Source: an uncultured delta proteobacterium (GTDB lineage: Bacteria > Desulfobacterota > Binatia > Binatales > Binataceae). Taken from it: DNA of 64,000 nucleotides. The notes under the pieces were generated by a model, which saw only the letters and a program-made list of their open reading frames with translations, was not told where the DNA came from and made no database searches. Every line of letters starts with the position of its first letter. Position 1 is the first letter of the stretch. Of this stretch, positions 1-64,000 are shown in pieces. The stretch spans positions 1,228,579 through 1,292,578 of the forward strand of contig CAVRJV010000014.1 in NCBI GenBank assembly GCA_963721485.1. Reading direction: 5' to 3'. The translations under genes and the position numbers were made by a program.

Positions 1-429
1 TTCGACAGGGCAACCAGGAGCAAGTCGAGGCAGTGCTGAAGGAAATCGATTCCATGCCCGAAGGCGAGCTGGCAGTCGGGCTGGCGCGCGCAAGGATACG
101 TTTGAATCATTCTGACCAGCAGGGCGCGGAACGGATTCTGCGCGAACTCTGCGGCCGTTACCCGACCAACCACGAAGCCTGGATGCAGTTGGCGAATGTG
201 GAATTCGATCTCAAACAGTATGAGCAGGCGCTGACCTGCTACCAGCGGGCCGGCGAGGGTTGGTTTGCGAGATACGACGACTGCATCTTTCGATAGCCCA
301 AACGCTCCAGGCGATGGGCCGCGACCGCGAGGCGCTCGATCAATGCCGGCTGGCGGAGGCGATGGGGCCCCACGATTGGCGGCTAAAGTTCGCTTGCGCC
401 AAACTCCGAACGATATTGGGAGTAAGTAG
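1..429 (+). pseudogene. 3' end of a TPR-tailed GT-C-type membrane glycosyltransferase paralog, frameshifted
   Basis: Frame 3 from the window start reads KEIDSMPEGELAVGLARARIRL...QYEQALTCYQRA. This is colinear with the C-terminal TPR part of the 6794..9052 product (EVESMPEGELAVGLEQVEIRL...). Homology continues in frame 2 (LQAMGRDREALDQCRLA vs LHTLGRDREALKQCRLA), so there is at least one frameshift near 270-290. A second is needed before the expected stop (TAG 427-429). Confidence 0.55.
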
Positions 430-469
430 CGGCCGATTCGATCCCTCAATGGTCGTCGCAATCGCCATC

Positions 470-1692
470 GTGAGTCAAGCCAATCCACAAGAGCGCCGAC
501 GCGCTGCCAGAGCCTGCGAAGCGCTTTTACCTTCCGGAACTTGACGTTCTTCGATTTTTCGCTTTTTTCGCTGTTTTTGTTTTTCACCTACCAACGCTGG
601 ACACCCTTTCTTCTACGAACGATCACGGCGCTACTTGGCAGTCTTGGCAACTGCCGGGGCTTTCGGCGTGGACCTGTTCTTCACATTGAGCGGCTACCTG
701 ATAACCAGGCTGCTGCTCAGGGAACGGAACAGACCGGAGATATCAACCTCAAAGCGTTTTACGTCCGGCGAACCCTGAGGATCTGGCCGCTATACTACTT
801 TTCTCTGGCATTGGCATTTCTTCTCACGCGGCTCCCGGCGTCGATCGACCTCGGCGCCGCCATTCCTCGCCAATGTTTTCGCGCCTATGCCGGCTGATCG
901 GCTACTTCTTCATGGCGATATTTGTCTGTTCAACTTCAATTTCGCTAATGGCTCTCTTTTGACTAATCCGCTGTCCCTTCATGGCTCATCTCTGGAGTCT
1001 CTCGGTCGAAGAACAGTTCTATCTGTTTTGGCCGTGGTTTGCGCGATACATTCCGCGCAGGCGAATCGTTATCATTCCTATACTCATGATTGCGGTGGCC
1101 TGCGTCACTGCGCGCGACTTTGAATTTCGACATGCAGAGGCTGATGTGGAACAACACTTTCATACGTCTTGATCCTATAGCGGTGGGAATTTTGATAGCA
1201 CTTATGCCAGCGCTTAATCCGGGCGCCTACTCTTCGATTGGTGCTGTTGCATCGGCTTTGCGAGTTGGGTGTTCGCCGCCGTGTTACTGTGGAATACCTA
1301 TTGAGAGGTTGAGTACAGCACACTCAAAATATCGATGGGTTTTCCCGCGATTGCACTTGGCAGCGGTGCTTTCCTGCTGGCGACGTTGGGGACAAAGAGC
1401 CTTAGCTCAAGCTCCGCGCTGGTTCGTCGCCTGGTCTATCTGGGCAAGATTTCCTATGGCCTCTATGTGTACAACACGATCGCAACTTTAACAGCCATGC
1501 TGTTCCTGTATCGTGGCGCATTTGGGACTGCTTGTGGCTGGGGTTGGCCGCCTGGACGGCGTGCACTTCTACGATACTGCTTGCATTCGGCCTAAACGTA
1601 GCGATTGGCCGCGGTCTTCGTACCGGTGGCTGGAAGCACCTTTCTTGCGGCTGAAAGAGCGATTCACCCGCGTCCCGTCGCGCGCAGTCTGA
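470..1692 (+). pseudogene. acyltransferase family 3 (OafA/YrhL-type), tandem copy 1, heavily frameshifted
   Basis: The start block gtgagtcaagc is shared with copies at 1718 and 2944. Motifs FYLPELDVLRFFAFFAV, GVDLFFTLSGYLIT, RRTLRIWPLYYF, LWSLSVEEQFYLFWPW, YLGKISYGLYVY and a C-terminal LKERF are all present. They are scattered over all three + frames (ORFs 541-897, 981-1172, 1090-1491, 1335-1595), which needs at least 5 frame changes. Confidence 0.8.
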
Positions 1693-1717
1693 GCAATTGG
1701 GCGAAGTAGTCTCAGTC

Positions 1718-2920
1718 GTGAGTCAAGCAATACAACAGAACGCCGGCACGCGGGCAAAGCATGCGGAGCGCTTTTACCTGCCGGAACTTGACGTTCTGAG
1801 ATTTTTCGCGTTTTTCGCAGTTTTCGTTTGTCACGTAGCACCCAGCGGGCCTTACTTCTACGAGAGTCACGGCGTGCTTGGCCGTCTGGGCGTTTCCGGA
1901 GCTTTCGGCGTGGACCTGTTCTTCACATTGAGCGGCTACCTGATAACCAGTCTGCTGCTCAGGGAGCGCGAACAGAGTGGAGACATCAATCTTAAGGCGT
2001 TTTACGCGCGGCGAACCCTGAGGATCTGGCCGCTATACTACTTTTCTCTGGCATTGGCTTTTCTTCTCACGCAGATTCCGGCGTCGATCATCGCGGCGCC
2101 GCCATTCCTCGGCGATCTCTTTGCGCCCATGCGTCTGATTAGCTACTTCTTCATGGCGATTTTTCTATTCAACTTCAATTTCAGCTAATTCTCTTCGACC
2201 AATCCGTTTCCGTTCATGAGCTCATCTCTGGAGCATCTCGGTCGAAGAACAGTTCTACCTGTTTTGGCCGTGGTTTGCACGATACATTCCGCGCAGGCGC
2301 ATCGTCATCATTCCTTTCGTGATGATTACGGTTGCTTGCGTCGCGCGCGCGGTTATCTGCAGGCTCAACCCGCTTGGACTCCCCTGGAACAACACATTCA
2401 CACGGCTGGATCCTATTGCGATAGGAATTCTGATAGCGCTCCTGCCGAGGTTGAATCCGCAGCCCGCGATTCGCCTCGTGCTGGTTGTTGCGGGATTCGC
2501 GACCTGGATATTCGCCGCCTACTACTGTGGAGTACCCTTTCGGCAAACCACGCTAAGCATATCGATGGGTTATCCGGCGATAGCTCTTGGAAGTGGCGCT
2601 TTCCTGCTGGCGACCTTGGGGGCAAAGAGTTTCAGATCTGTTACGCGATCGTTCGCTACCTGGTCTATCTAGGCAAGATTTCCTATGGCCTCTACGTGTA
2701 CGATTTGATCGCAATTTCCACAGCGCGGCTATTACTGTTTCGCGGGGCATTTGGGGTGCTTGTGCCTGGAAGTTGGGGGTCGTGGCCGTTGTCATTTCTC
2801 TGCATACTGTTTGCACTCGGCTTAAACATAGCGCTGGCCGCGGCCTCGTACCGGTGGCTGGAATCTCCATTCCTGCGCCTGAAAGAGCGATTCGCGCGCG
2901 TCCAGACCCGGGAAGTCTGA
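1718..2920 (+). pseudogene. acyltransferase family 3, tandem copy 2, disrupted
   Basis: The N-terminal ~157 codons are intact (to 2188). Then there is an in-frame TAA at 2186-2188 and an extra base near 2219 (atgAgctcat vs atggctcat in copy 1). The middle lies in frame 3 (ORF 2319..2672) and the C-terminus is back in frame 2 (LVYLGKISYGLYVY...SYRWLESPFLRLKERF, ending 2920). Confidence 0.8.
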
Positions 2921-2943
2921 GGGTTCCGGAATGAGTCTCAGCC

Positions 2944-4147
2944 GTGAGTCAAGCAATAGACAAAAAAGCCCGCATCCCGTCAGTGTCTGCACAACGTTTT
3001 TACCTTCCGGAACTTGACGTTCTTCGATTCTTCGCCTTTTTCGCTGTTTTCATTCATCACTTGCCGGTCCCGTTTGTGAATAACTTTTACGATAGGCCGG
3101 GCGTGCTTGGCACCATTGGCAGCGCTGGAGCTTTCGGGGTGGACCTGTTTTTCACGCTGAGCGGCTACCTGATAACGGGCCTGCTGCTCAGAGAACGGGA
3201 ACGAGACCGGGAATATCAACATGAGGGCGTTTTATGCCCGCCGAACGTTGAGGATATGGCCTCTATACTACTTTTCCATCGGACTGGGGTTTTTCCTTAC
3301 GCTTCTTCCCACGTCGATCACCTCGGCGCCGCCGCTCATCCGCGAAATCTTCGCGCCTCTGAAGCCGAGCGGCTATTTTTTCATGGCGATCTTTCTTTTC
3401 AACTTCAATTTCCGTAATTCCGTATTGACCGATCCGCTGTCGTTCCTGGCTATTCTCTGGACCATTTCGCTCGAGGAGCAGTTCTATCTGTTCTGGCCCT
3501 GGTTCGTGAGGCACGCGTCGCGAGAAAGGATCGCTATCGTTGCAATAGCTATGGTTGCGGTTGCTTGCGTCGTGCGCGCGTCTTTGACGTTCGATCTCAA
3601 CAGGCTTATCTGGAACTACACCTTCGCACGCCTTGATCCTTTTGCGGCCGGAATTTTGATAGCAGTCCTGCCCGCGCTCAATCCGAGGCTGGCGACGCGC
3701 TTGATGCTGGTGCTGCTCGGCATCGCGAGCTGGATATTCGCCGCGTCTTACTGCGGAGTACCCTATCAGAATGGCAACCTGTATATAGGCCTGGGCTATC
3801 CAGCGATCGCGCTTGGAAGCGGAGCATTCGTGCTGGCGGCGATAGGCGCACAGAGTCTCAGAAAGAACTCAGCTCCGGTTTCATTCCTGGTCTATCTGGG
3901 GAAGATTTCCTACGGACTCTATGTGTACGACGCGATCGCGATAGGTACATCGGCGTTGTTGTTGTATCGCGGAGCACATGGATTGTTTGTGGCCTCCGGA
4001 TTGGCGTTGTCGACAACGTTGCCCGTCTTCATACCACTCGCGTTCGGCTTAAACGTAGCGCTGGCCGCAGCCTCCTACCGATGGCTGGAAGCTCCGTTCT
4101 TGAGGCTGAAGGAGCGATTCACGCGCGTCCCTTCGCGTGCCGTCTGA
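2944..4147 (+). pseudogene. acyltransferase family 3, tandem copy 3, single frameshift
   Basis: Full-length, ~400 codons, with one lesion. One extra base near 3205 (34 nt here vs 33 nt in copy 2 across the RERE..INLKAFY block) shifts frame 1 (2944-3204) to frame 2 (ORF 3221..4147). All family motifs are present. Confidence 0.7.
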
Positions 4148-5573
4148 ACAAGTCCGTAAGAACGACACATGTCAGGATCACATAGAATGGATCGGCAACG
4201 AATCGCATGCGATTGTTTTCACCGCAATTGAGCGCAATTCCGGTGAAACCGACGAACAACACTGATATGGCGAGAAACAGCAGCGTCACTTCCTCAGGGG
4301 TTTTCGCTCCGCGACGCAGAATGAGAGCGGTACGAAATCCGGCCCATAACGACAGGCAAGTCAGGTAAGTCATAAGCACAATCGAAGTGCTGAAGCCCAC
4401 CCAATTTTCGGGCGCATTGCGATTCCTCACAAAGCCCAGTCGCGTTTTGACTGTTGCGAGTGGTAGCTCGTACAGAAATATCCAGCTGCCGAGCCCTTTC
4501 TTTTGAGCCCTGAAAGTGTCCCCGACATTGCCAGCAGGCTGAAAGTAGGCCTCAACAGCTACGGCGAGGCCGCGCGCATACGCTGAAGGACGATTGCGGA
4601 GTACCCACATCGCGTCGCGGAAATCTAGTCTCGACAGATTGATATAGGCGATGTTGTTGAAGTTGGGCTCAGCGGGAATTGTCTGTTTGAGTGCCTGGTC
4701 CAATGCAGGAACTCCTGTCGGCGGCGAACTATTAGGTGGAAGGTCGGAGAAAGGCACCGTCGAGGCGAGCGGAGAAAGTGTTCCGGCCTTCACCAGATCC
4801 TGCCGATCTTCGAGCGGTAACTGGAAGGTCGTCATCGTCGACAAGTTCATCCCGAACCATGAGCTGGTGGTGAAAACACCGAACACGAGCGCGTTTTTCA
4901 CGTACAGCGCAAATAGCAGTACCAGAAGGATTGTGAAGGACGGCACGAGACGGCGAAGCTTTTCCTGCGCGGCGAACCAAAGCGCGAAGCCCGCAGCGAT
5001 AAACCAGACGATCTGAAAGCTGGAATTCGCGAAAACAGGAAGAGCCATAGCTGCTGTGCAGGCGATTCCCCATCTGAGAGCTCCGCGAGACACAAACCGG
5101 TGCAGGCAAAATGCGGAGAGGCACAGAAAGAATATTGTCGGATAGGTGTCGTAGAACCAGTTTTCAAACATCAGGGTCGCCGGGCCGATCTCGAAAAGCA
5201 CGGTCGCAATCAAAGCGAGCCAGACAGGTACGCCCAGATCAATCCCGAGTGAAAGCATCATGAGCGCAATTGCCAAGCCCATCGCCGCGAAGAGGCCTTG
5301 GAAAAAGACATTCGCTGACAATGGAAACGCTTTCAGACCGGCTCCGAGAAGGAAGTTCATGCCCGGCGGCTGGCTGTGAAGGTAGTACAAGCTCTGCCAG
5401 TAGTCGGATCTGAGAATGTTAGGGTCAAGGAACTGCATGAACCATGTGTTCAGCGTGAAGCGATCGGGAGAAAAATAGAGCGACCGCGATATCACGAAAG
5501 CTACAACGACTGCGGCGAATGCGCTGCGGGGGGTTATGAAATGCGAGCCCGGATTTCCGTTCTTGGTTTCCAT
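4119..5573 (-). CDS. polytopic membrane protein, GT-C-like putative glycosyltransferase
   Basis: 484-aa ORF with many hydrophobic helices and an HSQPPG loop motif after the first helix, reminiscent of the hPPL loop of PMT_2/GT-C enzymes. It sits 3 nt downstream of 5577..6740 on the same strand. Its 3' end overlaps the convergent acyltransferase copy 3 by 29 bp. Function is a weak inference. Confidence 0.45.
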   Translation of the reverse strand: METKNGNPGSHFITPRSAFAAVVVAFVISRSLYFSPDRFTLNTWFMQFLDPNILRSDYWQSLYYLHSQPPGMNFLLGAGLKAFPLSANVFFQGLFAAMGLAIALMMLSLGIDLGVPVWLALIATVLFEIGPATLMFENWFYDTYPTIFFLCLSAFCLHRFVSRGALRWGIACTAAMALPVFANSSFQIVWFIAAGFALWFAAQEKLRRLVPSFTILLVLLFALYVKNALVFGVFTTSSWFGMNLSTMTTFQLPLEDRQDLVKAGTLSPLASTVPFSDLPPNSSPPTGVPALDQALKQTIPAEPNFNNIAYINLSRLDFRDAMWVLRNRPSAYARGLAVAVEAYFQPAGNVGDTFRAQKKGLGSWIFLYELPLATVKTRLGFVRNRNAPENWVGFSTSIVLMTYLTCLSLWAGFRTALILRRGAKTPEEVTLLFLAISVLFVGFTGIALNCGENNRMRFVADPFYVILTCVVLTDLFRRHAKGRA

Positions 5574-5576
5574 CGT

Positions 5577-6740
5577 TCAACGCATCGGCACTTGAGTCAC
5601 GATCGGCCGATAGATTGACATATCCGCAACGAGATTAAAGAACTTCAGCGAATTACATGTATAGGTCACGACCAGGGTGCCCGGCACCGTTTCGAACGAC
5701 GTATGTTCCTTCGCCGCGTAGCAAAAAATGCGCTTGCGCCGCGTTCGGCGCGTGTGCATCTCCGCAATGCTCATGAGCGATCGATACGGTGACCACGGAC
5801 CGTCGATCCGTTCGGCGGTCCGCGTTCCGATTTGACCGGTAGCGAATCCGGGTTGCTGCTGCACCATCACCCACCTGGCCATCTTGCGATGGTATCGAAC
5901 ACTGAAATCGGTTTGCCCACGAGCAACCAGTTCTTCGGCATCGTCGCCAATCGGTGCGCCTCTCCATTTTCCGCCCGCGGCCAGGTACTCGAGCGACTCA
6001 GCCGGATGGCCGAGACGGTCGAGGCCGATGCGCGTTAGGATAATGGTCTGACGGTTATCGCGCCGATGGTACATCGCGCCGAACATGTAGACGTACGGGG
6101 GCCGGAGAACGATGGAAACGCCGGGGAAGGTATCATGCCTCCTCGAAAGCGAGGTATAGCTGATGGACCATTTGTCGGGCTCCGCGTCCGGGTTCGCGAC
6201 CTTCGCAAGGTCGACTCCCGTGACCTTGAATCCAAATGGCTTCGCGGCGTTGGTGATTTCCACCCGGAGCAGCGCCACGTACAGCGTTTTCTCGTCGAGA
6301 AATCCGTCCAGCGGCCAATACCGGAACGCGCGCGTTCCGCTATCGAAGAAGGCGCTATTGGCGCGGGCTTTGCGGCCGTGCGCCGTACGCCGCCAGTGGT
6401 ATTCGATTGACCATTTGCCCATGCGGCATGAAGAGATAGCGATCGTATTCGCAACCATCGCGGAGCCGGCGCGCGTCCGCTTGCCCGGCCTGGAGACAAA
6501 CGAGTCGCCGAACAGCCAGGCCTCACGCTCGGGAGCCAAAGGAATCGAAGAGCCGCCATCGCCTCCGAGCCATCCGCCTTTGTACGGAAACGAAGGCATG
6601 CACGTCTCGGCCCGCGCCGCCGAGGAATTCGTAAAAGCGCAAACAATCGCGCCGCACGCAGCGATTGCAACGAAGGCATAGTGATCGATCAGATTTCGCC
6701 ATGTTTGAAAACTGGTTTTATGCATGAACCAATTGTTCAA
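5577..6740 (-). CDS. secreted DUF4185-like protein (putative glycoside hydrolase fold)
   Basis: 387-aa ORF with an N-terminal signal/anchor (HYAFVAIAACGAIVCAF..AARA). Motifs GGDGGSSIPL and WLFGDSF resemble DUF4185, a family that includes a mycobacterial galactofuranosidase. Assigned by eye only. Confidence 0.4.
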   Translation of the reverse strand: MNNWFMHKTSFQTWRNLIDHYAFVAIAACGAIVCAFTNSSAARAETCMPSFPYKGGWLGGDGGSSIPLAPEREAWLFGDSFVSRPGKRTRAGSAMVANTIAISSCRMGKWSIEYHWRRTAHGRKARANSAFFDSGTRAFRYWPLDGFLDEKTLYVALLRVEITNAAKPFGFKVTGVDLAKVANPDAEPDKWSISYTSLSRRHDTFPGVSIVLRPPYVYMFGAMYHRRDNRQTIILTRIGLDRLGHPAESLEYLAAGGKWRGAPIGDDAEELVARGQTDFSVRYHRKMARWVMVQQQPGFATGQIGTRTAERIDGPWSPYRSLMSIAEMHTRRTRRKRIFCYAAKEHTSFETVPGTLVVTYTCNSLKFFNLVADMSIYRPIVTQVPMR

Positions 6741-6793
6741 GAGGCCGTCGCGCAGACTTAATCACGCGCGGTCTCGGTCCGTGCCGTACCATT

Positions 6794-9052
6794 TTGAAAA
6801 ACAAGGAGGTGCTGGCTAGAATCCCTGGCGTGAATTGGCCGAAGCAAGAGCAGGGCTCTGAACAACTTCGAATCGAAAGTACTTGGTCCGCAGACTCAAG
6901 CGTACCTCTATGGCCGGCGTGGCCGCGTTGGCTCACCCGCGAGAACGCGATCCTGTGCTGCATACTCGTGGTCACGTCAGCAGCGTACCTCAGATGCCTC
7001 GGCAATGCGTTCGTCCTCGATGACGTGCCGATGCTGCTCAAAAATCCTGATCTCAGCGAATCGTCGTTTCTGTGGAAAGCATTCACCAGAGAAGAGTTCT
7101 GGTACACGGATGCTACCTTCCTGCCGCACTTCCGTAACTATCGGCCGCTGTTGCTGGTCTGGTACTGGATCGACAATCGGCTGTTCGGGTTAAATCCGGC
7201 GCCGTGGCACGCGTCGATTGTAATAGTTCATCTTGTCGCGGTCTGGCTCGTGTTCAAGATTGCCAGGCGCCTTGCCGATGACTCAACCACTGCGCTGCTG
7301 GCTGCTAGCTTCTTTGCGCTGACCCCTGTCCACGTAGCGGCGGTGGTGTGGATGGCCGGAGCGGGGTTCGCCCTCGCGACCGCGTTTGGACTGGCGGCGT
7401 TTTGTCTCGTGATTTCAGATACACAGTTTCCCGCGCGCGATTGGCTGGCAGCGATTGGGCTTTACGCCTGCGCTCTTTTGTCGCATGAAAGCGCGATCGC
7501 GTTTCCAGCGTTGGTCGCCGCTTATGCCTTCATCCTCGCACAGCCGGAACCCTCGTCGCTCTGGGTTCGCACGCGCCGAGCCCTGATCTGGTCTGTGCCC
7601 TTTGCCGGCGAAGTTCTCATATACCTTGGCTTAAGGAAACTGGTACTGGGATTCTTCATCAGCAATCCTTACGATCCAGCCAATCTTCTGACGAGCACGC
7701 AGGTTGCCCTCACCGTACCGCAGGTATTCGTCGCCTACCTTGTGGACCTGGTGATGCCGTGGAGGACGCTACCCGGCGATGACACGCTGCCGGTCTCTGC
7801 CGTGTCATCGCCGCAATTCTGGCGACCGCTCGCAGATATGGCGCTGATCGCCACTGCCTTTCTTGCTGTCGCAATCCGCAGCCCCAAACGCCGACTTTAT
7901 CTGTTTTGCGAAGCATGGATGGCAATCACACTCGCTCCGATGATGCTGTTGCACTCGGTCTATCACTTGGTTCAGGACTACTACCTTTATCTGCCCTCGG
8001 TTGGGTGGAGCATTTTGCTTGGCGACCTGGTAGTAGTCATAGCCCGCAAGAACATGCTTGCCCTCCGACTCGCATTCGGCGGCGCAGCTGTCATGCTCAT
8101 CGTGTATGCAGCGTTCTTATGGAAGGTGCAGTACTTCTGGCACGACGATACGAGCGCAGCCATGGGCTATGTCGAAGGCTCTCCCCGATCCATCGCCTGG
8201 CGGCTGACCCTGGCGACCGACCTCGAAAAACAACGGCAGTTCAAGCAGGCCGAAGATCAACTTCGTACCGCCCTGCGCCTCGAACCGGACGCTACCGGCA
8301 CGCTTTATCCCAATTCGCGCGTGGTGCATGCCGTTCTCGGCGAAATCTTGTTCGAGGACGGCAGCATCGACGCAGCCGAATCGGAGCTCCGGCTGAGCGC
8401 GAGCAGTCTTGCCGATGAGGGCGATCCCGCGATCGCAACATCTCTACGCGACTACATCGACGAAACCACGGCTCTGTACCGCAGAGGCGTTCGCGATCAG
8501 GAAGCGGGCCGCACTCAGCAGGCAACAGCCGAACTCAGTCAGGCAATCGCGTCGATTAATCGCGTTCCAGCAAGAGGTTTCGGCGCGCCAGCATTGTACT
8601 ATATCCCGCTGCTGCAGCTCTATGATTCCGTCGGAGATCGCCGGCACTTCCAGTCGTTAACCAAGGAAGTCGAGTCAATGCCGGAAGGCGAACTGGCTGT
8701 TGGTTTGGAACAGGTCGAGATCCGCCTGCAACGGTCTGACAAGATCGGCGCTGAGCAAGCGCTGCGTGAACTTATGAATCGTTACCCGGATAACGATCAA
8801 CTGCTGATGAAACTGGGCAACCTGCAGGCCGATCTTAATCAAAACCAACAAGCGCTGGAATCCTATAGTCGCATTTCGCATTGGTTTGGACATCCAAATC
8901 TATATGCCGTCAGGGCAAAATCGCTGCATACCTTGGGTCGAGACCGCGAAGCGCTCAAACAATGTCGATTGGCACTCGCTTCGGCCCTGCCCAGCGATCA
9001 TGAGACGCAGTTCATTTGCACCAAGATCAGAGCTGAGCTTGGGAGTAGATAA
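6794..9052 (+). CDS. GT-C fold membrane glycosyltransferase with C-terminal TPR domain (TMTC/PMT-like layout)
   Basis: 752-aa ORF. The first loop has the FVLDD motif, followed by FRNYRPLLLVWYWIDNRLFG and ~10 hydrophobic helices. The C-terminal ~280 aa are TPR-like (QFKQAEDQLRTALRLEPD..., NQNQQALESYSRI). The exact start is uncertain (TTG at 6794). Confidence 0.65.
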   Translation: MKNKEVLARIPGVNWPKQEQGSEQLRIESTWSADSSVPLWPAWPRWLTRENAILCCILVVTSAAYLRCLGNAFVLDDVPMLLKNPDLSESSFLWKAFTREEFWYTDATFLPHFRNYRPLLLVWYWIDNRLFGLNPAPWHASIVIVHLVAVWLVFKIARRLADDSTTALLAASFFALTPVHVAAVVWMAGAGFALATAFGLAAFCLVISDTQFPARDWLAAIGLYACALLSHESAIAFPALVAAYAFILAQPEPSSLWVRTRRALIWSVPFAGEVLIYLGLRKLVLGFFISNPYDPANLLTSTQVALTVPQVFVAYLVDLVMPWRTLPGDDTLPVSAVSSPQFWRPLADMALIATAFLAVAIRSPKRRLYLFCEAWMAITLAPMMLLHSVYHLVQDYYLYLPSVGWSILLGDLVVVIARKNMLALRLAFGGAAVMLIVYAAFLWKVQYFWHDDTSAAMGYVEGSPRSIAWRLTLATDLEKQRQFKQAEDQLRTALRLEPDATGTLYPNSRVVHAVLGEILFEDGSIDAAESELRLSASSLADEGDPAIATSLRDYIDETTALYRRGVRDQEAGRTQQATAELSQAIASINRVPARGFGAPALYYIPLLQLYDSVGDRRHFQSLTKEVESMPEGELAVGLEQVEIRLQRSDKIGAEQALRELMNRYPDNDQLLMKLGNLQADLNQNQQALESYSRISHWFGHPNLYAVRAKSLHTLGRDREALKQCRLALASALPSDHETQFICTKIRAELGSR

Positions 9053-9064
9053 CCATTGTACTAG

Positions 9065-10622
9065 CTATCGAGGAGTGGCAACACCGGTCGGATTTACCGC
9101 GAAGGGTGTAGCCAGCACTATCACACCTCGAAACCGCGCCATTTGCAAAGGGTAATAACGGCGTACCTTTGAAAAATTCTGAGGAAAAAGAGTCTCAGCG
9201 GTGTCAGCGAGAATCAGCACCTGTGCCCTGTGATCGTCGCTCAAAAGGTTCTGAGCTATGTGATCATTTCGCGAGTAGTAGATCACGGCAAACCTACCAT
9301 AGCTTGGAACAACATTTACCGGTCGCCCGGCCTTGAGCTCTGGCAAAACTGTCGCCGTCGCTTCGCGCCACTGCACCCCCCACTCAACGTCGCCAGAGCT
9401 GGAGTCATAGGAATCAATTCGGACACCGGCGAAAACAATTAGCAGCAAAAACGCTACGATTCGAGCTCTCGACTCCCCCAGTTCCCATATTCCGAGTCCT
9501 ATCAGCATACACGTCGGCACGATGCAGCTCGGTGCCCATCGGTGCGCAAAGAGAGGAGTCCATGAATAGATGGTGTCTACCATGAGCATCATCGGGCCCA
9601 GGACGAACACCAGCGGAACAAGTGGAATAAACATCCATAGCAGGGCAAAGCTCACTCCTTCAGAATGTTTCCGCCAGCCGCGAATTGCTCCCCAGACGGC
9701 CAGCGCGAGCGTGAGATACACGATAGGACTGTAAAGCGCGGGGCGAAGAAAGCTCGCTACGTAGTCGGTCAGGTAACCCGGCTTGATCCAGCTGAAGGAC
9801 CCCTCATTCTCGACCCAAAGACGCCAAGGAGTTAGAAAGGCTACGATCACTCCTGACGCCACAAGCGTCATAGTGACATGCCGGGCGTGGGGCCAGCGCG
9901 TCGCGCCGGGCCGCAGTTCATACAGCAAACCTAGAGCTTCCGCTACGAAAACCGGAACGGCGATCAGACTCGTTGCTGTCGCAACAATCGAAAATAGAAC
10001 AACCCATGTATGGTTTAAGAACCCTCCTCGACGAACACTGTTCAGAAAAAACCAGATTTGTAATAGTGTCGCGGTCAACATCAGTTCGTACATTCGGCCT
10101 TCTCGCGAATATCGGATGGCGACCAGATTGATCGCGAAAACAAAAGCACTTAATGCTGCAATAGCACTTCTTTCGCAAACAAAGGGCGGGACGCTTATGT
10201 CTTTTTCGCCGACAAAGAGCTCCCCTCGTCACAACAAACACTAATACGATCGCAATTGTGCCGAGCAGCGCTGACATTGCTCGGATCGAGACGACACTGT
10301 CTCCAAAGGCAAGCATCCAGAAGTGCAGCACCAGTTCATAAGCCGCCAATCTGCCCGGGTTGAAGAACAGTCCTTGATGAATTACCTGACCCACGGTCGG
10401 TGCAGACGCGGCCAGCCACGATGGCGCTTCGTCAGCCGTCAGTTCGAGTGCTCCGAGATCACGGAACCGCAACCATGCGCCGACCAACATCGCAGCTGCA
10501 AGAATACCCCCATTCAGCACGCCGGAAAAAGAAATCAGCGATTTGAGACTGGCCCCGTCGTTCATCGTTTGGTTGCGGTCAATTGAAGGCTTAGGAATAG
10601 GGGCTCTAAGGTTCGATTGCAT
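9065..10622 (-). pseudogene. GT39/PMT_2 (ArnT-like) glycosyltransferase, one frameshift
   Basis: The N-terminal ~130 aa (ADEAPSW, FGDSVVSIRAMSALLGTIAIVLVFVV) are in one frame. The remaining ~380 aa are in the frame of ORF 9065..10093, which stays open back to ~10230 (ELFVGEKD...IRYSREGRMYELML). The halves join only with a 1-nt change at the CCCC run at 10222-10225. Confidence 0.65.
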
Positions 10623-10635
10623 GGATCGTAAGGAG

Positions 10636-12417
10636 CTACTTCACAACTATCTTGTAGGCCAGTCTGCCATCTGGATACGGAATCACGACGTTCGGCGGCA
10701 GCAAGGTCCGCTCGCTCCCTTCGAAGACAAATATGCCATGCGGGAATGATACTAGAGCCTTTTGTGGTGGCTCAAACCTATAACGATCGAACCCTGTAAC
10801 AGGGCTGAACAGGCCAGGCTTCTGCAAAACCGGACCACGCTGAAATGAAACTGGAGGATATTGTTCGAAAAACAGTACATAGATGTAAGGCTGATTTGTC
10901 TTCGGCGTGATAACTACGGGCCAATCGTGGCTGTAACGTTGGTCGATCGTGTATAAAAACTCCTGGATACCGTACTGAAAGTACGGCGCTGCAATGGTAG
11001 GAAACTCCTCGAAGTAGTAGCGGAGGTAACGCGCGCCATGAAATATGACTGCCGAAGCAAGCAATGCCACCGCTACAGTCCGCAGCAGCGGCAGCTCTGC
11101 AGTCAAATCCAGAAGCATAACAAAACCCAAGGCCGACAGTAACGTCCAAGGAACCACCGCCAAGATGTCGTGCCGCGAATCTGCGTGAGCGAACAGGACA
11201 GCCGGCGTGACAGGACCTGCCGGAACCTCCTTGGTGAGGAGAACCCAGGGCGTGGGCATCCGGCCGGGTTCGGGAGAGCTGGCGCCTAAGGGCTTTATTA
11301 AGGTCGCTGGTACCGCGGCGATTATGAGCCAAATTACCAGCATGATTGCGATCCTGCGACGCTGCCGGCTGAACAACGCGATCAAACCGAGAACTACCAG
11401 CAGGGCTTGCTCTGGCAGCAATTCACCAAACCCCGGGGGATGAAGCATCGTCCAGTGATCTCCGAGATCGCCGTTGATGAATAGAAAAAAAGGATTGAAG
11501 TTACCAGCGAAGTTAGCTGCTAGCAGATACGGTATCGACTTTGTCGCAAGCTTTACCTGCTCACGGTCGCACCCAGGACAAATCGCGGCGGGATTGAATA
11601 GCGATAGGTTGTGGTATTGCGCCTGCATCTCGTCGAAATGTCGGACGGTGACGACGATCTGCGGCACTGCGAAGGCGATAATCACAGTCAGAGCAATCAA
11701 CGGATAGAGCCAGGCCCGCATCAGTTCCCGCCTGTAGAAGACCACTAGCAAGCCAACCATTAGCGGTGTAGCGAGCCTCGCAACAGAGTAGGAGTAAAGC
11801 GAAGCCCCAAAAAATATCGCGCTTAAAACCAGGAAACGGTTCTTGCGAGTGTGAAGCCAAGCAAAGAAGAACGCGATGGCCAAGGTAGTAGTGGCGGAGG
11901 CCGTGATTGCCTCCTGGCCGAAGCGGCTGAACGCCAAATGCCAAGGCGACAGCGCACCGAGTACCGCTGCCGCTGCCGCTCCCGGCCGTCCAAGCAGCAG
12001 TCCTGCCAGGCAGACTACCGCGCCGAGGTCCACGATCCCCCAGATCGCTGCGCCGACCCGCACAGTTGTGGTTTTGAGTCCGAATACCGCGACCAACGGC
12101 ACCAACGAGTATTGGAGCAGCGGCATTCGGAAGTCGTTAAAACCCTGCATGACGATCGGCATGAAGTTTCCGTGATGATCCCGCCCGGTCATTAGAATGC
12201 TGTATGCGTCGTATCCGTCGCAGGCCTCATCTTGATTGAGTGCGGGCGGCATCTGATTCAGTCGGACGACGCGCAGACCGGCACCTGCAACCAGCGCCAG
12301 GACCAGCACGGTGACGCTCAGCAGCTTGACCGGACTCTTGTTCGAAGTGCGCGAAGCATCGGCGCCCCGAGGTTCGGGAGCCGCCTTCGACGCCAATTCT
12401 AGGTGTTGATTGTTCAC
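10636..12417 (-). CDS. GT39/GT83-type (ArnT/PMT family) membrane glycosyltransferase
   Basis: 593-aa polytopic ORF. The first periplasmic loop has LNQDEACDGYDAYS, then FSRFGQEAI and many helices. It lies immediately upstream of, and on the same strand as, the disrupted paralog 9065..10622. Confidence 0.65.
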   Translation of the reverse strand: MNNQHLELASKAAPEPRGADASRTSNKSPVKLLSVTVLVLALVAGAGLRVVRLNQMPPALNQDEACDGYDAYSILMTGRDHHGNFMPIVMQGFNDFRMPLLQYSLVPLVAVFGLKTTTVRVGAAIWGIVDLGAVVCLAGLLLGRPGAAAAAVLGALSPWHLAFSRFGQEAITASATTTLAIAFFFAWLHTRKNRFLVLSAIFFGASLYSYSVARLATPLMVGLLVVFYRRELMRAWLYPLIALTVIIAFAVPQIVVTVRHFDEMQAQYHNLSLFNPAAICPGCDREQVKLATKSIPYLLAANFAGNFNPFFLFINGDLGDHWTMLHPPGFGELLPEQALLVVLGLIALFSRQRRRIAIMLVIWLIIAAVPATLIKPLGASSPEPGRMPTPWVLLTKEVPAGPVTPAVLFAHADSRHDILAVVPWTLLSALGFVMLLDLTAELPLLRTVAVALLASAVIFHGARYLRYYFEEFPTIAAPYFQYGIQEFLYTIDQRYSHDWPVVITPKTNQPYIYVLFFEQYPPVSFQRGPVLQKPGLFSPVTGFDRYRFEPPQKALVSFPHGIFVFEGSERTLLPPNVVIPYPDGRLAYKIVVK

Positions 12418-12632
12418 TATCCCGGGCGAGCAGTCCGACGCAATTACTTAGCAACAAAAGGGAATTCCAGCAATTCGACCTGATTCAAGAGGGGGGTCCT
12501 CAGGCGGGCGGTCAAAATGAGAAATTTGGCTGTTCATTCGTGCTTGCTTTAGAGTTATATTTTGTTACTTCTTTGGGGCCGCTTGGGGACGATCTGGCCG
12601 GCGTTTTTTAGCCTTCGCCGGGGACGGGAGAA

Positions 12633-15533
12633 TTGGATTCAGCAGTTAGACTCGCTCGCAATTGGCGTCGGCGAACGCCTGTCTTTGTCGCACTCATCGT
12701 CGTCGCGTTGTTTGCGGCGATTGTGTTTGCGAGCGGCAACACCGCCGACGGCGTGCTGGGGCAATCGGATTTCACCCATACTGCTGCCAACCTCGTGGAT
12801 GCCAAAGGGCTCTTCCTTCCCAACGCGGTAGCGATCGACACGAGCGGCGCGCCGAATCGAATTTACGTCAGCGACCGCAACAATAATCGCGTACTGGGGT
12901 GGCAGGACGCAGCAACCTTCGCGAACGGCGCGCCGGCCGATCTTGTAATCGGGCAACCGGATTTTCTTTCGTCGCAGTGCGGGGCTGTAAGTGCATCGAG
13001 TCTGTGCGATCCCGACGGCATCGCAGTTGACGGATCGGGCAATCTCTATGTCGTGGATTTCAGCCGCAGCCGGGTGCTTGAGTTCACGAAACCATTCGAA
13101 GCGTGCAACAAACCCTTTCCGTGCGTCGGCGGTCCGGCCAATCTGGTATTCGGTCAGGGTGGGAGTTTCACTTCCGGTGAATGCGACAGCGACACGGCCG
13201 GTGTCTCTCCCACCGCAATCGATCTGTGCAACCCGTCGAATGTAACCGTGGACCACCTTGGCAATGTCTTAGTATCGGATTCCGGCAACAACCGAGTACT
13301 CGAATACAACACACCGCTATCGAACGGAGTTACTGCCTCAGAAGTGTTTGGCCAAGGCGGAAGTTTCACGACCGGAGGGTGCAACAACTCCGATACCCCC
13401 GGAGGCACTCCCAGCAATATCGGCTTGTGCGACCCGACCGGGGTCGTTGTCGACGGCAGCGACAATCTATACGTCGCGGATACTGCAAACAATCGGATTC
13501 TCGAATACAACAATGCGCTCTCCAGCAATGGCACAGCGGGTACCGTTTTTGGGCAGGGCGGCGACTTCGCATCAGGTCTCTGTAATTTCGACATAGTAGA
13601 GGGCACTTCCACGGCTATCGACTTGTGCGGTCCAACTGGCCTGGCGCTCGATGCCGCGGGCGACCTTTACGTGGCCGACGGCGGCAATAGTCGTGTACTG
13701 GAGTACAACACGCCACTGACGACTGGCGTGACGGCGGAGCAGGTGTTCGGCCAGAGTGGTAGCTTCTCCTCTAACGTCTGCGACTCCGACGTTCCTATTC
13801 CAGGCAGCGAACTCGACGGCAGCAGCGCGAACGATCTGTGCTCTCCTGAAGGAGTCGCGGTCGACGCATCGGACAACCTCTACGTAGCGGATACCCAGAA
13901 CAACCGTGTGGTTGAAATCAACGCTCCGCTCTCCACTAACACCACCGCTGACCGCGTGCTGGGACAGCTCGATTTCGTCCATCAGAAGGAGAACCTGACT
14001 GACGCTCAAGGACTGTACACGCCGGAGGGCGTGGCGATCGACACCAGCTCGACGCCGAATCACGTTTACGTCTCGGACTTCAGCAACAATCGGATATTGG
14101 GGTGGAACGACGCTGCAACGTTCCTCAACGGAGCTGCGGCAGACCTGGTGATCGGCCAGCCGGATTTCCTGTCCTACTTTTGTAATGGAGCAACCGAAGC
14201 GGCGGTGAGCGCAAGTAGCTTGTGCGACCCTGTGGGCGTCGCTGTTGACGGCTCGGGAAACCTCTACGTGGCAGACAGCGAAAATAATCGCGTGCTGGAG
14301 TTCACCAGCCCGTTCGCAGCCTGCAGCAACACTTTCCCATGTGTCGGCGGCGCTGCGAGCGTAGTACTCGGCCAGGGATCGAGCTTGAGCTCCAATACAG
14401 CAAACAATGGCGGAGTCAGCGCGAACAGCCTGGACATGCCTGTGGGAGTCGCGGCAGACGGATCGGGAAATTTGTACGTCGTCGATAGTGGCAATAACCG
14501 AGTGCTCGAATACAACGCTCCAGTGACCAGCGGAGCCTCTGCAGCGCTGGTCTTTGGTCAAGGTGGGAGCTCCACTTCGCACGCGTGTAACTTCGATACT
14601 GGCGGCTATCTGAAAGGAGCATCGGCGATCGATCTTTGCGATCCTTCAGGCGTTACCGTAGATGCATCGGAGAACGTCTATATTGCCGATTTCAGCAACT
14701 CGCGAGTGCTTGAGTACAAAACTCCGCTCAATCAGCCCAACACCAGTCCGATGGCAAACGAAGTTTTTGGCCAGGGTGGAAGCTTCAGCTCGAATCGATG
14801 CAACAAGGGCGGAATTGGCGCCGCAACCCTGTGTGATCCAGATGGCATCAATGTGGATGGATCGGGCAATCTCTACATCGCCGACAACGTCAACAATCGC
14901 GTGCTCGAATATAATACGGCTTTAAGTAATACGACTGCGGACCAGGTTTTTGGCACGTGTGGGAGTTTCACATCTTCGGTATGCGTCGGCACCGGCGCCG
15001 ACAGCCTAATCGATCCAACCGGAGTCGCAACGGACAACTCGGGCAACCTCTACGTGGCTGATCGTGAGGACAATCGCGTGCTGAAGTACGATAAGCCGCT
15101 GACCATTGCAACTCCAACCGCCACTGCCACGTCGACCGCCACTGCAACACCGACCGCTACGGCCACGCCGACGGCCACAGTGACGCCAGTGCCAGCGTCA
15201 TTGAAGGTGTCGCCGACAAATATCCGCTTCGCTTCGACAATGGGGGTAACAAGCAAACCGCACAAGGTGAAGGTCGCTGCTGGAGCCAATGCGCAAAAAC
15301 TGTCCATTCTCATCGAGGGCGCATCGGCGACGCCCCCTTTCAACATCGATGGGGCAAGCACTTGCCGCGTCGGCATGCAGCTGGCGGCCAAGAGTAGCTG
15401 CTTCTTCTCTCTGACCTACACCCCAGGCGGGCTGGGCGAGCAGCCGGGAACATTCACCATAACTGACGACGCACAGGGCGGCGGCCAAACAATTGTCACC
15501 CTGAGCGGCACTGGCAAGGCGGCTAAGAAGTAG
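12633..15533 (+). CDS. secreted NHL-repeat double beta-propeller protein with short PT linker and one C-terminal Ig-like (choice-of-anchor D / HYDIN-type) domain
   Basis: 966 aa with a signal/anchor (RRRTPVFVALIVVALFAAIVFASG). About 12 repeats of the D.SGNLYVAD..NNRVLEY type form two internally duplicated halves. Then linker ATPTATATSTATATPTATATPTATVTP and a terminal ~110-aa domain ending TLSGTGKAAKK. Confidence 0.8.
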   Translation: MDSAVRLARNWRRRTPVFVALIVVALFAAIVFASGNTADGVLGQSDFTHTAANLVDAKGLFLPNAVAIDTSGAPNRIYVSDRNNNRVLGWQDAATFANGAPADLVIGQPDFLSSQCGAVSASSLCDPDGIAVDGSGNLYVVDFSRSRVLEFTKPFEACNKPFPCVGGPANLVFGQGGSFTSGECDSDTAGVSPTAIDLCNPSNVTVDHLGNVLVSDSGNNRVLEYNTPLSNGVTASEVFGQGGSFTTGGCNNSDTPGGTPSNIGLCDPTGVVVDGSDNLYVADTANNRILEYNNALSSNGTAGTVFGQGGDFASGLCNFDIVEGTSTAIDLCGPTGLALDAAGDLYVADGGNSRVLEYNTPLTTGVTAEQVFGQSGSFSSNVCDSDVPIPGSELDGSSANDLCSPEGVAVDASDNLYVADTQNNRVVEINAPLSTNTTADRVLGQLDFVHQKENLTDAQGLYTPEGVAIDTSSTPNHVYVSDFSNNRILGWNDAATFLNGAAADLVIGQPDFLSYFCNGATEAAVSASSLCDPVGVAVDGSGNLYVADSENNRVLEFTSPFAACSNTFPCVGGAASVVLGQGSSLSSNTANNGGVSANSLDMPVGVAADGSGNLYVVDSGNNRVLEYNAPVTSGASAALVFGQGGSSTSHACNFDTGGYLKGASAIDLCDPSGVTVDASENVYIADFSNSRVLEYKTPLNQPNTSPMANEVFGQGGSFSSNRCNKGGIGAATLCDPDGINVDGSGNLYIADNVNNRVLEYNTALSNTTADQVFGTCGSFTSSVCVGTGADSLIDPTGVATDNSGNLYVADREDNRVLKYDKPLTIATPTATATSTATATPTATATPTATVTPVPASLKVSPTNIRFASTMGVTSKPHKVKVAAGANAQKLSILIEGASATPPFNIDGASTCRVGMQLAAKSSCFFSLTYTPGGLGEQPGTFTITDDAQGGGQTIVTLSGTGKAAKK

Positions 15534-15909
15534 TAAGGTTCCGCGCGTTGCACCCCGGGAGCCCGACCGAGCCAAAGGCAGGAAAGACGGGTCGGCATCT
15601 GGGCGACGCCGGCGGGAAGAGAGGGGTTCTGCCAACCGAGCCGGAGCATCACCCTAGATATTAAATTCGCCTTATCGCCTCAATTCACGCCCCAGCTGCG
15701 CTGTGGAACCACCTGTACTGGGGCTGCCAATCCGTCTGGTCCATCGACTGCGACTTCAACTTTGACACTCAGTTCTTCCTCAAACTCCGAAAAGATCGTC
15801 AGTTGCTGTCAGTGGCTGATAGTTATGAACTGCCATCGCCGAATCGCTGGACGTTTCCGGCTATTTTTCCGAGAAAAACCCGACAATCCGCGCTCCGAAG
15901 GCCGCTTTC

Positions 15910-17333
15910 TTACTGATGGTCACTGACAGATACTGACGATCTTTTCCGAGGATCGGAACCAGAGACCAGCGATACTATGCGTCTGCCCCGAACATCGGCG
16001 CGGCTGAACTGGATCTCGATTCCGGCAGCACGAAGATTGGCTGCCATGCGGCGCAGCGCGTTGCCCAGCGCATTCGGCGCCTTGGGCCAGCGTACCGAGC
16101 GGCGCATGCTTTCACTCATCATGCCGGTGAGCCGCGCATGCAGTTCCGTGACCGTCCCGCTAAAGCCCTCCTGGGCCAGCTCGGCAACCGGTTCGTACAG
16201 GGGCGAGGACTCAAGCGCCAGGTTGTGCGTCTCGGTGCGGTTGGACTGGTAAGCAATCAGGGCCTCTCCAGGTTTCATTCCGAGGCTTTCCTCGCAAGCA
16301 TTTACCCAGAGCGCGAAGTCGGCCATCCGCGGCGGCTGATCGAGCCTGACGTTGGGCAGGTTCCTGAGTCCCGCACTGGCGGCATCGAGCAGTGCGCCCA
16401 GGATTCGCGGTCGTACCTCCTCGAACTCGCGCCAGAACTGCGCCTCGTCGCGGCGCATCTCGGGCTTCATGTCGAGGAACTCCACGATCACCGCGCGATC
16501 GAGAAAGTCGGGCCGCGCGGCACCGAGGTCGGGAATCGCATTGAACACCATCGGGCGGGTCGCGTCGAAGATCGCTTCGTCATGATCGCTGTAGAGTTCC
16601 CGGCCGCCGAAGCCGCCGCCGGTGGCCAGTCGGCAAGCTGCGTCGGCGAGCTCCTCCGGCAGATGGCTCAAGTTATCGAAGCATACGAGCCAGGAATTCC
16701 TTGCCGCCGCTATCAGATCGCGAACTTCACGGGGTACGCCACGCAGCGCCCCGGTACGCGGATCGATCAGCGCGCTGATTATTCTGCACGCGGTCGTCTT
16801 GCCCGCTCCCTGCTCACCCTTGGCGACCAGGATTGGGCAAGGAACGCTGGGACGCAGCGCCGCGACCAGGAAGGCCTTGATCAGGGTCCAGCCCTGGTGG
16901 TCGACGTTGAGGAAGCGGCGTAGTTCGTCGAGACTGCCGCCGCGCTCGGGTGCGGGCAGCGGCCGGGAGCCGCGTGTGCGACGAAATCTCGGCGGCGGTC
17001 GATCTACTATCCGCCACCCTTCGGCATCGATCTCGACCGCCCGCCACGCGCGGTCGCAGAGGTCCAGATAGAGCTTCCCTCGTGATTTGCGACGCGGAGA
17101 TTGATGAGAGATTCCTCACCATCAAACAGGGCTTTCGCTTCCAACAGATCCAGCGTGGCGCGGATGGCTTGCGCGCCGGGGCTCTTGCCGGTCTCCTGGT
17201 AGTAGGTCCGCAGCAGGAAGAGCTGGAACGGGCGGGAGCGAACGGGACGATTCTCGCAGTGCCCATCGACCCGAATCGAAGCCCAGCCGTGCTGGTCGGG
17301 ATCGTGAAAGAGCTCGATTCCAGTGTCGAGCAC
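15910..17333 (-). pseudogene. phage/plasmid-type P-loop NTPase (D5/P4 helicase-like), one frameshift
   Basis: The frame of ORF 15910..16671 stays open upstream to ~17080 and contains the Walker A motif GEQGAGKTT. The N-terminal 85 aa (ORF 17007..17333, ELFHDPDQHGWASIRV...) are in another frame. The join (RVANHEG / KLYLDLCD) needs a 1-nt change at the CCC run 17077-17079. Confidence 0.55.
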
Positions 17334-17342
17334 AAGTCGATA

Positions 17343-17618
17343 TCAGTCTGTCCGCGGCGGACTCGCCGTCGCCGGAATCAAGGGCACCGGCGCGCCGAGC
17401 ATGTACTCGATCAGATCCGCTTTTTCGTATTTCTCGAGAATCCTGCGCCAGCGTTGCCACGTGACGGGGTCCCCGCGCCTGATCGCCGCGAAAGGAGAGT
17501 ATCGCTTCGGTCGAGACCAGCCGCTCCGGATCTTCTGCGACCGGGGCTCGAGTTCGCGCAGGAACAGCAGCGCCATCTCGACTGCGATGCTGCGGGGTGA
17601 TTCGCCTGCCGCACCCAT
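17343..17618 (-). CDS. small hypothetical protein (phage-module context)
   Basis: 91-aa ORF packed tightly between the HNH gene (stop 17622) and the helicase-like gene (start 17333) on the same strand. No recognisable motif. Confidence 0.4.
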   Translation of the reverse strand: MGAAGESPRSIAVEMALLFLRELEPRSQKIRSGWSRPKRYSPFAAIRRGDPVTWQRWRRILEKYEKADLIEYMLGAPVPLIPATASPPRTD

Positions 17619-17621
17619 CGT

Positions 17622-18119
17622 TCAGAACCTGGGAGTAAGCTTCCTGGACTTGGCCCGGTTACAGCGCCGGCAGAGGGTCTGAAGGTTCGATTCCTCGGTC
17701 TTGCCTCCCTTGCTGACTGGAACGATGTGATCCATCTCCAGCTTGATCGACCTCCTGCATCTTCGACATCGTCCGCCGTCGCGTACCAGCACTGCCGCGC
17801 GCATGCTGTCCGGCACCCGCCGGTCAGCAACGCGGTCCTGCCAGCTCGGCTTTTCCATCGCGGTGAAGTCGACGAAGTCGGCGAACGCAGTCAAGTCCAG
17901 AGGCTCGGTCGCCCCTATAAGCCGCTCCAGCTTGACCGGACTGTTGGGCAGGAGGTTATTCATTCGCGCAGAGAGCAGCAGCAGGCAGATCAGGTGAGCC
18001 TTCCGCGCGTCGGGAAGCTGACGGAAGCGGATGTCGTTCAACAGATCGTAGGGCAACTTGATCTCCCTGCGGGTGCGCTCGAACTGGCGGAAATTGCGAA
18101 AGCCGAAACATTCCTGCAT
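17622..18119 (-). CDS. HNH endonuclease
   Basis: C-terminal motif VLVRDGGRCRRCRRSIKLEMDHIVPVSKGGKTEESNLQTLCRRCNRAKS is a textbook HNH/ZnF signature. Confidence 0.8.
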   Translation of the reverse strand: MQECFGFRNFRQFERTRREIKLPYDLLNDIRFRQLPDARKAHLICLLLLSARMNNLLPNSPVKLERLIGATEPLDLTAFADFVDFTAMEKPSWQDRVADRRVPDSMRAAVLVRDGGRCRRCRRSIKLEMDHIVPVSKGGKTEESNLQTLCRRCNRAKSRKLTPRF

Positions 18120-18125
18120 GACGGT

Positions 18126-19003
18126 CTATTGCTGGTTGGGCTCGATGCAGTTGATCTTCACGACCGCGACCGGCGGCTTACGGTAGGGTTCGAGGTTGAC
18201 TCCGCGGAGCTCGGGAACCGCTGAGTAATCGACCGCGCCTTTGCGCGAGCTCTTCAGCACTTCGACGCCGCAGCCGTACGTCCGCCTCGCTGTCGCCATA
18301 GACGCAAGCATTGCGCGCAGCTTGTGCTCCTCGGCTGTTGCGTTTTCCAGCCGGAGCCTGGCTTCACGGTAACGAAGCGCGGTGTGGCGCCATTTTGGAT
18401 CTGCGCTCAGATCCAGTTCCTCGTTGGCCAGTTCGGGCCAGCGGTTTTCCTTCACCAGTTGCCAGAACGAGGCCTCTGCCTCTACCAGCCGTTTCGCGTA
18501 TTCCCGGTCGGGGCGTATTTCGACCAGGACTCCGACGCTCCCGTGGAACGACCAGTAGTGCGCCCGTTCTGCTCCGGAGACCTCCAGCTGATGCTGTAGT
18601 TGCGCGTAGTACTGCGAAGGGACGCGACCTTGCTGGCTGATGTGCGGTCCCGGAGACTGAGCGGGCATTTGATCTCCACGAGCGTGGAGCCGTCGAAGCT
18701 GAGCCCGTCGAGCGACGCCCGCATCCACTCGAACTCTTCGTGGACCAGGCACAGCGGCTCCACCTGGATTCCTGTTCGTCGCTCGTATGCGCGACGGGCG
18801 AAACGCTCCAGTTCGCGACCGCGTCGCGCTGCCGGACCCGCCGAAGCTTCTTGCATACGCCCGGTCTTTATCGACCAGAGCGTTCTCGGGGTCTTGAAGG
18901 CGGTCTCGCCCATGATCACCGGAGCGTCGCTGGCGCCGATGCCCTGCATGCGCCAGCGGTGCCATTCGGGAGTGTTCTGATGCAGCCGCTCAATTGTGGG
19001 CAT
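18126..19003 (-). pseudogene. YqaJ/lambda-exonuclease-like recombination exonuclease, frameshifted
   Basis: The N-terminal 125 aa are in ORF 18482..19003 (TPEWHRWRMQGIGASDAPVIMG, RGRELERFARRAYE, LVEIKCP). The C-terminal part is in ORF 18126..18965 (HISQQGRVPSQYYAQLQHQLEVSG...). The frame change lies between 18646 and 18665. Confidence 0.7.
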
Positions 19004-19787
19004 GAACAGTCTCCTGATTATCCCGTTTGGCCAGTTTGCGATTCAGCACTTCGATCGCGCGCCGGTAGGCGGTTTCGGTCAGTTCGGAGAGCGAAGCGAC
19101 CTTGTAGTACGCGAGCACCCGTTCCAGTTCGGTCCCGGTCTCTTCGATCAGGCTCTGCAGCTCTCGAACTTGATCGCCGCTGATCAGACGTTCGGGATTG
19201 GCTGCCGTGATGCGGTCGAGCCGGTCATCTTCCGGGTCGTCGCCGGTGGCGAGCAGGAATGACTGGAGCAGTGCGTACTTCAACGCTCCGGTCATCGCCT
19301 TGTACGGCGCCTTGTCGCCGGGATCGAGCCCCTGCCCCGCGACCTTCGCAATGATCTCTTCGCCGCTGTCGACGTCGGCGAAGGTGTAGGCCATTACCAC
19401 ACGCGCCATCCGGGTGCCTTCTCCGCGTCCCGCCGCTGATTCGTAGGAGATATCTTCGAGTCTGGGGATGACGACAACCCCGAGTTCGGCGAGTATGTCC
19501 CCGACCGAGCCGGCGATATCGGCGGCGGTCACGTAGCTGTAGTTGGACCGCTCGTTATGACCGCGCTTCTGGATGTAGCCGATGCGGCGGCGAACTTCGG
19601 CCAGCTTCTGTCGGAGATTCAGTCGCACTGGAGCTCCAGGATCTGAGACGTTGAAAGTCGAAGCGCTCGTCTCGACGGCAGCGGGTGCCTCGGTCCGGCG
19701 CGCCTCGGGATCTCGAGGTCCCGTTCTGCGACGCTGCTTGTTTACGATCGCTGTTTCGATTCTTCTTGAAGAGCCGCTTGGCGCCAC
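18990..19787 (-). CDS. ERF-family single-strand annealing protein
   Basis: LRQKLAEVRRRIGYIQKRGHNERSNYSYVTAADI and GDKAPYKAMTGALKYALLQSFLLATGDDPED match the ERF pattern. The true start may be the internal GTG near 19628 (VRLNLRQKL). The upstream 160 nt overlap ORF 19555..20127. Confidence 0.65.
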   Translation of the reverse strand: MAPSGSSRRIETAIVNKQRRRTGPRDPEARRTEAPAAVETSASTFNVSDPGAPVRLNLRQKLAEVRRRIGYIQKRGHNERSNYSYVTAADIAGSVGDILAELGVVVIPRLEDISYESAAGRGEGTRMARVVMAYTFADVDSGEEIIAKVAGQGLDPGDKAPYKAMTGALKYALLQSFLLATGDDPEDDRLDRITAANPERLISGDQVRELQSLIEETGTELERVLAYYKVASLSELTETAYRRAIEVLNRKLAKRDNQETVHAHN

Positions 19788-20127
19788 CGTTTTTTTCGTT
19801 CGCCTGCCCTCCCTTTAGCGAAGCTTCCAGCAGCACCTCGAGTTCGGTTTGCTCCATTCCGGGGACATGCTCGACCTGGATTGGTTTTGCCTCGCCCTTG
19901 TCCCCAATTTGAAACACATTGCCGTCTTCGTCGACGTACAGCCCTTCCTCCGATTCGACGCGGGTGACAGGCCGGCCAACTAGGGTCGCCACTTCAGCCT
20001 GGTCGGCTTCGCGAACCGCGTACCATTCTCGGGCGCTTTGCATCGCGCCGACGGAGCTACTCGCTTCTGGTCCGGATTCATTCAGAATACAGAGGTAGCC
20101 GTTGAGGTAATCAAGCGTCGATTTCAT
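19555..20127 (-). CDS. hypothetical protein (only the first ~110 codons look protein-like)
   Basis: The ORF starts with ATG at 20127. The acidic N-terminal part is plausible. The Arg-rich tail overlaps the ERF ORF in another frame downstream of an A7 run (~19791-19797), so the 3' boundary is doubtful. Confidence 0.3.
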   Translation of the reverse strand: MKSTLDYLNGYLCILNESGPEASSSVGAMQSAREWYAVREADQAEVATLVGRPVTRVESEEGLYVDEDGNVFQIGDKGEAKPIQVEHVPGMEQTELEVLLEASLKGGQANEKNGGAKRLFKKNRNSDRKQAASQNGTSRSRGAPDRGTRCRRDERFDFQRLRSWSSSATESPTEAGRSSPPHRLHPEARS

Positions 20128-20221
20128 TTGCGCTTTCTCCTTTCTGCCTACTGACTAAACTATCGCTCTTAACGACAGTTGTCAACTATCGATATGACCG
20201 TTTGGTGCAAGGAGGGAGTCC

Positions 20222-20530
20222 TTGGCGCATTCTTTGAAGGATGGACCCGTTCGGGCTAGTCTGATTTCCTCACTGATCGACTGGCGGCGGTTTGCGAGGT
20301 GGCACAGGATGAAGCGCGGCACGAAGAAGAAAAACAGCGCGGTCGAGCGAGCGGTTACGGCGGTTGGGGGTCCCACCAAGGCAGCAGGAATCTGCGGCGT
20401 ATCGAACACCGCCATCCACAAGTGGATACGCCGAGGAAGCGTAACACTTCTTAAGCATGCTCTTCGTCTATCGCGCGCTTCCGGGATACCCATTGAAGAG
20501 TTCGTCGGTGAGGAAGAGGAAGAGCCGTGA
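20222..20530 (+). CDS. Cro/YdaS-like helix-turn-helix regulator
   Basis: AVTAVGGPTKAAGICGVSNTAIHKWIRRGSV resembles the YdaS/Cro HTH. Probable real start is MKRGTKKK near 20309. It is divergent from the recombination operon, as in phage switch regions. Confidence 0.55.
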   Translation: MAHSLKDGPVRASLISSLIDWRRFARWHRMKRGTKKKNSAVERAVTAVGGPTKAAGICGVSNTAIHKWIRRGSVTLLKHALRLSRASGIPIEEFVGEEEEEP

Positions 20531-20602
20531 GTTGAGGACCGTCGTTTTCCATCGCGATACCATCGAGGTTACATCTCCTCGAAGGAGAACAGCGCGCACG
20601 GC

Positions 20603-20860
20603 GTGGTGAATCGTATGCAAGTCTGTGTCCGAATCCTGGATAACGGCAGGATTGAAGTCAGTAATGACAACTATCCCGTCCAATTCGTGGTACCCGGCGG
20701 CAAGCGGTTCGGCGTCACCTACGACCAATATCGCGCCCACGGAGACGGACCGATGGAAGTACCGGGCGGCGGTGTGGTCGACGTTACCGAGCTGCATGAA
20801 GGCCAGGCGTTCCAGATCATCGGCGGTCTGCCGCTGTCTGGGGTGCTCAAACCGCGTTGA
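20603..20860 (+). CDS. hypothetical protein
   Basis: 85-aa ORF following the Cro-like gene on the same strand, with a GAAGGAG upstream. It competes with antisense ORF 20468..20932. No motif recognised. Confidence 0.3.
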   Translation: MVNRMQVCVRILDNGRIEVSNDNYPVQFVVPGGKRFGVTYDQYRAHGDGPMEVPGGGVVDVTELHEGQAFQIIGGLPLSGVLKPR

Positions 20861-21095
20861 CTTATTCCCGTTGCGCAAATCGCGGCGGTGAATGCGTTCA
20901 CAAGGATGCCGCCCGACTCCTACAGCAGACACAGACGCTAATCAAACCCGGGAACTTCCCAAGCCGCTGAACGATCGCTCTTCGCAGAGTCGTTCTCGGT
21001 GAGCGCTTCGCATTCTGCTTACTCAAATCTGAGATATAAGGTTTCGCAGCGAGGAGTCGCAGCTGATTCATGGTACAGCTGCCGAAGGCGGGCGA

Positions 21096-21422
21096 TCAGG
21101 TCGGGGGTTGCTGTGGCTTGATCAGCCTGAGTTGAGGAGGCTGTGGCTCGGGGGGCTGGAAGCCAAGTCTTTCGAGAAAGTCGAACACTCCCATCTCTTT
21201 GAAGACCTCGAGCGCGACGTGCTTCAACCGGTCCGTTTCTAGAACTTGGCGAAGATCTTGACGCATCAGTGTCAAGGGATTTACAGGCTTCCGCAGCAAC
21301 CGTGCCCGATACGCACGCTGCTTGCACGAGCACGAGCAATAGCAACTGGGGCGGCCCCGCCCGGCTCGACGGACGAGCTTCTTCTTGCAAAGCGCGCATG
21401 TCCGCCGCCGGCGTGGCATCAC
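21096..21422 (-). CDS. small Cys-rich (zinc-ribbon-like) basic protein
   Basis: 108 aa. N-terminus RRRRTCALCKKKL...PSCYCSCSCKQRAYRAR suggests a Cys4 metal site with basic flanks. No family assigned. Confidence 0.4.
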   Translation of the reverse strand: MMPRRRRTCALCKKKLVRRAGRGRPSCYCSCSCKQRAYRARLLRKPVNPLTLMRQDLRQVLETDRLKHVALEVFKEMGVFDFLERLGFQPPEPQPPQLRLIKPQQPPT

Positions 21423-21794
21423 GTATTCACCGTCAATTAGGACGCGCCGAAGCGTCGCGTCCAGGAGTCTCGTTCTTCTGCTTTTTTCGTAACGCTTACC
21501 ATAACGTGACGAAAATAACGCCTGCCAGCAGCTTGGTCAAGGTCTTCTTTGACCATTTCGACGTCCGTCCCTGCAGTCAAAAATGCAGAAATACTTCCAC
21601 TAAACGTCACCCGGATGCACCAGCGCCCGAGCGGCGCCGAGGACAGAGAACAAACAAAGGAGCGACATCGGCGAAAGTGTTAAAGTCAGTGGCGAAGTAT
21701 TCGATTCGTCCTAGACGCCAAAAGCGTTCCGGATTTGCGGCGTACATAGGTCCTAACAAGCGCGGACCCGGAGACCGGTATAGAGGGTTTTAAG

Positions 21795-22517
21795 ATGAAC
21801 GACACCGACCGTGTGAAGGGCTTCAAGACGCCAGGGCTTTTGTGGGGTGAAGGTGATTGGTACGTACCAGAACTCGCGTTGCACGGGCGTTCCGGGTTGG
21901 TACCTGGACCGCAGGACCGGCATCGTCAAGTATTTCTGGAACACGCGGCTACGCTGGAACCCGAGCTCCTAATGACGTTGCGAAGAGTCAAAGCCAATGA
22001 CACAAACGAGCTATTGGCATGGGCGAAGCGCTGGAATCTGACCGATCGCTGGTGCCGAGTGCTGGCCCGTGATACGGCGCGATGGTACGCCACAGATAGA
22101 GATGCTCGGGGCTGGGAGTTTCAAGGTCAAGGAATTTTCGCCGGAAGTTTTCCCTTCAAAATTAAGGCACTGCGGCTTGGACCGTTTTACTTTGATCCGA
22201 CATGGCGGAAGCGGCGCGATTTCAAGACGTTTGTTCTGAAGGAAGTGGCGCGCGTTACCGATGACTACTGCGATCAGACGTTAGCCGCCGCCGAGGCCGC
22301 GGGCCTGAAGCTCGCACCCCGGAAGAGAGAACTCGAGCATTTCGACTGGCTCGCGCGCTACCAGGTCAAGGGTGAGTCTTTCGCGCACATCGCAAGGACC
22401 CCCTCACATAAGAGGGCTGGCCGCCAGACGGTCCGCAAGGCAATCACCGACTTGGCGAAGTACCTCGAACTGACACTCAGGCCGCCGTCAACTAATAAGA
22501 CGAGTCGCCGAAGTTGA
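21795..22517 (+). CDS. hypothetical protein with C-terminal HTH-like segment
   Basis: 240-aa ORF with an ATG start. The C-terminal GESFAHIARTPSHKRAGRQTVRKAITDLAKYL looks like a sigma-r4/HTH-type helix pair. Otherwise unknown. Confidence 0.45.
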   Translation: MNDTDRVKGFKTPGLLWGEGDWYVPELALHGRSGLVPGPQDRHRQVFLEHAATLEPELLMTLRRVKANDTNELLAWAKRWNLTDRWCRVLARDTARWYATDRDARGWEFQGQGIFAGSFPFKIKALRLGPFYFDPTWRKRRDFKTFVLKEVARVTDDYCDQTLAAAEAAGLKLAPRKRELEHFDWLARYQVKGESFAHIARTPSHKRAGRQTVRKAITDLAKYLELTLRPPSTNKTSRRS

Positions 22518-22640
22518 CATCGAAATAGTTCCAATACGCGCCCAAAGCTGGGATCGTCCAATTGTGAAGAAGAACGAGCGCCGCGACACGCGAACGAATT
22601 CGGTTAATGCGCCACCGGGCCGCTAGGGTCGGGATCAAGC

Positions 22641-22868
22641 ATGAGAAGAGCAGCCAATTCGCATAAAAGAGTGAGTGATGTTGCTACTAAACTCGAGGCG
22701 CTAGTCGACGACGCGATCAACAGCCTGCGCGCCGCCCTGCTCGGGGTATCTGACCCGATCAGCATCCGTGCGGCGTCGACAATTCTTCAACTGTGGGCCG
22801 AGTTTGAGCAATTCAGCGAAATTGAAAGGCGCGTAGCTCTACTTGAACGTCACAGGTGGAAAAAATAA
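22641..22868 (+). CDS. small hypothetical helical protein
   Basis: 75-aa ORF with an ATG start, same strand as its neighbours, helical/coiled-coil-like composition. Confidence 0.3.
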   Translation: MRRAANSHKRVSDVATKLEALVDDAINSLRAALLGVSDPISIRAASTILQLWAEFEQFSEIERRVALLERHRWKK

Positions 22869-22937
22869 CGCAGCGTCGGACGGGAAGGAACTCTGGTTGT
22901 GATCGGTTTACGAAGACAAAGATAAAAAGATTGGAGG

Positions 22938-23267
22938 TTGCGTATGAGTTACAAAGGACTCAAGCGGCGACTTGACCGTTTGGAGCAGCGAGCGACAGGC
23001 GGAGAATGCGAAGCATGCACTAATACTGCGACTATGAACCTACAGATGCGCATAACTGCCAGGAACGGACACGGCAACGTAGGCGCGAGCTCGATCGAGC
23101 AGCTGCCTTGCCCGGAGTGCGGCAATCCCCACCCCAGAATCCCGATGCGGGTATTCGACGCGATCGTAGCGAACGAGGAACGCATGGTCCTTATCGAGAG
23201 AAAATTGAAGGAGGAATGGGCGACGGACCCGATAGTCAATGCGTTCGGTAGCGAACGTGAGCACTGA
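22938..23267 (+). CDS. small hypothetical protein with two CxxC pairs
   Basis: 109 aa. CEAC ... CPEC suggests a zinc ribbon flanked by helical segments. Its end overlaps the next ORF by ~11-29 nt. Confidence 0.4.
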   Translation: MRMSYKGLKRRLDRLEQRATGGECEACTNTATMNLQMRITARNGHGNVGASSIEQLPCPECGNPHPRIPMRVFDAIVANEERMVLIERKLKEEWATDPIVNAFGSEREH

Positions 23268-23964
23268 GCGACAAGTCGCCGCGAATCGGCTTAATGCTCA
23301 GCGCAGCACGGGCCCACGTACTCCCGCCGGAAAGGCAAGAGTCTCGGTGAACGCCTTGACGCACGGGCTCACTGCGCGCGACGCAGTCTTGCCCGGCGAA
23401 GATCCAGACGACTTCGAGCGCTTCCGCGCGGGTTTAATGAATAGCCTCGATCCGCACGATGCGCTCGAGTCAGCGCTGACGGAGATGATCGTCGCCAACA
23501 TCTGGCGGCACCGAAGGATCCCGAAAATCGAAGCCCTGCTGCACGAGTTGGCTTCCGCAGAATTGCGGGTGAGTCGAGCGGAGAAATTGGTTACGCAGTA
23601 CGAGTCGACTGCGAAGGACCGGATGTTGGCCGCGCTGGAAAAGAAAAAGGTCGCCGCTCGCAACCGCCAGGCCCATGCCGAAGCCGAACAGAGGCTCGCG
23701 AACGAGCGCGCTCAACTCGACGATCCCGCCTTAGACGTTGCGCGCGTTTTTGAAACCTCGCCGGAGCTATTGCATAACCTGTGGCGGCACGAATCTTCGC
23801 TTACGCGATCCTTGATCAGATGCCTGCGTGAACTTGAGCGATTGAAAGCGAAGCGCGCCGGACTCCATGTCCCCGTTCCCGAAGTCGTGGACGTGGACCT
23901 AAATGTCTCCGGGTCCTCTCGGGCCGATATCGAAGGGGCTGGCTTAAGCGAAGAACCCGACTGA
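23239..23964 (+). CDS. conserved-looking hypothetical protein
   Basis: 241-aa ORF. The N-terminal NRLNAQRSTGPRTPAGKARVSVNALTHGL block resembles an uncharacterised family seen widely in soil bacteria (from memory only). A likely alternative start is GTG ~23257. Confidence 0.45.
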   Translation: MRSVANVSTERQVAANRLNAQRSTGPRTPAGKARVSVNALTHGLTARDAVLPGEDPDDFERFRAGLMNSLDPHDALESALTEMIVANIWRHRRIPKIEALLHELASAELRVSRAEKLVTQYESTAKDRMLAALEKKKVAARNRQAHAEAEQRLANERAQLDDPALDVARVFETSPELLHNLWRHESSLTRSLIRCLRELERLKAKRAGLHVPVPEVVDVDLNVSGSSRADIEGAGLSEEPD

Positions 23965-24178
23965 AATTCGCCGGCAACCGGAGGACCACCGACTTGATCG
24001 AAAATTTGCAAAACAAAGCCAATTGGGAAATCTGGAACGGCTCTCCAGCCGGTGCGTCAGAATCGAAGCGTTTTCCCAATCGAGCAGTTCGTCGGCGAGG
24101 GGCCGTGAGCTGCCGCAACCTCGGCGAGGGTTTCCTCATTGGACCTAAAGCATCAGCACGCTTGCTGTCTGGTACAGA

Positions 24179-24481
24179 TTGCCACTTAACGTTCGCAGCG
24201 AAGCAGTCAATCAGCTTGCCGAGAAACTGGCTGTGCGCAAGCAACTGAATAAGACCGAAGCCGCGAAGCTGGCCCAGGAAAATGAACTGCGACGCATGGA
24301 ACAGGCGTTGCCTATCCGCGAAAGACTTCGCCTGATCCAGCAAAGAGTGCTGGCCAGGCCGTCCACCGGACTCAAGGCGGACAAGGCATTCTTTCGACGA
24401 GCTTGGCGGGAACACTGCCTCTGCCATGGTGGCCACGCCTCTGCGAACAACCAAGCTTCGCGGTCGATGAACTCAGGCTGA
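24179..24481 (+). pseudogene. vapB: vapB-like antitoxin copy 1 (frameshifted end) fused to the first ~6 codons of a truncated vapC
   Basis: MPLNVRSEAVNQLAEKLAVRKQLNKTEAAKLAQENELRRMEQALPIRERLRLIQQRVLARPSTGLKADKAFF is ~85% identical in nt to 42111..42350. An extra T (ttctttcgac vs ttcttcgac) shifts the end. gcctctgccatggtggc matches the vapC start (ASAIVA) and homology stops near 24445. Confidence 0.6.
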
Positions 24482-25084
24482 CCAACGCACTGGATCTACA
24501 GTCCATAGCGGGCGCAATTTCATAATAGACAAAAACACAATTTCTTTACTTTGGCTGAACTTGGCCGGAAAGCGAATTTCGACTCGAACCCAGGAGGAGG
24601 GTTCATATCAACGCGCGTTTGATCAGTAATCTGGAGCCACAGAGATCGCTCCCAATCGAACTCAACAAAGTGCGGAGGAAAGTCAGAGGCCGAGCCGCTC
24701 GGCAGCGCCATCTGCGGCAAAGTCGGAAGCGTGGTATTTCTCGTTCTAAATTGCCCTAGAAATACAGTTAGTCAAAATTTAGGACCATAGCGTATCTTTT
24801 TCCTTCAGAAAGCTAATTGACTAAGGGTCGCATTCAAGAGATAGGTACCGAGTCACCATCCATTCTCGAATTGCTTTGAATTCTGGACCAAGGGGAAACG
24901 GGAGACAGTCGGACTTCGAGTTGGCCTGAGAAGGCCTGAGCGCAATAAGCGACTGCCGGTTTCACAGAAGATAACGCTCGGAGTACGTACGTTTCCGTAT
25001 TGATCGGCTGGAGGCCTACTGCCTCCCTATGGACATCAGGGCAAACGCCTTGAGTCGAACCATCGAAGTTAAGGGGAACCGAAG

Positions 25085-27793
25085 TTGAAAACAGCGCGCC
25101 TAAAGGTTCTGATCGCGGTCCTCTGTATCGGGTTCATGGTCGTGGGTGTAGCGGCGCTTGGCCTGAGGCAGGCAGCGCGCCGGTCGCCTTCCGCCAGCAA
25201 CATTAAGATTGCGAATCTCTACGGCAAGTTGCCGATGAGCTTTGAGCGCAATGACGGCCAAACCGACGCCCAGGTCAAATTCCTCGCGCGCGGCAAGGGA
25301 TACACGATGTTCCTGACCCCGTCGGAGAACGTCCTTGCTTTGCGCAAATCTCCCAAGGGAGCGGCCGACGTCCTGCGAATCAAGATGATCGGAGCAAATC
25401 CCGCCCCGCGCGTCGAAGGCACAGGACAACTGGAGGCCAAGTCTAACTATTTTATCGGCAACGATCCGAAGAAGTGGCGCACCCACATACCCTCGTATTC
25501 AAAAGTCTGGTACCGCGATATCTATCCGGGAATCGATTTGGTCTACTACGGCGCGAACCAGCAGCATCTCGAATATGATTTCGTCGTTGCGCCGGGTGCC
25601 AATCCCAATTCGATCGGTCTACGGTTCGAGGGCGCCGAGCAGCTCACGCTCAATCAGCAGGGTGATGTAGTAATTCGCCTGCCCGACGGCGACGAGGTAA
25701 TCCATCACGTGCCGTCGATCTACCAGGAGCGCGATGGCAAGCGGGAAAAAGTGGACGGCCGATCCGTGATGCGAAGCGCGAACACGATCGGCTTCGAGCT
25801 GGCTGATTACGATCGCAGCCGTGCAGTCTATATCGATCCGGGGCTGGTTTACTCGACCTACTTGGGGGGGAACCTATTCGACCAAGGTGAAGGAATCGCA
25901 GTGGATTCCTCGGGATTCGCCTACGTTGCCGGGACAGCCGGCTCGCACAATTTCCCGACTACCGCGGGAAGCTTCGATACCACCTTCCCCGATCCAACTG
26001 GGTCGGGCAGCGCCTTCGTGACGAAATTCAAGACCGACGGCACCGGACTGGTCTACTCGACCTTCGTGGGTGGCGGCTTGGAGAATCACGCGAAAATCGC
26101 CATCGATCCCGAGGGCTTCGCATACATCGCAGGGTTGACCACCTCGACCGTTTTTCCAACGACCGCGGGAGCCTTCATTACCAGCAACCCAGCCGCAGCG
26201 CTAGGCCAGCAGATCACCGGATTCGTTTCGAAGTTAGCGGTCGACGGTTCAGCTTTGGTCTACTCAACCTATCTGGGTGGAAGCGGAAACGGATCAAGCG
26301 GTGATTCGGTCACCGCAATCGCAGTCGACTCTTCCGGCTTCGCCTACCTCACGGGACCAGCCTATTCCGCTGATTTCCCTACCACCGCCGGCGCGTTCCA
26401 GACCACGCAGCCTGGCCCGCAAGCCTGCTTCGTGACGAAGCTGAAGACCGACGGCACTGGCCTGGTCTATTCAACCTTTTTGGGGGGTAGCCATGACGAC
26501 GCGGCAGCCGCTATCGCCCTCGATTCCACGAACTTCGCCTACGTGGCGGGAACAACGGTATCGACAGATTTCCCAACCACCGCCGGTGCTTTCCAGACGA
26601 AGAACCCCGGTCTGGGCTTCACCTCCGCACCTTTTGTGACGAAGCTGAAGACCGATGGTTCGGGACTGGTTTACTCTACCTTTCTGGGCGGCAACAACGG
26701 CGATAGCGGTACAGGTATCGCCGTTGATTCACTGGGCTTCGCCTACATCGCCGGGGTAACCGAATCGGCCGACTTCCCTACCACCGCTGGCGCCTTCCAG
26801 ACCACGCTCGTTAGTACCCAGGATCCCTTTGTGGCGAAACTGAACGTCGCCGGCTCGGCACTGGTGTACTCCACCCTCCTGGGCGAAACTGGCGGCCGTA
26901 CCCCCACTAACGGGATACATATCGCCGTCGATTCCGCGGGCTCGGCTTACGTCGCCGGAACCACCGGCTCGACCGATTTTCCAACCACACCTGGCGCCTT
27001 TCAAACCGTCAACCATGAGAGCACGGGGGCTAACACCGCCTTCGTGACGAAGTTCAATACCAATGGCACAGGACTGGACTATTCGACCTACCTGGGAGGT
27101 AGCGTCCAGGATGGGGCGAACGGTATCGCGGTTGATTCTTCCAATCCACCCCAAGCGTACATTACCGGATATACTGAATCGACGGATTTTCCTACCACCG
27201 CCGGCGCGTTCCAGGTCACGAACAACACTACTGAAGGTCAGAGTGGCGGCAATGCCTTTGTGACGAAGCTCAACCCGGGCGCAGCGGCAAGCGGGAGTCC
27301 AACGGCGACTGCAACGGCTACGTCGTCGCGCACCGCGACAGCCACGGCGACTGCGACTAGTTCTGCAACGCCCACCGCAACCGCGACGGGCGCGACGGCG
27401 ACTGCCACGGCGACGGCGACCGCAACACCGACTGCCACGCCAACTCCTGTCGGGATGCTGTCTGTCAGTCCCTCGTCGCTGAATTTCGGCGACAAGACCA
27501 CAGTCGGAAAAACCAGCAAAGGCAACGACGTCACGATCAAGAATAACGGCGCCAAGAAGACCGGCTTGCCCGTCATGGTCGAGATGGAGAGCGCGTCGCC
27601 GTCGGTGTTCGCAGTGAAATCGCAATGCCAAAAAACACTCGCGCCCGGCAAGGACTGCAAGGTCTCAGTGACCTTCAAGCCGGTGGATGACACGACGGCG
27701 GAGACTGGCACCTTGATGATTTTTGACAACGCGACCGGATCGCCACAGAGCGTGGGGCTCTCCGGAATGGGTCAGGCTCCGAAGAAGAAATAG
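25085..27793 (+). CDS. secreted SBBP beta-propeller-repeat protein with TA/PT linker and C-terminal Ig-like (choice-of-anchor D type) domain
   Basis: 902 aa with a signal peptide (KVLIAVLCIGFMVVGVAALG). At least 8 repeats of the pattern LVYSTFLGG...AIAVDSSGFAYVAGTT.STDFPTTAGAFQT (SBBP type). Linker SPTATATATSSRTATATATATSSATPTATATGATATATATATATPTATPTP. The terminal domain ends GLSGMGQAPKKK. Confidence 0.8.
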   Translation: MKTARLKVLIAVLCIGFMVVGVAALGLRQAARRSPSASNIKIANLYGKLPMSFERNDGQTDAQVKFLARGKGYTMFLTPSENVLALRKSPKGAADVLRIKMIGANPAPRVEGTGQLEAKSNYFIGNDPKKWRTHIPSYSKVWYRDIYPGIDLVYYGANQQHLEYDFVVAPGANPNSIGLRFEGAEQLTLNQQGDVVIRLPDGDEVIHHVPSIYQERDGKREKVDGRSVMRSANTIGFELADYDRSRAVYIDPGLVYSTYLGGNLFDQGEGIAVDSSGFAYVAGTAGSHNFPTTAGSFDTTFPDPTGSGSAFVTKFKTDGTGLVYSTFVGGGLENHAKIAIDPEGFAYIAGLTTSTVFPTTAGAFITSNPAAALGQQITGFVSKLAVDGSALVYSTYLGGSGNGSSGDSVTAIAVDSSGFAYLTGPAYSADFPTTAGAFQTTQPGPQACFVTKLKTDGTGLVYSTFLGGSHDDAAAAIALDSTNFAYVAGTTVSTDFPTTAGAFQTKNPGLGFTSAPFVTKLKTDGSGLVYSTFLGGNNGDSGTGIAVDSLGFAYIAGVTESADFPTTAGAFQTTLVSTQDPFVAKLNVAGSALVYSTLLGETGGRTPTNGIHIAVDSAGSAYVAGTTGSTDFPTTPGAFQTVNHESTGANTAFVTKFNTNGTGLDYSTYLGGSVQDGANGIAVDSSNPPQAYITGYTESTDFPTTAGAFQVTNNTTEGQSGGNAFVTKLNPGAAASGSPTATATATSSRTATATATATSSATPTATATGATATATATATATPTATPTPVGMLSVSPSSLNFGDKTTVGKTSKGNDVTIKNNGAKKTGLPVMVEMESASPSVFAVKSQCQKTLAPGKDCKVSVTFKPVDDTTAETGTLMIFDNATGSPQSVGLSGMGQAPKKK

Positions 27794-27985
27794 CAGGAGG
27801 CACGCCTACATGAGGAGAATCGCAGGATCGACAGCCGAACATGGAAGCATGGCGGCGAACGTTGCCTAATCAACATTGGCCCGAAGACCTGCGATTATTC
27901 TTTGCATGAAGAAATGTGCTTCACTCGACGGCGTTACGCAGAAGGCGACTAAACCGGCAAGGGAACTCGAACATCGGGTGCGAAG

Positions 27986-30900
27986 GTGAGCCACCAACCG
28001 TTTCGTAGCTGGCCATTGTTGGTCGGGGCTGCTTTGATCCTCGCGGTTGCCTTGAGTACCGCATCTGTGGTGTTTGCGGGTCCGCGCGCGCTGGAGCCGG
28101 GCTACACCGGGCAGTATCTTTACCGCAACGATAATTTCCGCACCGGCCAGAATCTCGCCGAAACCGTGCTGACACCGTCGACTGTCAAGGCTTCGCAATT
28201 CGGTCTGCAATTCACAGATGCAATCGACGGCTATGCCTACGCCGAGCCGCTTTATGTTCCGGCGGTATCGATCCCGGGGATGGGAACCCACAACGTCGTG
28301 TACATCGCGACGGAGAACGACAGCGTGTACGCATTCGACGCCGACGCGCCGGGTCCTCCTCTATGGCAGACGAGCTTCATTAATCCTCAAGCAAATCCAC
28401 CGATCACCGCGGTGCCCGCGACCGACATCGGATGTGGGGACCTCGTCCCGATTATCGGCATCACGGCGACACCGGTGATCGACTCGACCAGCGGCACGAT
28501 GTACGTCGTATCGAAGGAGAAGACGGGACCCGGCAGTTATCGGCAGCGACTTCACGCACTCGATATTACGACCGGCCTCGAGCGGTCGAACAGTCCGATT
28601 ACGATTACGGCCACCTCGCCAGGTACAGCATCCGACGGCAACGGCACGACCGTTCCCTTCAACCCGCTCACGCAGTTGGGACGGCCGGCGCTCACGCTCT
28701 CGAACGGCATCGTGTATCTGGCCTTCGCGTCCCACTGCGACATCGATCCGTTTCACGGCTGGGTGCTGGGCTACAACGAGACCTCACTCGCGCAGGAAGT
28801 TGTCTTCAACACGACGCCCAACGGCACCAACGGTGGAATCTGGCAGTCCGGCTGCGGTTTGGGGGTAGATACCAATGGCGATTTGATCGCGATGACAGGC
28901 GACGGAGTTTTCGATACCGGCGCATCTCCGCAGGATTTCGGCGACAGCTTCCTGAGATTGACCCCCAATCCGGGAGCCACCGTATCGATGACGGTTACAA
29001 GTTCCTTTACTCCGCTCAACGAACTGATACTTGAGGATCAAGACCTTGACATGGGCTCAGGCGGCAACCTGCTCCTGCCGGATCAACCTGGGCCTTATCC
29101 TCATCTGATGATCGGCGTGGGCAAGTCGGGCTCAATCTACCTGGTCAACCGCGACAACATGGGCGGGTTCAACGCCAGCCAGGACATGATGGTGCAGGAG
29201 ATACTGCTCTACATCGACGGTATCTTCAGCACTCCTGCGTACTGGCAGGGAAACGTGCCGGGCGTCGGCTTGCAGAACATGGTCTACATGATTCCCGCGG
29301 GCGGGTTCCCGGACACCTTCGTGCTCTCCAACGGTATGATCCAGACGCCGCCGGCGGCGTCTGCCACAAACTACAGATTCGGGTTCCCCGGCGCCTCGCC
29401 GATGATCTCCGCCAACGGCACCACCGGCGGCGTACTTTGGGCGATTGACAGCTCGGCATATAAAACGAGCGGTCCCGCGATTCTCCGCGCGTTCGATCCA
29501 ACCAACCTGAGCAGCGAGTTCTATGACAGCAACATGTTCAGCTCGGACAATCCCGGGCCGGCGGTAAAGTTCAGCGTTCCCACCATAGCCAACGGCTCGG
29601 TCTACGTGGGGACCGAGACTCAGCTCGCCGTGTTCGGATTGTTTCCCGGCGGTGCGAGACCTTCACCGACCGCCAGTGTCTCGGCGACGCCGTCTGCGAC
29701 CATCACCTCGACGGTGACCGCGACAGCAACGCCGACCGCGACTCCGACTACCTCGATGGCAGTGACCGGGTCGCTCGCGTTCGGCAATGTCGCCGTTGGG
29801 CAGACGCCGACCAGGAATATAACGGTCTATAACGTCGGAGCGACGTATCCGCTGGTCATCTCAAGTGCGACTCCGTCTGATCCGGAATACATTTTGAGCG
29901 GAGCAGGCACCTGCGGGTCTATCCCAATCACGCTCGCGCACGGAACGAATTGCACGCTTGGAATCAGTTTTGCCCCCACCGCAATTGGTGCGCATAACGC
30001 GTCACTGATGTTGACCGACAACGCCGCTACCAACCCGCAGCACGTGTCGCTCACCGGCGCCGGCATCGCGGGGCTGACACTCACCAGCAGCCACCTCACG
30101 TTCGGCAGCGTGACGTTCGGCCTCACGGGGGTAGCGGCGCTCGCTGTGATCAATTATCAGACGCAGCCGGTGACGCTCAGCGAGAGCTTCAGCGGCGCCA
30201 ACCCCTCCGACTTCTCGATCACCGGAGGCACCTGCACTAACACCCTGGCAGCCAACACGGCATGCAGCCTGACCGTGACTTTCAAGCCGGGAGTTCTGGG
30301 GACTGAATCGGCGACGATGTCTATCACCGACACTCCCGATCCGCTGGGTCCCTACACGGTCGCGCTCAGCACCGGGCCGACGATTCCAGATTCGGAGCCT
30401 TACACCACGATGGCGTTTGGCAACGTGGTGCAGTCATCGACCCGGACTTTCAGCTTTTTGAACGTCACCAATTCGTCCCGGTTCCCGCTGACGCTGGGCG
30501 AGGCCATCTCCGGGCCGAACGCGGCTGACTTCGCCGTGACCCAAGTTCTCTCATGCGCGGGCAACACGGCCTGCGCTATTCCGGTGAGTTTCACGCCCAG
30601 CGGCGAGACGTTCCAGAGCGCGACGATGACCATCACCGTCGGCAACGATCCCACTAGCCCGCATGTGGTCGCACTCACAGGGACAGGAACGACGCCAATC
30701 CTGCTGAGCCCTGCTTCGACGCTCGCGTTCGGGACCGTAACGCGGCCCAACTGGAAGGCCATGACGATCACGGTGGTGAATCAAGGCGTCGCGACGCTGA
30801 CCCTTCCGACCCCGATGCTCAGTGGCGCCAACACCGCCGACTTCTCGCTAACCACCGCCGCGGCCAAACCATGCGGCGCGACCCTGGCCGGCGGCGCTTA

Positions 30901-31024
30901 CTGCTTGGTCGGCGTAACCTTCAAGCCCAGCGCAGCCGTCGCTGAGTCTGCTTCGATCGCGATCAGCGCCACTCCCGACGCTGCCAGCCCGCACAACATC
31001 AGCCTAACGGGCACAGGCATGTAG
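27986..31024 (+). CDS. secreted PQQ-like beta-propeller protein with PT linker and array of ~5 Ig-like (choice-of-anchor D / HYDIN-type) domains
   Basis: 1012 aa with a signal peptide. The N-terminal ~560 aa carry YRNDNFRTGQN, NVVYIATENDSVYAFDAD and TPVIDSTSGTMYVVSK, typical of PQQ/BamB-like propellers. Then linker PSPTASVSATPSATITSTVTATATPTATPTTS, followed by ~430 aa of repeated Ig-like units each with a C...C pair (G.C....LA....C.L.V.F.P). Confidence 0.7.
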   Translation: MSHQPFRSWPLLVGAALILAVALSTASVVFAGPRALEPGYTGQYLYRNDNFRTGQNLAETVLTPSTVKASQFGLQFTDAIDGYAYAEPLYVPAVSIPGMGTHNVVYIATENDSVYAFDADAPGPPLWQTSFINPQANPPITAVPATDIGCGDLVPIIGITATPVIDSTSGTMYVVSKEKTGPGSYRQRLHALDITTGLERSNSPITITATSPGTASDGNGTTVPFNPLTQLGRPALTLSNGIVYLAFASHCDIDPFHGWVLGYNETSLAQEVVFNTTPNGTNGGIWQSGCGLGVDTNGDLIAMTGDGVFDTGASPQDFGDSFLRLTPNPGATVSMTVTSSFTPLNELILEDQDLDMGSGGNLLLPDQPGPYPHLMIGVGKSGSIYLVNRDNMGGFNASQDMMVQEILLYIDGIFSTPAYWQGNVPGVGLQNMVYMIPAGGFPDTFVLSNGMIQTPPAASATNYRFGFPGASPMISANGTTGGVLWAIDSSAYKTSGPAILRAFDPTNLSSEFYDSNMFSSDNPGPAVKFSVPTIANGSVYVGTETQLAVFGLFPGGARPSPTASVSATPSATITSTVTATATPTATPTTSMAVTGSLAFGNVAVGQTPTRNITVYNVGATYPLVISSATPSDPEYILSGAGTCGSIPITLAHGTNCTLGISFAPTAIGAHNASLMLTDNAATNPQHVSLTGAGIAGLTLTSSHLTFGSVTFGLTGVAALAVINYQTQPVTLSESFSGANPSDFSITGGTCTNTLAANTACSLTVTFKPGVLGTESATMSITDTPDPLGPYTVALSTGPTIPDSEPYTTMAFGNVVQSSTRTFSFLNVTNSSRFPLTLGEAISGPNAADFAVTQVLSCAGNTACAIPVSFTPSGETFQSATMTITVGNDPTSPHVVALTGTGTTPILLSPASTLAFGTVTRPNWKAMTITVVNQGVATLTLPTPMLSGANTADFSLTTAAAKPCGATLAGGAYCLVGVTFKPSAAVAESASIAISATPDAASPHNISLTGTGM
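29729..31024 (+). repeat. arm A of a 1.3-kb inverted coding repeat (Ig-module array)
   Basis: Encodes TPTATPTTSMAVTGSLAFGNVAVGQTPTRNITVYNVGAT...SPHNISLTGTGM. This is colinear with the C-terminal 431 aa of the minus-strand gene 36537..41186. By eye about four-fifths of residues and ~80% of nt are identical, with one 1-codon indel. Confidence 0.85.
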
Positions 31025-31095
31025 CCGTTCATCGAAACCGTAGGAAAGAGAGAAAAATCGAACCTAGTCGAGCCATTCGACGCTAGCGTGTTAAT

Positions 31096-34000
31096 TTGCT
31101 AGTCAAAGAACTGCTAGTACAATATGATATGATTTCTATGCTCCGAGTTAAGAGGGGGTCTTGGACTATAGCGATCGTCCTGATCGCTGGACTGCTTGCG
31201 TGCATCCTGCCTATCTCGACGCGGGCGCTTTCTGCCGAAACGTCCGCGACGGCTCAAATCACCGACCCGATCGACGACAATGACGTGATCGCGGTGCCCG
31301 GGAATGTCCGGCCCGAAGCGACCGCCGCCAACGATCTCGGCCGGGTGACCGACGACTTTCCGCTGGACCATCTGCTGCTTCAATTGCGGCGCTCGCCGAA
31401 AAGAGAGCGGGAGCTGGATCGATTGCTGGGCGAGCTCGAAGACGCCAGTTCGCCGAACTACCACCATTGGCTGAGCGCGCAGGAGTTCGGCAATCGTTTC
31501 GGCGCGAGCCCACAAGACATCAACACGATTAGCGCGTGGCTCCGAGCACATCGGTTCCGCGTGAACTACGTTTATCCGAGCGCGATGCTGATCGATTTTT
31601 CAGGCACCGCCGGGTCAGTGCGCGAGGCTTTCCACACCGAGATTCATTCCCTGTCGGTGAACGGCAAAATCCATTTCGCCAATATGAGCGACCCAGCTAT
31701 TCCGGCCGCGCTCGCGCCGGCGCTGGCGGGAGTGGTATCGCTCAACGACTTCCGGCCGCATCCGATGTATCGGCGGCGCGCGGATTACACGACCAGCAGC
31801 GGTTACCAGTTGATGGTGCCGGCCGACCTGGCGACCATCTACAACTTCAATCCGATCTTCGCGGCCGGCTACTCGGGGATCGGGCAGACGATCGTCACGG
31901 TCGAAGACACGAATCTTTACACCACTGCTGACTGGACGAAATTCCGCAGCGTGATGGGCCTCAGCACCGCATATCCGTCAGGTACTCTGACGCAGGTTCA
32001 TCCGACGGGAACCGGGGGCACTTGCACGAACCCCAACGTTAACGCCGACGATGGCGAAGCGGCGATCGATGTCGAATGGGCCAGTGCGGCGGCGCCCAAC
32101 GCTGCGATCGAGCTGGCGTCGTGCGCCGACACGAGCACAAACTTCGGCGGATTTATCGCGTTGCAAAACCTGCTCAGCGAGTCGAGCAAGCCGCCCGCGG
32201 TTGTGAGTATCAGCTATGGCGAGGCCGAGGCGTCGCTGGGTGCGACCTTCAACATGTACATCAGCGGGCTCTACCAGCAGGCGGTGGCCGAGGGCGTATC
32301 GGTATTCGTGTCGTCGGGCGACGAGGGCGCGGCCAGCGCCGACGCGAATACGGCCACGGCGACTCACGGCGTAGCGGTGAGCGGATTCACCTCGACGCCT
32401 TACAACGTGTCGGTGGGTGGCACCGATTTCGGCGACACTTACGCGGGCACGGCGGGCAGCTACTGGGGAACGACCAACGGCTCGACCTACGGATCGGCGC
32501 TGTCCTATGTTCCGGAAATTCCCTGGAATGACTCGTGCGCGAGTGAACTGTTCTCGACGTATGCCGGCTATGCCTCGCCTTTCGGAAGCGCGGGTTTCTG
32601 CAACAGCACGCTGGCCGAGTTGTATTACCTGGACACCTCGGCGGGAAGCGGCGGGCCGAGCGGATGCGCCACGGGGGCACCGTCTACCGCCAACGTCGTG
32701 AGCGGAAGCTGCGCCGGCTACCCCAAGCCGACGTGGCAATCGATTCTTGGAAATCCCGCCGATGGAGTGCGCGACATTCCCAACGTCTCGCTGTTCGCGG
32801 CCAACGGATTGTGGAACCACTACTACGTCGTCTGCTATTCGGACACGGCCAATGGCGGCGCGTCGTGCGCGGGAGCGCCGGATACGTGGGCGGGATTCGG
32901 TGGAACGTCGATCTCGTCGCCGATAATGGCGGGCATCCAGGCACTCATCAATCAGCGCACAGCGAGCCGGCAAGGAAACCCGAATCCAACTTACTATTCG
33001 ATAGCCGCGGCGGAGTACGGCGCCGGCGGCGATGCGGCATGCAATTCGAGCCTCGGCAACGCCGTCAATTCGTCGTGCACCTTCTATGACGTGACGATCG
33101 GCGACATGGACGTCGATTGCACAGGCAGCAACAACTGCTATTTGCCGTCGGGCACGTACGGAGGCCTGTCAACGTCGGATTCGGTACTTCAGACGGCATT
33201 CGCGGCAGGAGTCGGCTGGGATTTCGCGACCGGCATCGGCACCGTCAATGCGAACAACCTGGTAGTCGCATTTGGGCCGCCTGTCGCCACCGCCACGCCC
33301 ACGTCCTCTGCAACAGCGACACATACGGCCACGGCGACGGCGACGCGCACCGCAACTCCAACCGCGACGAGAACCGCCACTGCCACGGCGACAGCTACCA
33401 GCACCGCAACGTCCACGGCAACTTCGACAGCTACGGCGACTCCGACAGCTACGGCGACTCCGACGGCTACCGCCACGGCCACTCAGACTCCAACTGCGAC
33501 CGGCACCTCGACCGCAACTGCCACTTCAACTCAGACGGCTACCTCGACGGCCACAGCAACGATTACGGCAACTCCGACGGCTACGGCGACGCAGACTGCG
33601 ACCGCGACCTCGACAGCAACGGCGACCTCAACTCAAACGGCAACCTCGACAGGCACCGCGACCTCTACGAGTACTCAAACCGCGACTCCGGCTGCCACGG
33701 CGACAGCTACTGCGACGGCGACAGCTACTGGTACTAGCACCTCGACTCCCACCGCGACGACGACCGCAACAGCTAGCGCAACTTCGACGGCGACGGCCAC
33801 ATCAACTCAGACGGCGACCTCGACTCCTACAGCGACAGCAACGAGTACTCAGACCGCAACTCCCACCGCAACTGCGACAGCGACGTCGACTGCAACCGCC
33901 ACTCAGACCGCAACCGTAACTCCGACGGCCACTTCGACCGCAACCGCAACCGCAACCTCAACCGGGACAGCAACGCCGACAGCTACCGGCACCGCAACGT

Positions 34001-35769
34001 CTTCTGCAACTGCCACGGCCACAGCGACTCAGACCGCGACCGCCACTGTGACTGCGACACCGACAGCCGCGGCGACTGCGACAGCGACCGCAACCGTAAC
34101 CGCGACGCTTACGCCTACAGCGACCGGGACGGCGACCCCTAGCGCAACCCCGTCACCAACTTCGCCGGCGTTGGATGGAACGCCGACCAAAGGTCCGATC
34201 ACAAACGCCAGCTCGTTTACCACTAACTATCCTGGCGGTATCAGCGCGGGAGACTGTTGCATCATCCAGTACTGCGGCAGCTATTCATTGTCGACCGCGT
34301 CCGGCTGCGCCGCCAGCGGTTCTGGCTGGAACGTGTACAACATGGGGGCGTGGAACAGCACATACGAAGCTCAGCTTCTCACCCATGTCTACTCCGGCAG
34401 CGGCGACACGGCCCCGACCTGCAACTTTACCACGGGCCGTTATGGCGCGTGGGACATGACCTGCTACAAAAATTCAAATGCATGCATCTTTGGAGCAGGG
34501 CCGACAGCTCAAGTCGGCTCGGCCAGCAAGGTCGTCTCCGGGCCGGGACTCACAAACGCCCTCACCGGTGACGCGCATCTGTTCTTTACCTGCGCGTACA
34601 CCCAGCCGACCTTCAGCAACTATAACGACAACCTTGTCCAGGAAGTCACGCAGACTGAAACCTATGCCAGCGTAGCGGAAGCAGACTCGATCTTTGCCAG
34701 CTCAGGGGCCCAGCCCGCAGCGCAAGCGACCATCAGTTCCAGCCTCGCGAATATCGGCATCGAGGCCGACCTCCGCTCGTCAGCCGTCAACATGGCGACT
34801 GCGACGCCAACCGTCACAGCGACATCGACTGCAACCGCCACTCAGACCGCAACCGTAACTCCGACGGCCACTTCGACCGCAACCGCAACCGCAACCTCAA
34901 CCGGGACAGCAACGCCGACAGCTACCGGCACCGCAACGTCTTCTGCAACTGCCACGGCCACAGCGACTCAGACCGCGACCGCCACTGTGACTGCGACACC
35001 GACAGCCGCGGCGACTGCGACAGCGACCGCAACCGTAACCGCGACGCTTACGCCTACAGCGACCGGGACGGCGACCCCTAGCGCAACCCCGTCACCAACT
35101 TCGCCGGCGTTGGATGGAACGCCGACCAAAGGTCCGATCACAAACGCCAGCTCGTTTACCACTAACTATCCTGGCGGTATCAGCGCGGGAGACTGTTGCA
35201 TCATCCAGTACTGCGGCAGCTATTCATTGTCGACCGCGTCCGGCTGCGCCGCCAGCGGTTCTGGCTGGAACGTGTACAACATGGGGGCGTGGAACAGCAC
35301 ATACGAAGCTCAGCTTCTCACCCATGTCTACTCCGGCAGCGGCGACACGGCCCCGACCTGCAACTTTACCACGGGCCGTTATGGCGCGTGGGACATGACC
35401 TGCTACAAAAATTCAAATGCATGCATCTTTGGAGCAGGGCCGACAGCTCAAGTCGGCTCGGCCAGCAAGGTCGTCTCCGGGCCGGGACTCACAAACGCCC
35501 TCACCGGTGACGCGCATCTGTTCTTTACCTGCGCGTACACCCAGCCGACCTTCAGCAACTATAACGACAACCTTGTCCAGGAAGTCACGCAGACTGAAAC
35601 CTATGCCAGCGTAGCGGAAGCAGACTCGATCTTTGCCAGCTCAGGGGCCCAGCCCGCAGCGCAAGCGACCATCAGTTCCAGCCTCGCGAATATCGGCATC
35701 GAGGCCGACCTCCGCTCGTCAGCCGTCAACATGGCGACTGCGACGCCGACCGCCACTGCTACGCCCTGA
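31096..35769 (+). CDS. secreted S53 sedolisin/kumamolisin-type serine-carboxyl peptidase with giant Thr/Ala linker and duplicated C-terminal Cys-rich domain of unknown function
   Basis: Probable start is ATG 31129 (MISMLRVKRGSWTIAIVLIAGLLACIL). Pro-kumamolisin activation-domain pattern (YHHWLSAQEFGNRFGAS..DI..ISAWLRAH.F.V). S53 motifs GEAAIDVEWASAAAP, VVSISYGEAE, VFVSSGDEGA, GFGGTSISSPIMAG. Then ~290 aa of TA/TP/TS repeats, and two copies of (98-aa linker + 215-aa domain). Confidence 0.85.
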   Translation: MLVKELLVQYDMISMLRVKRGSWTIAIVLIAGLLACILPISTRALSAETSATAQITDPIDDNDVIAVPGNVRPEATAANDLGRVTDDFPLDHLLLQLRRSPKRERELDRLLGELEDASSPNYHHWLSAQEFGNRFGASPQDINTISAWLRAHRFRVNYVYPSAMLIDFSGTAGSVREAFHTEIHSLSVNGKIHFANMSDPAIPAALAPALAGVVSLNDFRPHPMYRRRADYTTSSGYQLMVPADLATIYNFNPIFAAGYSGIGQTIVTVEDTNLYTTADWTKFRSVMGLSTAYPSGTLTQVHPTGTGGTCTNPNVNADDGEAAIDVEWASAAAPNAAIELASCADTSTNFGGFIALQNLLSESSKPPAVVSISYGEAEASLGATFNMYISGLYQQAVAEGVSVFVSSGDEGAASADANTATATHGVAVSGFTSTPYNVSVGGTDFGDTYAGTAGSYWGTTNGSTYGSALSYVPEIPWNDSCASELFSTYAGYASPFGSAGFCNSTLAELYYLDTSAGSGGPSGCATGAPSTANVVSGSCAGYPKPTWQSILGNPADGVRDIPNVSLFAANGLWNHYYVVCYSDTANGGASCAGAPDTWAGFGGTSISSPIMAGIQALINQRTASRQGNPNPTYYSIAAAEYGAGGDAACNSSLGNAVNSSCTFYDVTIGDMDVDCTGSNNCYLPSGTYGGLSTSDSVLQTAFAAGVGWDFATGIGTVNANNLVVAFGPPVATATPTSSATATHTATATATRTATPTATRTATATATATSTATSTATSTATATPTATATPTATATATQTPTATGTSTATATSTQTATSTATATITATPTATATQTATATSTATATSTQTATSTGTATSTSTQTATPAATATATATATATGTSTSTPTATTTATASATSTATATSTQTATSTPTATATSTQTATPTATATATSTATATQTATVTPTATSTATATATSTGTATPTATGTATSSATATATATQTATATVTATPTAAATATATATVTATLTPTATGTATPSATPSPTSPALDGTPTKGPITNASSFTTNYPGGISAGDCCIIQYCGSYSLSTASGCAASGSGWNVYNMGAWNSTYEAQLLTHVYSGSGDTAPTCNFTTGRYGAWDMTCYKNSNACIFGAGPTAQVGSASKVVSGPGLTNALTGDAHLFFTCAYTQPTFSNYNDNLVQEVTQTETYASVAEADSIFASSGAQPAAQATISSSLANIGIEADLRSSAVNMATATPTVTATSTATATQTATVTPTATSTATATATSTGTATPTATGTATSSATATATATQTATATVTATPTAAATATATATVTATLTPTATGTATPSATPSPTSPALDGTPTKGPITNASSFTTNYPGGISAGDCCIIQYCGSYSLSTASGCAASGSGWNVYNMGAWNSTYEAQLLTHVYSGSGDTAPTCNFTTGRYGAWDMTCYKNSNACIFGAGPTAQVGSASKVVSGPGLTNALTGDAHLFFTCAYTQPTFSNYNDNLVQEVTQTETYASVAEADSIFASSGAQPAAQATISSSLANIGIEADLRSSAVNMATATPTATATP
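33886..35747 (+). repeat. perfect tandem duplication, period 939 bp (2 units)
   Basis: 33886-34808 is identical base for base to 34825-35747 (923 bp, no mismatch seen). Flanks stay similar for ~10-15 nt more. This is reflected in the duplicated shadow ORFs offset by exactly 939 (34029/34968, 34175/35114, 34257/35196, 34478/35417). Confidence 0.9.
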
Positions 35770-35834
35770 GGTGGTGGCTGGAGTCTTGGGGCAGAGCCAT
35801 GTCTTAGCTCGTCCCACCGTCACGAACAGGCTTG

Positions 35835-36210
35835 TCAATTCACGTTGTGGCGCGTCGAATGATCGAAATTAATTGTCGCCGTCCGGCCGATTGCGCATAC
35901 CAGTCCGACCCCGCCGCAACCCACGCCGCTCAGTACCGCCGCCACTTCAGGATCATTTTTAAAGCGCGCGTACAGCAGTCCGAGGACGAATACGGCAATG
36001 GCGCCGGGAAGTGTTATGCGGGCAACCGCGGCGGTCGATCCTGACACTCCGCGCAGGCGGCCGCCGACAATCACACTGACATTGGTACAGATCAGGCCGA
36101 GGACGGTTCGTCCGATCTCCAAAGCCGACAGGAAGTGATCGTCGTCGAACCAGTTCTGAGGGGTGACCAGGTGCTGCTGCAGATACGCGAATCGACGACG
36201 TCGGTTTCTA
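35835..36210 (-). pseudogene. chromate-transporter (CHR family) N-terminal fragment
   Basis: The open frame without ATG reads RRRRFAYLQQHLVTPQNWFDDDHFLSALEIGRTVLGLICTNVSVIVGGRLRGVSGSTAAVARITLPGAIAVFVLGLLYARF. This resembles the N-terminal half-domain of ChrA. It ends after ~125 aa and is isolated between two giant genes. Confidence 0.4.
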
Positions 36211-36482
36211 TCACCGATTGGCGGTAACGAAGAAATAGCGGCTCAAGGCAAGCGTTAACAAATTCCGTTCCAAGATAAGGTTTCTTCTCCAGCCTTCACT
36301 CAGCTTCCGCGTTTTTAAGAGACAATCACAGAACTCGTTTGGCTCGAAGGAAGCGACGCTGCTCGCCTGCGCACTTTTGCCTGGTTTGGCTAGTTCCGGC
36401 ACCAGGTTGGCACGAATCCCGCCAGTATGGTTACCGCTTACGCTCGACACCGGAAAGACTCGAACGTGCGAAAGGATATTGA

Positions 36483-36517
36483 ACCGCCGGAGCGATTGAT
36501 TCGCTCCGGCGGTTTTC
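36483..36517 (-). terminator. strong GC hairpin, likely (bidirectional) intrinsic terminator
   Basis: accgccggagcg-attgatt-cgctccggcggt is a perfect 12-bp stem, followed by TTTT on the + strand. It starts 23 nt downstream of the stop of the minus-strand gene 36537..41186. The minus-strand trailing tract is TTCAATATCCTTT. Confidence 0.5.
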
Positions 36518-36536
36518 GTCATCTGGATTGTAGAGC

Positions 36537-37829
36537 CTACTCCCCAGTGCCCGTCAGGCTCACATTGTGCGGGCTCGCCGCGTCGGGACTGACGCTAATC
36601 GCCACCGACGCTGACTCCGCAGTCGCCAGGCTCGGCTTGAAGGTCACACCGACCAGGCAATAGCCGCCGCCGGCCAACGTCGCGCCGCAGGGCTTGGCGG
36701 GAGCGGTGGTAAGTGAGAAATCAGCGGCGTTGGTACCGCCGATCACCGGAGTCGGCAGCGTGAGCGTCGCCGCGCCGAGATTCACCACCGTGATGGTCAG
36801 AGCCTTCGATTTGGTCGCCACCGTCCCGAACGCCAGCGTCGAGGCCGGGCTCAGTATGATCGGCGTCGTTCCCGTCCCGGTTAGCGTGACCACATGCGGG
36901 CTCGTCGGATCGTTGCTGACATTGATTGTCAACGTGGCGCTCTCGGCCGTCTCAGTGCTGGGCGTGAAGCTTACTGGAATAGCGCAGGCCGTGTTGGCGG
37001 CGCACGAGGTGACAGAGGTCACGGCGAAGTCCGCGGCATTGGGCCCCGTGATACCTTCGCTCAGCGTCAGCGGGAACGGCGATGAATTGGTCACCGTCAA
37101 ATAGGTGAACGTCCTGGTCGACGACTGCCAGAGGTCGCCAAATGCCATCGTGGTGTACGGCTCGGTATCCGGAATCGTCGGCCCCGTGCTGAGCGCGACC
37201 GTGTAGGGACCCAGCGGATCGGGAGTGTCGGTGATAGACATCGTCGCCGATTCTGTCCCCAGCGCTCCCGGCTTGAAGGTCACGATCAGGCTGCATGCGC
37301 TGTCAGCGGCCAGCGTGCTCGTGCAGGTGCCACCAGTGACTGAAAAGTCGGCCGGGTTGGCGCCGCTGAAGGCTTCGCTGAGAGACACCGGCTGCGTCTG
37401 ATAGTTGATTACGGCCAGCGCCGCTATCCCCGTGAGGCCGAACCTCACGCTGCCGTAAGTGAGATGGCTGCTCGTGAGTACCAGACCCGCGATCCCGGCG
37501 CCGGTGAGCGTTACTGACTGCGGGCTGGTCGTGGCGTTATCGGTGAGTGCCAGTGTCGCGTCGTGCGCGCCGATAGAGGTGGGCGCAAACGTCACTCCCA
37601 GCGTGCAATTCGTTCCGTGTGCGATCGTGATCGGTATCGGTCCGCACGTACCGGTGCCGCTCAGGGTATATTCCGGATCGGACAGCACCGCGCTTGAGAT
37701 GAGCAGCGGATGCGTCGCTCCGACATTATAGACCGTTATATTCTTGGTCGGCGTCTGCCCAACGGCCACATTGGCGAATGCGAGCGACGCCGTAACTGCC
37801 ATCGAGGTAGTCGGCGTTGCAGTGGGCGT
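36537..37829 (-). repeat. arm B of the 1.3-kb inverted coding repeat
   Basis: Encodes TPTATPTTSMAVTASLAFANVAVGQTPTKNITVYNVGAT...SPHNVSLTGTGE. See arm A at 29729..31024. Confidence 0.85.
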
Positions 37830-40800
37830 GGCGCTTACGGTCGAAGTCGCGCTTGCGGTCGGGGTCGCGGTTTCGGTCGTGGTCGGGGTAGCCGTGACGG
37901 TTGCGGTCGCAGTTGTTGTTGCGGTGGCAGTCGCCGTCTGCGTCGCGGTAGCGGTATTCGTTGCGGTGGCAGTCGCCGTCGAGGTTGCCGTAGCTGTCGA
38001 GGTTGTGGTCGCTGTCGATGTGGCAGTCGGCGTGGCCGTGACTGTCGCGGTCGCCGTCGGAGTCGCCGTCAGCGTTGCAGTTGCGGTGGCCGTCGACGTG
38101 GCAGTGGCCGTCGCGGTCGAAGTGGCGGTTGCCGTCGATGTCGCGGTCGCAGTCGCGGTTTTTGTTGCCGTAGCCGTCGAGGTTGCGGTCGCCGTCGCGG
38201 TTGCGGTCGGCGTGGGCGTGACTGTCGCCGTCGCCGTCGGAGTCGCCGTCAGCGTTGCGGTGGCCGTGGCCGTCGACGTGGCTGTAGGTGTCGCGGTCGA
38301 AGTGGCGGTTGCGGTTGCGGTCGGTGTTGCGGTTGCAGTCGCGGTTTTCGTTGCCGTGGCTGTTGACGTAGCAGTCGAGGTTGCGGTCGGCGTGGCCGTG
38401 ACTGTTGCCGTCGCAGTCGAGGTCGCCGTCAGCGTTGCAGTTGCGGTGGCTGTGGCCGTCGACGTGGCTGTGGCTGTTGCAGTCGAAGTGGCGGTTGCGG
38501 TCGCCGTTGCAGTGGCGGTTTTCGTTGCGGTGGCGGTTTTCGTGGCGGTGGCTGTGGCCGTTTTCGTGGCGGTTGCAGTCGCCGTTGCGGTAGCCGTTGC
38601 AGTCGCGGTAGCCGTTGCAGTCGCGGTTGCGGTGGCAGTCGCCGTCGGCGTCGGCGAAATCGCCGGCTTGTCGTATTCGAGCACGCGATTGTTCTGCGTA
38701 TCAGCGACGTAGAGATTACCGGCGTTGTCTACCGCGACGCCGGCTGGATCGCAGAGGCTGTCCGAGTTGCCGGTCAACCCGTCGAAGTCGCACCCGTTGG
38801 AATCGAAACTGCCGCCCTGCCCGAAGACCAGATTCGCGGCGGCCTCGGTCGAAAGCGGCGGCTCGTATTCGAGCACGCGGCTGTCGCCGTCATCGGCCAC
38901 GTAAACATTGCCGTTCGAGTCCACCGACACCGCGTTAGGAAAGCAAAGGCTGGTCGTCCCCAGCCCAACGCTGTCGCATCCATTTGAAACAAAGTTGGAC
39001 TGCCCCAGCACGAGGTTGGCCGTGGCGCTGGTAAGCGGGCTGTTATATTCGAGCACACGGCTGTTTTGTGTGTCGGCGACGTAGAGATGGCCGCTGCCGT
39101 CCACGGCAACCCCGGCGGCTTCGCACAGGTCGATAGAAGTGGGATTGCCTCCGCCGGTGTCGTAATTGCACAGACCGGCAGTGAAGCTGCTTTGCCCGAA
39201 CACCCGATCGGCAATCGTGTCGGTCGTGAGCGGGGTGTTGTATTCGAGCACACGGTTGTTGCCTTGATCAGCGACATAGAGATTGCCGCTGCCATCCAGC
39301 GCCACCCCCTGGGGCGTGCTTAAGCCGCTCGCACCCAGCCCGCTATTGTTGGAGGTAAAGCTGCCACCCTGCCCGAACACCACGCTGGCGCCTCCCCCGA
39401 CGCAAGGAAATGAGGAGCATCCGGAAAAGGGAGTGTGAAATTCGAGCACGCGGTTGTTGCCCTCGTCCGCTACGTACAGGTTGCCGAGAGTGTCCACCGC
39501 AATCCCGAACGGAGTGCACAGGCTGCTCGCGCTTGGGTTCAGATTGCCGAGGTTGCAAGCTCCCGACAAAAAGCCCGGCTGGCCAATCACCAGGTCAGCA
39601 GCTCCGCCGTTGACGAAGGTCGTTACGTTCTTGTACCCCAGCACGCGGTTGTTGCTGCCGTCGGACACATACAGCCGGTTTGGCACCGTGCTCGTGTCAA
39701 TCGCCACCGACTGAGGACTGTCCATGCCGCGCCCGTCGATCAAGTTCGGCCCGTTGTGCGAAAAATCCTGCTGACCCAGTACGAGGTCGGCGGTCGTATT
39801 AGTGAGCGGGGTATTGTATTCGAGCGCGCGGTTGTTGGCCGAATCGGCGACATAGAGGTTGCCCGACGCATCCGCCGCGACACCGGCATTCGAATTAAGA
39901 CACAAGTCGTTGGCGCTGGCGGTCGTCAAAATACCGGTGTCGTAGTTGCATGTCGTCGAGGTGAAGCTCCCACCCTGGCCAAAGACATGGTTGGCGGTGC
40001 TGCTGGTCAGCGGGCTGCTGTACTCGAGCACCCGGTTGTCGGAGTCCGCGATATAGAGGTCTCCGCTGCCGTCCAACGCAACCGCAAGGGGCGCGTTAAG
40101 GCTGTTCGCGCTCGTTCCGCCATTGTCAGCGGTAGTCGTAGTGAAGCTCCCGTTCTGTCCGAAAACGTGATTCGCCGTAGTATTGGTCAGCGGAGTGTTG
40201 TACTCGAGCACTCGATTGTTGCCGCCATCGGCGACGTAGAGGTCGCCGTCAGGCGCCACTGCGACCGCGGTTGGATCGCACAGGTCGATGTCGCTGGCGA
40301 GAGACGTGCTACCGGTGTCGGAATTGCAGTCGTTCGAGGTGAAGCTGCCGTCCTGTCCGAAGACGTTGTTAGCGGTTGTGTTGCTGAGCGGGTTGGTAAA
40401 CTCGAGCACGCGGCTGTCGCTTTCATCCGCGACGTAAAGATCGCCGCTGGAATCCACCGCGACTCCGACCGGAAAGCACAGGCTGCTCGCACTCAGGCCA
40501 CTACTGTCGCAGCCGTTCGCGTTGAAGTTGTCGCCCTGCCCGAACACCAGATGAGCGGACGAGCCAACGCAGGGGAAAGAACCGCAGCCGGCGAACGGGG
40601 CGTTGTATTCGAGCACGCGGCTGTTGCCGGTATCCGCCACGTATAGGTTGCCGGCGGAATCCACGGTGACGCCGACCGGATCGCACAGACTGTTCGCGCT
40701 GGGACTGACACAACCGAAGTCGAGCTCGGAGATGCCCGAGTTCAGGTCGGGCTGGCCGATCACCAGGTCGGCCGCACCGCCGCTGACGAAGGTCGCGACG

Positions 40801-41186
40801 TCCTTGTAGCCCAATATTCGGCTGTTGCCGCCGTCGGAGACGTACAACCGATTCGGCGTCACGCTCGAGTCAATCGCGATGGCCCGAGGGCTCCACATGC
40901 CGGTGGCGTCTGTGAGATTTAGGGCGTTGTGGACGAAGTCGAGCTGCCCCAGTACGCGGTCGGCGACTGTATCGCCCTGCATCGCCATCGAGGGAACCAC
41001 CAGGGCAGCGCCGATGATTAGCGTGCTAATCAGCAGTGCTGGCCTGATGAATCCTCTGCGAGCGCCCGCGATCCAGGCAGCCGCCGCAACCCAACTTCGG
41101 GTCAGAAACCTTGCCGGATTTATCATGCTTCCACTCTCCATTCTCCTACAAGCTGTACCATGTCGCGACATTTTGTAACACGCCAA
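36537..41186 (-). CDS. secreted NHL-repeat double beta-propeller protein with ~330-aa Thr/Ala linker and ~5 Ig-like domains
   Basis: 1549 aa. Probable start is MINPARF at 41126, with a possible twin-arginine motif ARRGFIRPALLISTLIIGAALVVPSMA. About 13 NHL-type repeats (GNLYVAD..NNRVLEY) lie in two halves paralogous to 12633..15533. There is a very long (TA)n-type linker. The C-terminal 431 aa are paralogous to the end of 27986..31024. Confidence 0.85.
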   Translation of the reverse strand: MACYKMSRHGTACRRMESGSMINPARFLTRSWVAAAAWIAGARRGFIRPALLISTLIIGAALVVPSMAMQGDTVADRVLGQLDFVHNALNLTDATGMWSPRAIAIDSSVTPNRLYVSDGGNSRILGYKDVATFVSGGAADLVIGQPDLNSGISELDFGCVSPSANSLCDPVGVTVDSAGNLYVADTGNSRVLEYNAPFAGCGSFPCVGSSAHLVFGQGDNFNANGCDSSGLSASSLCFPVGVAVDSSGDLYVADESDSRVLEFTNPLSNTTANNVFGQDGSFTSNDCNSDTGSTSLASDIDLCDPTAVAVAPDGDLYVADGGNNRVLEYNTPLTNTTANHVFGQNGSFTTTTADNGGTSANSLNAPLAVALDGSGDLYIADSDNRVLEYSSPLTSSTANHVFGQGGSFTSTTCNYDTGILTTASANDLCLNSNAGVAADASGNLYVADSANNRALEYNTPLTNTTADLVLGQQDFSHNGPNLIDGRGMDSPQSVAIDTSTVPNRLYVSDGSNNRVLGYKNVTTFVNGGAADLVIGQPGFLSGACNLGNLNPSASSLCTPFGIAVDTLGNLYVADEGNNRVLEFHTPFSGCSSFPCVGGGASVVFGQGGSFTSNNSGLGASGLSTPQGVALDGSGNLYVADQGNNRVLEYNTPLTTDTIADRVFGQSSFTAGLCNYDTGGGNPTSIDLCEAAGVAVDGSGHLYVADTQNSRVLEYNSPLTSATANLVLGQSNFVSNGCDSVGLGTTSLCFPNAVSVDSNGNVYVADDGDSRVLEYEPPLSTEAAANLVFGQGGSFDSNGCDFDGLTGNSDSLCDPAGVAVDNAGNLYVADTQNNRVLEYDKPAISPTPTATATATATATATATATATATATATATKTATATATKTATATKTATATATATATSTATATATSTATATATATLTATSTATATVTATPTATSTATSTATATKTATATATPTATATATSTATPTATSTATATATLTATPTATATVTPTPTATATATATSTATATKTATATATSTATATSTATATATSTATATATLTATPTATATVTATPTATSTATTTSTATATSTATATATNTATATQTATATATTTATATVTATPTTTETATPTASATSTVSATPTATPTTSMAVTASLAFANVAVGQTPTKNITVYNVGATHPLLISSAVLSDPEYTLSGTGTCGPIPITIAHGTNCTLGVTFAPTSIGAHDATLALTDNATTSPQSVTLTGAGIAGLVLTSSHLTYGSVRFGLTGIAALAVINYQTQPVSLSEAFSGANPADFSVTGGTCTSTLAADSACSLIVTFKPGALGTESATMSITDTPDPLGPYTVALSTGPTIPDTEPYTTMAFGDLWQSSTRTFTYLTVTNSSPFPLTLSEGITGPNAADFAVTSVTSCAANTACAIPVSFTPSTETAESATLTINVSNDPTSPHVVTLTGTGTTPIILSPASTLAFGTVATKSKALTITVVNLGAATLTLPTPVIGGTNAADFSLTTAPAKPCGATLAGGGYCLVGVTFKPSLATAESASVAISVSPDAASPHNVSLTGTGE
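38028..38580 (-). repeat. three ~180-bp higher-order tandem repeats inside the Thr/Ala linker coding region
   Basis: Units start at 38041, 38221 and 38401 (actgtcgc(g/c)gtcgccgtcggagtcgccgtcagcgttgc...), ~90% identical, unit 3 with a 6-nt indel. They are embedded in hexanucleotide ACNGCN-type low complexity spanning ~37830-38660. Confidence 0.75.
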
Positions 41187-41430
41187 GTCAAGCCAAGCAA
41201 TTATGCATTTGGGTCATTCGAGCGGATGTACTGTCAGGCGGTTAAATTGCGCGACTAGGGAGTTACGCCGCGAAAACGTACGCAGCGCGGCGAAATTCAG
41301 TCGTTTGGCCGCCCGAGAACGCCCGGTATTGGCGGAAATCGATAGAAACACTCGATTTTTGGACTTTTTTACGCCGACCAAGAAACCGAGTAGCCTGTGG
41401 CTCCTCAGAACCTCATCCGCGAAAGATCCG

Positions 41431-41543
41431 GCGCATGGAGCAGTTGCCTCTCCGCGAAAGACTTCGCCCGATCCAGCAAAGAGTGCTGGCCAGGCCGTCC
41501 ACCGGACTCAAGGCGGACAAGGTTTTCTTCGACGAGCTAAGCG
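41431..41543 (+). pseudogene. vapB: vapB fragment (codons ~39-77), hybrid of the other two copies
   Basis: Reads RMEQLPLRERLRPIQQRVLARPSTGLKADKVFFDELS. The central 50 nt are identical to copy 1 (24.3 kb), while both ends match copy 3 (42.2 kb). It has no start codon. Confidence 0.6.
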
Positions 41544-41768
41544 AATGCGTCAAGGGGTTGCGACGAACCGTTACGCTCAGGCGGTAGTCACTGGCGAGCG
41601 GGCGCGCGCGATCGATATGTTCGAGACGCGATCGGCGCTAACGACGTTGGCCAGCAGCGTGATGAGATAGCATGAATCGACATAGCAGCGCGTGGCCCGT
41701 TTGTGCGACGAAAGCACTCTGAATGGCCCCCGCTCGGCTCACCAAACGAAGAAGTTTCTGGTGCGAAT

Positions 41769-41915
41769 ATGATCCACCCTCACCATGTCCATCTATTCTC
41801 GCGAGATCTAAATGCGGCGATCGACTGGTACGGACGTGCCTTGGGCGCGGAAGTATATTTTGACTTTGGCGGTGCCCGCAAACGTCTTCATGATACAACG
41901 GAACCTTCGTTGTAA
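41769..41915 (+). pseudogene. glyoxalase/VOC-family N-terminal fragment
   Basis: MIHPHHVHLFSRDLNAAIDWYGRALGAEVYFDFGGAR is a typical VOC first beta-alpha-beta unit. The ORF stops after 48 codons. Confidence 0.35.
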
Positions 41916-42110
41916 CCGCGATTCCCAGCGGCAAAAGTTCCATTAGGCGGACCGTCGCAGGCACTGTATCGAGGGAAGCGAGCAGCTCCGAGGCGACCCG
42001 TCGCCGCGGCACCTAATCACCACTGGCAAGCGCGCGACGTTGTGCAGTAGCACGCTTGCTGTCTCCTCGTATAGACGCTACCATCTTTACGTCTACGCAG
42101 AGGTCCAACA

Positions 42111-42350
42111 GTGCCACTTAACATCCGCAATGAAGCGGTCAGTCAGCTCGCTGAGAAGCTGGCCGTGCGCAAGCACCTGAATAAGACCGAGGCCGTGAAG
42201 CTGGCCTTGGAGAATGAACTGCGGCGCATGGAGCAGGCGTTGCCTCTCCGCGAAAGAGTTCGCCCAATCCAGCAAAGAGTGCTGGCCAGGCCAGCCACCG
42301 GGCTCGAGGCGGACAAGGCATTCTTCGACGAGCTAAGCGGGAACACCTGA
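42111..42350 (+). CDS. vapB: VapB-type antitoxin (Rv0623/PSK-like)
   Basis: 79 aa: MPLNIRNEAVSQLAEKLAVRKHLNKTEAVKLALENELRRMEQ...ADKAFFDELSGNT. Its stop overlaps the ATG of the PIN gene (cacctgATGttc). Confidence 0.75.
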   Translation: MPLNIRNEAVSQLAEKLAVRKHLNKTEAVKLALENELRRMEQALPLRERVRPIQQRVLARPATGLEADKAFFDELSGNT

Positions 42351-42761
42351 TGTTCGTCGATGCCTCTGCCATCGTGGCTATTCTCACCCGTGAGCAGGAC
42401 GCCGACGCAATGGCCGATCTGTTGGACGGGGCACGTGCACCCATTACGTCACCGATCGCTCTCTTCGAGGCGGTGCTGGGTATCTGCCGCAAGCGGCACG
42501 CCAGCGTCGAGGAGGCCGAAGAGGATGTTCGCGAATTTCTCCAAGCAGCTCGGGTCGAACTCGTTCCGATCACAGCTAAGGAAGCAGGGACGGCGCTCTC
42601 CGCGTTCTCGCGCTAATGGCAAAGGACGCGGTCATCCCGCGCAGCTCAATCTAGGCGATTGTTTTGCGTACGCCGTGGCCAAGAATCACGGCAGGGCGCT
42701 CTTGTTCAAAGGCGACGATTTCGAAAGGACCGATATCCGGTCCGCGAATCACTCCCGTTGA
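42350..42761 (+). pseudogene. vapC: VapC PIN-domain toxin, single-base insertion
   Basis: MFVDASAIVAILTREQDA... runs to AFSR, then TAA. Removing one A at 42615/42616 (cgctaatggc to cgctatggc) restores RYGKGRGHPAQLNLGDCFAYAVAKNHGRALLFKGDDFERTDI, the canonical VapC C-terminus (ORF 42360..42761). Confidence 0.7.
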
Positions 42762-42879
42762 GTCGGGATATCTCGGACCCCGAGGCGATGAAGCCCCGCT
42801 TTGGACCAGCCTCGATTCACCGTGCGGCAAGTTCCGTGGCACGTCAAAATGAAAAGAACTGGGCAGGCTGAACTCTGGT

Positions 42880-43204
42880 TGAGCGCCCGAACCAATTAAA
42901 GCTATTCCCTGTACGCCGCATTCTCATCCTTTCTTTGAGCTACTGATTCGGACGGTGCGGCGCGAGTACCTCGATCGGACTTTGTTTTGGAACCAAAGCG
43001 ATCTGGAGAGGAAGCTCGAGACTTACAAGGCCTATTACAACCAACACCGGTGTCACACGGGGTTGGCCGGAGCCACGCCGGCTCAACGCAACAGCGCAGA
43101 TCCTCCTCCAATCGCAAACCTTCAGTCATATCGCTGGCGGCAACACTGCGACGCCCTATTTCAGCTCCCAATTGCCGCACGAATTGGAATTCGCCACAGA
43201 CAGG
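42880..43204 (+). mobile_element. 3' fragment of the rve-type IS (third, truncated copy) with right terminal repeat
   Basis: ORF 42955..43218 reads REYLDRTLFWNQSDLERKLETYKAYYNQHRCHTGLAGATPAQR, matching the transposase C-termini at 59141..60217 and 62483..63574. It ends with gaattggaattcgccacagacagg (43181-43204). The left boundary is approximate. Confidence 0.7.
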
Positions 43205-43326
43205 CCGGACCTCGCTAGATGCAAAAGACCTCACGATGCGAGTTCATTGGCAGCCATCCGATAACTTTGCGGAGCACAACTGCCCTCACAGAAAACAATT
43301 TAAGTGTAGAAATCCCTTTCGCATGG

Positions 43327-44571
43327 TCATTCGGCAGCACCGATGCTGCACGTTCCGATTGTGCGGGCGGTGCCGCATTCGTCGGTCGGCAGACAGCTCG
43401 TGCTCTTACCGCCGGGTTTGTCGGTCGGCTTCGCCGGATTTCCGCTGGAGATTAGCGGGCTGCCTGCGAGCGGCGTTTGAACTTCGAGCGCGCTCGACGC
43501 GCAGGCAGTGAGCGCACTCAAGGAAGGGTCGGTTCCTGGAGCGATGTCAGAGCCGACGAGTTTAATGTTGCAGGCCGAGGTGTCCTTGATCAGATTGAAC
43601 CCCTTTGACTTGAGACCCTTGCCCGGTGCATAGCAGTCAGGCCCTGAAGGGCTGCTGCCAGCGACGGTGTTGTTGGCAATCACGGTGTTCGAGATCGTTA
43701 CCTTGCCCGGGTAATCAACATAGATTCCGCCTCCGACAGTCGGCGATTGGCCTTCGCCGGAGCCGCCGATGCAATGGTTGTCGGTGATCGTATCATTGTT
43801 GAGCACCAAGGTGCTCGTCGAAAGATGGATCCCGCATCCGGTCGCATTCCCGGTGTCGCCGGTGGTGGAATTGCCGCTGATAGTGGTGTTGGTGATGAAT
43901 GCGTCCGACTTCGCATTGAGGAGCAGCAGACCCATGTTGGTATTATTCGTGATGCTGGATGAATCGATGATGAGCGTCTTTCCGGCGAAGACAATCGCGC
44001 CTTCCGGGGCGAAGTTAGAGGGGTGTGTACCGCCCGTTATTTCACAATTCTCGATCGTCAAGGTTCCGACGCCTTTGCTGCTTTTCGGAGAAGCATACTG
44101 CATGAATTCCACGTTGCTGCCTTGAATGCCGTCGCCGTTCTGGATGGTCATCGTGTGCAGCTCGCCATTCGAATTGTTTTGAAACGTAAAGGTGGGAGTG
44201 CCGGAAACGTTGGTGCCATCCACGATAGTCATTCCTGCGCCGCCGCCGACGAAGCTGACGGTGATGTTGGAGACGGTGACCTCTTCATCGTAAGGACTGA
44301 CACTGGCGGCGATCGTGATAACGGCGTTGCCGCCGGCCGGCACCATGTCCACTGCACCCTGGATCGTGGTTTGACATCCGCCCGAGCCGGCGTGATTGAC
44401 GCATAGCTCCAGCGGTGGGGTCGGCTTCTTGGCGGACGCGGTCCCGATTGCGAAAAACATCAGGCTGGCGAGCATAGAAGCGAAGGTTAGACTCCAGGAT
44501 TGGTTGTGCTTCCATCGGTTGGTGCGTCTCATTGAACCTCCATTTCCGGAATTTCCATTTTGACTTTGCAA
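43327..44571 (-). CDS. secreted right-handed beta-helix protein (choice-of-anchor Q-like)
   Basis: Probable start is ATG 44532, preceded by GGAGG (MRRTNRWKHNQSWSLTFASMLASLMFFAIGTASA). Repeated I.N.TI.GN/ITNNT beta-helix rungs. The C-terminal CLPTDECGTARTIGTCSIGAAE resembles the DQRG...CDIGA.E end of choice-of-anchor Q proteins. Confidence 0.65.
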   Translation of the reverse strand: MQSQNGNSGNGGSMRRTNRWKHNQSWSLTFASMLASLMFFAIGTASAKKPTPPLELCVNHAGSGGCQTTIQGAVDMVPAGGNAVITIAASVSPYDEEVTVSNITVSFVGGGAGMTIVDGTNVSGTPTFTFQNNSNGELHTMTIQNGDGIQGSNVEFMQYASPKSSKGVGTLTIENCEITGGTHPSNFAPEGAIVFAGKTLIIDSSSITNNTNMGLLLLNAKSDAFITNTTISGNSTTGDTGNATGCGIHLSTSTLVLNNDTITDNHCIGGSGEGQSPTVGGGIYVDYPGKVTISNTVIANNTVAGSSPSGPDCYAPGKGLKSKGFNLIKDTSACNIKLVGSDIAPGTDPSLSALTACASSALEVQTPLAGSPLISSGNPAKPTDKPGGKSTSCLPTDECGTARTIGTCSIGAAE

Positions 44572-44616
44572 CCGCGAGAGTTTTAGCCGGATAGCCGCTC
44601 CAGCGTCAACTAAGCG

Positions 44617-44671
44617 CCTGTGTGTGGCGAATTGCTGATTCTGGGGAAATCAGCAATTCGCCACAGACAGG
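44617..44671. repeat. 55-bp palindromic IS-end element A (IR + inverted IR, no internal sequence)
   Basis: cctgtgtgtggcgaattgctgatt-ctgggga-aatcagcaattcgccacagacagg has 24-nt arms with 1 mismatch. The left arm equals the left terminal repeat of the IS at 59052. It lies between divergent genes 43327..44571 and 44735..45781. Confidence 0.85.
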
Positions 44672-44734
44672 TGCGAAAAAGGCTTACTTGGAAAGGATGT
44701 TATTGCCTTATCCCAAGGATCTGCTCTATAAGAG

Positions 44735-45781
44735 TTGATTGGGAGGCCTAAATTCCAATTGAACCCCATATCTGAAGCAAAGTCACAGCCAGCAAACAAA
44801 TTTTATTCATACCGTATCTTGGCTGCGCTCCTTTTCTGTGTGGCTTCTGCATTCGTCGCCCTTCCGGCGGCGGCCGCCTCATCGGCTCTCTGGGTTGCCG
44901 ACGGAGCCGATCAGATTGACGAATACCTCCCTAGTCAGCTCCACAGCAGCCATACGGCGAAACCGGTCACCATCCCTCTCGGCACCAAACCTTATGGAGT
45001 ATGCTTCGACCCGTCGCACAACTTGTGGGTCACCACCATCGATCAGCAGCTCCTGGAATTTAGCTCCAAGTCCCTCAAGAAACTCCCGCACGTGCCGAGC
45101 CCGGTCGCAACCATCAGTAGCTCTTCGTTTAAGGAGGTCAATGGCTGTACGTTCGATCAGCAGGGAGATCTCTGGCTCGCGGACGCTGCCAACGACAGCC
45201 TAGATGAAGTCTCGGCGACTCAATTGAAAGCTGGCACCGCGAGTATCACTCCTCCCGTCATCATCACGGACTCGGTCGACAAATCGACGCTGGAAGTGTC
45301 CTTCGTTACCTTCGACAAACAGGGCAATCTGTGGACAGACGCGCGCGGATCCACCCAGCTCGCGATGTACTCCGCTGCGCAACTCTCTTCAGGCGGCGAC
45401 AAACCGGCGTCTGTTATCCTCGGCGGCGGCGGCAGTCTGGTCGCCGACTCGGGGCAAATTGGATTCGACCCCAACGGCAATCTCTGGGTCAGCGAGTATG
45501 ACGACAATGCCGTAACCATGTTTCCGAAGAGCAGCCTCGGCGCCTCGAATAACGATTCGCCCTCGGTAGTTCTTATCAATCCGGACTATTTTGAGGGACA
45601 GTGGGGCCTTGCGTTCCACGGCGCCAACTTGTGGGCGCTGAACACCTTCGATGGCGAAGCGCAGGAGTTCAAGCCGAACCAGCTTGCGAGCGGCGGAGAC
45701 CAAGCGCCGAAGGTCATCCTGACCGGCGCCGGCGCCGAGGACTCGTGGCAGATCACCTTCGGCCCCGCCTTCGGGCACTAG
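44735..45781 (+). CDS. secreted beta-propeller repeat protein (NHL/Vgb-lyase-like blades)
   Basis: 348-aa ORF with a hydrophobic N-terminus (ILAALLFCVASAFVALPAAAA). Five to six repeats of the type FD..GNLWV.. (FDPSHNLWVTT, FDQQGDLWLAD, FDKQGNLWTD, FDPNGNLWVSE, GANLWALN). The start codon is uncertain. Confidence 0.6.
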   Translation: MIGRPKFQLNPISEAKSQPANKFYSYRILAALLFCVASAFVALPAAAASSALWVADGADQIDEYLPSQLHSSHTAKPVTIPLGTKPYGVCFDPSHNLWVTTIDQQLLEFSSKSLKKLPHVPSPVATISSSSFKEVNGCTFDQQGDLWLADAANDSLDEVSATQLKAGTASITPPVIITDSVDKSTLEVSFVTFDKQGNLWTDARGSTQLAMYSAAQLSSGGDKPASVILGGGGSLVADSGQIGFDPNGNLWVSEYDDNAVTMFPKSSLGASNNDSPSVVLINPDYFEGQWGLAFHGANLWALNTFDGEAQEFKPNQLASGGDQAPKVILTGAGAEDSWQITFGPAFGH

Positions 45782-45872
45782 ACCAGCTCGTCCACGCAGC
45801 GATCCTGACGTAGGTTTCTCAAAACAAACGCTGCTTACCGCGCAGGGAGATCTCAATCCTGCCATCGGATAG

Positions 45873-45928
45873 CTGTGTGTGTCGAATTGCTGATTTCTGT
45901 GGAAAATCAGTAATTCGCCACACACAGG
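45873..45928. repeat. 56-bp palindromic IS-end element B
   Basis: ctgtgtgtgtcgaattgctgattt-ctgtgg-aaaatcagtaattcgccacacacagg. The arms match at 22 of 24 positions. It directly abuts a truncated TPR gene fragment. Confidence 0.85.
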
Positions 45929-46207
45929 TGGCTCGGCTACGCTTATGCCGTGTCCGGCGATCGCGCCAAGGCGATGGCGACAATCAAAAGGCTCGAAGAG
46001 GAATCGTCGCGGCGTTACGTTTCTCCATTCAGTACCGCAATTTACCTGGCCCTCGGCGACAAAGACCGGGCGCTGGAGGGATTGGAGAAGACCTACGAAG
46101 TTCATTCGCAGTGGGTATTCCTGCTCAAGGTCGATACGACGTTCGATCCGCTGCGAAAAGAGCCGCGCTTTGTTGCGCTGCTGAAAAAGGTCGGCCTCGA
46201 CAAATGA
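45929..46207 (+). pseudogene. C-terminal fragment of a TPR protein, 5'-truncated at IS-end element B
   Basis: The reading frame is open from the first base after element B: WLGYAYAVSGDRAKAMATIKRLEEESSRRYVSPFSTAIYLALGDKDRALEGLEKTYEVHSQWVFLLKVDTTFDPLRKEPRFVALLKKVGLDK. This is a typical C-terminal TPR tail with no N-terminal part. Confidence 0.65.
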
Positions 46208-46276
46208 CGGATACGCCCACCAACAATTCGACCCGCAAGCTCGCGGCGATCATGTTCAGCGATATCGCGGGCTACG
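46204..46276 (+). pseudogene. first 24 codons of a class III adenylate/guanylate cyclase-domain gene, 3'-truncated at IS-end element C
   Basis: The ATG overlaps the previous stop (aaATGAcgg). MTDTPTNNSTRKLAAIMFSDIAGY is the canonical start of a cyclase domain (compare TALFADIKGS in 50775..54254). The frame runs straight into element C at 46277. Confidence 0.55.
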
Positions 46277-46331
46277 CCTGTCTGTGGCGAATTGCTGATT
46301 CTGGAGAAATTAGTAATTCTTCACACACAGG
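46277..46331. repeat. 55-bp palindromic IS-end element C (more degenerate)
   Basis: cctgtctgtggcgaattgctgattctgg-agaaattagtaattcttcacacacagg. The arms match at ~20 of 26 positions. Confidence 0.7.
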
Positions 46332-46513
46332 AACAGGCGGCATGGCCACACCAAAATCAGCCGATCAATGTTCCGCAATCGGAGCCGCGCGCGCAACCGA
46401 CGGTTCAGCACCAAGAGCTGCTAACGCAGCAACAAGTTCTCCGCCTCAAGGCTCGCACGTGACTTGAACCGCGCGCGTAACATGAGCATCAGTCGAGTCA
46501 GAAACGTCACCAT
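46332..46513 (-). pseudogene. N-terminal fragment of a second transposase type, with in-frame stop
   Basis: The minus strand reads MVTFLTRLMLMLRARFKSRASLEAENLLLR*QLLVLNRRLRARLRLRNIDRLILVWPCRLF. The ENLxLRxQLxVL + DR..L pattern is the usual N-terminus of rve-type IS transposases. It is cut off at element C. Confidence 0.5.
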
Positions 46514-46614
46514 CGCCGCCCTACTACCACAATTGCAGCCACCCGTGACGCAGGATCAGATTCTGACTAGGCACAAGGTAGTTTAGACTTGGCGGACTGA
46601 GCCAGCCTCTGATT

Positions 46615-48996
46615 TCATGGCAGCTTCGGGGGGCCTATGAGCGGAGTAACGATTGGGGCCGCTAAGCCCAAAAATTGTGCGACTTGGCCGTTGCCAGCTG
46701 GTAGGTTGCCTTCAGCAGCCCAGACATTGCCGGAGCCGTCAATCGCAATTCGGAACGGATTCGCGATCAAGACCGATGGATCCGAGTCTGTCACGCCCCC
46801 CTCGAAACCGTACGGTCCCGGGGAGAGCACTGCGCCGCTGGGTGAAAACTCCGAGATGCCGCCGATGAGGTTCGCGGTCCAGATGTTACCAGCGCCATCA
46901 CCGGCGAGATCCAGAGTCGACGTTTCCAAGCCGAGAAATCCGGTTCCTGGCGAGAGCGGCATCCCGTTATCCAAAGGGTTAAGCTCAGTAAGACTCCCAT
47001 TGTTTCCCACCCATACGTTGCCGGAAGAATCGAAAGCGATAGGAGTGGGATCGGAAACTCCACCGCCAATATACCCTCCACAAGGGTTGGTGAAATCCGG
47101 TGGAACAGTAGGGCCTGGCGATAACGGCGAGCCAGTGACGCCCAGTTCAGCTACGTCGCCGTCGACAGCCAAATTATCGCCAGGAGTGCAGGAATTGGTT
47201 ATCCATGCGTCACCGAAGGGGTCGATCGCGATCCTCTTAGGAAACATCACGCCGCCTCCGAAATAGCCACCCTGCGGCGATACCAGGTTTGCTGCCGAGC
47301 TGAGCTCTATTATCGCGCCGTTTCCACTATTGACCGCCGCCGTGGTGCTAGGGCTGGCTACCCAAACGTTGGAAGACCCGTCGATCGCGATTCCACCCGG
47401 TTTGTTTGGAGATGTGTTTGGCACCACGTTCGAACCGCCGGCTCGAAGGACAGTGTCGGTATTGCTTAGCTCGACGACGGCGCCATTCAGCATGCCTCCG
47501 CCGCAGGCCGCGCCGCAGTTCACAATCCAAATATTGTTGGACGAGTCCATCGCCATCGAGAATGGCGCGTCGAGACCGGTCGTGAAACCCAAGGTGGGCG
47601 AGAGTACACTCCCGGTAGGGCTGAACTCGGACAGGCTGTCGGGGAATTGGTTTGCGATCCACGCATTTCCGATGCTATCAATCGCGACCGCCGTCGAGCT
47701 GCTGAGCCCTGCTCCCGAAAATCCCAACACGATAGACCAGTCAGTCGGCGGACTACCGAGCGTCGGCTGAAACGGCGGGTTTGCGGGAATAATAGCCTCC
47801 AGGTCCGCCAAGGCTGCGCCCGGCTGCAAGCCGAGTCCGAGTGCCGCGCCTGTCGTGTCGGTCGGTTCCGGAGGTGAACCCTGTCCGAGTGTGCAAGTGT
47901 TGTTGCCAGTATTGGTGTTCCAACTCGCCCCGGTAGTCGCCGAGCAAAACAAGTGCTGACAAGCGATCGACGTCGGACCTGCGGATTGCACGCATTCAGC
48001 GAGAATATCGGCCAACGTGTTGAGTACCCGCGTCGGCACTGTAACCCCGGTCGCAGCAATCAGCGGTCCGCGCGCTAAACCGGTGTCCGGATCCACGAGG
48101 TTCGTGGTTATGGTACTTGCCGCATTCGTCGAGCCCCGGAGATTTCTCGTTGGCGCACCAATATCTCCGGCGTTGCTCATAAACTGCCGCATCGCAGAAG
48201 TCGCCGCGATCGTGGTCATCTCGTTGACGATCGCGACACTAACGACTGGCGGCAGGCTGTCGCAGCTCCCGAGCACCGATATCATCTTGATTGCTGAGTT
48301 CGGTCCGCCGCCCGCATCGCCCCCGCTCGCAACGACATAAACCGGCGCATCGGAGTCGCAGAGTGGAACTTCCAGTGTCCATTTTCCCGTACTGTCCGTG
48401 ATAGCAGAGCTCAAGACAGGCCCCGCGACGCGATAGCTAGCCTCTCCCGAGCTAACGAGTTGCACGCTCGCTCCAGCAACAGAATGCGCTCCGCCCATCA
48501 CTACTCCACTAATCGTGACTGCCGCGGTAGCAGTCGGGGTGGCCGACGGAGTAGCGGTGGGAGTTGACGATACCGTAGCAGTCGCCGTTGGTGTCATCGT
48601 GGGAGTGGGGGGAACTCCGAATGCGATCCCCTTGAGTTTTATCTTCTGCGGACTCTTTTCGGCATCGTCAGTGATCGTAAGCGTTCCCGACTCCTTCGTA
48701 ACCTTGTTCTTGGCCGCTGTGGGGTTGAACGTCACCGAAACTGTGCATGTTGCCGGCTTGGCCGCGAGCATCGGACCGCAGGTGCTCGCGCTTACCGCAA
48801 AGGGTTCGGACGAAGTGATCGAAGTGATGCTCAGCGCTACGCTGTTCGGATTTGACAACGTCACGGCCTTGGGCGGCGATATCGTATCCACCTGCACTTT
48901 GCCGAACGACAATTTATGTGGGCTGATGCCGATCCCCAGCTTTGCCGTTGACCCACACCAAGCCATCGAGCTCAGTGTAGATCCAAGGAGCATCAA
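46615..48996 (-). CDS. secreted protein: N-terminal Ig-like (choice-of-anchor D type) domain, PT linker, CarboxypepD_reg-like domain, central region, C-terminal NHL/Vgb-like propeller
   Basis: 793 aa. The Ig module is ISPHKLSFGKVQVDT...TCTVSVTFNP...GTLTITDDAEKSPQKIKLKG. Linker PPTPTMTPTATATVSSTPTATPSATPTATAA. Then ISGVVMGGAHSVAGASVQLVS..TDSTGKWTLEV. About 7 blades of the type AIDS.GN.W..N. The N-terminal signal is weak and the start is uncertain (TTG/ATG 48996/48993). Confidence 0.7.
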   Translation of the reverse strand: MMLLGSTLSSMAWCGSTAKLGIGISPHKLSFGKVQVDTISPPKAVTLSNPNSVALSITSITSSEPFAVSASTCGPMLAAKPATCTVSVTFNPTAAKNKVTKESGTLTITDDAEKSPQKIKLKGIAFGVPPTPTMTPTATATVSSTPTATPSATPTATAAVTISGVVMGGAHSVAGASVQLVSSGEASYRVAGPVLSSAITDSTGKWTLEVPLCDSDAPVYVVASGGDAGGGPNSAIKMISVLGSCDSLPPVVSVAIVNEMTTIAATSAMRQFMSNAGDIGAPTRNLRGSTNAASTITTNLVDPDTGLARGPLIAATGVTVPTRVLNTLADILAECVQSAGPTSIACQHLFCSATTGASWNTNTGNNTCTLGQGSPPEPTDTTGAALGLGLQPGAALADLEAIIPANPPFQPTLGSPPTDWSIVLGFSGAGLSSSTAVAIDSIGNAWIANQFPDSLSEFSPTGSVLSPTLGFTTGLDAPFSMAMDSSNNIWIVNCGAACGGGMLNGAVVELSNTDTVLRAGGSNVVPNTSPNKPGGIAIDGSSNVWVASPSTTAAVNSGNGAIIELSSAANLVSPQGGYFGGGVMFPKRIAIDPFGDAWITNSCTPGDNLAVDGDVAELGVTGSPLSPGPTVPPDFTNPCGGYIGGGVSDPTPIAFDSSGNVWVGNNGSLTELNPLDNGMPLSPGTGFLGLETSTLDLAGDGAGNIWTANLIGGISEFSPSGAVLSPGPYGFEGGVTDSDPSVLIANPFRIAIDGSGNVWAAEGNLPAGNGQVAQFLGLAAPIVTPLIGPPKLP

Positions 48997-49165
48997 GGCC
49001 CCTATGACGCTGCTCCGCGCTTTTGTCGTGAGTTGCTTAACAGTTTCTCCGACGTGCTACGACGAGCAACTAACTGGCACGCCCAACGATACTAAGGCCA
49101 CAAAGGATTCCGGTAATCAAGCGTATGAGGCGACCGGAAAGGTTTTCATCACGAACACGACATAG

Positions 49166-49533
49166 AGCCTCGAGATCTGTCGGTCACCAACGATTTTTTT
49201 AACTGGATCGAGATTGGACTCGCTCATCGTGCAACAGACCAACGTCGATGGGCCGATTGACCCTGAACGTGCTGCTTTCGTTTGCACAGTTCGAACGCGA
49301 AGTAACCAGCAAACGCATCCGCGACAAGATAGCCGCCTCCAAGCAAAAGGAGATATGGATGGGTGGCGGAGTCCCGCTCGGTTATGACCTCAGCGATCAT
49401 CGTCTGGTCGTAAACACAGAGGAGGCAGAGACGGTCCGACTGATATCTTAGCTGTATCTTGAGCTAAAGACCCTCCGTCGGGTCAGCCAAGAATTGGACC
49501 GCAAGTCAATCATGGAGCAACCCTCCAAATGAC
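49166..49533 (+). pseudogene. large serine recombinase remnant (central part only, frameshifts and in-frame stop)
   Basis: RDLSVTNDFFNWIEIGLAH / IVQQTNV / TSMGRLTLNVLLSFAQFEREVTSKRIRDKIAASKQKEIWMGGGVPLGYDL..LVVNTEEAETVRLIS*LYLELKTLRRVSQELDRK spans three frames and includes a TAG. The catalytic N-terminus and the C-terminal domains are absent. Confidence 0.65.
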
Positions 49534-49822
49534 CCGAATGGTTTCTATGCAACTGCGACGGCGTGGCGTCGAAACACGTCGAGTGGGACGCGCAGCAGCA
49601 ACTCCTTCCGGATTAGAGCATTTTCGGCACGCTGGTCGGCACGATCATCGACTCCCACACCGTTTTCTCGTGGCACCGAATTTCATCGCTACACACAAAT
49701 CGTGGTGAATCGGAATTTTGCGCGGCCGTGGGCGGTCTCCGCTCCGACGACCGCGCGTGATTCGCACCCCACGCGCCGATTTCGTCGTTTCTCCATGATG
49801 TAGGGAAACATGGCAAACTGAG

Positions 49823-49860
49823 TGGTGGGGCAGAATGGATTTGAACTGTCGACCCCCACT
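49823..49860 (-). other. tRNA 3'-end-like fragment (T-loop + acceptor strand + CCA), not a complete tRNA
   Basis: The minus strand reads ...GTCGACAGTTCAAATCCATTCTGCCCCACCA. The T-loop TTCAAAT and ...CCCCACCA look tRNA-like. The T-stem does not pair and no 5' acceptor strand (GGGGCAG) occurs within 100 nt. Confidence 0.25.
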
Positions 49861-50077
49861 TCGCCTTTTCATCGCATAATTGTCCACAGGTTTGGCGACG
49901 AATTTGCGTGAAGATTAAAGCAGCACTGCTGCAGAGAGCACCCTCGCCCGGCATTCGCCCTGAATGTTTCTCTTTAATCCTGGCAGTCGGATCCGAGGAG
50001 CGCTTCGAAATCGCGTTCAGTCCGATTCCTTTGATCTGCTAGGACTGGATTCCGAGGCGAATAGCTGGCGAGGACCG

Positions 50078-50737
50078 TCAGCTTCGTGAACGCTGACGTT
50101 TGAGGAATTCGACCTCTTCTTTTGTTGATTGTCGGCCGAGCGCCTCGTTTCGGCCCGGAAACCTTCCGAATCGCCGAATCATCTTTAGGTGCAGTTCGGC
50201 GGACATCCGGACCGCGGTACCTTCCGCGGGTTCGCCAAATTCATCCGCTAGAACGAGGGCGAGGCGTACCGATTCCATTTGATCGTGCAGATCTTCGCTG
50301 TGTTCGAAAGGCAAATAGAGGAACATCCGCATGATCGGCAGCAAGTCGCGATCGAATCCGGCTGCAATTGCGTGGCGGCTGACCTCGCGTGCTTTAGCGT
50401 CGGTCGCGAAGGCTCGCGCGGTGTCGCGGAACATGTTGCGTGGAAATTGATCCAGCAATAATACCAGCGCGAGACAACTTCTGGGGGCTTTCTTCCAGCT
50501 GTCCAGGCGGCCCAACGCAGCATCCCTGTAGCTGTTGAGGAAAAGAGACTTACAAAGCCTGTCGAACTCGGGATCGGGCACGAACCATCGTGACCAAAGA
50601 TGGACGGCATCCTCGGCGGCGTGAGCTGGCGTCATCCAGAAATTGAGGATGCGCTCCGCTTCTGAAGCCACGCGTCTGCTGTCCGGCGCGTTTTTGGAAG
50701 ATACGCTCCGTCTGGACTTTGATCCTGGTTTTCTCAC
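50078..50737 (-). CDS. DUF924 family protein
   Basis: LDQFPRNMFRDTARAFATD, LYLPFEHSEDL and IRRFGRFPGRNEALGRQSTKEEVEFL are hallmark DUF924 motifs. The start may be internal (GTG ~50671). Confidence 0.8.
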   Translation of the reverse strand: MRKPGSKSRRSVSSKNAPDSRRVASEAERILNFWMTPAHAAEDAVHLWSRWFVPDPEFDRLCKSLFLNSYRDAALGRLDSWKKAPRSCLALVLLLDQFPRNMFRDTARAFATDAKAREVSRHAIAAGFDRDLLPIMRMFLYLPFEHSEDLHDQMESVRLALVLADEFGEPAEGTAVRMSAELHLKMIRRFGRFPGRNEALGRQSTKEEVEFLKRQRSRS

Positions 50738-50774
50738 GTCTCGGGCGATCTTCTGCTTGCGCCGCTACCTCGCC

Positions 50775-53700
50775 CTAGGCGTTTAGTTCCTGAAGGAGCG
50801 CCTTGGCATCTCTCAAGTCCGCGGTGTCGAAACCTTCAGTGAACGATCCGTAGACTTTGGCGAGCAGCGGGCGCGCCTCTTCGCGGCGATTCAAGTCACG
50901 CAGCAGCCGTGCAAGGCTGGTGCTCGCGCGCAACTCCCACGATTTGGCTCGTTGCTTGCGCGAGATATCGAGCGCCGAGTGAAAGGACTGCTCGGCCGTT
51001 GCCGCATTCGCCGCGTCGTGGCCCAACAGCAGTTCACCCTTCAGGCGATACAACTCCGCTTGATAGTACTGTTGGCCGGTCCTATCGGTGAAAAGGAAAG
51101 CCTCCTTTAGCGCGGCGAGTCCCTCTTCGAACCGCCCGGCGCGGCCCAACGCCGTCGCGACAAATGTAAGACACCGATCGGTTATGTATTCCGAGCCGCC
51201 GGTCTTCAGCTGCGACATGTGAGCTCTCATCCGTGCAATGCCCCCCTCGAGGTCGCCGTCGAGCGCATCGGCCCATCCAAGATAGATTTCGCTAAGAGCC
51301 CGGCCGCCGAAGAAACCTGACTCAGTGGCGATTGCGAGTCTGGCCCCCGCTCTGGCGCGCATTTGCTGGGTTTCGCGCCGAAGCTCGCAAATGTACGAGG
51401 CGAATCCGTGTAAGTCACCGAGCAAGCCCTTTGAACTATGATGAGGGATCGCTGCCGCGGTATTCATTCGCTCCAGCGCGCGATCGGGGTTACCGAGAAA
51501 CCACAGGTTCCAACCGGAAATGATGCGGTTGTTTTCCGCTGTGTACAGCCGCTCGACCATTGTCCGCGCCTGGGAATTCCGTGCGGCATGCTCGCGCGCG
51601 GGACCCGTTGCCGGCCTGGTTATCGATTCGAGAATGGTCCACGTTCGATCGAAAGCATCGGCGGCCGCGTCGAAATCGCCCGAGACCATTTTGGTGTAAG
51701 CCAGCCAATTGCCGGCTTCAGCGAGAAGTCCGTCGGCGCCGCGTTCCTCGGCGCGCGCCATCAACTCGGAAGCGATCGCTCCTGCTCTGCGAACATCGGG
51801 ACGCAGCTGCTGGACGAAGAAAAGGGAGAAAAGTGCCCACCAGCTTTTTTCCCAATTGACACCGGGACGTTGACAAAGGGCGATTGCGCGCTCGATCGAG
51901 CGTTCGACTTCGAGCGAAGCCAGGCCCTTCGCATCGCCGAGGGCGCTAGTACCGTAGTTGCGAAGATCCAACTCCAGCTCGGCGCGCGAGTCGTCGTCGG
52001 GAAGCTTCTGCAGCAGATCAAGTCCGGTTTCGAAAAGCGCGATTGCCTCGGCCACCGAGCCGCGCTCGGCGCTCTGCTGGATCGCCAGCAGGCAATACCC
52101 AACTGCTTTCCCGGGATTGCCGCTGTGGGCGTAATGATGCGTCAGTGCTGCGAGGTGATCGCCCAGGTTATCGCGATAAACCGATTCCAGGCCGGAGCCG
52201 ATCCGTTCGTGCAAGAGCCGCCGGCGTTCGTTGAGAACCGAGTTATACGCTACGTCGTGGGTAAGAGCATGCTTGAACGTATACTCAAGGTCTCCTACCG
52301 CCGGCTGCTCGTAGATGAACTCACCCAGCTGAAGCTCGAATAGCATCGACTCCAGGTCAGATGCTCCCGGGTCCGCTTCTTCGCGCGACAGGGTCAGGGC
52401 CATCGTTGTCGCTTCGGGGTTAGTGCTGGCAATCGCCGAGTTGGTTGGCGGCTGCCATACCTGACGAACGAGGCCGAGCTTGAACTCCATTCCCATGACG
52501 GCGAGCGTTTGCAGCAAATCTTTCTGGTCCGGCGGCAAGCGGTCGATGCGCGCGGCCAGGATTGCCTGAACCGAGGGTGGGATCTTCAGCTCGCGCAACG
52601 GTTTGGTGAGCTTCGTAGTGCCGTTGCGCACCAGTGCTCCTTCGTCCAGGAGAACCTGTACAGTCTCTTCCATGAAGAAGGGGTTGCCTTCGGTCTTCTC
52701 TATGATGATCCGCTTGAGCGGTGCTAAATCCGGCTCGCTCCCAAGCAGAGCGGTCAGCATCTCATCCGCGCTTTCCTTACCAAGCGGGTCGAGCCGCAAC
52801 TGCGTATAGTAGGTTTTGTTCCCCCAATCGTGGCGGTACTCCGGCCGATAGTTGACCAGGAGCAGGATGCGCGCGGTGCCGATAGAGTCGGCGAGCAAGT
52901 TCAGAAACGCCTGCGACTCACTATCGATCCAGTGCAGGTCTTCGAATACGACGATAAGCGGCTGGTTCAGGCTTTCGCGCAGAAGTATCCGCTTGACCGC
53001 GTCGAGCGCGCGATGCTTTCGAGTTTGCGCCTTGATTTCCGCTATCTGATTGTCTTCATCGCTGATACCGAGCAGGCCGTAGAGGTACTGAAGCGTATCT
53101 TCCAGCGAACGATCGAGCGTCAGTACCCTGCCGTTGATCTTCTCGCGCCGCTTGCGCGCATCGTCGTCGGACGAAATCTCGAAGTACGAGTACAGCAGGT
53201 CGATCAGCGGAAGGAATGCTGAAGCCTGTCCGTGTGAGACCGAGAATGCTTCGAGCACCATCCAGCCCGATCGCGATACAGCCTTGAACTCGAACAGCAG
53301 GCGTGACTTGCCGACCCCCGCCTCAGCCATCGCCGCGACGATCTGGCCGCGCCCCGCTTGCGCCTGCTCGGCGGCTCGTTTCATCGCTTGAATTTCATTC
53401 TGTCGCCCGACGAACTTGGTGTAGCCGCGTCCCGCCGATCGCTGCAGACGAGTGCGCAGAGGTCCCAGCCCTGTTACCTCGTACACCTCGACCGGTTCGG
53501 TGACCCCTTTGATGCGTGCACTTCCCAGGTCATTGATGGTGAAGTAGCCCTCTACCAATCGCCGCACGGCGCGGCTTATCGCGATCGATCCTGGTGGCGC
53601 CAGCGCCTGCAATCGCGAGGCCAGGCTTATCGAGTGACCGATCGGTGTATACTCAGTGTCTCTCTCACCGGTCTTTATCGTTCGCACCACTGCTTCACCC

Positions 53701-54368
53701 ACATTGACCCCAATTCGGATCAAGACGGGTGGCTCTCCATGCTCACGCAGCCGATTTGAGTAACTCCTGAGGTCCTGCTGCATGCGCAAAGCGGCATAGA
53801 GCGCGTGCTGTGGATGATCCTCGAGCGCAATTGGCGCGCCGAAAACCGCGAAGATTCCGTCGCCTGTCGATTGGGCGACGTACCCTCCGTAACGGCGGAC
53901 TGCCTCGATCATCAGCTGAAGGGCTGGATCAACGATCGCGCGCGCCTCTTCAGGATCGAGGTTCTCGATCATTTCCATCGATCCCTTGATGTCGGCGAAG
54001 AGCGCGGTGACAGTCTTCCGCTCGCCTTCACTGGCGGAGGAATCATGCTGCTCCGGCACGGGCGCAGACTCGCTCGCAGCCGGCTTCGCCGCACGCGCGT
54101 TCGCATCGAGTGAGGCGCCGCAATCGCGGCAGAACTTGGCGGGAGGCGAATACTCCGCGCCGCACTTCGGACATTTGGCGGGAAAAGGATTCCCACACTC
54201 AGCGCAGAATCTGGTGCCGGGCGGATTTTCGGAGCCGCACTTTGAGCATCGCATCTGCTGATTCCGGGCCCTCTTACGGCTTGACGACCTCACCGCGATG
54301 ATCCTTGTACATCCGGTCGCGCCAGGCGAATACCTCGGCGAACGTTGGATCTTCGCCGAGCTGGTCAA
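50775..54368 (-). CDS. zinc-ribbon + class III adenylate/guanylate cyclase + AAA (AAA_16) ATPase + TPR multidomain regulator
   Basis: Likely start is M39 at 54254 (MRCSKCGSENPPGTRFCAECGNPF..CPKCGAEY..FCRDCG), which avoids overlap with the GST gene. Cyclase motifs TALFADIKGS, STGDGIFAVFGAP, IRIGVNVGEAVV. Walker A AEAGVGKSRL. The long TPR-like C-terminus is ~55% identical by eye to that of 55163..58135. Confidence 0.85.
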   Translation of the reverse strand: MTSSAKIQRSPRYSPGATGCTRIIAVRSSSRKRARNQQMRCSKCGSENPPGTRFCAECGNPFPAKCPKCGAEYSPPAKFCRDCGASLDANARAAKPAASESAPVPEQHDSSASEGERKTVTALFADIKGSMEMIENLDPEEARAIVDPALQLMIEAVRRYGGYVAQSTGDGIFAVFGAPIALEDHPQHALYAALRMQQDLRSYSNRLREHGEPPVLIRIGVNVGEAVVRTIKTGERDTEYTPIGHSISLASRLQALAPPGSIAISRAVRRLVEGYFTINDLGSARIKGVTEPVEVYEVTGLGPLRTRLQRSAGRGYTKFVGRQNEIQAMKRAAEQAQAGRGQIVAAMAEAGVGKSRLLFEFKAVSRSGWMVLEAFSVSHGQASAFLPLIDLLYSYFEISSDDDARKRREKINGRVLTLDRSLEDTLQYLYGLLGISDEDNQIAEIKAQTRKHRALDAVKRILLRESLNQPLIVVFEDLHWIDSESQAFLNLLADSIGTARILLLVNYRPEYRHDWGNKTYYTQLRLDPLGKESADEMLTALLGSEPDLAPLKRIIIEKTEGNPFFMEETVQVLLDEGALVRNGTTKLTKPLRELKIPPSVQAILAARIDRLPPDQKDLLQTLAVMGMEFKLGLVRQVWQPPTNSAIASTNPEATTMALTLSREEADPGASDLESMLFELQLGEFIYEQPAVGDLEYTFKHALTHDVAYNSVLNERRRLLHERIGSGLESVYRDNLGDHLAALTHHYAHSGNPGKAVGYCLLAIQQSAERGSVAEAIALFETGLDLLQKLPDDDSRAELELDLRNYGTSALGDAKGLASLEVERSIERAIALCQRPGVNWEKSWWALFSLFFVQQLRPDVRRAGAIASELMARAEERGADGLLAEAGNWLAYTKMVSGDFDAAADAFDRTWTILESITRPATGPAREHAARNSQARTMVERLYTAENNRIISGWNLWFLGNPDRALERMNTAAAIPHHSSKGLLGDLHGFASYICELRRETQQMRARAGARLAIATESGFFGGRALSEIYLGWADALDGDLEGGIARMRAHMSQLKTGGSEYITDRCLTFVATALGRAGRFEEGLAALKEAFLFTDRTGQQYYQAELYRLKGELLLGHDAANAATAEQSFHSALDISRKQRAKSWELRASTSLARLLRDLNRREEARPLLAKVYGSFTEGFDTADLRDAKALLQELNA

Positions 54369-54981
54369 GGTAGACGAACCGCAGTTCCGGCGTAAAGACG
54401 AAAAGCTCTTGTGGCGCCGCCTTGAAAAGCATCAACATCGCCGCGGTGGTTAGGTCGGCGCGAGTGAATGTATCGCCCACCAGATATTCTCGTCCGCTCA
54501 GCGTGTCCTTAAGACTGGTCAGAACCCTCGTAACCGTGAGCCTGCTCTGCTCTTCCTCGAACGGTGAATATCCATACTTTTCCGCGAAATACCTTCCACT
54601 CTTTTGTGCTTCGGGATCGTCGATGCGGAGCAGGCGCCCCGTGAGCAATGTGCGACCATGAGGCCCCAGCGCATTAAGCGCGATCTCCTCCCATAGCGTC
54701 ACCATCGCGCGCTCTTTCGCCGACTTGGGAAACAGCGCCGGCTCCGGTCTCGTTGCCTCGAGCCAGTCCAAAATCGCGCTCGAATCCGGAATCACCTTAT
54801 CGCCGGTGATCAACACCGGCACCATCGCCTGGCCGGTCAACTTCTTCACCGCGGCTTCATCGACGCCAGCTGTGTAATTCTGCTTCTCGTAGGGCAATCG
54901 TTTGAATGCGAAGGCCCATCGGACCCGCTCCGACCAGGGCGATCCATACATTGTGATCAGCTTGGTTGTGCCCATGATCAA
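54274..54981 (-). CDS. glutathione S-transferase family protein
   Basis: Thioredoxin-like N-domain (LITMYGSPWSERVRWAFAFKRLPYE...VPVLITGDKVIPDSSAILDWLE) plus a helical C-domain. ATG at 54975, 7 nt after GGAGAGG, is a likelier start than TTG 54981. Confidence 0.8.
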   Translation of the reverse strand: MIMGTTKLITMYGSPWSERVRWAFAFKRLPYEKQNYTAGVDEAAVKKLTGQAMVPVLITGDKVIPDSSAILDWLEATRPEPALFPKSAKERAMVTLWEEIALNALGPHGRTLLTGRLLRIDDPEAQKSGRYFAEKYGYSPFEEEQSRLTVTRVLTSLKDTLSGREYLVGDTFTRADLTTAAMLMLFKAAPQELFVFTPELRFVYLDQLGEDPTFAEVFAWRDRMYKDHRGEVVKP

Positions 54982-55162
54982 ACCTCTCCGAGGAATCCTT
55001 TCGATGCTTCACCCCCGCGAGAATCCTAAGGCGATCGAAGCCGGCCGCCAATGCTTTTTGGCTGAACTTCGTCTGAACTCGATCTGAACTTTCGCGGAAC
55101 GGTCGAAGCGTCGAGCCTATACGCTCGCCAGATGGGGAAGTAGAATCGGCGAAAGTCGCAAA

Positions 55163-58135
55163 ATGCCCGACGATCTCATCCAGTTCGACGACTTTGTGTT
55201 AAACCGTTCCGCCTGCGAGCTGCGCCGCGGCGATGCGCTTGTTCCGCTGCAGCGGGTTCCGCTCGAGCTTCTATCTTTCTTGCTCGAACGCCGCGGGCAG
55301 CTGGTTACGCGCCAGGAGATCCTGGAGCGCGTGTGGGGCAAGGGGGTTTTCGTCGACGGCGAGACCAGTATCAACACCGCGGTGCGAAAGCTCCGACGGG
55401 CGCTGTTAGACAATCCTCACGCGCCACGATTCGTCGCGACGGTGCCCGCGAGAGGATATCGATTCGTTGCGAAAATTCGCTCGCCGAAGCCGGCTGTTAT
55501 GGCGCGACCCGCTGGCCCGCGATCGTCGGTGATGGTTGGACGCGAGCACGAGCTGGCCTCGCTCATCGGCGGACTCGACGATGCGGCGGCGCGGCGCGGG
55601 CGGTTGTTTCTGATTTGCGGCGAACCGGGCGTGGGCAAGACGCGCCTGGCTGACGAGGTGGCGACCGTTGCCGAAGCGAAGCGAATGGCGCTGATGATCG
55701 GGCATTGTTCGGAACACGATGAAGCCGTCGCGTACCTTCCTTTCGTCGAAATCCTCGAGAGCTTGGTCGAGCGCCCGCAGAGTCAGGATCGCTTGCGCGC
55801 GGCGTTGGGACCCGAAGCATCGGAGCTGGCGCGTTTGCTTCCCAAGCTCAGGGACATCCTGCCGGGGCTTCCACCGGCGCGAGCTTTGCCGCCTGCTCAG
55901 GCCCGACGCCACCTGCTCAACTCTTTCTTCGACTTTGCTGTTCGCGCCGCTTCCGCTAGCCCGGCGCTGATGATTCTGGAGGATCTTCATTGGGCGGACG
56001 ATTCGACATTGGCCCTGCTGGATCACATCGCGCAGCGGCTCTCGGATCAGCCGTTGATGATTATCTGCACCTATCGCGATGCGGAGACGAACATCACACC
56101 GGTCCTGGCAAGGACCTTGGAGAATCTCGCCCGCGGCCGATTCGCGACCGAAGTGAGGCTAAAGCGCCTGCCCCGGGGCGAGGTCGCCGCGATGCTGAGC
56201 AGCCTGAGCGGAAAGCCGCCGCCCGAGGGCGTCGTTGCGGAGATATTTGCGGAGACCGAAGGCAATCCATTCTTCGTCGAAGAACTTTTTCATCATCTCG
56301 AAGATGAAGGTCGACTATACGATGCGGCGGGACAATTCCGTTCAAAACTCCAGATTGGCGAGTTTGATGCGCCGCGCAGCGTTCGGCTCGTGGTCGCGAG
56401 ACGATTGGCGCGGCTCGGGCGACTCACCCGGGAAATACTGGCGGCCGCATCGGTGATTGGAAGATTCTTCAGCTTCGAAGTTCTTAAGGTTTTGTACGAC
56501 GACAATGACGATTCGATTCTAGAATGCCTCGAAGAAGCAGAGAAGGCGGGCCTATTGGAGTCGGTCGCGCCAGGTTCGCAGGCGCGGTTTGCGTTTTCCC
56601 ATGAGCTCATCCGTCAGGCGGTGCTGAGTGGCCTTTCGGCGATGCGGCGCCAGCGACTTCATCTGAAAGTAGCTGGCGCAATCGAGCAGATGGCTTCCAC
56701 CATGTCCGAACAGACATCTGCCACGAGCCGCGACGAGCTGGCTGCGCAGCTCGCGCATCACCATGCCCGGGGCGGAAATCCGGGCAAGGCCGTCGCGTAC
56801 TACCTGAGCGCCGTTCGGCAGCTTGCGGAGCTCGGCTCCAACGTCGAGGCGATTGCGATGTTCAATGCTGGCCTTGAACTATTGGGAGACGTACCCGATG
56901 ACGACCAGCGGACAAAGCTGGAGATCGACCTTCGAGTCGCCGCCTGCGGACCATTGGGAGACAGCAAGGGGCTGGCATCGGCGGAGATAAAGCAGTCGAT
57001 CGACCGCGCACTCGCGCTATGCAAAAGGCCGGGGATCAACTGGGAAAGAACCTGGTGGGCTTTGTACAACGCGTTTTGGCTTCACCATCTCCGTCCCGAT
57101 ACCCGCAGGGCGCGCGATATCGCTGCTGAGCTTGTCGCGGGAGCCGAGCAGAACGGCACCGCCGCGCATATCGCGGAGGCCGAGACTTCGCTTGCCTGGG
57201 TGAGGATGTACTCGGGTGAGTTCGAGCTCGCTGATCAAGGCTTCGAGCGAGCGTGGGTGCATCTGGAATCGATTCAGAAACGCACATCAACTTTATCGAC
57301 GCGCGATGGATCCGATCGCGAATTGCGTACTATCTCGCAACTGGGCACTCTGCAAAACAACCGAATGGTCTCCGGGTGGAACCTGTGGTTCATGGGCTAT
57401 CCGGAGCGCGCGGTGGAGCGATTGAATGTCGCCACGGCGATCGCGAATGCGGGGGTCAAGACGATGCTCGCTGACATCCACGGCTTCGCCAGTTACATCC
57501 ACGAGCTTCGCCGCGAACCTGATCAGATGAATGCGCGGGCCGAGGCAAGGCGGCGGCTTTCAATCGAATCGGGCTACCCAGCCGGCAAGGCGTTGAGCGA
57601 AATCTACCTCGGCTGGGCCGATGCTCTAGCGGGCGATTTGGAGCGCGGCATCGAGCGCATACGTAAGTATATGACCGAACTGGAAGCCAGTGGGTGCAAG
57701 TATATGCATGACCGGTGCCTCTCGTTCATAGCAATCGCGCTCAGCCGAATGGGACGGTTCGATGAAGCGCTCAAAGCCATAGACGAGTCATCTTCCTTCA
57801 CCGAGAGAACCGGACAGCACTACTACGAGGCCGAGCTACATCGACTAAAGGGCGAGCTACTGCTAGCCCGGGATCCATCAGACGGCGCGCGGGCTGAGCG
57901 ATGCTTCCGTTCCGCGATCGATATTGCGCGCGAGCAGCAAGCGCGTTCCTGGGAGTTGCGCGCCGCGACAAGCCTCGCGCGACTTGCGAGAAGCACCAAA
58001 CGCAAAGATGACGCGCGAACTATTCTGATGGCGGCCTACGGATGGTTCACGGAGGGTTTCGATACCCGGGATCTCAAGGATGCTAGAGCGCTGCTCAACG
58101 AGTTGAACGATAAGCGCCTGGGCCACGATGGATGA
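55163..58135 (+). CDS. OmpR/CadC-type winged-helix DNA-binding domain + AAA (AAA_16) ATPase + TPR regulator
   Basis: N-terminus FDDFVLNRSACELRRGDALVPLQRVPLELLSFLLERRGQLVTRQEILERVWG...VPARGYRFV. Walker A GEPGVGKTRL. The C-terminal TPR block is paralogous to 50775..54254. Confidence 0.85.
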   Translation: MPDDLIQFDDFVLNRSACELRRGDALVPLQRVPLELLSFLLERRGQLVTRQEILERVWGKGVFVDGETSINTAVRKLRRALLDNPHAPRFVATVPARGYRFVAKIRSPKPAVMARPAGPRSSVMVGREHELASLIGGLDDAAARRGRLFLICGEPGVGKTRLADEVATVAEAKRMALMIGHCSEHDEAVAYLPFVEILESLVERPQSQDRLRAALGPEASELARLLPKLRDILPGLPPARALPPAQARRHLLNSFFDFAVRAASASPALMILEDLHWADDSTLALLDHIAQRLSDQPLMIICTYRDAETNITPVLARTLENLARGRFATEVRLKRLPRGEVAAMLSSLSGKPPPEGVVAEIFAETEGNPFFVEELFHHLEDEGRLYDAAGQFRSKLQIGEFDAPRSVRLVVARRLARLGRLTREILAAASVIGRFFSFEVLKVLYDDNDDSILECLEEAEKAGLLESVAPGSQARFAFSHELIRQAVLSGLSAMRRQRLHLKVAGAIEQMASTMSEQTSATSRDELAAQLAHHHARGGNPGKAVAYYLSAVRQLAELGSNVEAIAMFNAGLELLGDVPDDDQRTKLEIDLRVAACGPLGDSKGLASAEIKQSIDRALALCKRPGINWERTWWALYNAFWLHHLRPDTRRARDIAAELVAGAEQNGTAAHIAEAETSLAWVRMYSGEFELADQGFERAWVHLESIQKRTSTLSTRDGSDRELRTISQLGTLQNNRMVSGWNLWFMGYPERAVERLNVATAIANAGVKTMLADIHGFASYIHELRREPDQMNARAEARRRLSIESGYPAGKALSEIYLGWADALAGDLERGIERIRKYMTELEASGCKYMHDRCLSFIAIALSRMGRFDEALKAIDESSSFTERTGQHYYEAELHRLKGELLLARDPSDGARAERCFRSAIDIAREQQARSWELRAATSLARLARSTKRKDDARTILMAAYGWFTEGFDTRDLKDARALLNELNDKRLGHDG

Positions 58136-58364
58136 GCCTGCTAGCGTCGAGGTGGCAGCAAAAGAATCAGAGAGGAGCGTACTGGCGTCGCGGGGCTCCT
58201 CGGCACCGGCATTCTTTAGCCTTCGAATGAACGGCGATGATCCGCGGACCTGGGTAAATCGGGCCGAGAGAGGAATTGGCTAATTCGGGCGAATCCGTCC
58301 GAAAGAGAAGCTGTCTTGGTCCGCCAGCGATCGCAAATCGCGCGCACACGCGCCTGAGGAAAAC

Positions 58365-60241
<1,877 letters not shown>

Positions 60242-60348
60242 ACGCGCCGCCAGTATGCTCCTCTCTATTTTTTTGCTGCCACCCCGACGTTGGCACGCTC
60301 ATCTGGGGCGCGGAGCGAATGAATTTCTTGGCGCGATTTAGTCTTCGA

Positions 60349-60425
60349 TGCGAGAGGGGGACTTGAACCCCATGCGCCGCTTAAGGCAAGCGGCGAGCCG
60401 GTTAGCCCGCCGCTTGGCCGGGTGC
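60349..60425 (-). other. tRNA-like remnant / structured element downstream of 60453..62441
   Basis: The minus strand reads ...CGCCGCTTGCCTTAAGCGGCG-CA-TGGGGTTCAAGTCCCCC-TCTCGCA. It has a good T-arm, a 3' acceptor-like strand and a 7-bp hairpin. The hairpin loop UGCCUUA lacks U33, and no matching 5' acceptor strand exists, so I could not fold a cloverleaf. Confidence 0.25.
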
Positions 60426-60452
60426 CTCATTGAGTGACATCCCGATTATTTT

Positions 60453-62441
60453 TCATTTCGGCGCCTTGCCGCTCCCCGACAACGTGACCATCTGTGGCGC
60501 TCCCTGCGCATCGTCGTTGACGGTCAGAGTACCGCTTTGCGGCGTAGTGCCCGTTGGACTGAAGGTCACCTCAATCTTGCAGGATTTGCCCGGCGCCAAG
60601 GTCTTGGTGCACTGCGCTCCCTTGATTCCGAACCCAGACGAGGCTACCTCGCCAGTTATCATCACACCGATTTTCGAACTCTTCGAGCTGACGTTCTTGA
60701 TCGTCACCTCCTCGGGCTTGCTGGTTTTGCCCTCGGTGGTGTGGTCGCCGAAGTTCACAGGGTTCGGCGTGATCGACAACATACCGACGGAAGTCGGCGT
60801 CGCAGTAGGCGTGGGGGTGGCCGTCGGCGTTGCAGTAGGCGTGGCGGTCGCCGTCGGAGTAGCAGTTGCGGTCGGGGTCGTAGTTTGAGTGGCGGTCGCG
60901 GTTGAGGTCCGCGTTGAGGTCGGCGTCGAAGCCGCGGTCCCGGTGGAAGTCGCGCTTGCGGTCGGGGACGCAGTGGTGGTCGCCGTCGGAGTCGCACTTG
61001 TCGCAGCGGTCGCAGTTTGAGTGGCGGTCGCGGTAGAGGTCCGCGTTGAGGTCGGCGTCGAAGCCGTGGTTGCGGTAGAAGTCACGGTTGCGGTCGGGGT
61101 CGAAGTGGCGGTCGCCGTCGGCGTCGCAGTTTGAGTAGCGGTCGCGGTCGAGGTCCGCGTTGAGGTCGGCGTGGAGGTCCTGGTTGCGGTAGAAGTCGCC
61201 GTTGGGGTCGGGGTCGCAGTGCTGCTGCTTAGCCCTGCGACGCTGACGGTCCCCCCACAACCCACCGCCACAGAGCCGGATGCATTGCTCTCCGTGAATA
61301 CGAGCGATGGAAACTGCGACTTTGCCGGGACCTCTGTTGTGTCCACCAGGGTCAGGTTGTTCGTCTCGCCGGTGTAGCCTGTATCGTCACAGGCGGGTCC
61401 GCTCGTCACTCCGCTGTCCACGCTGGTGCGCACAACCATCGTCGATCCGGTGTTGAAGGTGGCCTCGTCGCCGCCACCGTCGCCAAAGACATTGAACTCG
61501 GCGTCCTGCCATTCGCTGCTCAGATCGGGAAAATAGTTGTTGCCGGACGCCGAATAGACTTCGCCGCCCACTGACACGGCAATGGAATCGTCCGCGCCAT
61601 TCACGCCCGCCGTATCGCCGGTGACCGTTAGTTGGCTCAACGAAGTGATCGGCTCAGCCGGCGCCGGGGCGGCATTCATGGCGTTGACCACGCAATAGAC
61701 CTCTCCGGAGACGGAAAATGGACACCATCCGTCAGACTCTACCTGGTTGGTCATGCAGTCAGCGCCTCTGGGAGATGGGCATGACGTACCTGTGGGACCA
61801 TAGTTTATCAACCAGTACTGCATGAACCCGCCGTAACTGGTACCTGCGGAAGTGTCATACACGAACTGTTCCCACCCCAGACATGACGCTGGCTCAGGAG
61901 AGCCGCTGCACGTCGTCGTTGTGAAGAAGTCGGTGTTGAGCTGTAAAGAATAAGAGTTTGCGCCGTCTGGGCTGCTCTCGCTCGTCACGCCGCTGACGCT
62001 GTCGAACGATCCTTCTGCCTCCGATACTGTGCCTGTCACTTGGGCTGAGAAATCCGCTCCGTCTCCTACTGTTTCTCCTACTTTTCCGGTGCGGCTTCGT
62101 CCGCTCCTCGGCGGAAGGAGCTTGTGGGGCGGTGTCTTGCAGGGAACCTCACGCCATTGTGTGTCCGGATAGCTAGCTACAAAACAGCCGTTCGTCGGCC
62201 GGGGAGTCCTCAGAATCGTCTTGCGCCAGACCTCCAACTCCGGCTGGCTGGGACGCACCGTGGCGGCCGACGGCGTCTGCTCCGCAGTGGGGATAGGAGC
62301 CTGCTTCGGAGTCTGAGCGACGGCGACTCCCCGGATAAACATAATCACGACGGTGGCAACAGTTACCGTCGCCGTGGTGCGCATCCACGCCGACGCGAAA
62401 TGCCGACCGACGCGCGCTATTACTGATACGGCTCTATCCAT
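60453..62441 (-). CDS. secreted protein: unknown Cys-containing ~400-aa head, ~150-aa Thr/Ser/Ala/Pro linker, C-terminal Ig-like (choice-of-anchor D type) domain
   Basis: 662 aa with a signal/anchor (TTATVTVATVVIMFIRGVAVAQ). The head has NSYSLQLNTDFFTTTTCSG..CLGWEQFVY..FMQYWLINYG..AEFNVFGDGGG. The linker repeats ASTPTSTRTSTATATQT three times. The terminal domain VGMLSITPNPVNFGD...TLSGSGKAPK is ~50% identical by eye to the end of 25085..27793. Confidence 0.75.
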   Translation of the reverse strand: MDRAVSVIARVGRHFASAWMRTTATVTVATVVIMFIRGVAVAQTPKQAPIPTAEQTPSAATVRPSQPELEVWRKTILRTPRPTNGCFVASYPDTQWREVPCKTPPHKLLPPRSGRSRTGKVGETVGDGADFSAQVTGTVSEAEGSFDSVSGVTSESSPDGANSYSLQLNTDFFTTTTCSGSPEPASCLGWEQFVYDTSAGTSYGGFMQYWLINYGPTGTSCPSPRGADCMTNQVESDGWCPFSVSGEVYCVVNAMNAAPAPAEPITSLSQLTVTGDTAGVNGADDSIAVSVGGEVYSASGNNYFPDLSSEWQDAEFNVFGDGGGDEATFNTGSTMVVRTSVDSGVTSGPACDDTGYTGETNNLTLVDTTEVPAKSQFPSLVFTESNASGSVAVGCGGTVSVAGLSSSTATPTPTATSTATRTSTPTSTRTSTATATQTATPTATATSTPTATVTSTATTASTPTSTRTSTATATQTATAATSATPTATTTASPTASATSTGTAASTPTSTRTSTATATQTTTPTATATPTATATPTATPTATPTPTATPTSVGMLSITPNPVNFGDHTTEGKTSKPEEVTIKNVSSKSSKIGVMITGEVASSGFGIKGAQCTKTLAPGKSCKIEVTFSPTGTTPQSGTLTVNDDAQGAPQMVTLSGSGKAPK

Positions 62442-62460
62442 CTGGCCTCCCTTAGATCAT

Positions 62461-63660
62461 CCTGTCTGTGTCGAATTGCAATTCAGGCGGCAACTGGGGT
62501 GTGAAATAAGCCGTTGCAATATTGCCGCCAGGAATATGACTCAAGTTTTGCGCTTGGCGGTGGAGGTACGCCACTCCGTTGGACCGGCATAGCTCCGGCC
62601 AACCCGCTGTGGCACCGGTCTTGGTTGTAATAGGCTTTGTAGGTCTCAAGCTTCCTCTTCAGATCGCTTTGGTTCCAAAACAAAGTCCGATCTAGGTACT
62701 CGCGACGCACCGTCCCAATCAGTCGCTCAACGAAAGGATGGGAGCGTGGCGTACAGGGGATAGCTTTAATCTCTTCAACCTCGAGTACGCGAAGATTCGC
62801 CAGCCAGCGATGAAAGCGAAACAATGGATCGTGATCTGATGAGAGGTACCGCGGCGGTCTCTGGTTCGCGATCGCGCGATTGAACATCCTGCAGATGGCG
62901 GGACCGTCGAGATTCGCCGCCGCGACGCCAAAGCCGATAATGCGGCGGGTAAAAACGTCCATCACAACCATAATCCAGTAGCTTTTGAGCAGAATCGATT
63001 CGCAGCGAAACAGGTCGACGCTCCACAGGCTGTCCCTGGCGTGCCCGATGACGGTGAGCCACGAAGGGCCATCACCACCTGGCAGCGGTCTGAAGTGCTG
63101 GATGAGTATGCGACGCACGATATCTTTATTTATCTCGATACCGAACGCGCTCGAAATCTGCTCGGCAATCTTTCGGCAGCCGAAGCGAGGGTTGCGTCGT
63201 TTCATCTCGACGACCGTGTCGATGAGTTCTCTTGAGGGACCTTTGGGTCCGGGGTGCCGGCGCTTTCTCGGGCTGTAGAGCAGGCGATACTTGCGCTTCA
63301 CCAGGGCGCGGTGAAAGCTCAGAAGAGTGGAAGGCTTCAGTATCACAGCCATCTTGCTGAGCCGCTTGGGCGATACCCAAAGTGCGCAAACTCCGAGCAC
63401 GAGCCGATCCCAGGAGGTCAGATTCGGAGTGCGGCGCCGCGCACGCTTCATGATGAGCAACTGGTGTTTGACCGCCAGTGATTCTGCTGCCACTGCGCCA
63501 AGACCGCCCGGTCTGGCTAGCTTCACCAGGATCACCAGCAAGTGGGCGATCAAGCTGAACAGCAAACTCATCAAAGCGAACTTTAACCGTGTGCGAACGA
63601 TTCACAAGTCTGCACTTCAACGGTGCATTCCGCCAGAATCAGCAATTCAACACACACAGC
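62461..63660 (-). mobile_element. ~1.2-kb insertion sequence of the same family, copy 2, inverted relative to copy 1
   Basis: + strand ends are cctgtctgtgtcgaattgcaattcagg (62461) and ccagaatcagcaattcaacacacacagc (63660). It contains ORF 62483..63574. Confidence 0.8.
62483..63574 (-). CDS. DDE transposase (integrase core domain)
   Basis: 363 aa, the same motifs as 59141..60217. It has a 5-aa insertion (RRTPN) relative to copy 1. Confidence 0.85.
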   Translation of the reverse strand: MMSLLFSLIAHLLVILVKLARPGGLGAVAAESLAVKHQLLIMKRARRRTPNLTSWDRLVLGVCALWVSPKRLSKMAVILKPSTLLSFHRALVKRKYRLLYSPRKRRHPGPKGPSRELIDTVVEMKRRNPRFGCRKIAEQISSAFGIEINKDIVRRILIQHFRPLPGGDGPSWLTVIGHARDSLWSVDLFRCESILLKSYWIMVVMDVFTRRIIGFGVAAANLDGPAICRMFNRAIANQRPPRYLSSDHDPLFRFHRWLANLRVLEVEEIKAIPCTPRSHPFVERLIGTVRREYLDRTLFWNQSDLKRKLETYKAYYNQDRCHSGLAGAMPVQRSGVPPPPSAKLESYSWRQYCNGLFHTPVAA

Positions 63661-63882
63661 TCTATTGAAAAATCGTTCACTCGCGACCGAAGTGGGGCGA
63701 AAGGGAGTCAGCACTGCCAAGAATGCCGCAATCGCAAAAACCGCCTGATCTACTCATCTTTGTCTTCTCCTGTGGACGTAGATGCCATTTTTGACTTGTC
63801 ATTTTGCGTAACCATACCGATCGAGTTCCAAGCTCTAGGGCTGAACACCAGCGGACTGAGACTTCAACGCGATCTGTATCGC

Positions 63883-64000
63883 TCACGGAGAGTGCCCAAA
63901 GGTGCTGCTTACCGTCACGCCGTCGCCACCGAGGATACTTGCATACCAGCCGCTGGCTACGTTTGAGGAGCCGCCGCTGACAGTCGCAGAGCTGCCGCTC
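63883..64000 (-). CDS. 3' end of a gene running off the window (Gly/Ser-rich repeat protein)
   Basis: The minus-strand frame is open from the window edge to TGA at 63883-63885: GSSATVSGGSSNVASGWYASILGGDGVTVSSTFGHSP. This is reminiscent of G-G-x-x-N-x-A-S-G head/fibre repeats. It is too short to classify. Confidence 0.3.
   Translation of the reverse strand, partial: SGSSATVSGGSSNVASGWYASILGGDGVTVSSTFGHSP

Follow-up and report, generated by a model that had tools for sequence, protein, structure and literature searches.

What do the glycosyltransferases encoded in this locus of an uncultured Binataceae soil bacterium act on? In the window (the whole 64,000-nucleotide stretch of DNA that we analyzed), a cluster of GT-C transferase genes adjoins a gene for a secreted protein with a Thr-rich linker, and a preliminary description had proposed that these enzymes decorate the linker proteins encoded alongside. 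Our analysis established folds, families, motifs, synteny, and donor-synthase similarity for this cluster. Judging from sequence, positions 1 to 12417 are best read as the distal part of a Binataceae cluster for glycosylation at the periplasmic face of the inner membrane, a fuller form of which is visible in relatives of the window organism. The features of the locus are the following:

3 to 421, plus strand: end of a GT-C+TPR paralog that begins upstream of the window, only its C-terminal TPR tail being included (TPR Pfam matches, tblastn)
440 to 1692, plus strand: acyltransferase-3 copy 1 (~1230-bp repeat spacing, three-copy DNA alignment, tblastn)
1697 to 2920, plus strand: acyltransferase-3 copy 2, with several frame breaks (Acyl_transf_3, E 2.7e-15 for 1697-2188)
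2944 to 4147, plus strand: acyltransferase-3 copy 3, frame interrupted once near 3200-3220 (Acyl_transf_3, E 1e-13 for 3221-4147)
4119 to 5573, minus strand: 484-aa polytopic protein of a Pfam-less family, predicted GT-C fold (AF2 model and Foldseek)
5577 to 6740, minus strand: DUF4185/GH183-like putative periplasmic glycoside hydrolase (PF13810, E 1.6e-13)
6794 to 9052, plus strand: 752-aa PMT-clan GT-C with a periplasmic TPR tail (TPR Pfam matches, AF2 model, motifs)
9065 to 10622, minus strand: 520-aa-type GT-C-like gene, split frame (DNA alignment to the intact L001 ortholog)
10636 to 12417, minus strand: 593-aa PMT_2-family GT-C (PF13231, E 7.4e-8)
12633 to 15533, plus strand: secreted NHL beta-propeller with a 44-aa Thr/Ala linker and a C-terminal Ig-like domain (NHL, E 4.6e-78)

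The cluster contains four GT-C families, represented by two GT-C+TPR proteins, the 593-aa PMT_2 protein, the 520-aa PMT_2-like protein, and the 484-aa protein. Five polytopic GT-C-like genes had been counted previously; the four visible membrane proteins are indeed GT-C/PMT-clan-like, but positions 1 to 429 hold only a TPR tail and no polytopic sequence. The 752-aa protein has a membrane N-domain of about 11 transmembrane (TM) segments followed by its TPR tail, and its AF2 model (pLDDT 82.5) gave GT-C matches to AglB at an E value of about 1e-4. Its link to Pfam PMT_2 and PMT runs through distant relatives: proteins 31-36% identical to it match these models (E 4.5e-10 and 1.5e-8, respectively). 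D77, Y116-R117-P118, and E232 are invariant in the family and D76 is nearly so. Some homologs carry the JGI label "protein O-mannosyl-transferase." The most notable side finding was an expansion of GT-C+TPR genes, with at least 35 paralogs in one genome (a MAG).

The 593-aa protein scored 33.2 bits against PMT_2, above the curated cut-off of 26.1 bits, and matched TIGR03663 of NCBIfam at E 1.6e-10, below the cut-off of that model; D63-E64 of its first periplasmic loop is invariant in the family alignment. The 520-aa-type protein has ten hydrophobic segments, an invariant DE motif in loop 1 (D68-E69) among its orthologs, and a weak PMT_2 match in its L001 ortholog (E 0.0021). Pfam and NCBIfam searches returned no match for the 484-aa protein, whose 157 homologs are spread over several phyla and mostly have no Pfam domain. 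Its AlphaFold model (pLDDT 91) nevertheless predicts a GT-C fold: almost all of the top ~27 Foldseek PDB matches are GT-C enzymes (STT3, AglB, ArnT, Pmt1/2, PglB, ALG9, Pmt4, and DPY19), with probability 1.0 for the top ~20 and TM scores of 0.26-0.44. The DUF4185 gene lies 3 nt upstream on the same strand. As first described, its product is a putative glycosidase; the PF13810 match covers profile positions 24-274 of 309, and the single hydrophobic segment (residues 17-35) forms an N-terminal signal anchor.

Reading frames are broken in the cut TPR tail, in all three acyltransferase-3 copies, and in the 520-aa-type gene. The tail, whose L001 counterpart is a 777-aa gene, aligns in two frames with residues 614-750 of the 752-aa protein by tblastn (50% identity for 9-266 and 53% for 296-421), placing the frameshift between about 267 and 296. 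The three acyltransferase-3 copies noted earlier form a tandem triplication with units of ~1230 bp, and none of them has an open frame. Copy 1 contains at least six frame breaks in tblastn with the intact 411-aa L001 ortholog and is probably either a pseudogene or poorly assembled, and copy 3 is 61-63% identical to the same protein in two frames. In the 520-aa-type gene, one extra nucleotide (+1) at about 10227, in a GGGG run, splits the frame relative to the intact L001 ortholog.

These breaks raise the alternative that the cluster is undergoing decay here and has lost at least part of its function, in which case its location beside the linker proteins would be a chance outcome in a plastic region with many mobile elements. 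The DUF4185 and 484-aa gene pair is present in some close relatives and absent from others, and the window holds two IS transposases and phage-like HNH and ERF genes, in keeping with such plasticity. However, frameshifts also occur in unrelated window genes (at about 18.6 and 19.1-19.7 kb) and in other long-read MAG loci (L006, L009, and L059), and the orthologs are intact in the short-read contigs L001 and L002, which points to assembly indels. In the window itself, the DUF4185 gene is intact, as are the genes for the 484-, 752-, and 593-aa proteins. We therefore consider decay unlikely and the frameshifts probably mostly long-read assembly errors. Those in the 520-aa-type gene and all acyltransferase copies might leave the cluster partly inactive in the window genome.

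The gene order GT2-methyltransferase, GT-C+TPR, acyltransferase-3, GT-C+TPR, 520-aa type, and 593-aa type is kept in L001, L002, L006 to L009, and L059. At the head of the cluster in these relatives is a GT2 domain fused to a methyltransferase that resembles dolichol-phosphate-mannose (Dol-P-Man) synthase; among PDB entries, the L001 protein matched the Pyrococcus furiosus Dol-P-Man synthase 5mlz best (E 1.8e-28), with ArnC and GtrB next. In L004, the equivalent gene overlaps the start of the GT-C+TPR gene by 4 nt. Synteny suggests that the window organism carries this gene just upstream of the window. Because relatives have the GT2-methyltransferase first in the cluster, a periplasmic glycosylation pathway with lipid-phosphate-sugar donors is the best reading of the locus.

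We infer the identity of the sugar, the acceptor, and the order of action in this pathway as follows. The cytoplasmic GT2-methyltransferase would load a sugar onto polyprenyl phosphate, and after the lipid-sugar is flipped, the GT-C enzymes would pass the sugar on to extracytoplasmic acceptors. The TPR-bearing enzymes would pick protein substrates from the NHL/Kelch proteins encoded at the cluster ends, recognizing their Thr-rich linkers, their Ig-like and propeller domains, or both. The O-glycan would be lengthened by the non-TPR GT-Cs, O-acylated by the acyltransferase-3 proteins, and trimmed by the DUF4185/GH183-like hydrolase.

Secreted or surface proteins are our leading candidates for the acceptor, a reading that we hold tentatively, at slightly less than even confidence. 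A protein acceptor is plausible because both GT-C+TPR classes known to us from functional work act on proteins and because propeller-linker proteins flank most orthologous clusters. The classes with functional evidence that we have found so far are the TMTC1-4 proteins (PMC7801869) and TfpW. The latter spans the membrane 11 times, requires a DDX motif in loop 1, and exposes its TPR domain to the periplasm, and its gene adjoins pilA (bioRxiv 10.1101/2020.04.19.049825). By analogy, both classes point to protein acceptors. Furthermore, streptococcal GT-A and GT-C systems glycosylate Ser/Thr-rich disordered regions (PMC12041528), and a Caldicellulosiruptor bescii GT39 enzyme encoded next to celA glycosylates linkers of secreted proteins (PMC6151902). 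The TPR tails also diverge faster than the catalytic domains (mean pairwise identity, 39% versus 49%), which we counted in favor of a protein acceptor.

Seven window proteins contain T/A/P/S tracts, all with an N-terminal signal or anchor sequence, which bears out the number given earlier; the tracts measure 41-309 aa. Over 1,089 tract residues, the composition is 43% T, 27% A, 10% S, and 8% P. Only the NHL gene, divergent from the 593-aa gene, abuts the cluster as a candidate substrate. The other six linker genes start at window position 25 kb or later, beyond a phage-like stretch with the HNH and ERF genes. The NHL protein has an N-terminal anchor, a linker at residues 826-869, and, at its C terminus, an Ig-like domain of the type found in the other window linker proteins.

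Co-occurrence in relatives bears out this pairing for the orthologous clusters but not for most other loci. Signal-peptide propeller-linker proteins adjoin five of six orthologous clusters, with orthologs of the NHL protein in L001/L002, L008, and L009 and a co-oriented gene 134 nt upstream of the GT2-methyltransferase in L001; no adjacent linker protein was found in L006. A paralogous GT2-methyltransferase and GT-C+TPR pair in L004, about 36% identical, likewise adjoins an NHL-linker-Ig protein. No linker protein occurred within 10 kb at 47 of 60 nonorthologous GT-C+TPR loci; the MAG with at least 35 paralogs had none at 12 loci. Strict linker ORFs numbered 25 in 1.22 Mb of GT-C+TPR loci versus 1 in 0.87 Mb of control, the control being a single housekeeping neighborhood sampled in relatives, so that lineage and "accessory region" effects stay mixed into this enrichment. 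The linker proteins encoded alongside are plausible candidate substrates of the cluster enzymes.

The many loci with no nearby linker protein also accord with another reading, in which the cluster builds or decorates an envelope polysaccharide or glycolipid (for example, an exopolysaccharide, a lipoglycan, or a side branch of the LPS O antigen) by a GtrB/GtrC-type or mycobacterial LAM/arabinan-type periplasmic pathway and the linker proteins are unrelated. The GT-Cs would then add sugars singly from polyprenyl-phosphate donors, acyltransferase-3 would O-acylate the polymer, DUF4185 would remodel it, and the TPR tails would have the scaffolding role known from PelB, BcsC, and AlgK. Taken as a whole, this is a real possibility that we nonetheless rate as short of probable. 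Acyltransferase-3 and DUF4185 typically serve to modify and remodel polysaccharides, and the row of distinct GT-Cs, with four families in one cluster, resembles mycobacterial stepwise lipoglycan/arabinan assembly, both of which we counted against a protein acceptor; Acyl_transf_3 genes lie beside GT-C+TPR genes in 13 of 70 loci (three copies in L003), and DUF4185, whose gene is paired here with that of the 484-aa GT-C, comprises endo-hydrolases of polysaccharides (PMC10115798). Both kinds of gene suit a polysaccharide as well as they suit a protein acceptor. Weighing against a polymer, the membrane proteins match no ArnT or other lipid A/LPS transferase, O-antigen ligase, or Emb/Aft model in Pfam or NCBIfam, and we saw no Wzx/Wzy/Wza, ABC transporter or other export, polymerase, flippase, or nucleotide-sugar genes in the window or annotated relatives. 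Characterized polysaccharide GT-Cs such as EmbC and AftD bear carbohydrate-binding C-domains rather than TPRs, and a single polymer would hardly account for a genome with at least 35 TPR-bearing paralogs.

DUF4185 also suggests a more specific alternative, a D-arabinofuranose-type protein O-glycan like that placed on pilin by TfpW, with DUF4185 as a dedicated endo-arabinofuranase. DUF4185/GH183 members were characterized as endo-D-arabinofuranases, a subset of which cleaves PA7 pilin oligosaccharides (PMC10115798), and TfpW shares the layout of the 752-aa protein. However, neither the window nor related loci showed DprE1/DprE2/UbiA-type decaprenyl-phospho-arabinose genes, the donor synthase resembles one for Dol-P-Man, and among the orthologous clusters DUF4185 is reduced to 130 aa in L001/L002 and went undetected in L006 to L008. 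We consider an arabinose glycan very unlikely.

The placement of such enzymes beside their substrates, thought in the preliminary description to be undescribed outside actinobacteria, is already known from P. aeruginosa pilA-tfpW, the Streptococcus mutans Pgf cluster, which encodes enzymes and adhesin substrates, and C. bescii GT39-celA. Mycobacterial lipoarabinomannan/arabinogalactan assembly likewise uses multiple PPM/DPA-dependent GT-Cs with polyprenyl-phosphate sugars, an acyltransferase-3 (SucT; weak NCBIfam match here, E 0.0047), and GH183 arabinanases/DUF4185 hydrolases, but the window proteins match no Emb/Aft/Mpt-type model and carry TPR tails in place of carbohydrate-binding domains, and arabinose donor genes were not seen in the window or related loci. 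Actinobacterial Ppm1/Pmt and C. bescii GT39 (Cbes_1864) are PMT-clan GT-Cs with lipid-phosphate-sugar donors that modify the Thr/Pro(/Ala)-rich linkers in multidomain secreted proteins, and Cbes_1864 lies close to celA much as the NHL gene abuts the cluster. Those systems use one GT-C family rather than several, and the window proteins match PMT_2 instead of the GT39 PMT model and have no MIR domain. In streptococcal GtrB/PgtC2 and S. mutans Pgf, as we propose here, a GT2 enzyme makes the polyprenyl-phosphate sugar, from which a GT-C then modifies extracytoplasmic Ser/Thr-rich linkers, but these monoderm Firmicutes use YfhO-family GT-Cs with no TPR tails, and their clusters include no acyltransferase-3 or DUF4185 gene.

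Animal TMTC1-4, which O-mannosylate cadherin domains, share with the 752-aa protein the GT-C/PMT clan, an 11-TM N-domain before a TPR tail, a DD motif in periplasmic loop 1 with YRP 39 residues on (D53 to Y92 in TMTC1), an "LFAxxPxH" segment as in TM3 of TMTC3, and a conserved Glu in an H/K-E-S/T motif. The earlier comparison with TMTC holds for layout and spacing only: DUF1736 matched none of 30 full-length or 11 N-domain family members, DW is replaced by PW, and the phosphate-binding Arg of ERxxY is absent from the window protein (QDYYLY), all three points counting against a protein acceptor. The window protein thus does not qualify as a TMTC family member, and four animal proteins contrast with dozens of bacterial paralogs. 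By description, the P. aeruginosa group IV pilin O-arabinosyltransferase TfpW shares the GT-C+TPR layout, a polyprenyl-phosphate sugar donor, a gene directly beside that of its substrate, and a diderm host. TfpW works alone on pilin with a DprE1/E2-type donor pathway, whereas the window cluster combines four GT-C families with a Dol-P-Man-synthase-like GT2-methyltransferase and propeller-linker-Ig proteins as candidate substrates.

We are confident that the cluster at positions 1-15533 encodes a pathway for glycosylation in the periplasm and that this pathway requires polyprenyl-phosphate sugars. It contains the following features, by coordinates and strand.

3-421, +: C-terminal piece only of a TPR tail, with 50-53% identity to residues 614-750 of the 752-aa protein
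440-4147, +: three tandem acyltransferase-3 copies of ~1230 bp each, with 60-90% DNA identity
4119-5573, -: 484-aa polytopic protein, unmatched in Pfam and NCBIfam, with a GT-C fold in its structural model
5577-6740, -: DUF4185 protein with a signal anchor, 3 nt upstream of the 484-aa gene on the same strand
6794-9052, +: 752-aa protein ending in a TPR tail, with about 10-11 hydrophobic segments
9065-10622, -: 520-aa-type gene with one extra base at ~10227 in a GGGG run, relative to the intact 520-aa ortholog
10636-12417, -: 593-aa PMT_2 protein, exceeding the Pfam cut-off
12633-15533, +: secreted protein in which a 44-aa Thr/Ala linker joins an NHL propeller to a C-terminal Ig-like domain

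The first of these features is read in two frames, placing a frameshift near 267-296. Synteny identifies it as the terminal part of a second GT-C+TPR gene, the counterpart of a 777-aa gene in L001, a locus of a relative with intact orthologs. The preliminary description had treated this stretch (as 1-429) as a fragment of a GT-C-like polytopic gene, but 3-421 contains TPR sequence only. None of the three acyltransferase-3 copies is open, with copies 1, 2, and 3 falling into at least six, several, and two pieces, respectively, and a single intact 411-aa acyltransferase-3 gene occupies the matching position on short-read contigs of relatives. Homolog searches assign the window to Candidatus Binataceae (Binatota); the closest genome records are MAGs, labeled Binataceae or 'uncultured delta proteobacterium', with isolate names starting in MFD. 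Unrelated window genes (~18630 and 19100-19750) and other MFD MAG loci (L006, L009, and L059) also show single-base frame breaks, with orthologs intact on the short-read contigs L001 and L002. Most breaks are therefore read as assembly indels, and the megabase-scale contigs of the MFD MAGs suggest that these are long-read assemblies. Pseudogenes were considered as the main cause of the frameshifts and rejected because unrelated window genes and other long-read MAG loci are broken as well. Acyltransferase copy 1, broken at least six times within 1.2 kb, may represent a genuine pseudogene. Gene calls in the window should be treated as error-prone.

The membrane proteins of the cluster each contain 6 to 10 hydrophobic segments. 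Foldseek searches with a model of the 484-aa protein (built from 40 homologs; pLDDT of 91) returned almost exclusively GT-C enzymes as top matches, and the GT-C fold was likewise recognized in the 752-aa protein by a match to AglB (E ~1e-4) and in the 593-aa protein by PMT_2. The 593-aa protein scored 33.2 bits against PF13231 (cut-off of 26.1 bits), and the 520-aa ortholog scored 18.7 bits against PMT_2, under the cut-off. The N-domain of the 752-aa protein had neither a direct Pfam match nor a PDB sequence match. An exhaustive phmmer search recovered 26,121 cluster representatives of the N-domain superfamily at E <= 1e-3. Relatives at 31-36% identity (E of 1e-35 to 1e-38) match PF13231 (40.4 bits) and PF02366 (35 bits), and these matches assign the 752-aa family to the PMT clan. 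Acidic residues occur in loop 1 of the 752-aa family (D76-D77, with D77 invariant) and are invariant in loop 1 of the 593-aa (D63-E64) and 520-aa (D68-E69) families. The 484-aa family alignment has no invariant acidic residue in this loop, its invariant residues being H66, Q68, P69, and P70.

No GT-C match came out of PDB searches, by sequence or by profile, whether the query was the 752-aa protein, the alignment of its N-domain, or the 593- or 484-aa family; with full-length 752-aa queries, TPR matches swamp PDB searches, and TPR structures dominate Foldseek results for the full model. Comparisons by hhalign among the four membrane families gave probabilities of <10%, the alignments being too shallow for a sequence link, so that fold and motifs are all that join these families. 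Among NCBIfam models, only TIGR03663 (Agl23-like) was found, under its cut-off, for the 593-aa protein, with nothing for the other membrane proteins. The classification of the membrane proteins, proposed in the preliminary description, supports readings of the GT-C or PMT-clan kind. It also bore on whether these proteins are lipid A or LPS transferases: neither ArnT nor O-antigen-related NCBIfam models matched, ArnT was absent from PDB searches with single proteins and profiles, and we rejected ArnT or lipid A modification for lack of any model match. Homologs of the 484-aa protein in a Zixibacteria genome and two metagenome contigs are orphan genes with no conserved neighbors at any of the three loci, and genomic context therefore yields no clue to their function.

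A common gene order was found in seven loci of relatives (L001, L002, L006-L009, and L059; protein identity of 50-85%): GT2-methyltransferase, GT-C+TPR, acyltransferase-3, an optional insert, GT-C+TPR, 520-aa, and 593-aa genes. The optional insert is either an extra PMT_2 paralog or the DUF4185 and 484-aa pair. This pair is present in the window (4119-6740) and in L009 (7093-9710), and L001 and L002 retain a 130-aa DUF4185 remnant (L001 9024-9416), which indicates an indel through recent gain or loss within the cluster. The GT2 domain encoded at L001 3466-4767 (PF00535; E of 4.5e-28) has the Pyrococcus furiosus dolichol-phosphate-mannose synthase 5mlz as its best PDB match (E of 1.8e-28), followed by ArnC and GtrB. 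This similarity identifies the protein as a polyprenyl-phosphate-sugar synthase, which would perform the donor-making step that GT-C enzymes need. The GT2 domain is fused to a SAM methyltransferase in L001 and at L004 8475-10004, with no predicted transmembrane segment, and this fusion may point to an intermediate whose sugar or lipid is methylated. In L004, a paralogous locus of ~36% identity, the equivalent fusion gene overlaps the GT-C+TPR start codon. No GT2 gene lies within the window; from synteny, we infer that the fusion gene is located directly upstream.

The 5577-6740 protein matches the DUF4185 domain above the curated threshold (PF13810; E of 1.6e-13; 51 bits against a cut-off of 39.5; profile positions 24-274 of 309). 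DUF4185 proteins of family GH183 are endo-D-arabinofuranases; mutagenesis pinpointed two catalytic Asp residues in DgGH4185b, and homology assigned them in Rv3707c (PMC10115798). Acyltransferase-3 and DUF4185 proteins are classic partners in polysaccharide modification, and a row of different GT-Cs recalls stepwise lipoglycan assembly. Both points favor a cluster that makes an envelope polysaccharide or glycolipid, a serious possibility to which we assign well under an even chance and which would render this an ordinary envelope-glycan locus. The DUF4185 protein points both ways, however, because a subset of the family cleaves the arabinan on Pseudomonas aeruginosa pilin (PMC10115798).

The candidate protein substrates are seven window proteins with Thr/Ala/Pro/Ser tracts of 41-309 residues (T, 43%; A, 27%; S, 10%; P, 8%), all seven of which have an N-terminal signal or anchor sequence. 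Five end in an ASH/Cep192_D4-type Ig-like domain, detected by Pfam in those at 25073, 27953, 36540, and 60456 and by sequence similarity in the NHL protein. The preliminary description had placed the enzyme cluster directly upstream of the first of at least seven such proteins; seven proteins with long tracts do exist, and only the NHL gene is adjacent. A stretch at 15913-20145, syntenic with the related locus L007, parts the cluster from the other linker proteins. Its GC content (62-64%) is above that of its surroundings, and it contains an HNH endonuclease gene (17625-18125), an ERF recombinase gene (18993-19814), and broken genes, giving it the look of a prophage or mobile remnant. The last linker gene (60456-62456) is bracketed by rve-family IS transposase genes at 59111-60214 (+) and 62486-63601 (-). 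A sedolisin-like (Pro-kumamolisin) ORF at 31087-35766 encodes one TA linker of 309 aa and another of 118 aa and stops within a third (...ATATPTATATP*), with no frame continuing it, and appears to be truncated. Two large signaling proteins are encoded among the linker genes, one with a zinc ribbon, adenylate/guanylate cyclase, AAA_16, and TPR domains (50778-54431, -) and one with Trans_reg_C, AAA_16, and TPR domains (55088-58132, +).

Signal-peptide propeller-linker proteins adjoin five of six orthologous clusters. In L001, an Ig/145-aa TA linker/Kelch protein is encoded 134 nt upstream of the GT2-methyltransferase gene on the same strand, and in L004 an independent pair of GT2-methyltransferase and GT-C+TPR genes adjoins a gene for an NHL-linker-Ig protein, with three more linker proteins upstream. 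Counting ORFs of >=300 aa with a Thr-rich tract of >=40 aa, we found 25 in 1.22 Mb of GT-C+TPR loci and 1 in 0.87 Mb of 80 control loci; this ~10- to 18-fold difference in density is only suggestive, as the control, from a Binataceae MetY metagenome scan, is a single orthologous housekeeping neighborhood in which lineage and region type are uncontrolled. Divergence is faster in the TPR tail (mean pairwise identity of 39%) than in the catalytic domain (49%).

The GT-C+TPR family has undergone a massive paralog expansion in Binataceae, as seen across loci L006-L064. The anticipated co-occurrence of these paralogs with linker proteins was seen at most orthologous clusters, and 47 of 60 non-orthologous loci have no linker protein within 10 kb. 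The largest expansion, in MAG SMAG_U14778, comprises at least 35 GT-C+TPR copies in 12 loci (L028, L034, L037, L038, L040, L043, L047, L050, L052, L053, L055, and L056), with as many as 5 lying in tandem within 21 kb, and no linker protein lies near any of the 12. We tentatively favor O-glycosylation of proteins, the substrates including the flanking propeller-linker-Ig proteins, and place it slightly short of an even chance. The probability left over after this reading and the polysaccharide or glycolipid reading falls to a TfpW-like arabinan variant (TfpW being the P. aeruginosa pilin O-arabinosyltransferase) or to a locus that is partly decayed. A broader and, in our view, unlikely model is that each Binataceae genome encodes dozens of TMTC/TfpW-like GT-C+TPR paralogs, with each TPR tail matched to its own secreted target among the propeller, Ig, and linker proteins, which would constitute substrate-specific periplasmic O-glycosylation in a diderm. 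The window cluster would then be one complete module, consisting of a donor synthase, initiating and extending GT-Cs, an O-acyltransferase, a trimming hydrolase, and substrates at both ends.

If the acceptor is a protein, O-glycosylation of the PMT/TMTC/TfpW type from lipid-phosphate sugars would extend to the Binatota, an uncultured phylum globally common in soil, and the Thr-rich linkers would gain a plausible role, for instance in resisting proteases or in extension, in the manner of cellulase linkers. The GT-C+TPR enzymes would also offer a bacterial model for TPR-based substrate selection by GT-Cs, a question still open for the human TMTCs, which have been associated with hearing loss and malformation of the brain.

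We scored the 752-aa family against seven motifs of the TMTCs, the animal GT-C+TPR O-mannosyltransferases (PMC7801869). As in TMTC1, D76-D77 is followed by Y116-R117-P118 with an identical 39-residue spacing. The TMTC Glu is kept in H231-E232-S233, a segment of the family, LFAxxPxH, resembles one in TMTC3 TM3, and the TPR tail at 452-752 corresponds to that of TMTCs, its topology predicting a periplasmic location. In contrast to TMTCs, the DW metal-binding motif, which TMTCs have in their DUF1736 loop between TM7 and TM8, is replaced by P322-W323, and ERxxY by Q394-D395-Y396-Y397-L398-Y399 in the window protein, with the phosphate-binding Arg present only in some distant members (DRYLY). DUF1736 (PF08409) was not found at E <= 10 in 11 N-domains and was not listed for 30 full-length members or 10 distant relatives. 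The likeness to TMTCs drawn in the preliminary description therefore holds for layout (TPR tail, DD, and YRP spacing) but not for family membership, given the missing DUF1736, DW, and Arg of ERxxY. Judged from its sequence, the 752-aa protein is a predicted enzyme of TMTC layout outside the TMTC family.

By published layout, the closest characterized bacterial analogue would be TfpW, which O-arabinosylates pilin from a gene adjoining pilA; it combines 11 transmembrane segments with a TPR domain in the periplasm, and the DDX motif in its periplasmic loop 1 is essential (10.1101/2020.04.19.049825). Pfam scans of the window detected no pilin gene. The pilA-tfpW pair is also one of three counterexamples to the earlier statement that no such enzyme-substrate pairing is described outside actinobacteria, along with the Pgf cluster of Streptococcus mutans, where the genes for enzymes and adhesin substrates lie together (PMC12041528), and the GT39 gene beside celA in Caldicellulosiruptor bescii (PMC6151902). 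If our favored reading of protein O-glycosylation is correct, what sets the Binataceae cluster apart is that four GT-C families occur together with a GT2 domain fused to a methyltransferase, with O-acyltransferases, and with a hydrolase resembling GH183, in a soil phylum of diderm bacteria and amid a very large paralog expansion.

What the first reader, a model, noticed from the sequence alone, without database searches (positions are those of the whole stretch)
25085..41186. Island of four giant secreted proteins built from one modular grammar: head - hyper-Thr/Ala linker - Ig-like tail
SBBP propeller (902 aa), PQQ-like propeller (1012 aa), S53 sedolisin (1557 aa) and NHL double propeller (1549 aa) all carry signal peptides. 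In each, the head is followed by a T/A/P/S linker. In three of the four, HYDIN/choice-of-anchor-D-type Ig modules follow. The same grammar recurs outside the island (12633..15533, 46615..48996, 60453..62441). Different heads share near-identical tails and vice versa (the NHL heads of 12633 and 36537 have 1 versus 5 Ig modules). This argues for active domain shuffling within a lineage-specific surface/secreted protein family of unknown function.
Basis: partly seen in the sequence, partly recalled or inferred. Interest (0 to 1): 0.65.

Follow-up and report, generated by a model that had tools for sequence, protein, structure and literature searches.

The report
Modular secreted proteins swapping Ig tails
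A soil bacterium of the uncultured Binatia lineage carries a cluster of very large exported proteins built as working head, long threonine-rich spacer and Ig-like tail, and comparison with relatives shows that whole tails have been swapped between unrelated heads, with the break points in the spacers.

Summary
The window is from a Binatia (Ca. Binataceae) genome. Four adjacent ORFs encode DUF7948+SBBP (A), an eight-bladed PQQ-dehydrogenase/BamB-like propeller (B, fold level only), an intact S53 sedolisin (C) and an NHL propeller (D). Each has an N-terminal hydrophobic export segment and a strict (Thr-X)n linker of 37-306 aa.

A has 1 choice-of-anchor-D/ASH Ig module. B and D have 4 each, not 5. 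C has none: it carries a rare Cys-rich all-beta module, tandemly duplicated.

Shuffling evidence: B and its orthologue are 92.7% identical (nt) in the head but 60-73% in the tail. B's tail is 82% (aa) identical to D's and 79% to a sedolisin tail in another genome. Sedolisin orthologues elsewhere carry Ig tails. All mapped breakpoints lie in linker DNA. Short-read contigs confirm two junctions, so these are not assembly chimeras.

Ig arrays and heads are widespread in soil phyla; only the (Thr-X)n linkers look Binatia-typical. Tail function is inferred: a portable secretion or surface-display module, by analogy with the VesB Ig-fold. This is a new variant of a known kind, of moderate interest.

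The parts
25085..27793 (+). Gene A, 902 aa. N-terminal hydrophobic export segment (aa 8-27), DUF7948 (25241-25840), SBBP beta-propeller repeats (25847-27274), (Thr-X)n linker (27278-27457), one choice-of-anchor-D/ASH Ig module (27449-27781), C-terminus ...GQAPKKK.
   Evidence: Pfam DUF7948 207 bits, SBBP 158 bits, PF22544 28.3 bits; NCBIfam NF012200 45.5 bits. Linker and N-terminus. Module HMM.
27986..31024 (+). Gene B, 1012 aa. Signal peptide (cleavage about VFA|G, 27986-28078), eight-bladed PQQ-dehydrogenase/BamB-like beta-propeller head (28079-29653), 37-aa linker (29663-29773), four Ig modules M1-M4 (29750-31021).
   Evidence: AF2 pLDDT 79.5/pTM 0.86 and Foldseek hits to PedH/MDH/XoxF/BamB. 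NF012200 175 bits, 4 stretches. Module HMM. Head-linker-tail junction 29600-29854 covered by an independent short-read contig with 0 differences.
31096..35769 (+). Gene C, 1557 aa (probable start 31138). Signal peptide, pro-kumamolisin activation domain (31393-31752), S53 sedolisin catalytic domain (31813-33270), 306-aa linker (33271-34188), Cys-rich all-beta module copy 1 (34165-34794), 113-aa linker (34789-35127), module copy 2 (35104-35733), short T-rich end.
   Evidence: Pfam Pro-kuma_activ E=9e-25. Kumamolisin E=6e-25 with aligned catalytic motifs. Tandem duplication 33877-34817 / 34816-35756 at 99.7%. Junction contig. Module family.
36537..41186 (-). Gene D, 1549 aa (probable start 41126). 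Signal peptide, NHL-repeat head, probably two six-bladed propellers (38682-40979), 298-aa (Thr-X)n linker (37779-38672), four Ig modules (36540-37808).
   Evidence: Pfam NHL 234 bits; NF012200 149 bits, 4 stretches. Module HMM. Linker. Orthologues L165/L176 have the same architecture.
29729..31017 (+). B-side arm of the tail cassette shared with D (inverted repeat partner 36544-37829), 82% nt identity. Homology begins inside B's linker and ends at the stop codon.
36544..37829 (-). D-side arm of the shared four-Ig tail cassette.
12633..15533 (+). Gene E, 966 aa. Signal peptide, NHL head 51% identical to D's (12735-15092), 37-aa linker (15093-15203), one divergent Ig module (15195-15524), C-terminus ...GKAAKK.
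46615..48996 (-). Gene F, 793 aa, reversed order. Ig module first (48613-48939), 38-aa linker (48505-48618), then an unannotated region and a C-terminal propeller-like head (46618-48504). No clear signal peptide in this copy; the L001 homologue has one.
60453..62441 (-). Gene G, 662 aa. Signal-like N-terminus, unannotated Cys-containing head (61245-62312), 155-aa linker (60780-61244), one Ig module (60459-60788) 55% identical to A's.
36484..36512 (-). Perfect 14-bp GC-rich hairpin about 25 nt 3' of D's stop codon, terminator- or REP-like. Conserved at 87-98% in several other Binatia loci.
   Evidence: (z = -5.3)

Best explanation
These are Sec-exported, multi-domain extracytoplasmic proteins of a Binatia bacterium. 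They are assembled from three interchangeable kinds of part.

(1) The head supplies the activity: an intact sedolisin protease, or SBBP, NHL or PQQ-like beta-propellers that probably bind or process ligands.

(2) The linker is a (Thr-X)n spacer of 37 to more than 300 aa, and up to 641 aa in relatives. It is most likely an extended, O-glycosylated, protease-resistant stalk.

(3) The terminal array holds 1-5 Ig-like modules of the choice-of-anchor-D / ASH / HYDIN-VesB family, each with a conserved Cys pair. I infer that this array is a portable module for crossing the outer membrane and/or staying on the cell surface, as shown for the VesB Ig-fold with the type II secretion system.

The genes diversify by cassette exchange, and the breakpoints fall in the linker-coding DNA. 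NHL + 4 Ig appears to be the ancestral pairing. That tail was copied onto the PQQ-like head in this genome and onto a sedolisin head in a relative. The window's sedolisin instead captured a small stand-alone secreted Cys-rich protein through its linker and then duplicated it.

Shown: the architecture, the homologies, the discordant identities, the breakpoint positions and the reality of two junctions.

Inferred: export, glycosylation, and the secretion/display role of the tail.
For: Architecture.

Same head, different tails:
- B against its L001 orthologue is 92.7% identical (nt) in the head, but 69%, 73% and 60% in Ig modules M1-M3. The sliding-window drop falls at 29650-29790, which is the linker.
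- 120 B-head homologues carry 1 Ig usually without a linker (34), linker + 2 Ig (62) or 3 Ig (5).
- NHL-head orthologues carry linkers of 30-641 aa and 1-5 Ig modules.

Same tail, different heads:
- The tails of window B (PQQ-like), window D (NHL) and L005 (sedolisin) are 79-82% identical (aa).
- D's tail is only 63-66% identical to the tails of its NHL orthologues, whose heads are about 70% identical to D's.
- This tail family also sits on beta-helix, GH-like, SBBP, PQQ_2 and FG-GAP/VCBS heads.

Sedolisin:
- Orthologues 80-85% identical in the head carry 3, 4 or 5 Ig modules.
- C's homology to L005 ends at 34080-34170, the 3' end of the linker.
- C's Cys-rich module exists elsewhere as a stand-alone protein of signal peptide, module and linker. 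P0001 is 97% identical and has the same C-terminal residues.

Not artefacts: independent short-read contigs with 0 differences span B's head-linker-Ig junction and C's duplication junction. Exact matches between different genes' linkers are at most 22 nt.

Extracytoplasmic location: N-terminal h-regions preceded by basic residues, a conserved Cys pair in every Ig module and 8 invariant Cys in the C module.

Tail function lead: PF22544 hits pass the gathering score in A, B, D and G. The VesB Ig-fold grafted onto beta-lactamase drives T2SS secretion that depends on the EpsC PDZ domain (PMC12369372).

Glycosylation lead: a PMT_2 GT-C gene at 10636-12417 sits next to E.
Against: - No experimental or transcript evidence exists for expression, export, glycosylation or localisation.
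- No signal-peptide predictor was available. F lacks a clear signal peptide.
- No T2SS genes and no recognised C-terminal sorting signal are in the window.
- The match to the VesB-type family is at the level of a broad Ig family (28-57 bits), so the functional transfer is by analogy only.
- The glycosyltransferase link is weak: PMT_2 at 33 bits and no PDB relative.
- Linker DNA of different genes shares only 13-22 nt of exact identity. Ordinary RecA-type homologous recombination through linkers would therefore be inefficient. Breakpoints may cluster in linkers simply because only those junctions give viable proteins.
- The direction of tail transfer is inferred from pairwise identities, not from a reconciled phylogeny.
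Confidence: 0.62

Rival explanations
1. The Ig tails are adhesion or matrix-binding modules (fibrillar-adhesin or CBM-like) rather than secretion tags. The head is held at a distance from a substrate or from the cell envelope by the stalk, and tail exchange changes what the protein sticks to.
For: Ig-like arrays are typical of bacterial surface adhesins (PMC8877628, listed). Module number varies from 1 to 15 between homologues, as in stalk-forming adhesins. Single-Ig tails end in a conserved Lys-rich C-terminus...GTGKAPKKK, which could bind anionic envelope polymers.
Against: No ligand-binding motif or known anchor was detected. The same tail serves a protease and several propellers, which fits a generic routing role at least as well. 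Nothing here separates this reading from the secretion-tag reading, and the two are not mutually exclusive.
Confidence: 0.25
2. The head-tail combinations are assembly or binning chimeras, created when a metagenome assembler jumped between genes through the repetitive linker DNA.
For: Linker DNA of unrelated genes cross-aligns at 64-72% in many registers. The window shows several frameshifted genes, compatible with long-read assembly errors. Many database entries are truncated at linkers.
Against: Exact matches between different genes' linkers are at most 22 nt. Independent short-read contigs from other samples span B's head-linker-Ig junction and C's duplication junction with 0 differences. 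The same architectures recur in independent MAGs: sedolisin + Ig in three, NHL + 4 Ig in at least two.
Confidence: 0.03
3. There was no exchange. Tails and heads were inherited together, and the discordant identities reflect different evolutionary rates, with tails kept similar by strong selection or concerted evolution within a genome.
For: B and D tails form an inverted repeat 5.5 kb apart, and a 94-96% identity peak at 30280-30414 suggests ongoing gene conversion.
Against: Rate differences cannot explain module number changing on one head (1, 2, 3 or 4 Ig). They also cannot explain an A-type tail on a B-type head in L002, or a non-Ig module on the sedolisin. The L005 sedolisin tail comes from another genome and is as close to D's tail as B's tail is. 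Gene conversion is itself a form of cassette exchange.
Confidence: 0.05
4. The (Thr-X)n segments are not passive glycosylated spacers but self-associating beta-structure, silk- or amyloid-like, with all Thr on one face. They would knit these proteins into a fibrous surface layer.
For: Strict alternation: 86-94% of Thr residues are followed by Thr two positions later, over up to 300 residues. The peptide pattern is kept despite mixed codon use, which implies selection on the pattern itself.
Against: Pro, Ser, Lys and Gln interrupt the pattern irregularly. Linker length varies from 0 to 641 aa among orthologues, which is easier to reconcile with a spacer. Comparable Thr/Pro-rich linkers of secreted glycoside hydrolases are described as flexible spacers whose O-glycans affect their stability (PMC5939190 and PMC3701571, seen only as titles and abstracts in the listing; the rest is my own knowledge).
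Confidence: 0.05

Closest known systems
Modular secreted glycoside hydrolases with Pro/Thr-rich ('PT box') linkers and accessory beta-sandwich modules (Cellulomonas/Thermobifida cellulases, chitinases)
   Same: A catalytic or binding head joined to a beta-sandwich accessory module by a low-complexity Thr-rich linker. The proteins are exported. The linkers are known O-glycosylation targets (own knowledge; the linker papers were seen only as titles and abstracts in the listing). The families evolved by domain shuffling.
   Different: The heads here are mostly beta-propellers and a sedolisin, not CAZymes. The linker is a strict (Thr-X)n alternation with X mainly Ala, and is far longer (up to 306 aa here, 641 aa in L184). 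The accessory module is choice-of-anchor-D/ASH Ig, not a CBM. The host is a diderm Binatia lineage.
Vibrio cholerae VesB: protease + C-terminal Ig-fold (namesake of Pfam PF22544) + GlyGly-CTERM
   Same: An exported protease head followed by a C-terminal Ig-fold of the same Pfam family (PF22544 hits above the gathering score in A, B, D and G). The Ig-fold is a transferable module that directs T2SS secretion when grafted onto an unrelated periplasmic enzyme (PMC12369372). That would explain why unrelated heads share it.
   Different: No GlyGly-CTERM or rhombosortase signal follows the Ig modules here. There are 1-4 modules rather than one. A long linker separates head and tail. The sequence relationship is remote. 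No T2SS gene is in the window.
NCBI 'choice-of-anchor D domain-containing protein' (NF012200) of Acidobacteriota, Binataceae and others
   Same: A, B, D and G pass the NF012200 cut-off. Database homologues of B are already named this way. Multi-Ig arrays on SBBP, NHL and other heads are common in soil phyla.
   Different: In the non-Binatia hosts sampled, the arrays follow the head with no long T-rich linker; a few show only 15-46-aa T-rich segments. None of the window's proteins ends in one of the alternative anchors the family name alludes to (my recollection of the NCBIfam description, not tested).
Sedolisin (MEROPS S53) peptidases such as kumamolisin and TPP1
   Same: C has the activation prodomain, the Glu-x3-Asp, SGD and GGTS catalytic motifs, and an overall alignment to kumamolisin.
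   Different: C has an insertion of roughly 80 aa, Cys-containing, between the oxyanion Asp and the Ser nucleophile. It also has an 830-aa C-terminal extension of linkers plus a duplicated Cys-rich module. Orthologues carry Ig arrays instead.

Membership tests
Sedolisin / peptidase S53 (gene C head) | N-terminal pro-kumamolisin activation domain | tested here: met
   Pfam PF09286, 88.1 bits against a cut-off of 23.5, E=8.7e-25
Sedolisin / peptidase S53 (gene C head) | Catalytic Ser-Glu-Asp triad plus the oxyanion-hole Asp | tested here: met
   In the alignment to pro-kumamolisin 1t1e, DGEAAIDVEW aligns with DGEVELDIEV, SSGDEG with AAGDSG, and GGTSISSP with GGTAAVAP (the deposited chain has Ala at the nucleophile position; that this is the S278A mutant is my own knowledge). 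TPP1 has SGTSASTP at the same place.
Choice-of-anchor D (NF012200) / ASH / HYDIN-VesB-like Ig (PF22544) | HMM score above the curated cut-off | tested here: met
   NF012200 (cut-off 45): A 45.5, B 175.2, D 148.6, G 50.2. PF22544 (cut-off 25.5): A 28.3, B 56.6, D 29.2, G 30.0.
Choice-of-anchor D (NF012200) / ASH / HYDIN-VesB-like Ig (PF22544) | The same criterion for the tails of E and F | tested here: not met
   No NCBIfam hit at E<=0.01. F scores 16.6-20.3 bits on Pfam, below cut-off. E gets no Pfam Ig hit. Both match a module HMM built from the window's own modules (E=6.6e-10 and 1.9e-12) and align to G at 41% and 35%. They are homologous but divergent.
Choice-of-anchor D (NF012200) / ASH / HYDIN-VesB-like Ig (PF22544) | An adjacent C-terminal sorting or anchor signal (PEP-CTERM, LPXTG, T9SS CTD, GlyGly-CTERM) | tested here: not met
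   No such model was hit in any of the seven proteins at E<=0.01. The proteins end directly after the last Ig strand (...TGTGM/E or ...GKAPKKK). This is typical of the family, not strictly defining.
NHL-repeat beta-propeller (heads of D and E) | Multiple NHL repeats above the Pfam threshold | tested here: met
   PF01436: D 233.9 bits (8 stretches), E 254.1 bits (10 stretches). 'Double six-bladed propeller' is inferred from repeat spacing and internal self-similarity, not from a model.
SBBP beta-propeller (head of A) | SBBP repeats above the threshold, with the associated DUF7948 | tested here: met
   PF06739, 158.5 bits, 7 stretches; PF25778, 207.2 bits
PQQ-dependent dehydrogenase / BamB-type eight-bladed propeller (head of B) | Eight-bladed propeller fold | tested here: met
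   AF2 model with pLDDT 79.5 and pTM 0.86. Foldseek top hits are PedH, quinohaemoprotein ADH, MDH and XoxF at E about 1e-9 to 1e-10 and TMq 0.52-0.57; BamB at TMt up to 0.72.
PQQ-dependent dehydrogenase / BamB-type eight-bladed propeller (head of B) | Sequence-family membership (Pfam PQQ/PQQ_2) and cofactor/metal-binding residues | tested here: not met
   PQQ_2 scores only 12.8 bits (cut-off 27.6, E=0.096). There is no PDB sequence hit, and identity to the fold hits is 11-13%. Cofactor residues were not examined. B should be called PQQ-like in fold only, not a quinoprotein.
Genomic island / mobile element (25-41 kb) | Integrase, tRNA or att site, foreign composition, absence from relatives | tested here: inconclusive
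   There is no tRNA and no integrase within the flanks. The direct repeats are paralogous antitoxin genes. The GC rise is mostly at codon position 2, an amino-acid effect; GC3 is 70-76% against 57-71% in the flanks. The gene neighbourhood is not conserved in relatives: B and C orthologues lie on different contigs of one MAG.
O-glycosylated mucin-like / PT-type linker | Ser/Thr-rich low-complexity segment in an exported protein, with O-glycans attached | not testable with these tools
   The composition is met (T 34-48%, A 18-33%). Glycosylation needs glycoproteomics. The only genomic hint is a PMT_2 GT-C gene next to E.

The most novel reading that the evidence does not exclude
Binatia use long (Thr-X)n linker-coding DNA as preferred junctions for cassette exchange. 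This would be a bacterial counterpart of exon shuffling. A portable VesB-type Ig tail acts as a universal 'export and display' tag, moved between unrelated enzymes and binding propellers to build a combinatorial, heavily O-glycosylated ('bacterial mucin') surface proteome. Linker length would set how far each head is displayed from the cell.
Probability: 0.15. Interest if true: 0.75.

Novelty: new variant of a known kind. Interest (0 to 1): 0.45.

Why it matters
Binatia are abundant, uncultured soil bacteria, and their cell surface and exoproteome are undescribed. The main genomic survey of the phylum does not mention secretion, linkers or glycosylation. Three points follow.

- **Evolution.** This locus gives a clear, sequence-level case of tail-cassette exchange between unrelated exported proteins. 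Breakpoints are mapped to within about 100 nt, and donor-like genes are identified.
- **Testable function.** The widespread choice-of-anchor-D/ASH Ig modules may be portable secretion or display tags. If so, they could be used to export heterologous enzymes from diderm bacteria.
- **Annotation.** Many database entries for this class are tail-only fragments, truncated at the linker. Domain-architecture censuses of soil metagenomes therefore under-count these proteins.

Tried and rejected
- Exact-sequence look-ups of B and of P0001 found no contig on record.
- PDB sequence searches for B's head, C's Cys-rich module and the two putative glycosyltransferase-like membrane proteins found nothing.
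- Pfam at E<=1 found nothing for C's module, G's head or F's middle region.
- The fold search of C's module (pLDDT 70.6) gave no match (best TM 0.33, E 0.04). It stays an unclassified all-beta domain.
- I looked for a remnant of an ancestral Ig tail downstream of C and found none.
- I looked for the stand-alone Cys-rich gene next to sedolisin genes in relatives. It is absent from those loci, and in one genome the two genes lie about 2.5 Mb apart.
- Promoter and terminator scans of the island gave counts equal to chance, and Rfam gave no hit.
- I considered that the tail-only database proteins are free-standing donor cassettes. I rejected this because they start at the conserved Met at the linker/Ig boundary, mostly on short contigs, or on a contig where the head ORF is itself truncated (P0176's contig, L180). 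Truncated gene calls are the simpler reading.
- I considered a horizontally acquired island. Composition and flanks do not support it.
- The Binatota genomics paper has nothing on secretion or linkers. Literature searches found no description of (Thr-Ala)n linkers in this lineage.

Full report
**Source and setting.** A scan of one genome per GTDB species with B's head found its closest relatives in MAGs labelled Candidatus Binataceae or 'uncultured delta proteobacterium' (93%, 71%, 47% and 45% identity). The window therefore comes from a Binatia genome from soil. All later relatives fit this, and the sequencing runs that hold the sequence are soil metagenomes.

**Checking the observation.** The four ORFs exist as described.
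- A = DUF7948 + seven SBBP repeats.
- D = NHL repeats.
- C = a sedolisin. It has the pro-kumamolisin activation domain (E=9e-25) and a kumamolisin match (E=6e-25). The Glu-x3-Asp, SGD and GGTS catalytic motifs are aligned and intact.
- B's head has no significant Pfam or PDB sequence match. An AlphaFold model built on 41 homologues (pLDDT 79.5, pTM 0.86) is an eight-bladed propeller. Its best structural neighbours are PQQ/lanthanide alcohol dehydrogenases and BamB (E about 1e-9 to 1e-10, TMq 0.52-0.57, 11-13% identity). 'PQQ-like' is correct as a fold label only.

All four, plus E and G, start with a basic n-region and a strongly hydrophobic 12-mer (Kyte-Doolittle 2.5-3.4), followed by an AXA-like site. 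F does not. Orthologue N-termini suggest that C starts at 31138 and D at 41126.

**Linkers.** T/A/P/S segments follow each head: 60, 37, 306 (+113) and 298 aa in A-D, and 37, 38 and 155 aa in E, F and G. Such segments of at least 20 aa occur in exactly these seven ORFs, and in no other ORF of at least 100 aa in any frame.
- They are a strict (Thr-X)n alternation. In C, D and G, 86-94% of Thr residues are followed by another Thr two positions later. X is mostly Ala, then Ser, Pro, Val, Lys and Gln.
- They are written with mixed synonymous codons.
- The longest exact match between linkers of different genes is 13-22 nt.

**Tails.** A module HMM and NCBIfam agree that B and D each carry four Ig modules, not five. 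A, E, F and G carry one each and C none. In F the order is reversed: Ig, linker, head. Every module keeps a Cys pair.

C's C-terminal part is a different domain of about 210 aa, all-beta, with eight invariant cysteines. It is present twice because of a 941-nt tandem duplication at 99.7% identity. The only three differences lie at the edges of the repeat unit. A 92-nt contig from an independent short-read run spans the copy-1/copy-2 junction without a difference.

**Evidence for cassette exchange.**

1. *Same head, different tails.*
   - Window B and its L001 orthologue are 92.7% identical (nt) over the head, but 69%, 73% and 60% over Ig modules 1-3. In sliding windows, identity falls from 90-97% to 61-70% across 29650-29790, which is the linker. 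B-D similarity rises from background to 90% over the same stretch.
   - The L002 orthologue (71% head identity) has no linker and a single Ig that is 59% identical to A's tail. L004 has a 141-aa P/T linker and two Ig modules.
   - Among the 120 closest database homologues of the B head, 34 have one Ig (usually no linker, ending ...GTGKAPKKK). A further 62 have a linker and two Ig (...HIKLFGSSK), five have three Ig, and none has the window's four.
   - NHL-head orthologues show linkers of 30-641 aa and 1-5 Ig modules.

2. *Same tail, different heads.*
   - The four-module tails of B (PQQ-like head), D (NHL head) and the L005 protein (sedolisin head, another genome) are 79-82% identical to each other.
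   - D's tail is 63-66% identical to the tails of its NHL orthologues L165 and L176, whose heads are about 70% identical to D's. NHL + 4 Ig therefore looks vertically inherited, and that tail was copied onto other heads.
   - Related three-module tails sit on beta-helix, glycoside-hydrolase-like, SBBP, PQQ_2 and FG-GAP/VCBS heads.

3. *Tail replacement in C.*
   - Sedolisin orthologues 80-85% identical in the head carry 220-300-aa linkers and 3, 4 or 5 Ig modules in three other Binatia genomes.
   - C's similarity to L005 runs through the head and the linker and stops at 34080-34170, the 3' end of the linker.
   - What follows is the Cys-rich module. That module family has only 10 hits in 5.8 billion proteins and 12 representatives in 1.84 billion. 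Elsewhere it is a small stand-alone secreted protein: signal peptide, module, T-rich linker, then a conserved C-terminal WWW[KE]SPW[AV]GR motif. It also occurs in other linker-containing proteins.
   - P0001 is 97% identical to C's module. It has a signal peptide and a short T/P segment before the module, and it ends with the same residues as C. C therefore looks like a linker-to-linker fusion of a sedolisin with such a gene, followed by duplication of the captured unit.
   - In one relative the stand-alone gene and the sedolisin gene are about 2.5 Mb apart.

**Are these assembly chimeras?** This is the obvious rival, because linker DNA of unrelated genes cross-aligns at 64-72% in many registers. 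It is largely excluded on three grounds.
- A 255-nt contig from a different sample covers the end of B's head, the whole linker and the start of Ig module 1 with no differences.
- C's duplication junction is likewise covered.
- The architectures recur in independent MAGs.

**Lineage specificity.** Choice-of-anchor-D Ig arrays related to D's tail occur in Acidobacteriota, Chloroflexota, Actinomycetota, Bacteroidota, Myxococcota and others. The same holds for SBBP and NHL heads. In the hosts I examined, long T-rich linkers were found almost only in Binatia. Non-Binatia hosts had none, or only short ones of 15-46 aa. NCBI already names such proteins 'choice-of-anchor D domain-containing protein'. 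The parts are common; the long (Thr-X)n linker style and the intensity of exchange are what mark this lineage.

**Is it an island?**
- The gene neighbourhood is not conserved. Homology with relatives stops at the gene borders, and the B and C orthologues of one MAG lie on different contigs.
- The block is bracketed by two Rv0623-like antitoxin genes (88% nt, direct repeats), one with a frameshifted PIN toxin next to it. An ERF recombinase and Cro-like genes lie upstream.
- There is no tRNA and no integrase.
- The higher GC is mainly a codon-position-2 effect of Thr/Ala/Gly-rich proteins.

I regard it as a lineage-specific juxtaposition in a recombination-prone region, not a demonstrated mobile island.

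**How it most likely works.**
- *Shown:* the architecture, the homologies and the exchange.
- *Inferred:* the proteins leave the cytoplasm by Sec, form disulfides outside it, and consist of an active head, an extended spacer and a terminal Ig array.

For the tail I commit to a portable secretion/surface-display role. The modules pass the gathering score of PF22544, the family named for the VesB Ig-fold. That Ig-fold, grafted onto beta-lactamase, drives type II secretion through the PDZ domain of EpsC. Ig or Fn3 domains carry secretion information in PulA and PelI too (PMC12369372). A generic routing tag explains three things:
- why unrelated heads share it;
- why it is always terminal (C-terminal, or directly at the N-terminus in F);
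- why swapping it is tolerated.

An adhesion or anchoring role is equally compatible with the sequence data and is not exclusive of this.

For the linker, I favour an O-glycosylated, extended, protease-resistant stalk, by analogy with PT linkers. A PMT_2-type GT-C gene next to E is a weak hint. A self-associating beta structure is a minority alternative.

Breakpoints may cluster in linkers because recombinants there are viable, rather than because the DNA is recombinogenic. The short exact matches argue against efficient homologous recombination.

**Comparison and novelty.** The closest analogues are the PT-linker modular glycoside hydrolases (same logic, different parts) and VesB (same tail family, tested function). 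Membership is met for S53, NHL, SBBP and choice-of-anchor-D/PF22544 (A, B, D, G). It is not met for a PQQ quinoprotein (B), and not met at curated thresholds for the tails of E and F. I found no published description of (Thr-Ala)n linkers or of this exoprotein class in Binatia. I rate it a new variant of a known kind, of moderate interest. The evolutionary case is unusually clean, but function remains inferred.

Noticed in passing
window 1-4150: Three tandem copies of about 1.23 kb (72-90% nt) of an acyltransferase-3-type membrane protein gene. All three are split over two frames, so they are either pseudogenes or carry indel errors of the assembly.
   Followed up: partly
window 24179-24481, 41443-41543, 42111-42761: Two Rv0623-like (PSK_trans_fac) antitoxin genes, 88% identical at DNA level and in direct orientation, bracket the four-gene block. 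A fragment lies at 41443-41543. The PIN toxin next to the second copy is frameshifted (42350-42616 and 42360-42761).
   Followed up: partly
window 59054-60239 and 62462-63658; fragment 42895-43204: Gene G sits between two inverted rve-family transposase genes that are 83% identical, a layout like a composite transposon. A 310-nt fragment of the same transposase lies near the right edge of the island.
   Followed up: partly
window 36484-36512 (minus strand), also L011 2123-2151 and 6922-6950, L176 12247-12275: A perfect 14-bp GC-rich hairpin about 25 nt after D's stop codon (fold z = -5.3). It is conserved at 87-98% in several other Binatia loci, some of them directly 3' of Ig-tail genes. It is terminator- or REP-like. 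There is only one copy in the window.
   Followed up: partly
proteins P0131-P0250: Most database relatives of the Ig tail are tail-only 'proteins' of about 315 or 420 aa. They begin at a conserved Met at the linker/Ig boundary (...TTSM|AVTASLAFGN). These are probably gene calls truncated at contig ends or at frameshifts inside linkers, so public architecture counts for this class are biased.
   Followed up: partly
window 30280-30414 versus 37140-37280: Within the B/D tail repeat (mean 82% nt identity), one stretch at the M2/M3 module boundary reaches 94-96% identity. This suggests a more recent gene-conversion tract between the two inverted copies.
   Followed up: no
proteins P0004-P0009; locus L085 10001-11074: Stand-alone homologues of C's Cys-rich module end in a conserved motif, SPA[LVRK][MV]Q[HY][HQ]L[EG]Q[AT]WWW[KE]SPW[AV]G[RQ], placed after their T-rich linker. 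It might be a sorting or processing signal. In L085 the gene lies next to a DsbA/thioredoxin-like gene and near a lasso-peptide-like PqqD/transglutaminase/ABC cluster.
   Followed up: no
window 50775-54368 (-) and 55163-58135 (+): Two divergently oriented paralogous large regulators, 40% aa identity over about 950 residues. Both are related to TOMM-type kinase/cyclase fusion proteins. One has a zinc-ribbon plus cyclase N-terminus, the other an OmpR-type DNA-binding N-terminus.
   Followed up: no
window 4119-12417: A cluster related to envelope glycans lies upstream of E. It holds a PMT_2-type GT-C membrane protein (10636-12417), a membrane protein with C-terminal TPR repeats (6794-9052), a DUF4185 protein (5577-6740) and another polytopic membrane protein (4119-5573). 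These are possible candidates for linker glycosylation.
   Followed up: partly
window 16000-24000: An ERF-family recombinase (18990-19787), a Cro/YdaS-like HTH gene (20222-20530) and several unannotated small ORFs lie here. This looks like a prophage or mobile-element remnant directly upstream of the island.
   Followed up: no
window 43327-44571 (-) and 44735-45781 (+): Two further exported proteins without linker or Ig tail lie between the island and F. One is a right-handed beta-helix protein and the other a small NHL/Reg_prop-like propeller. They show that similar heads also exist as bare versions.
   Followed up: no
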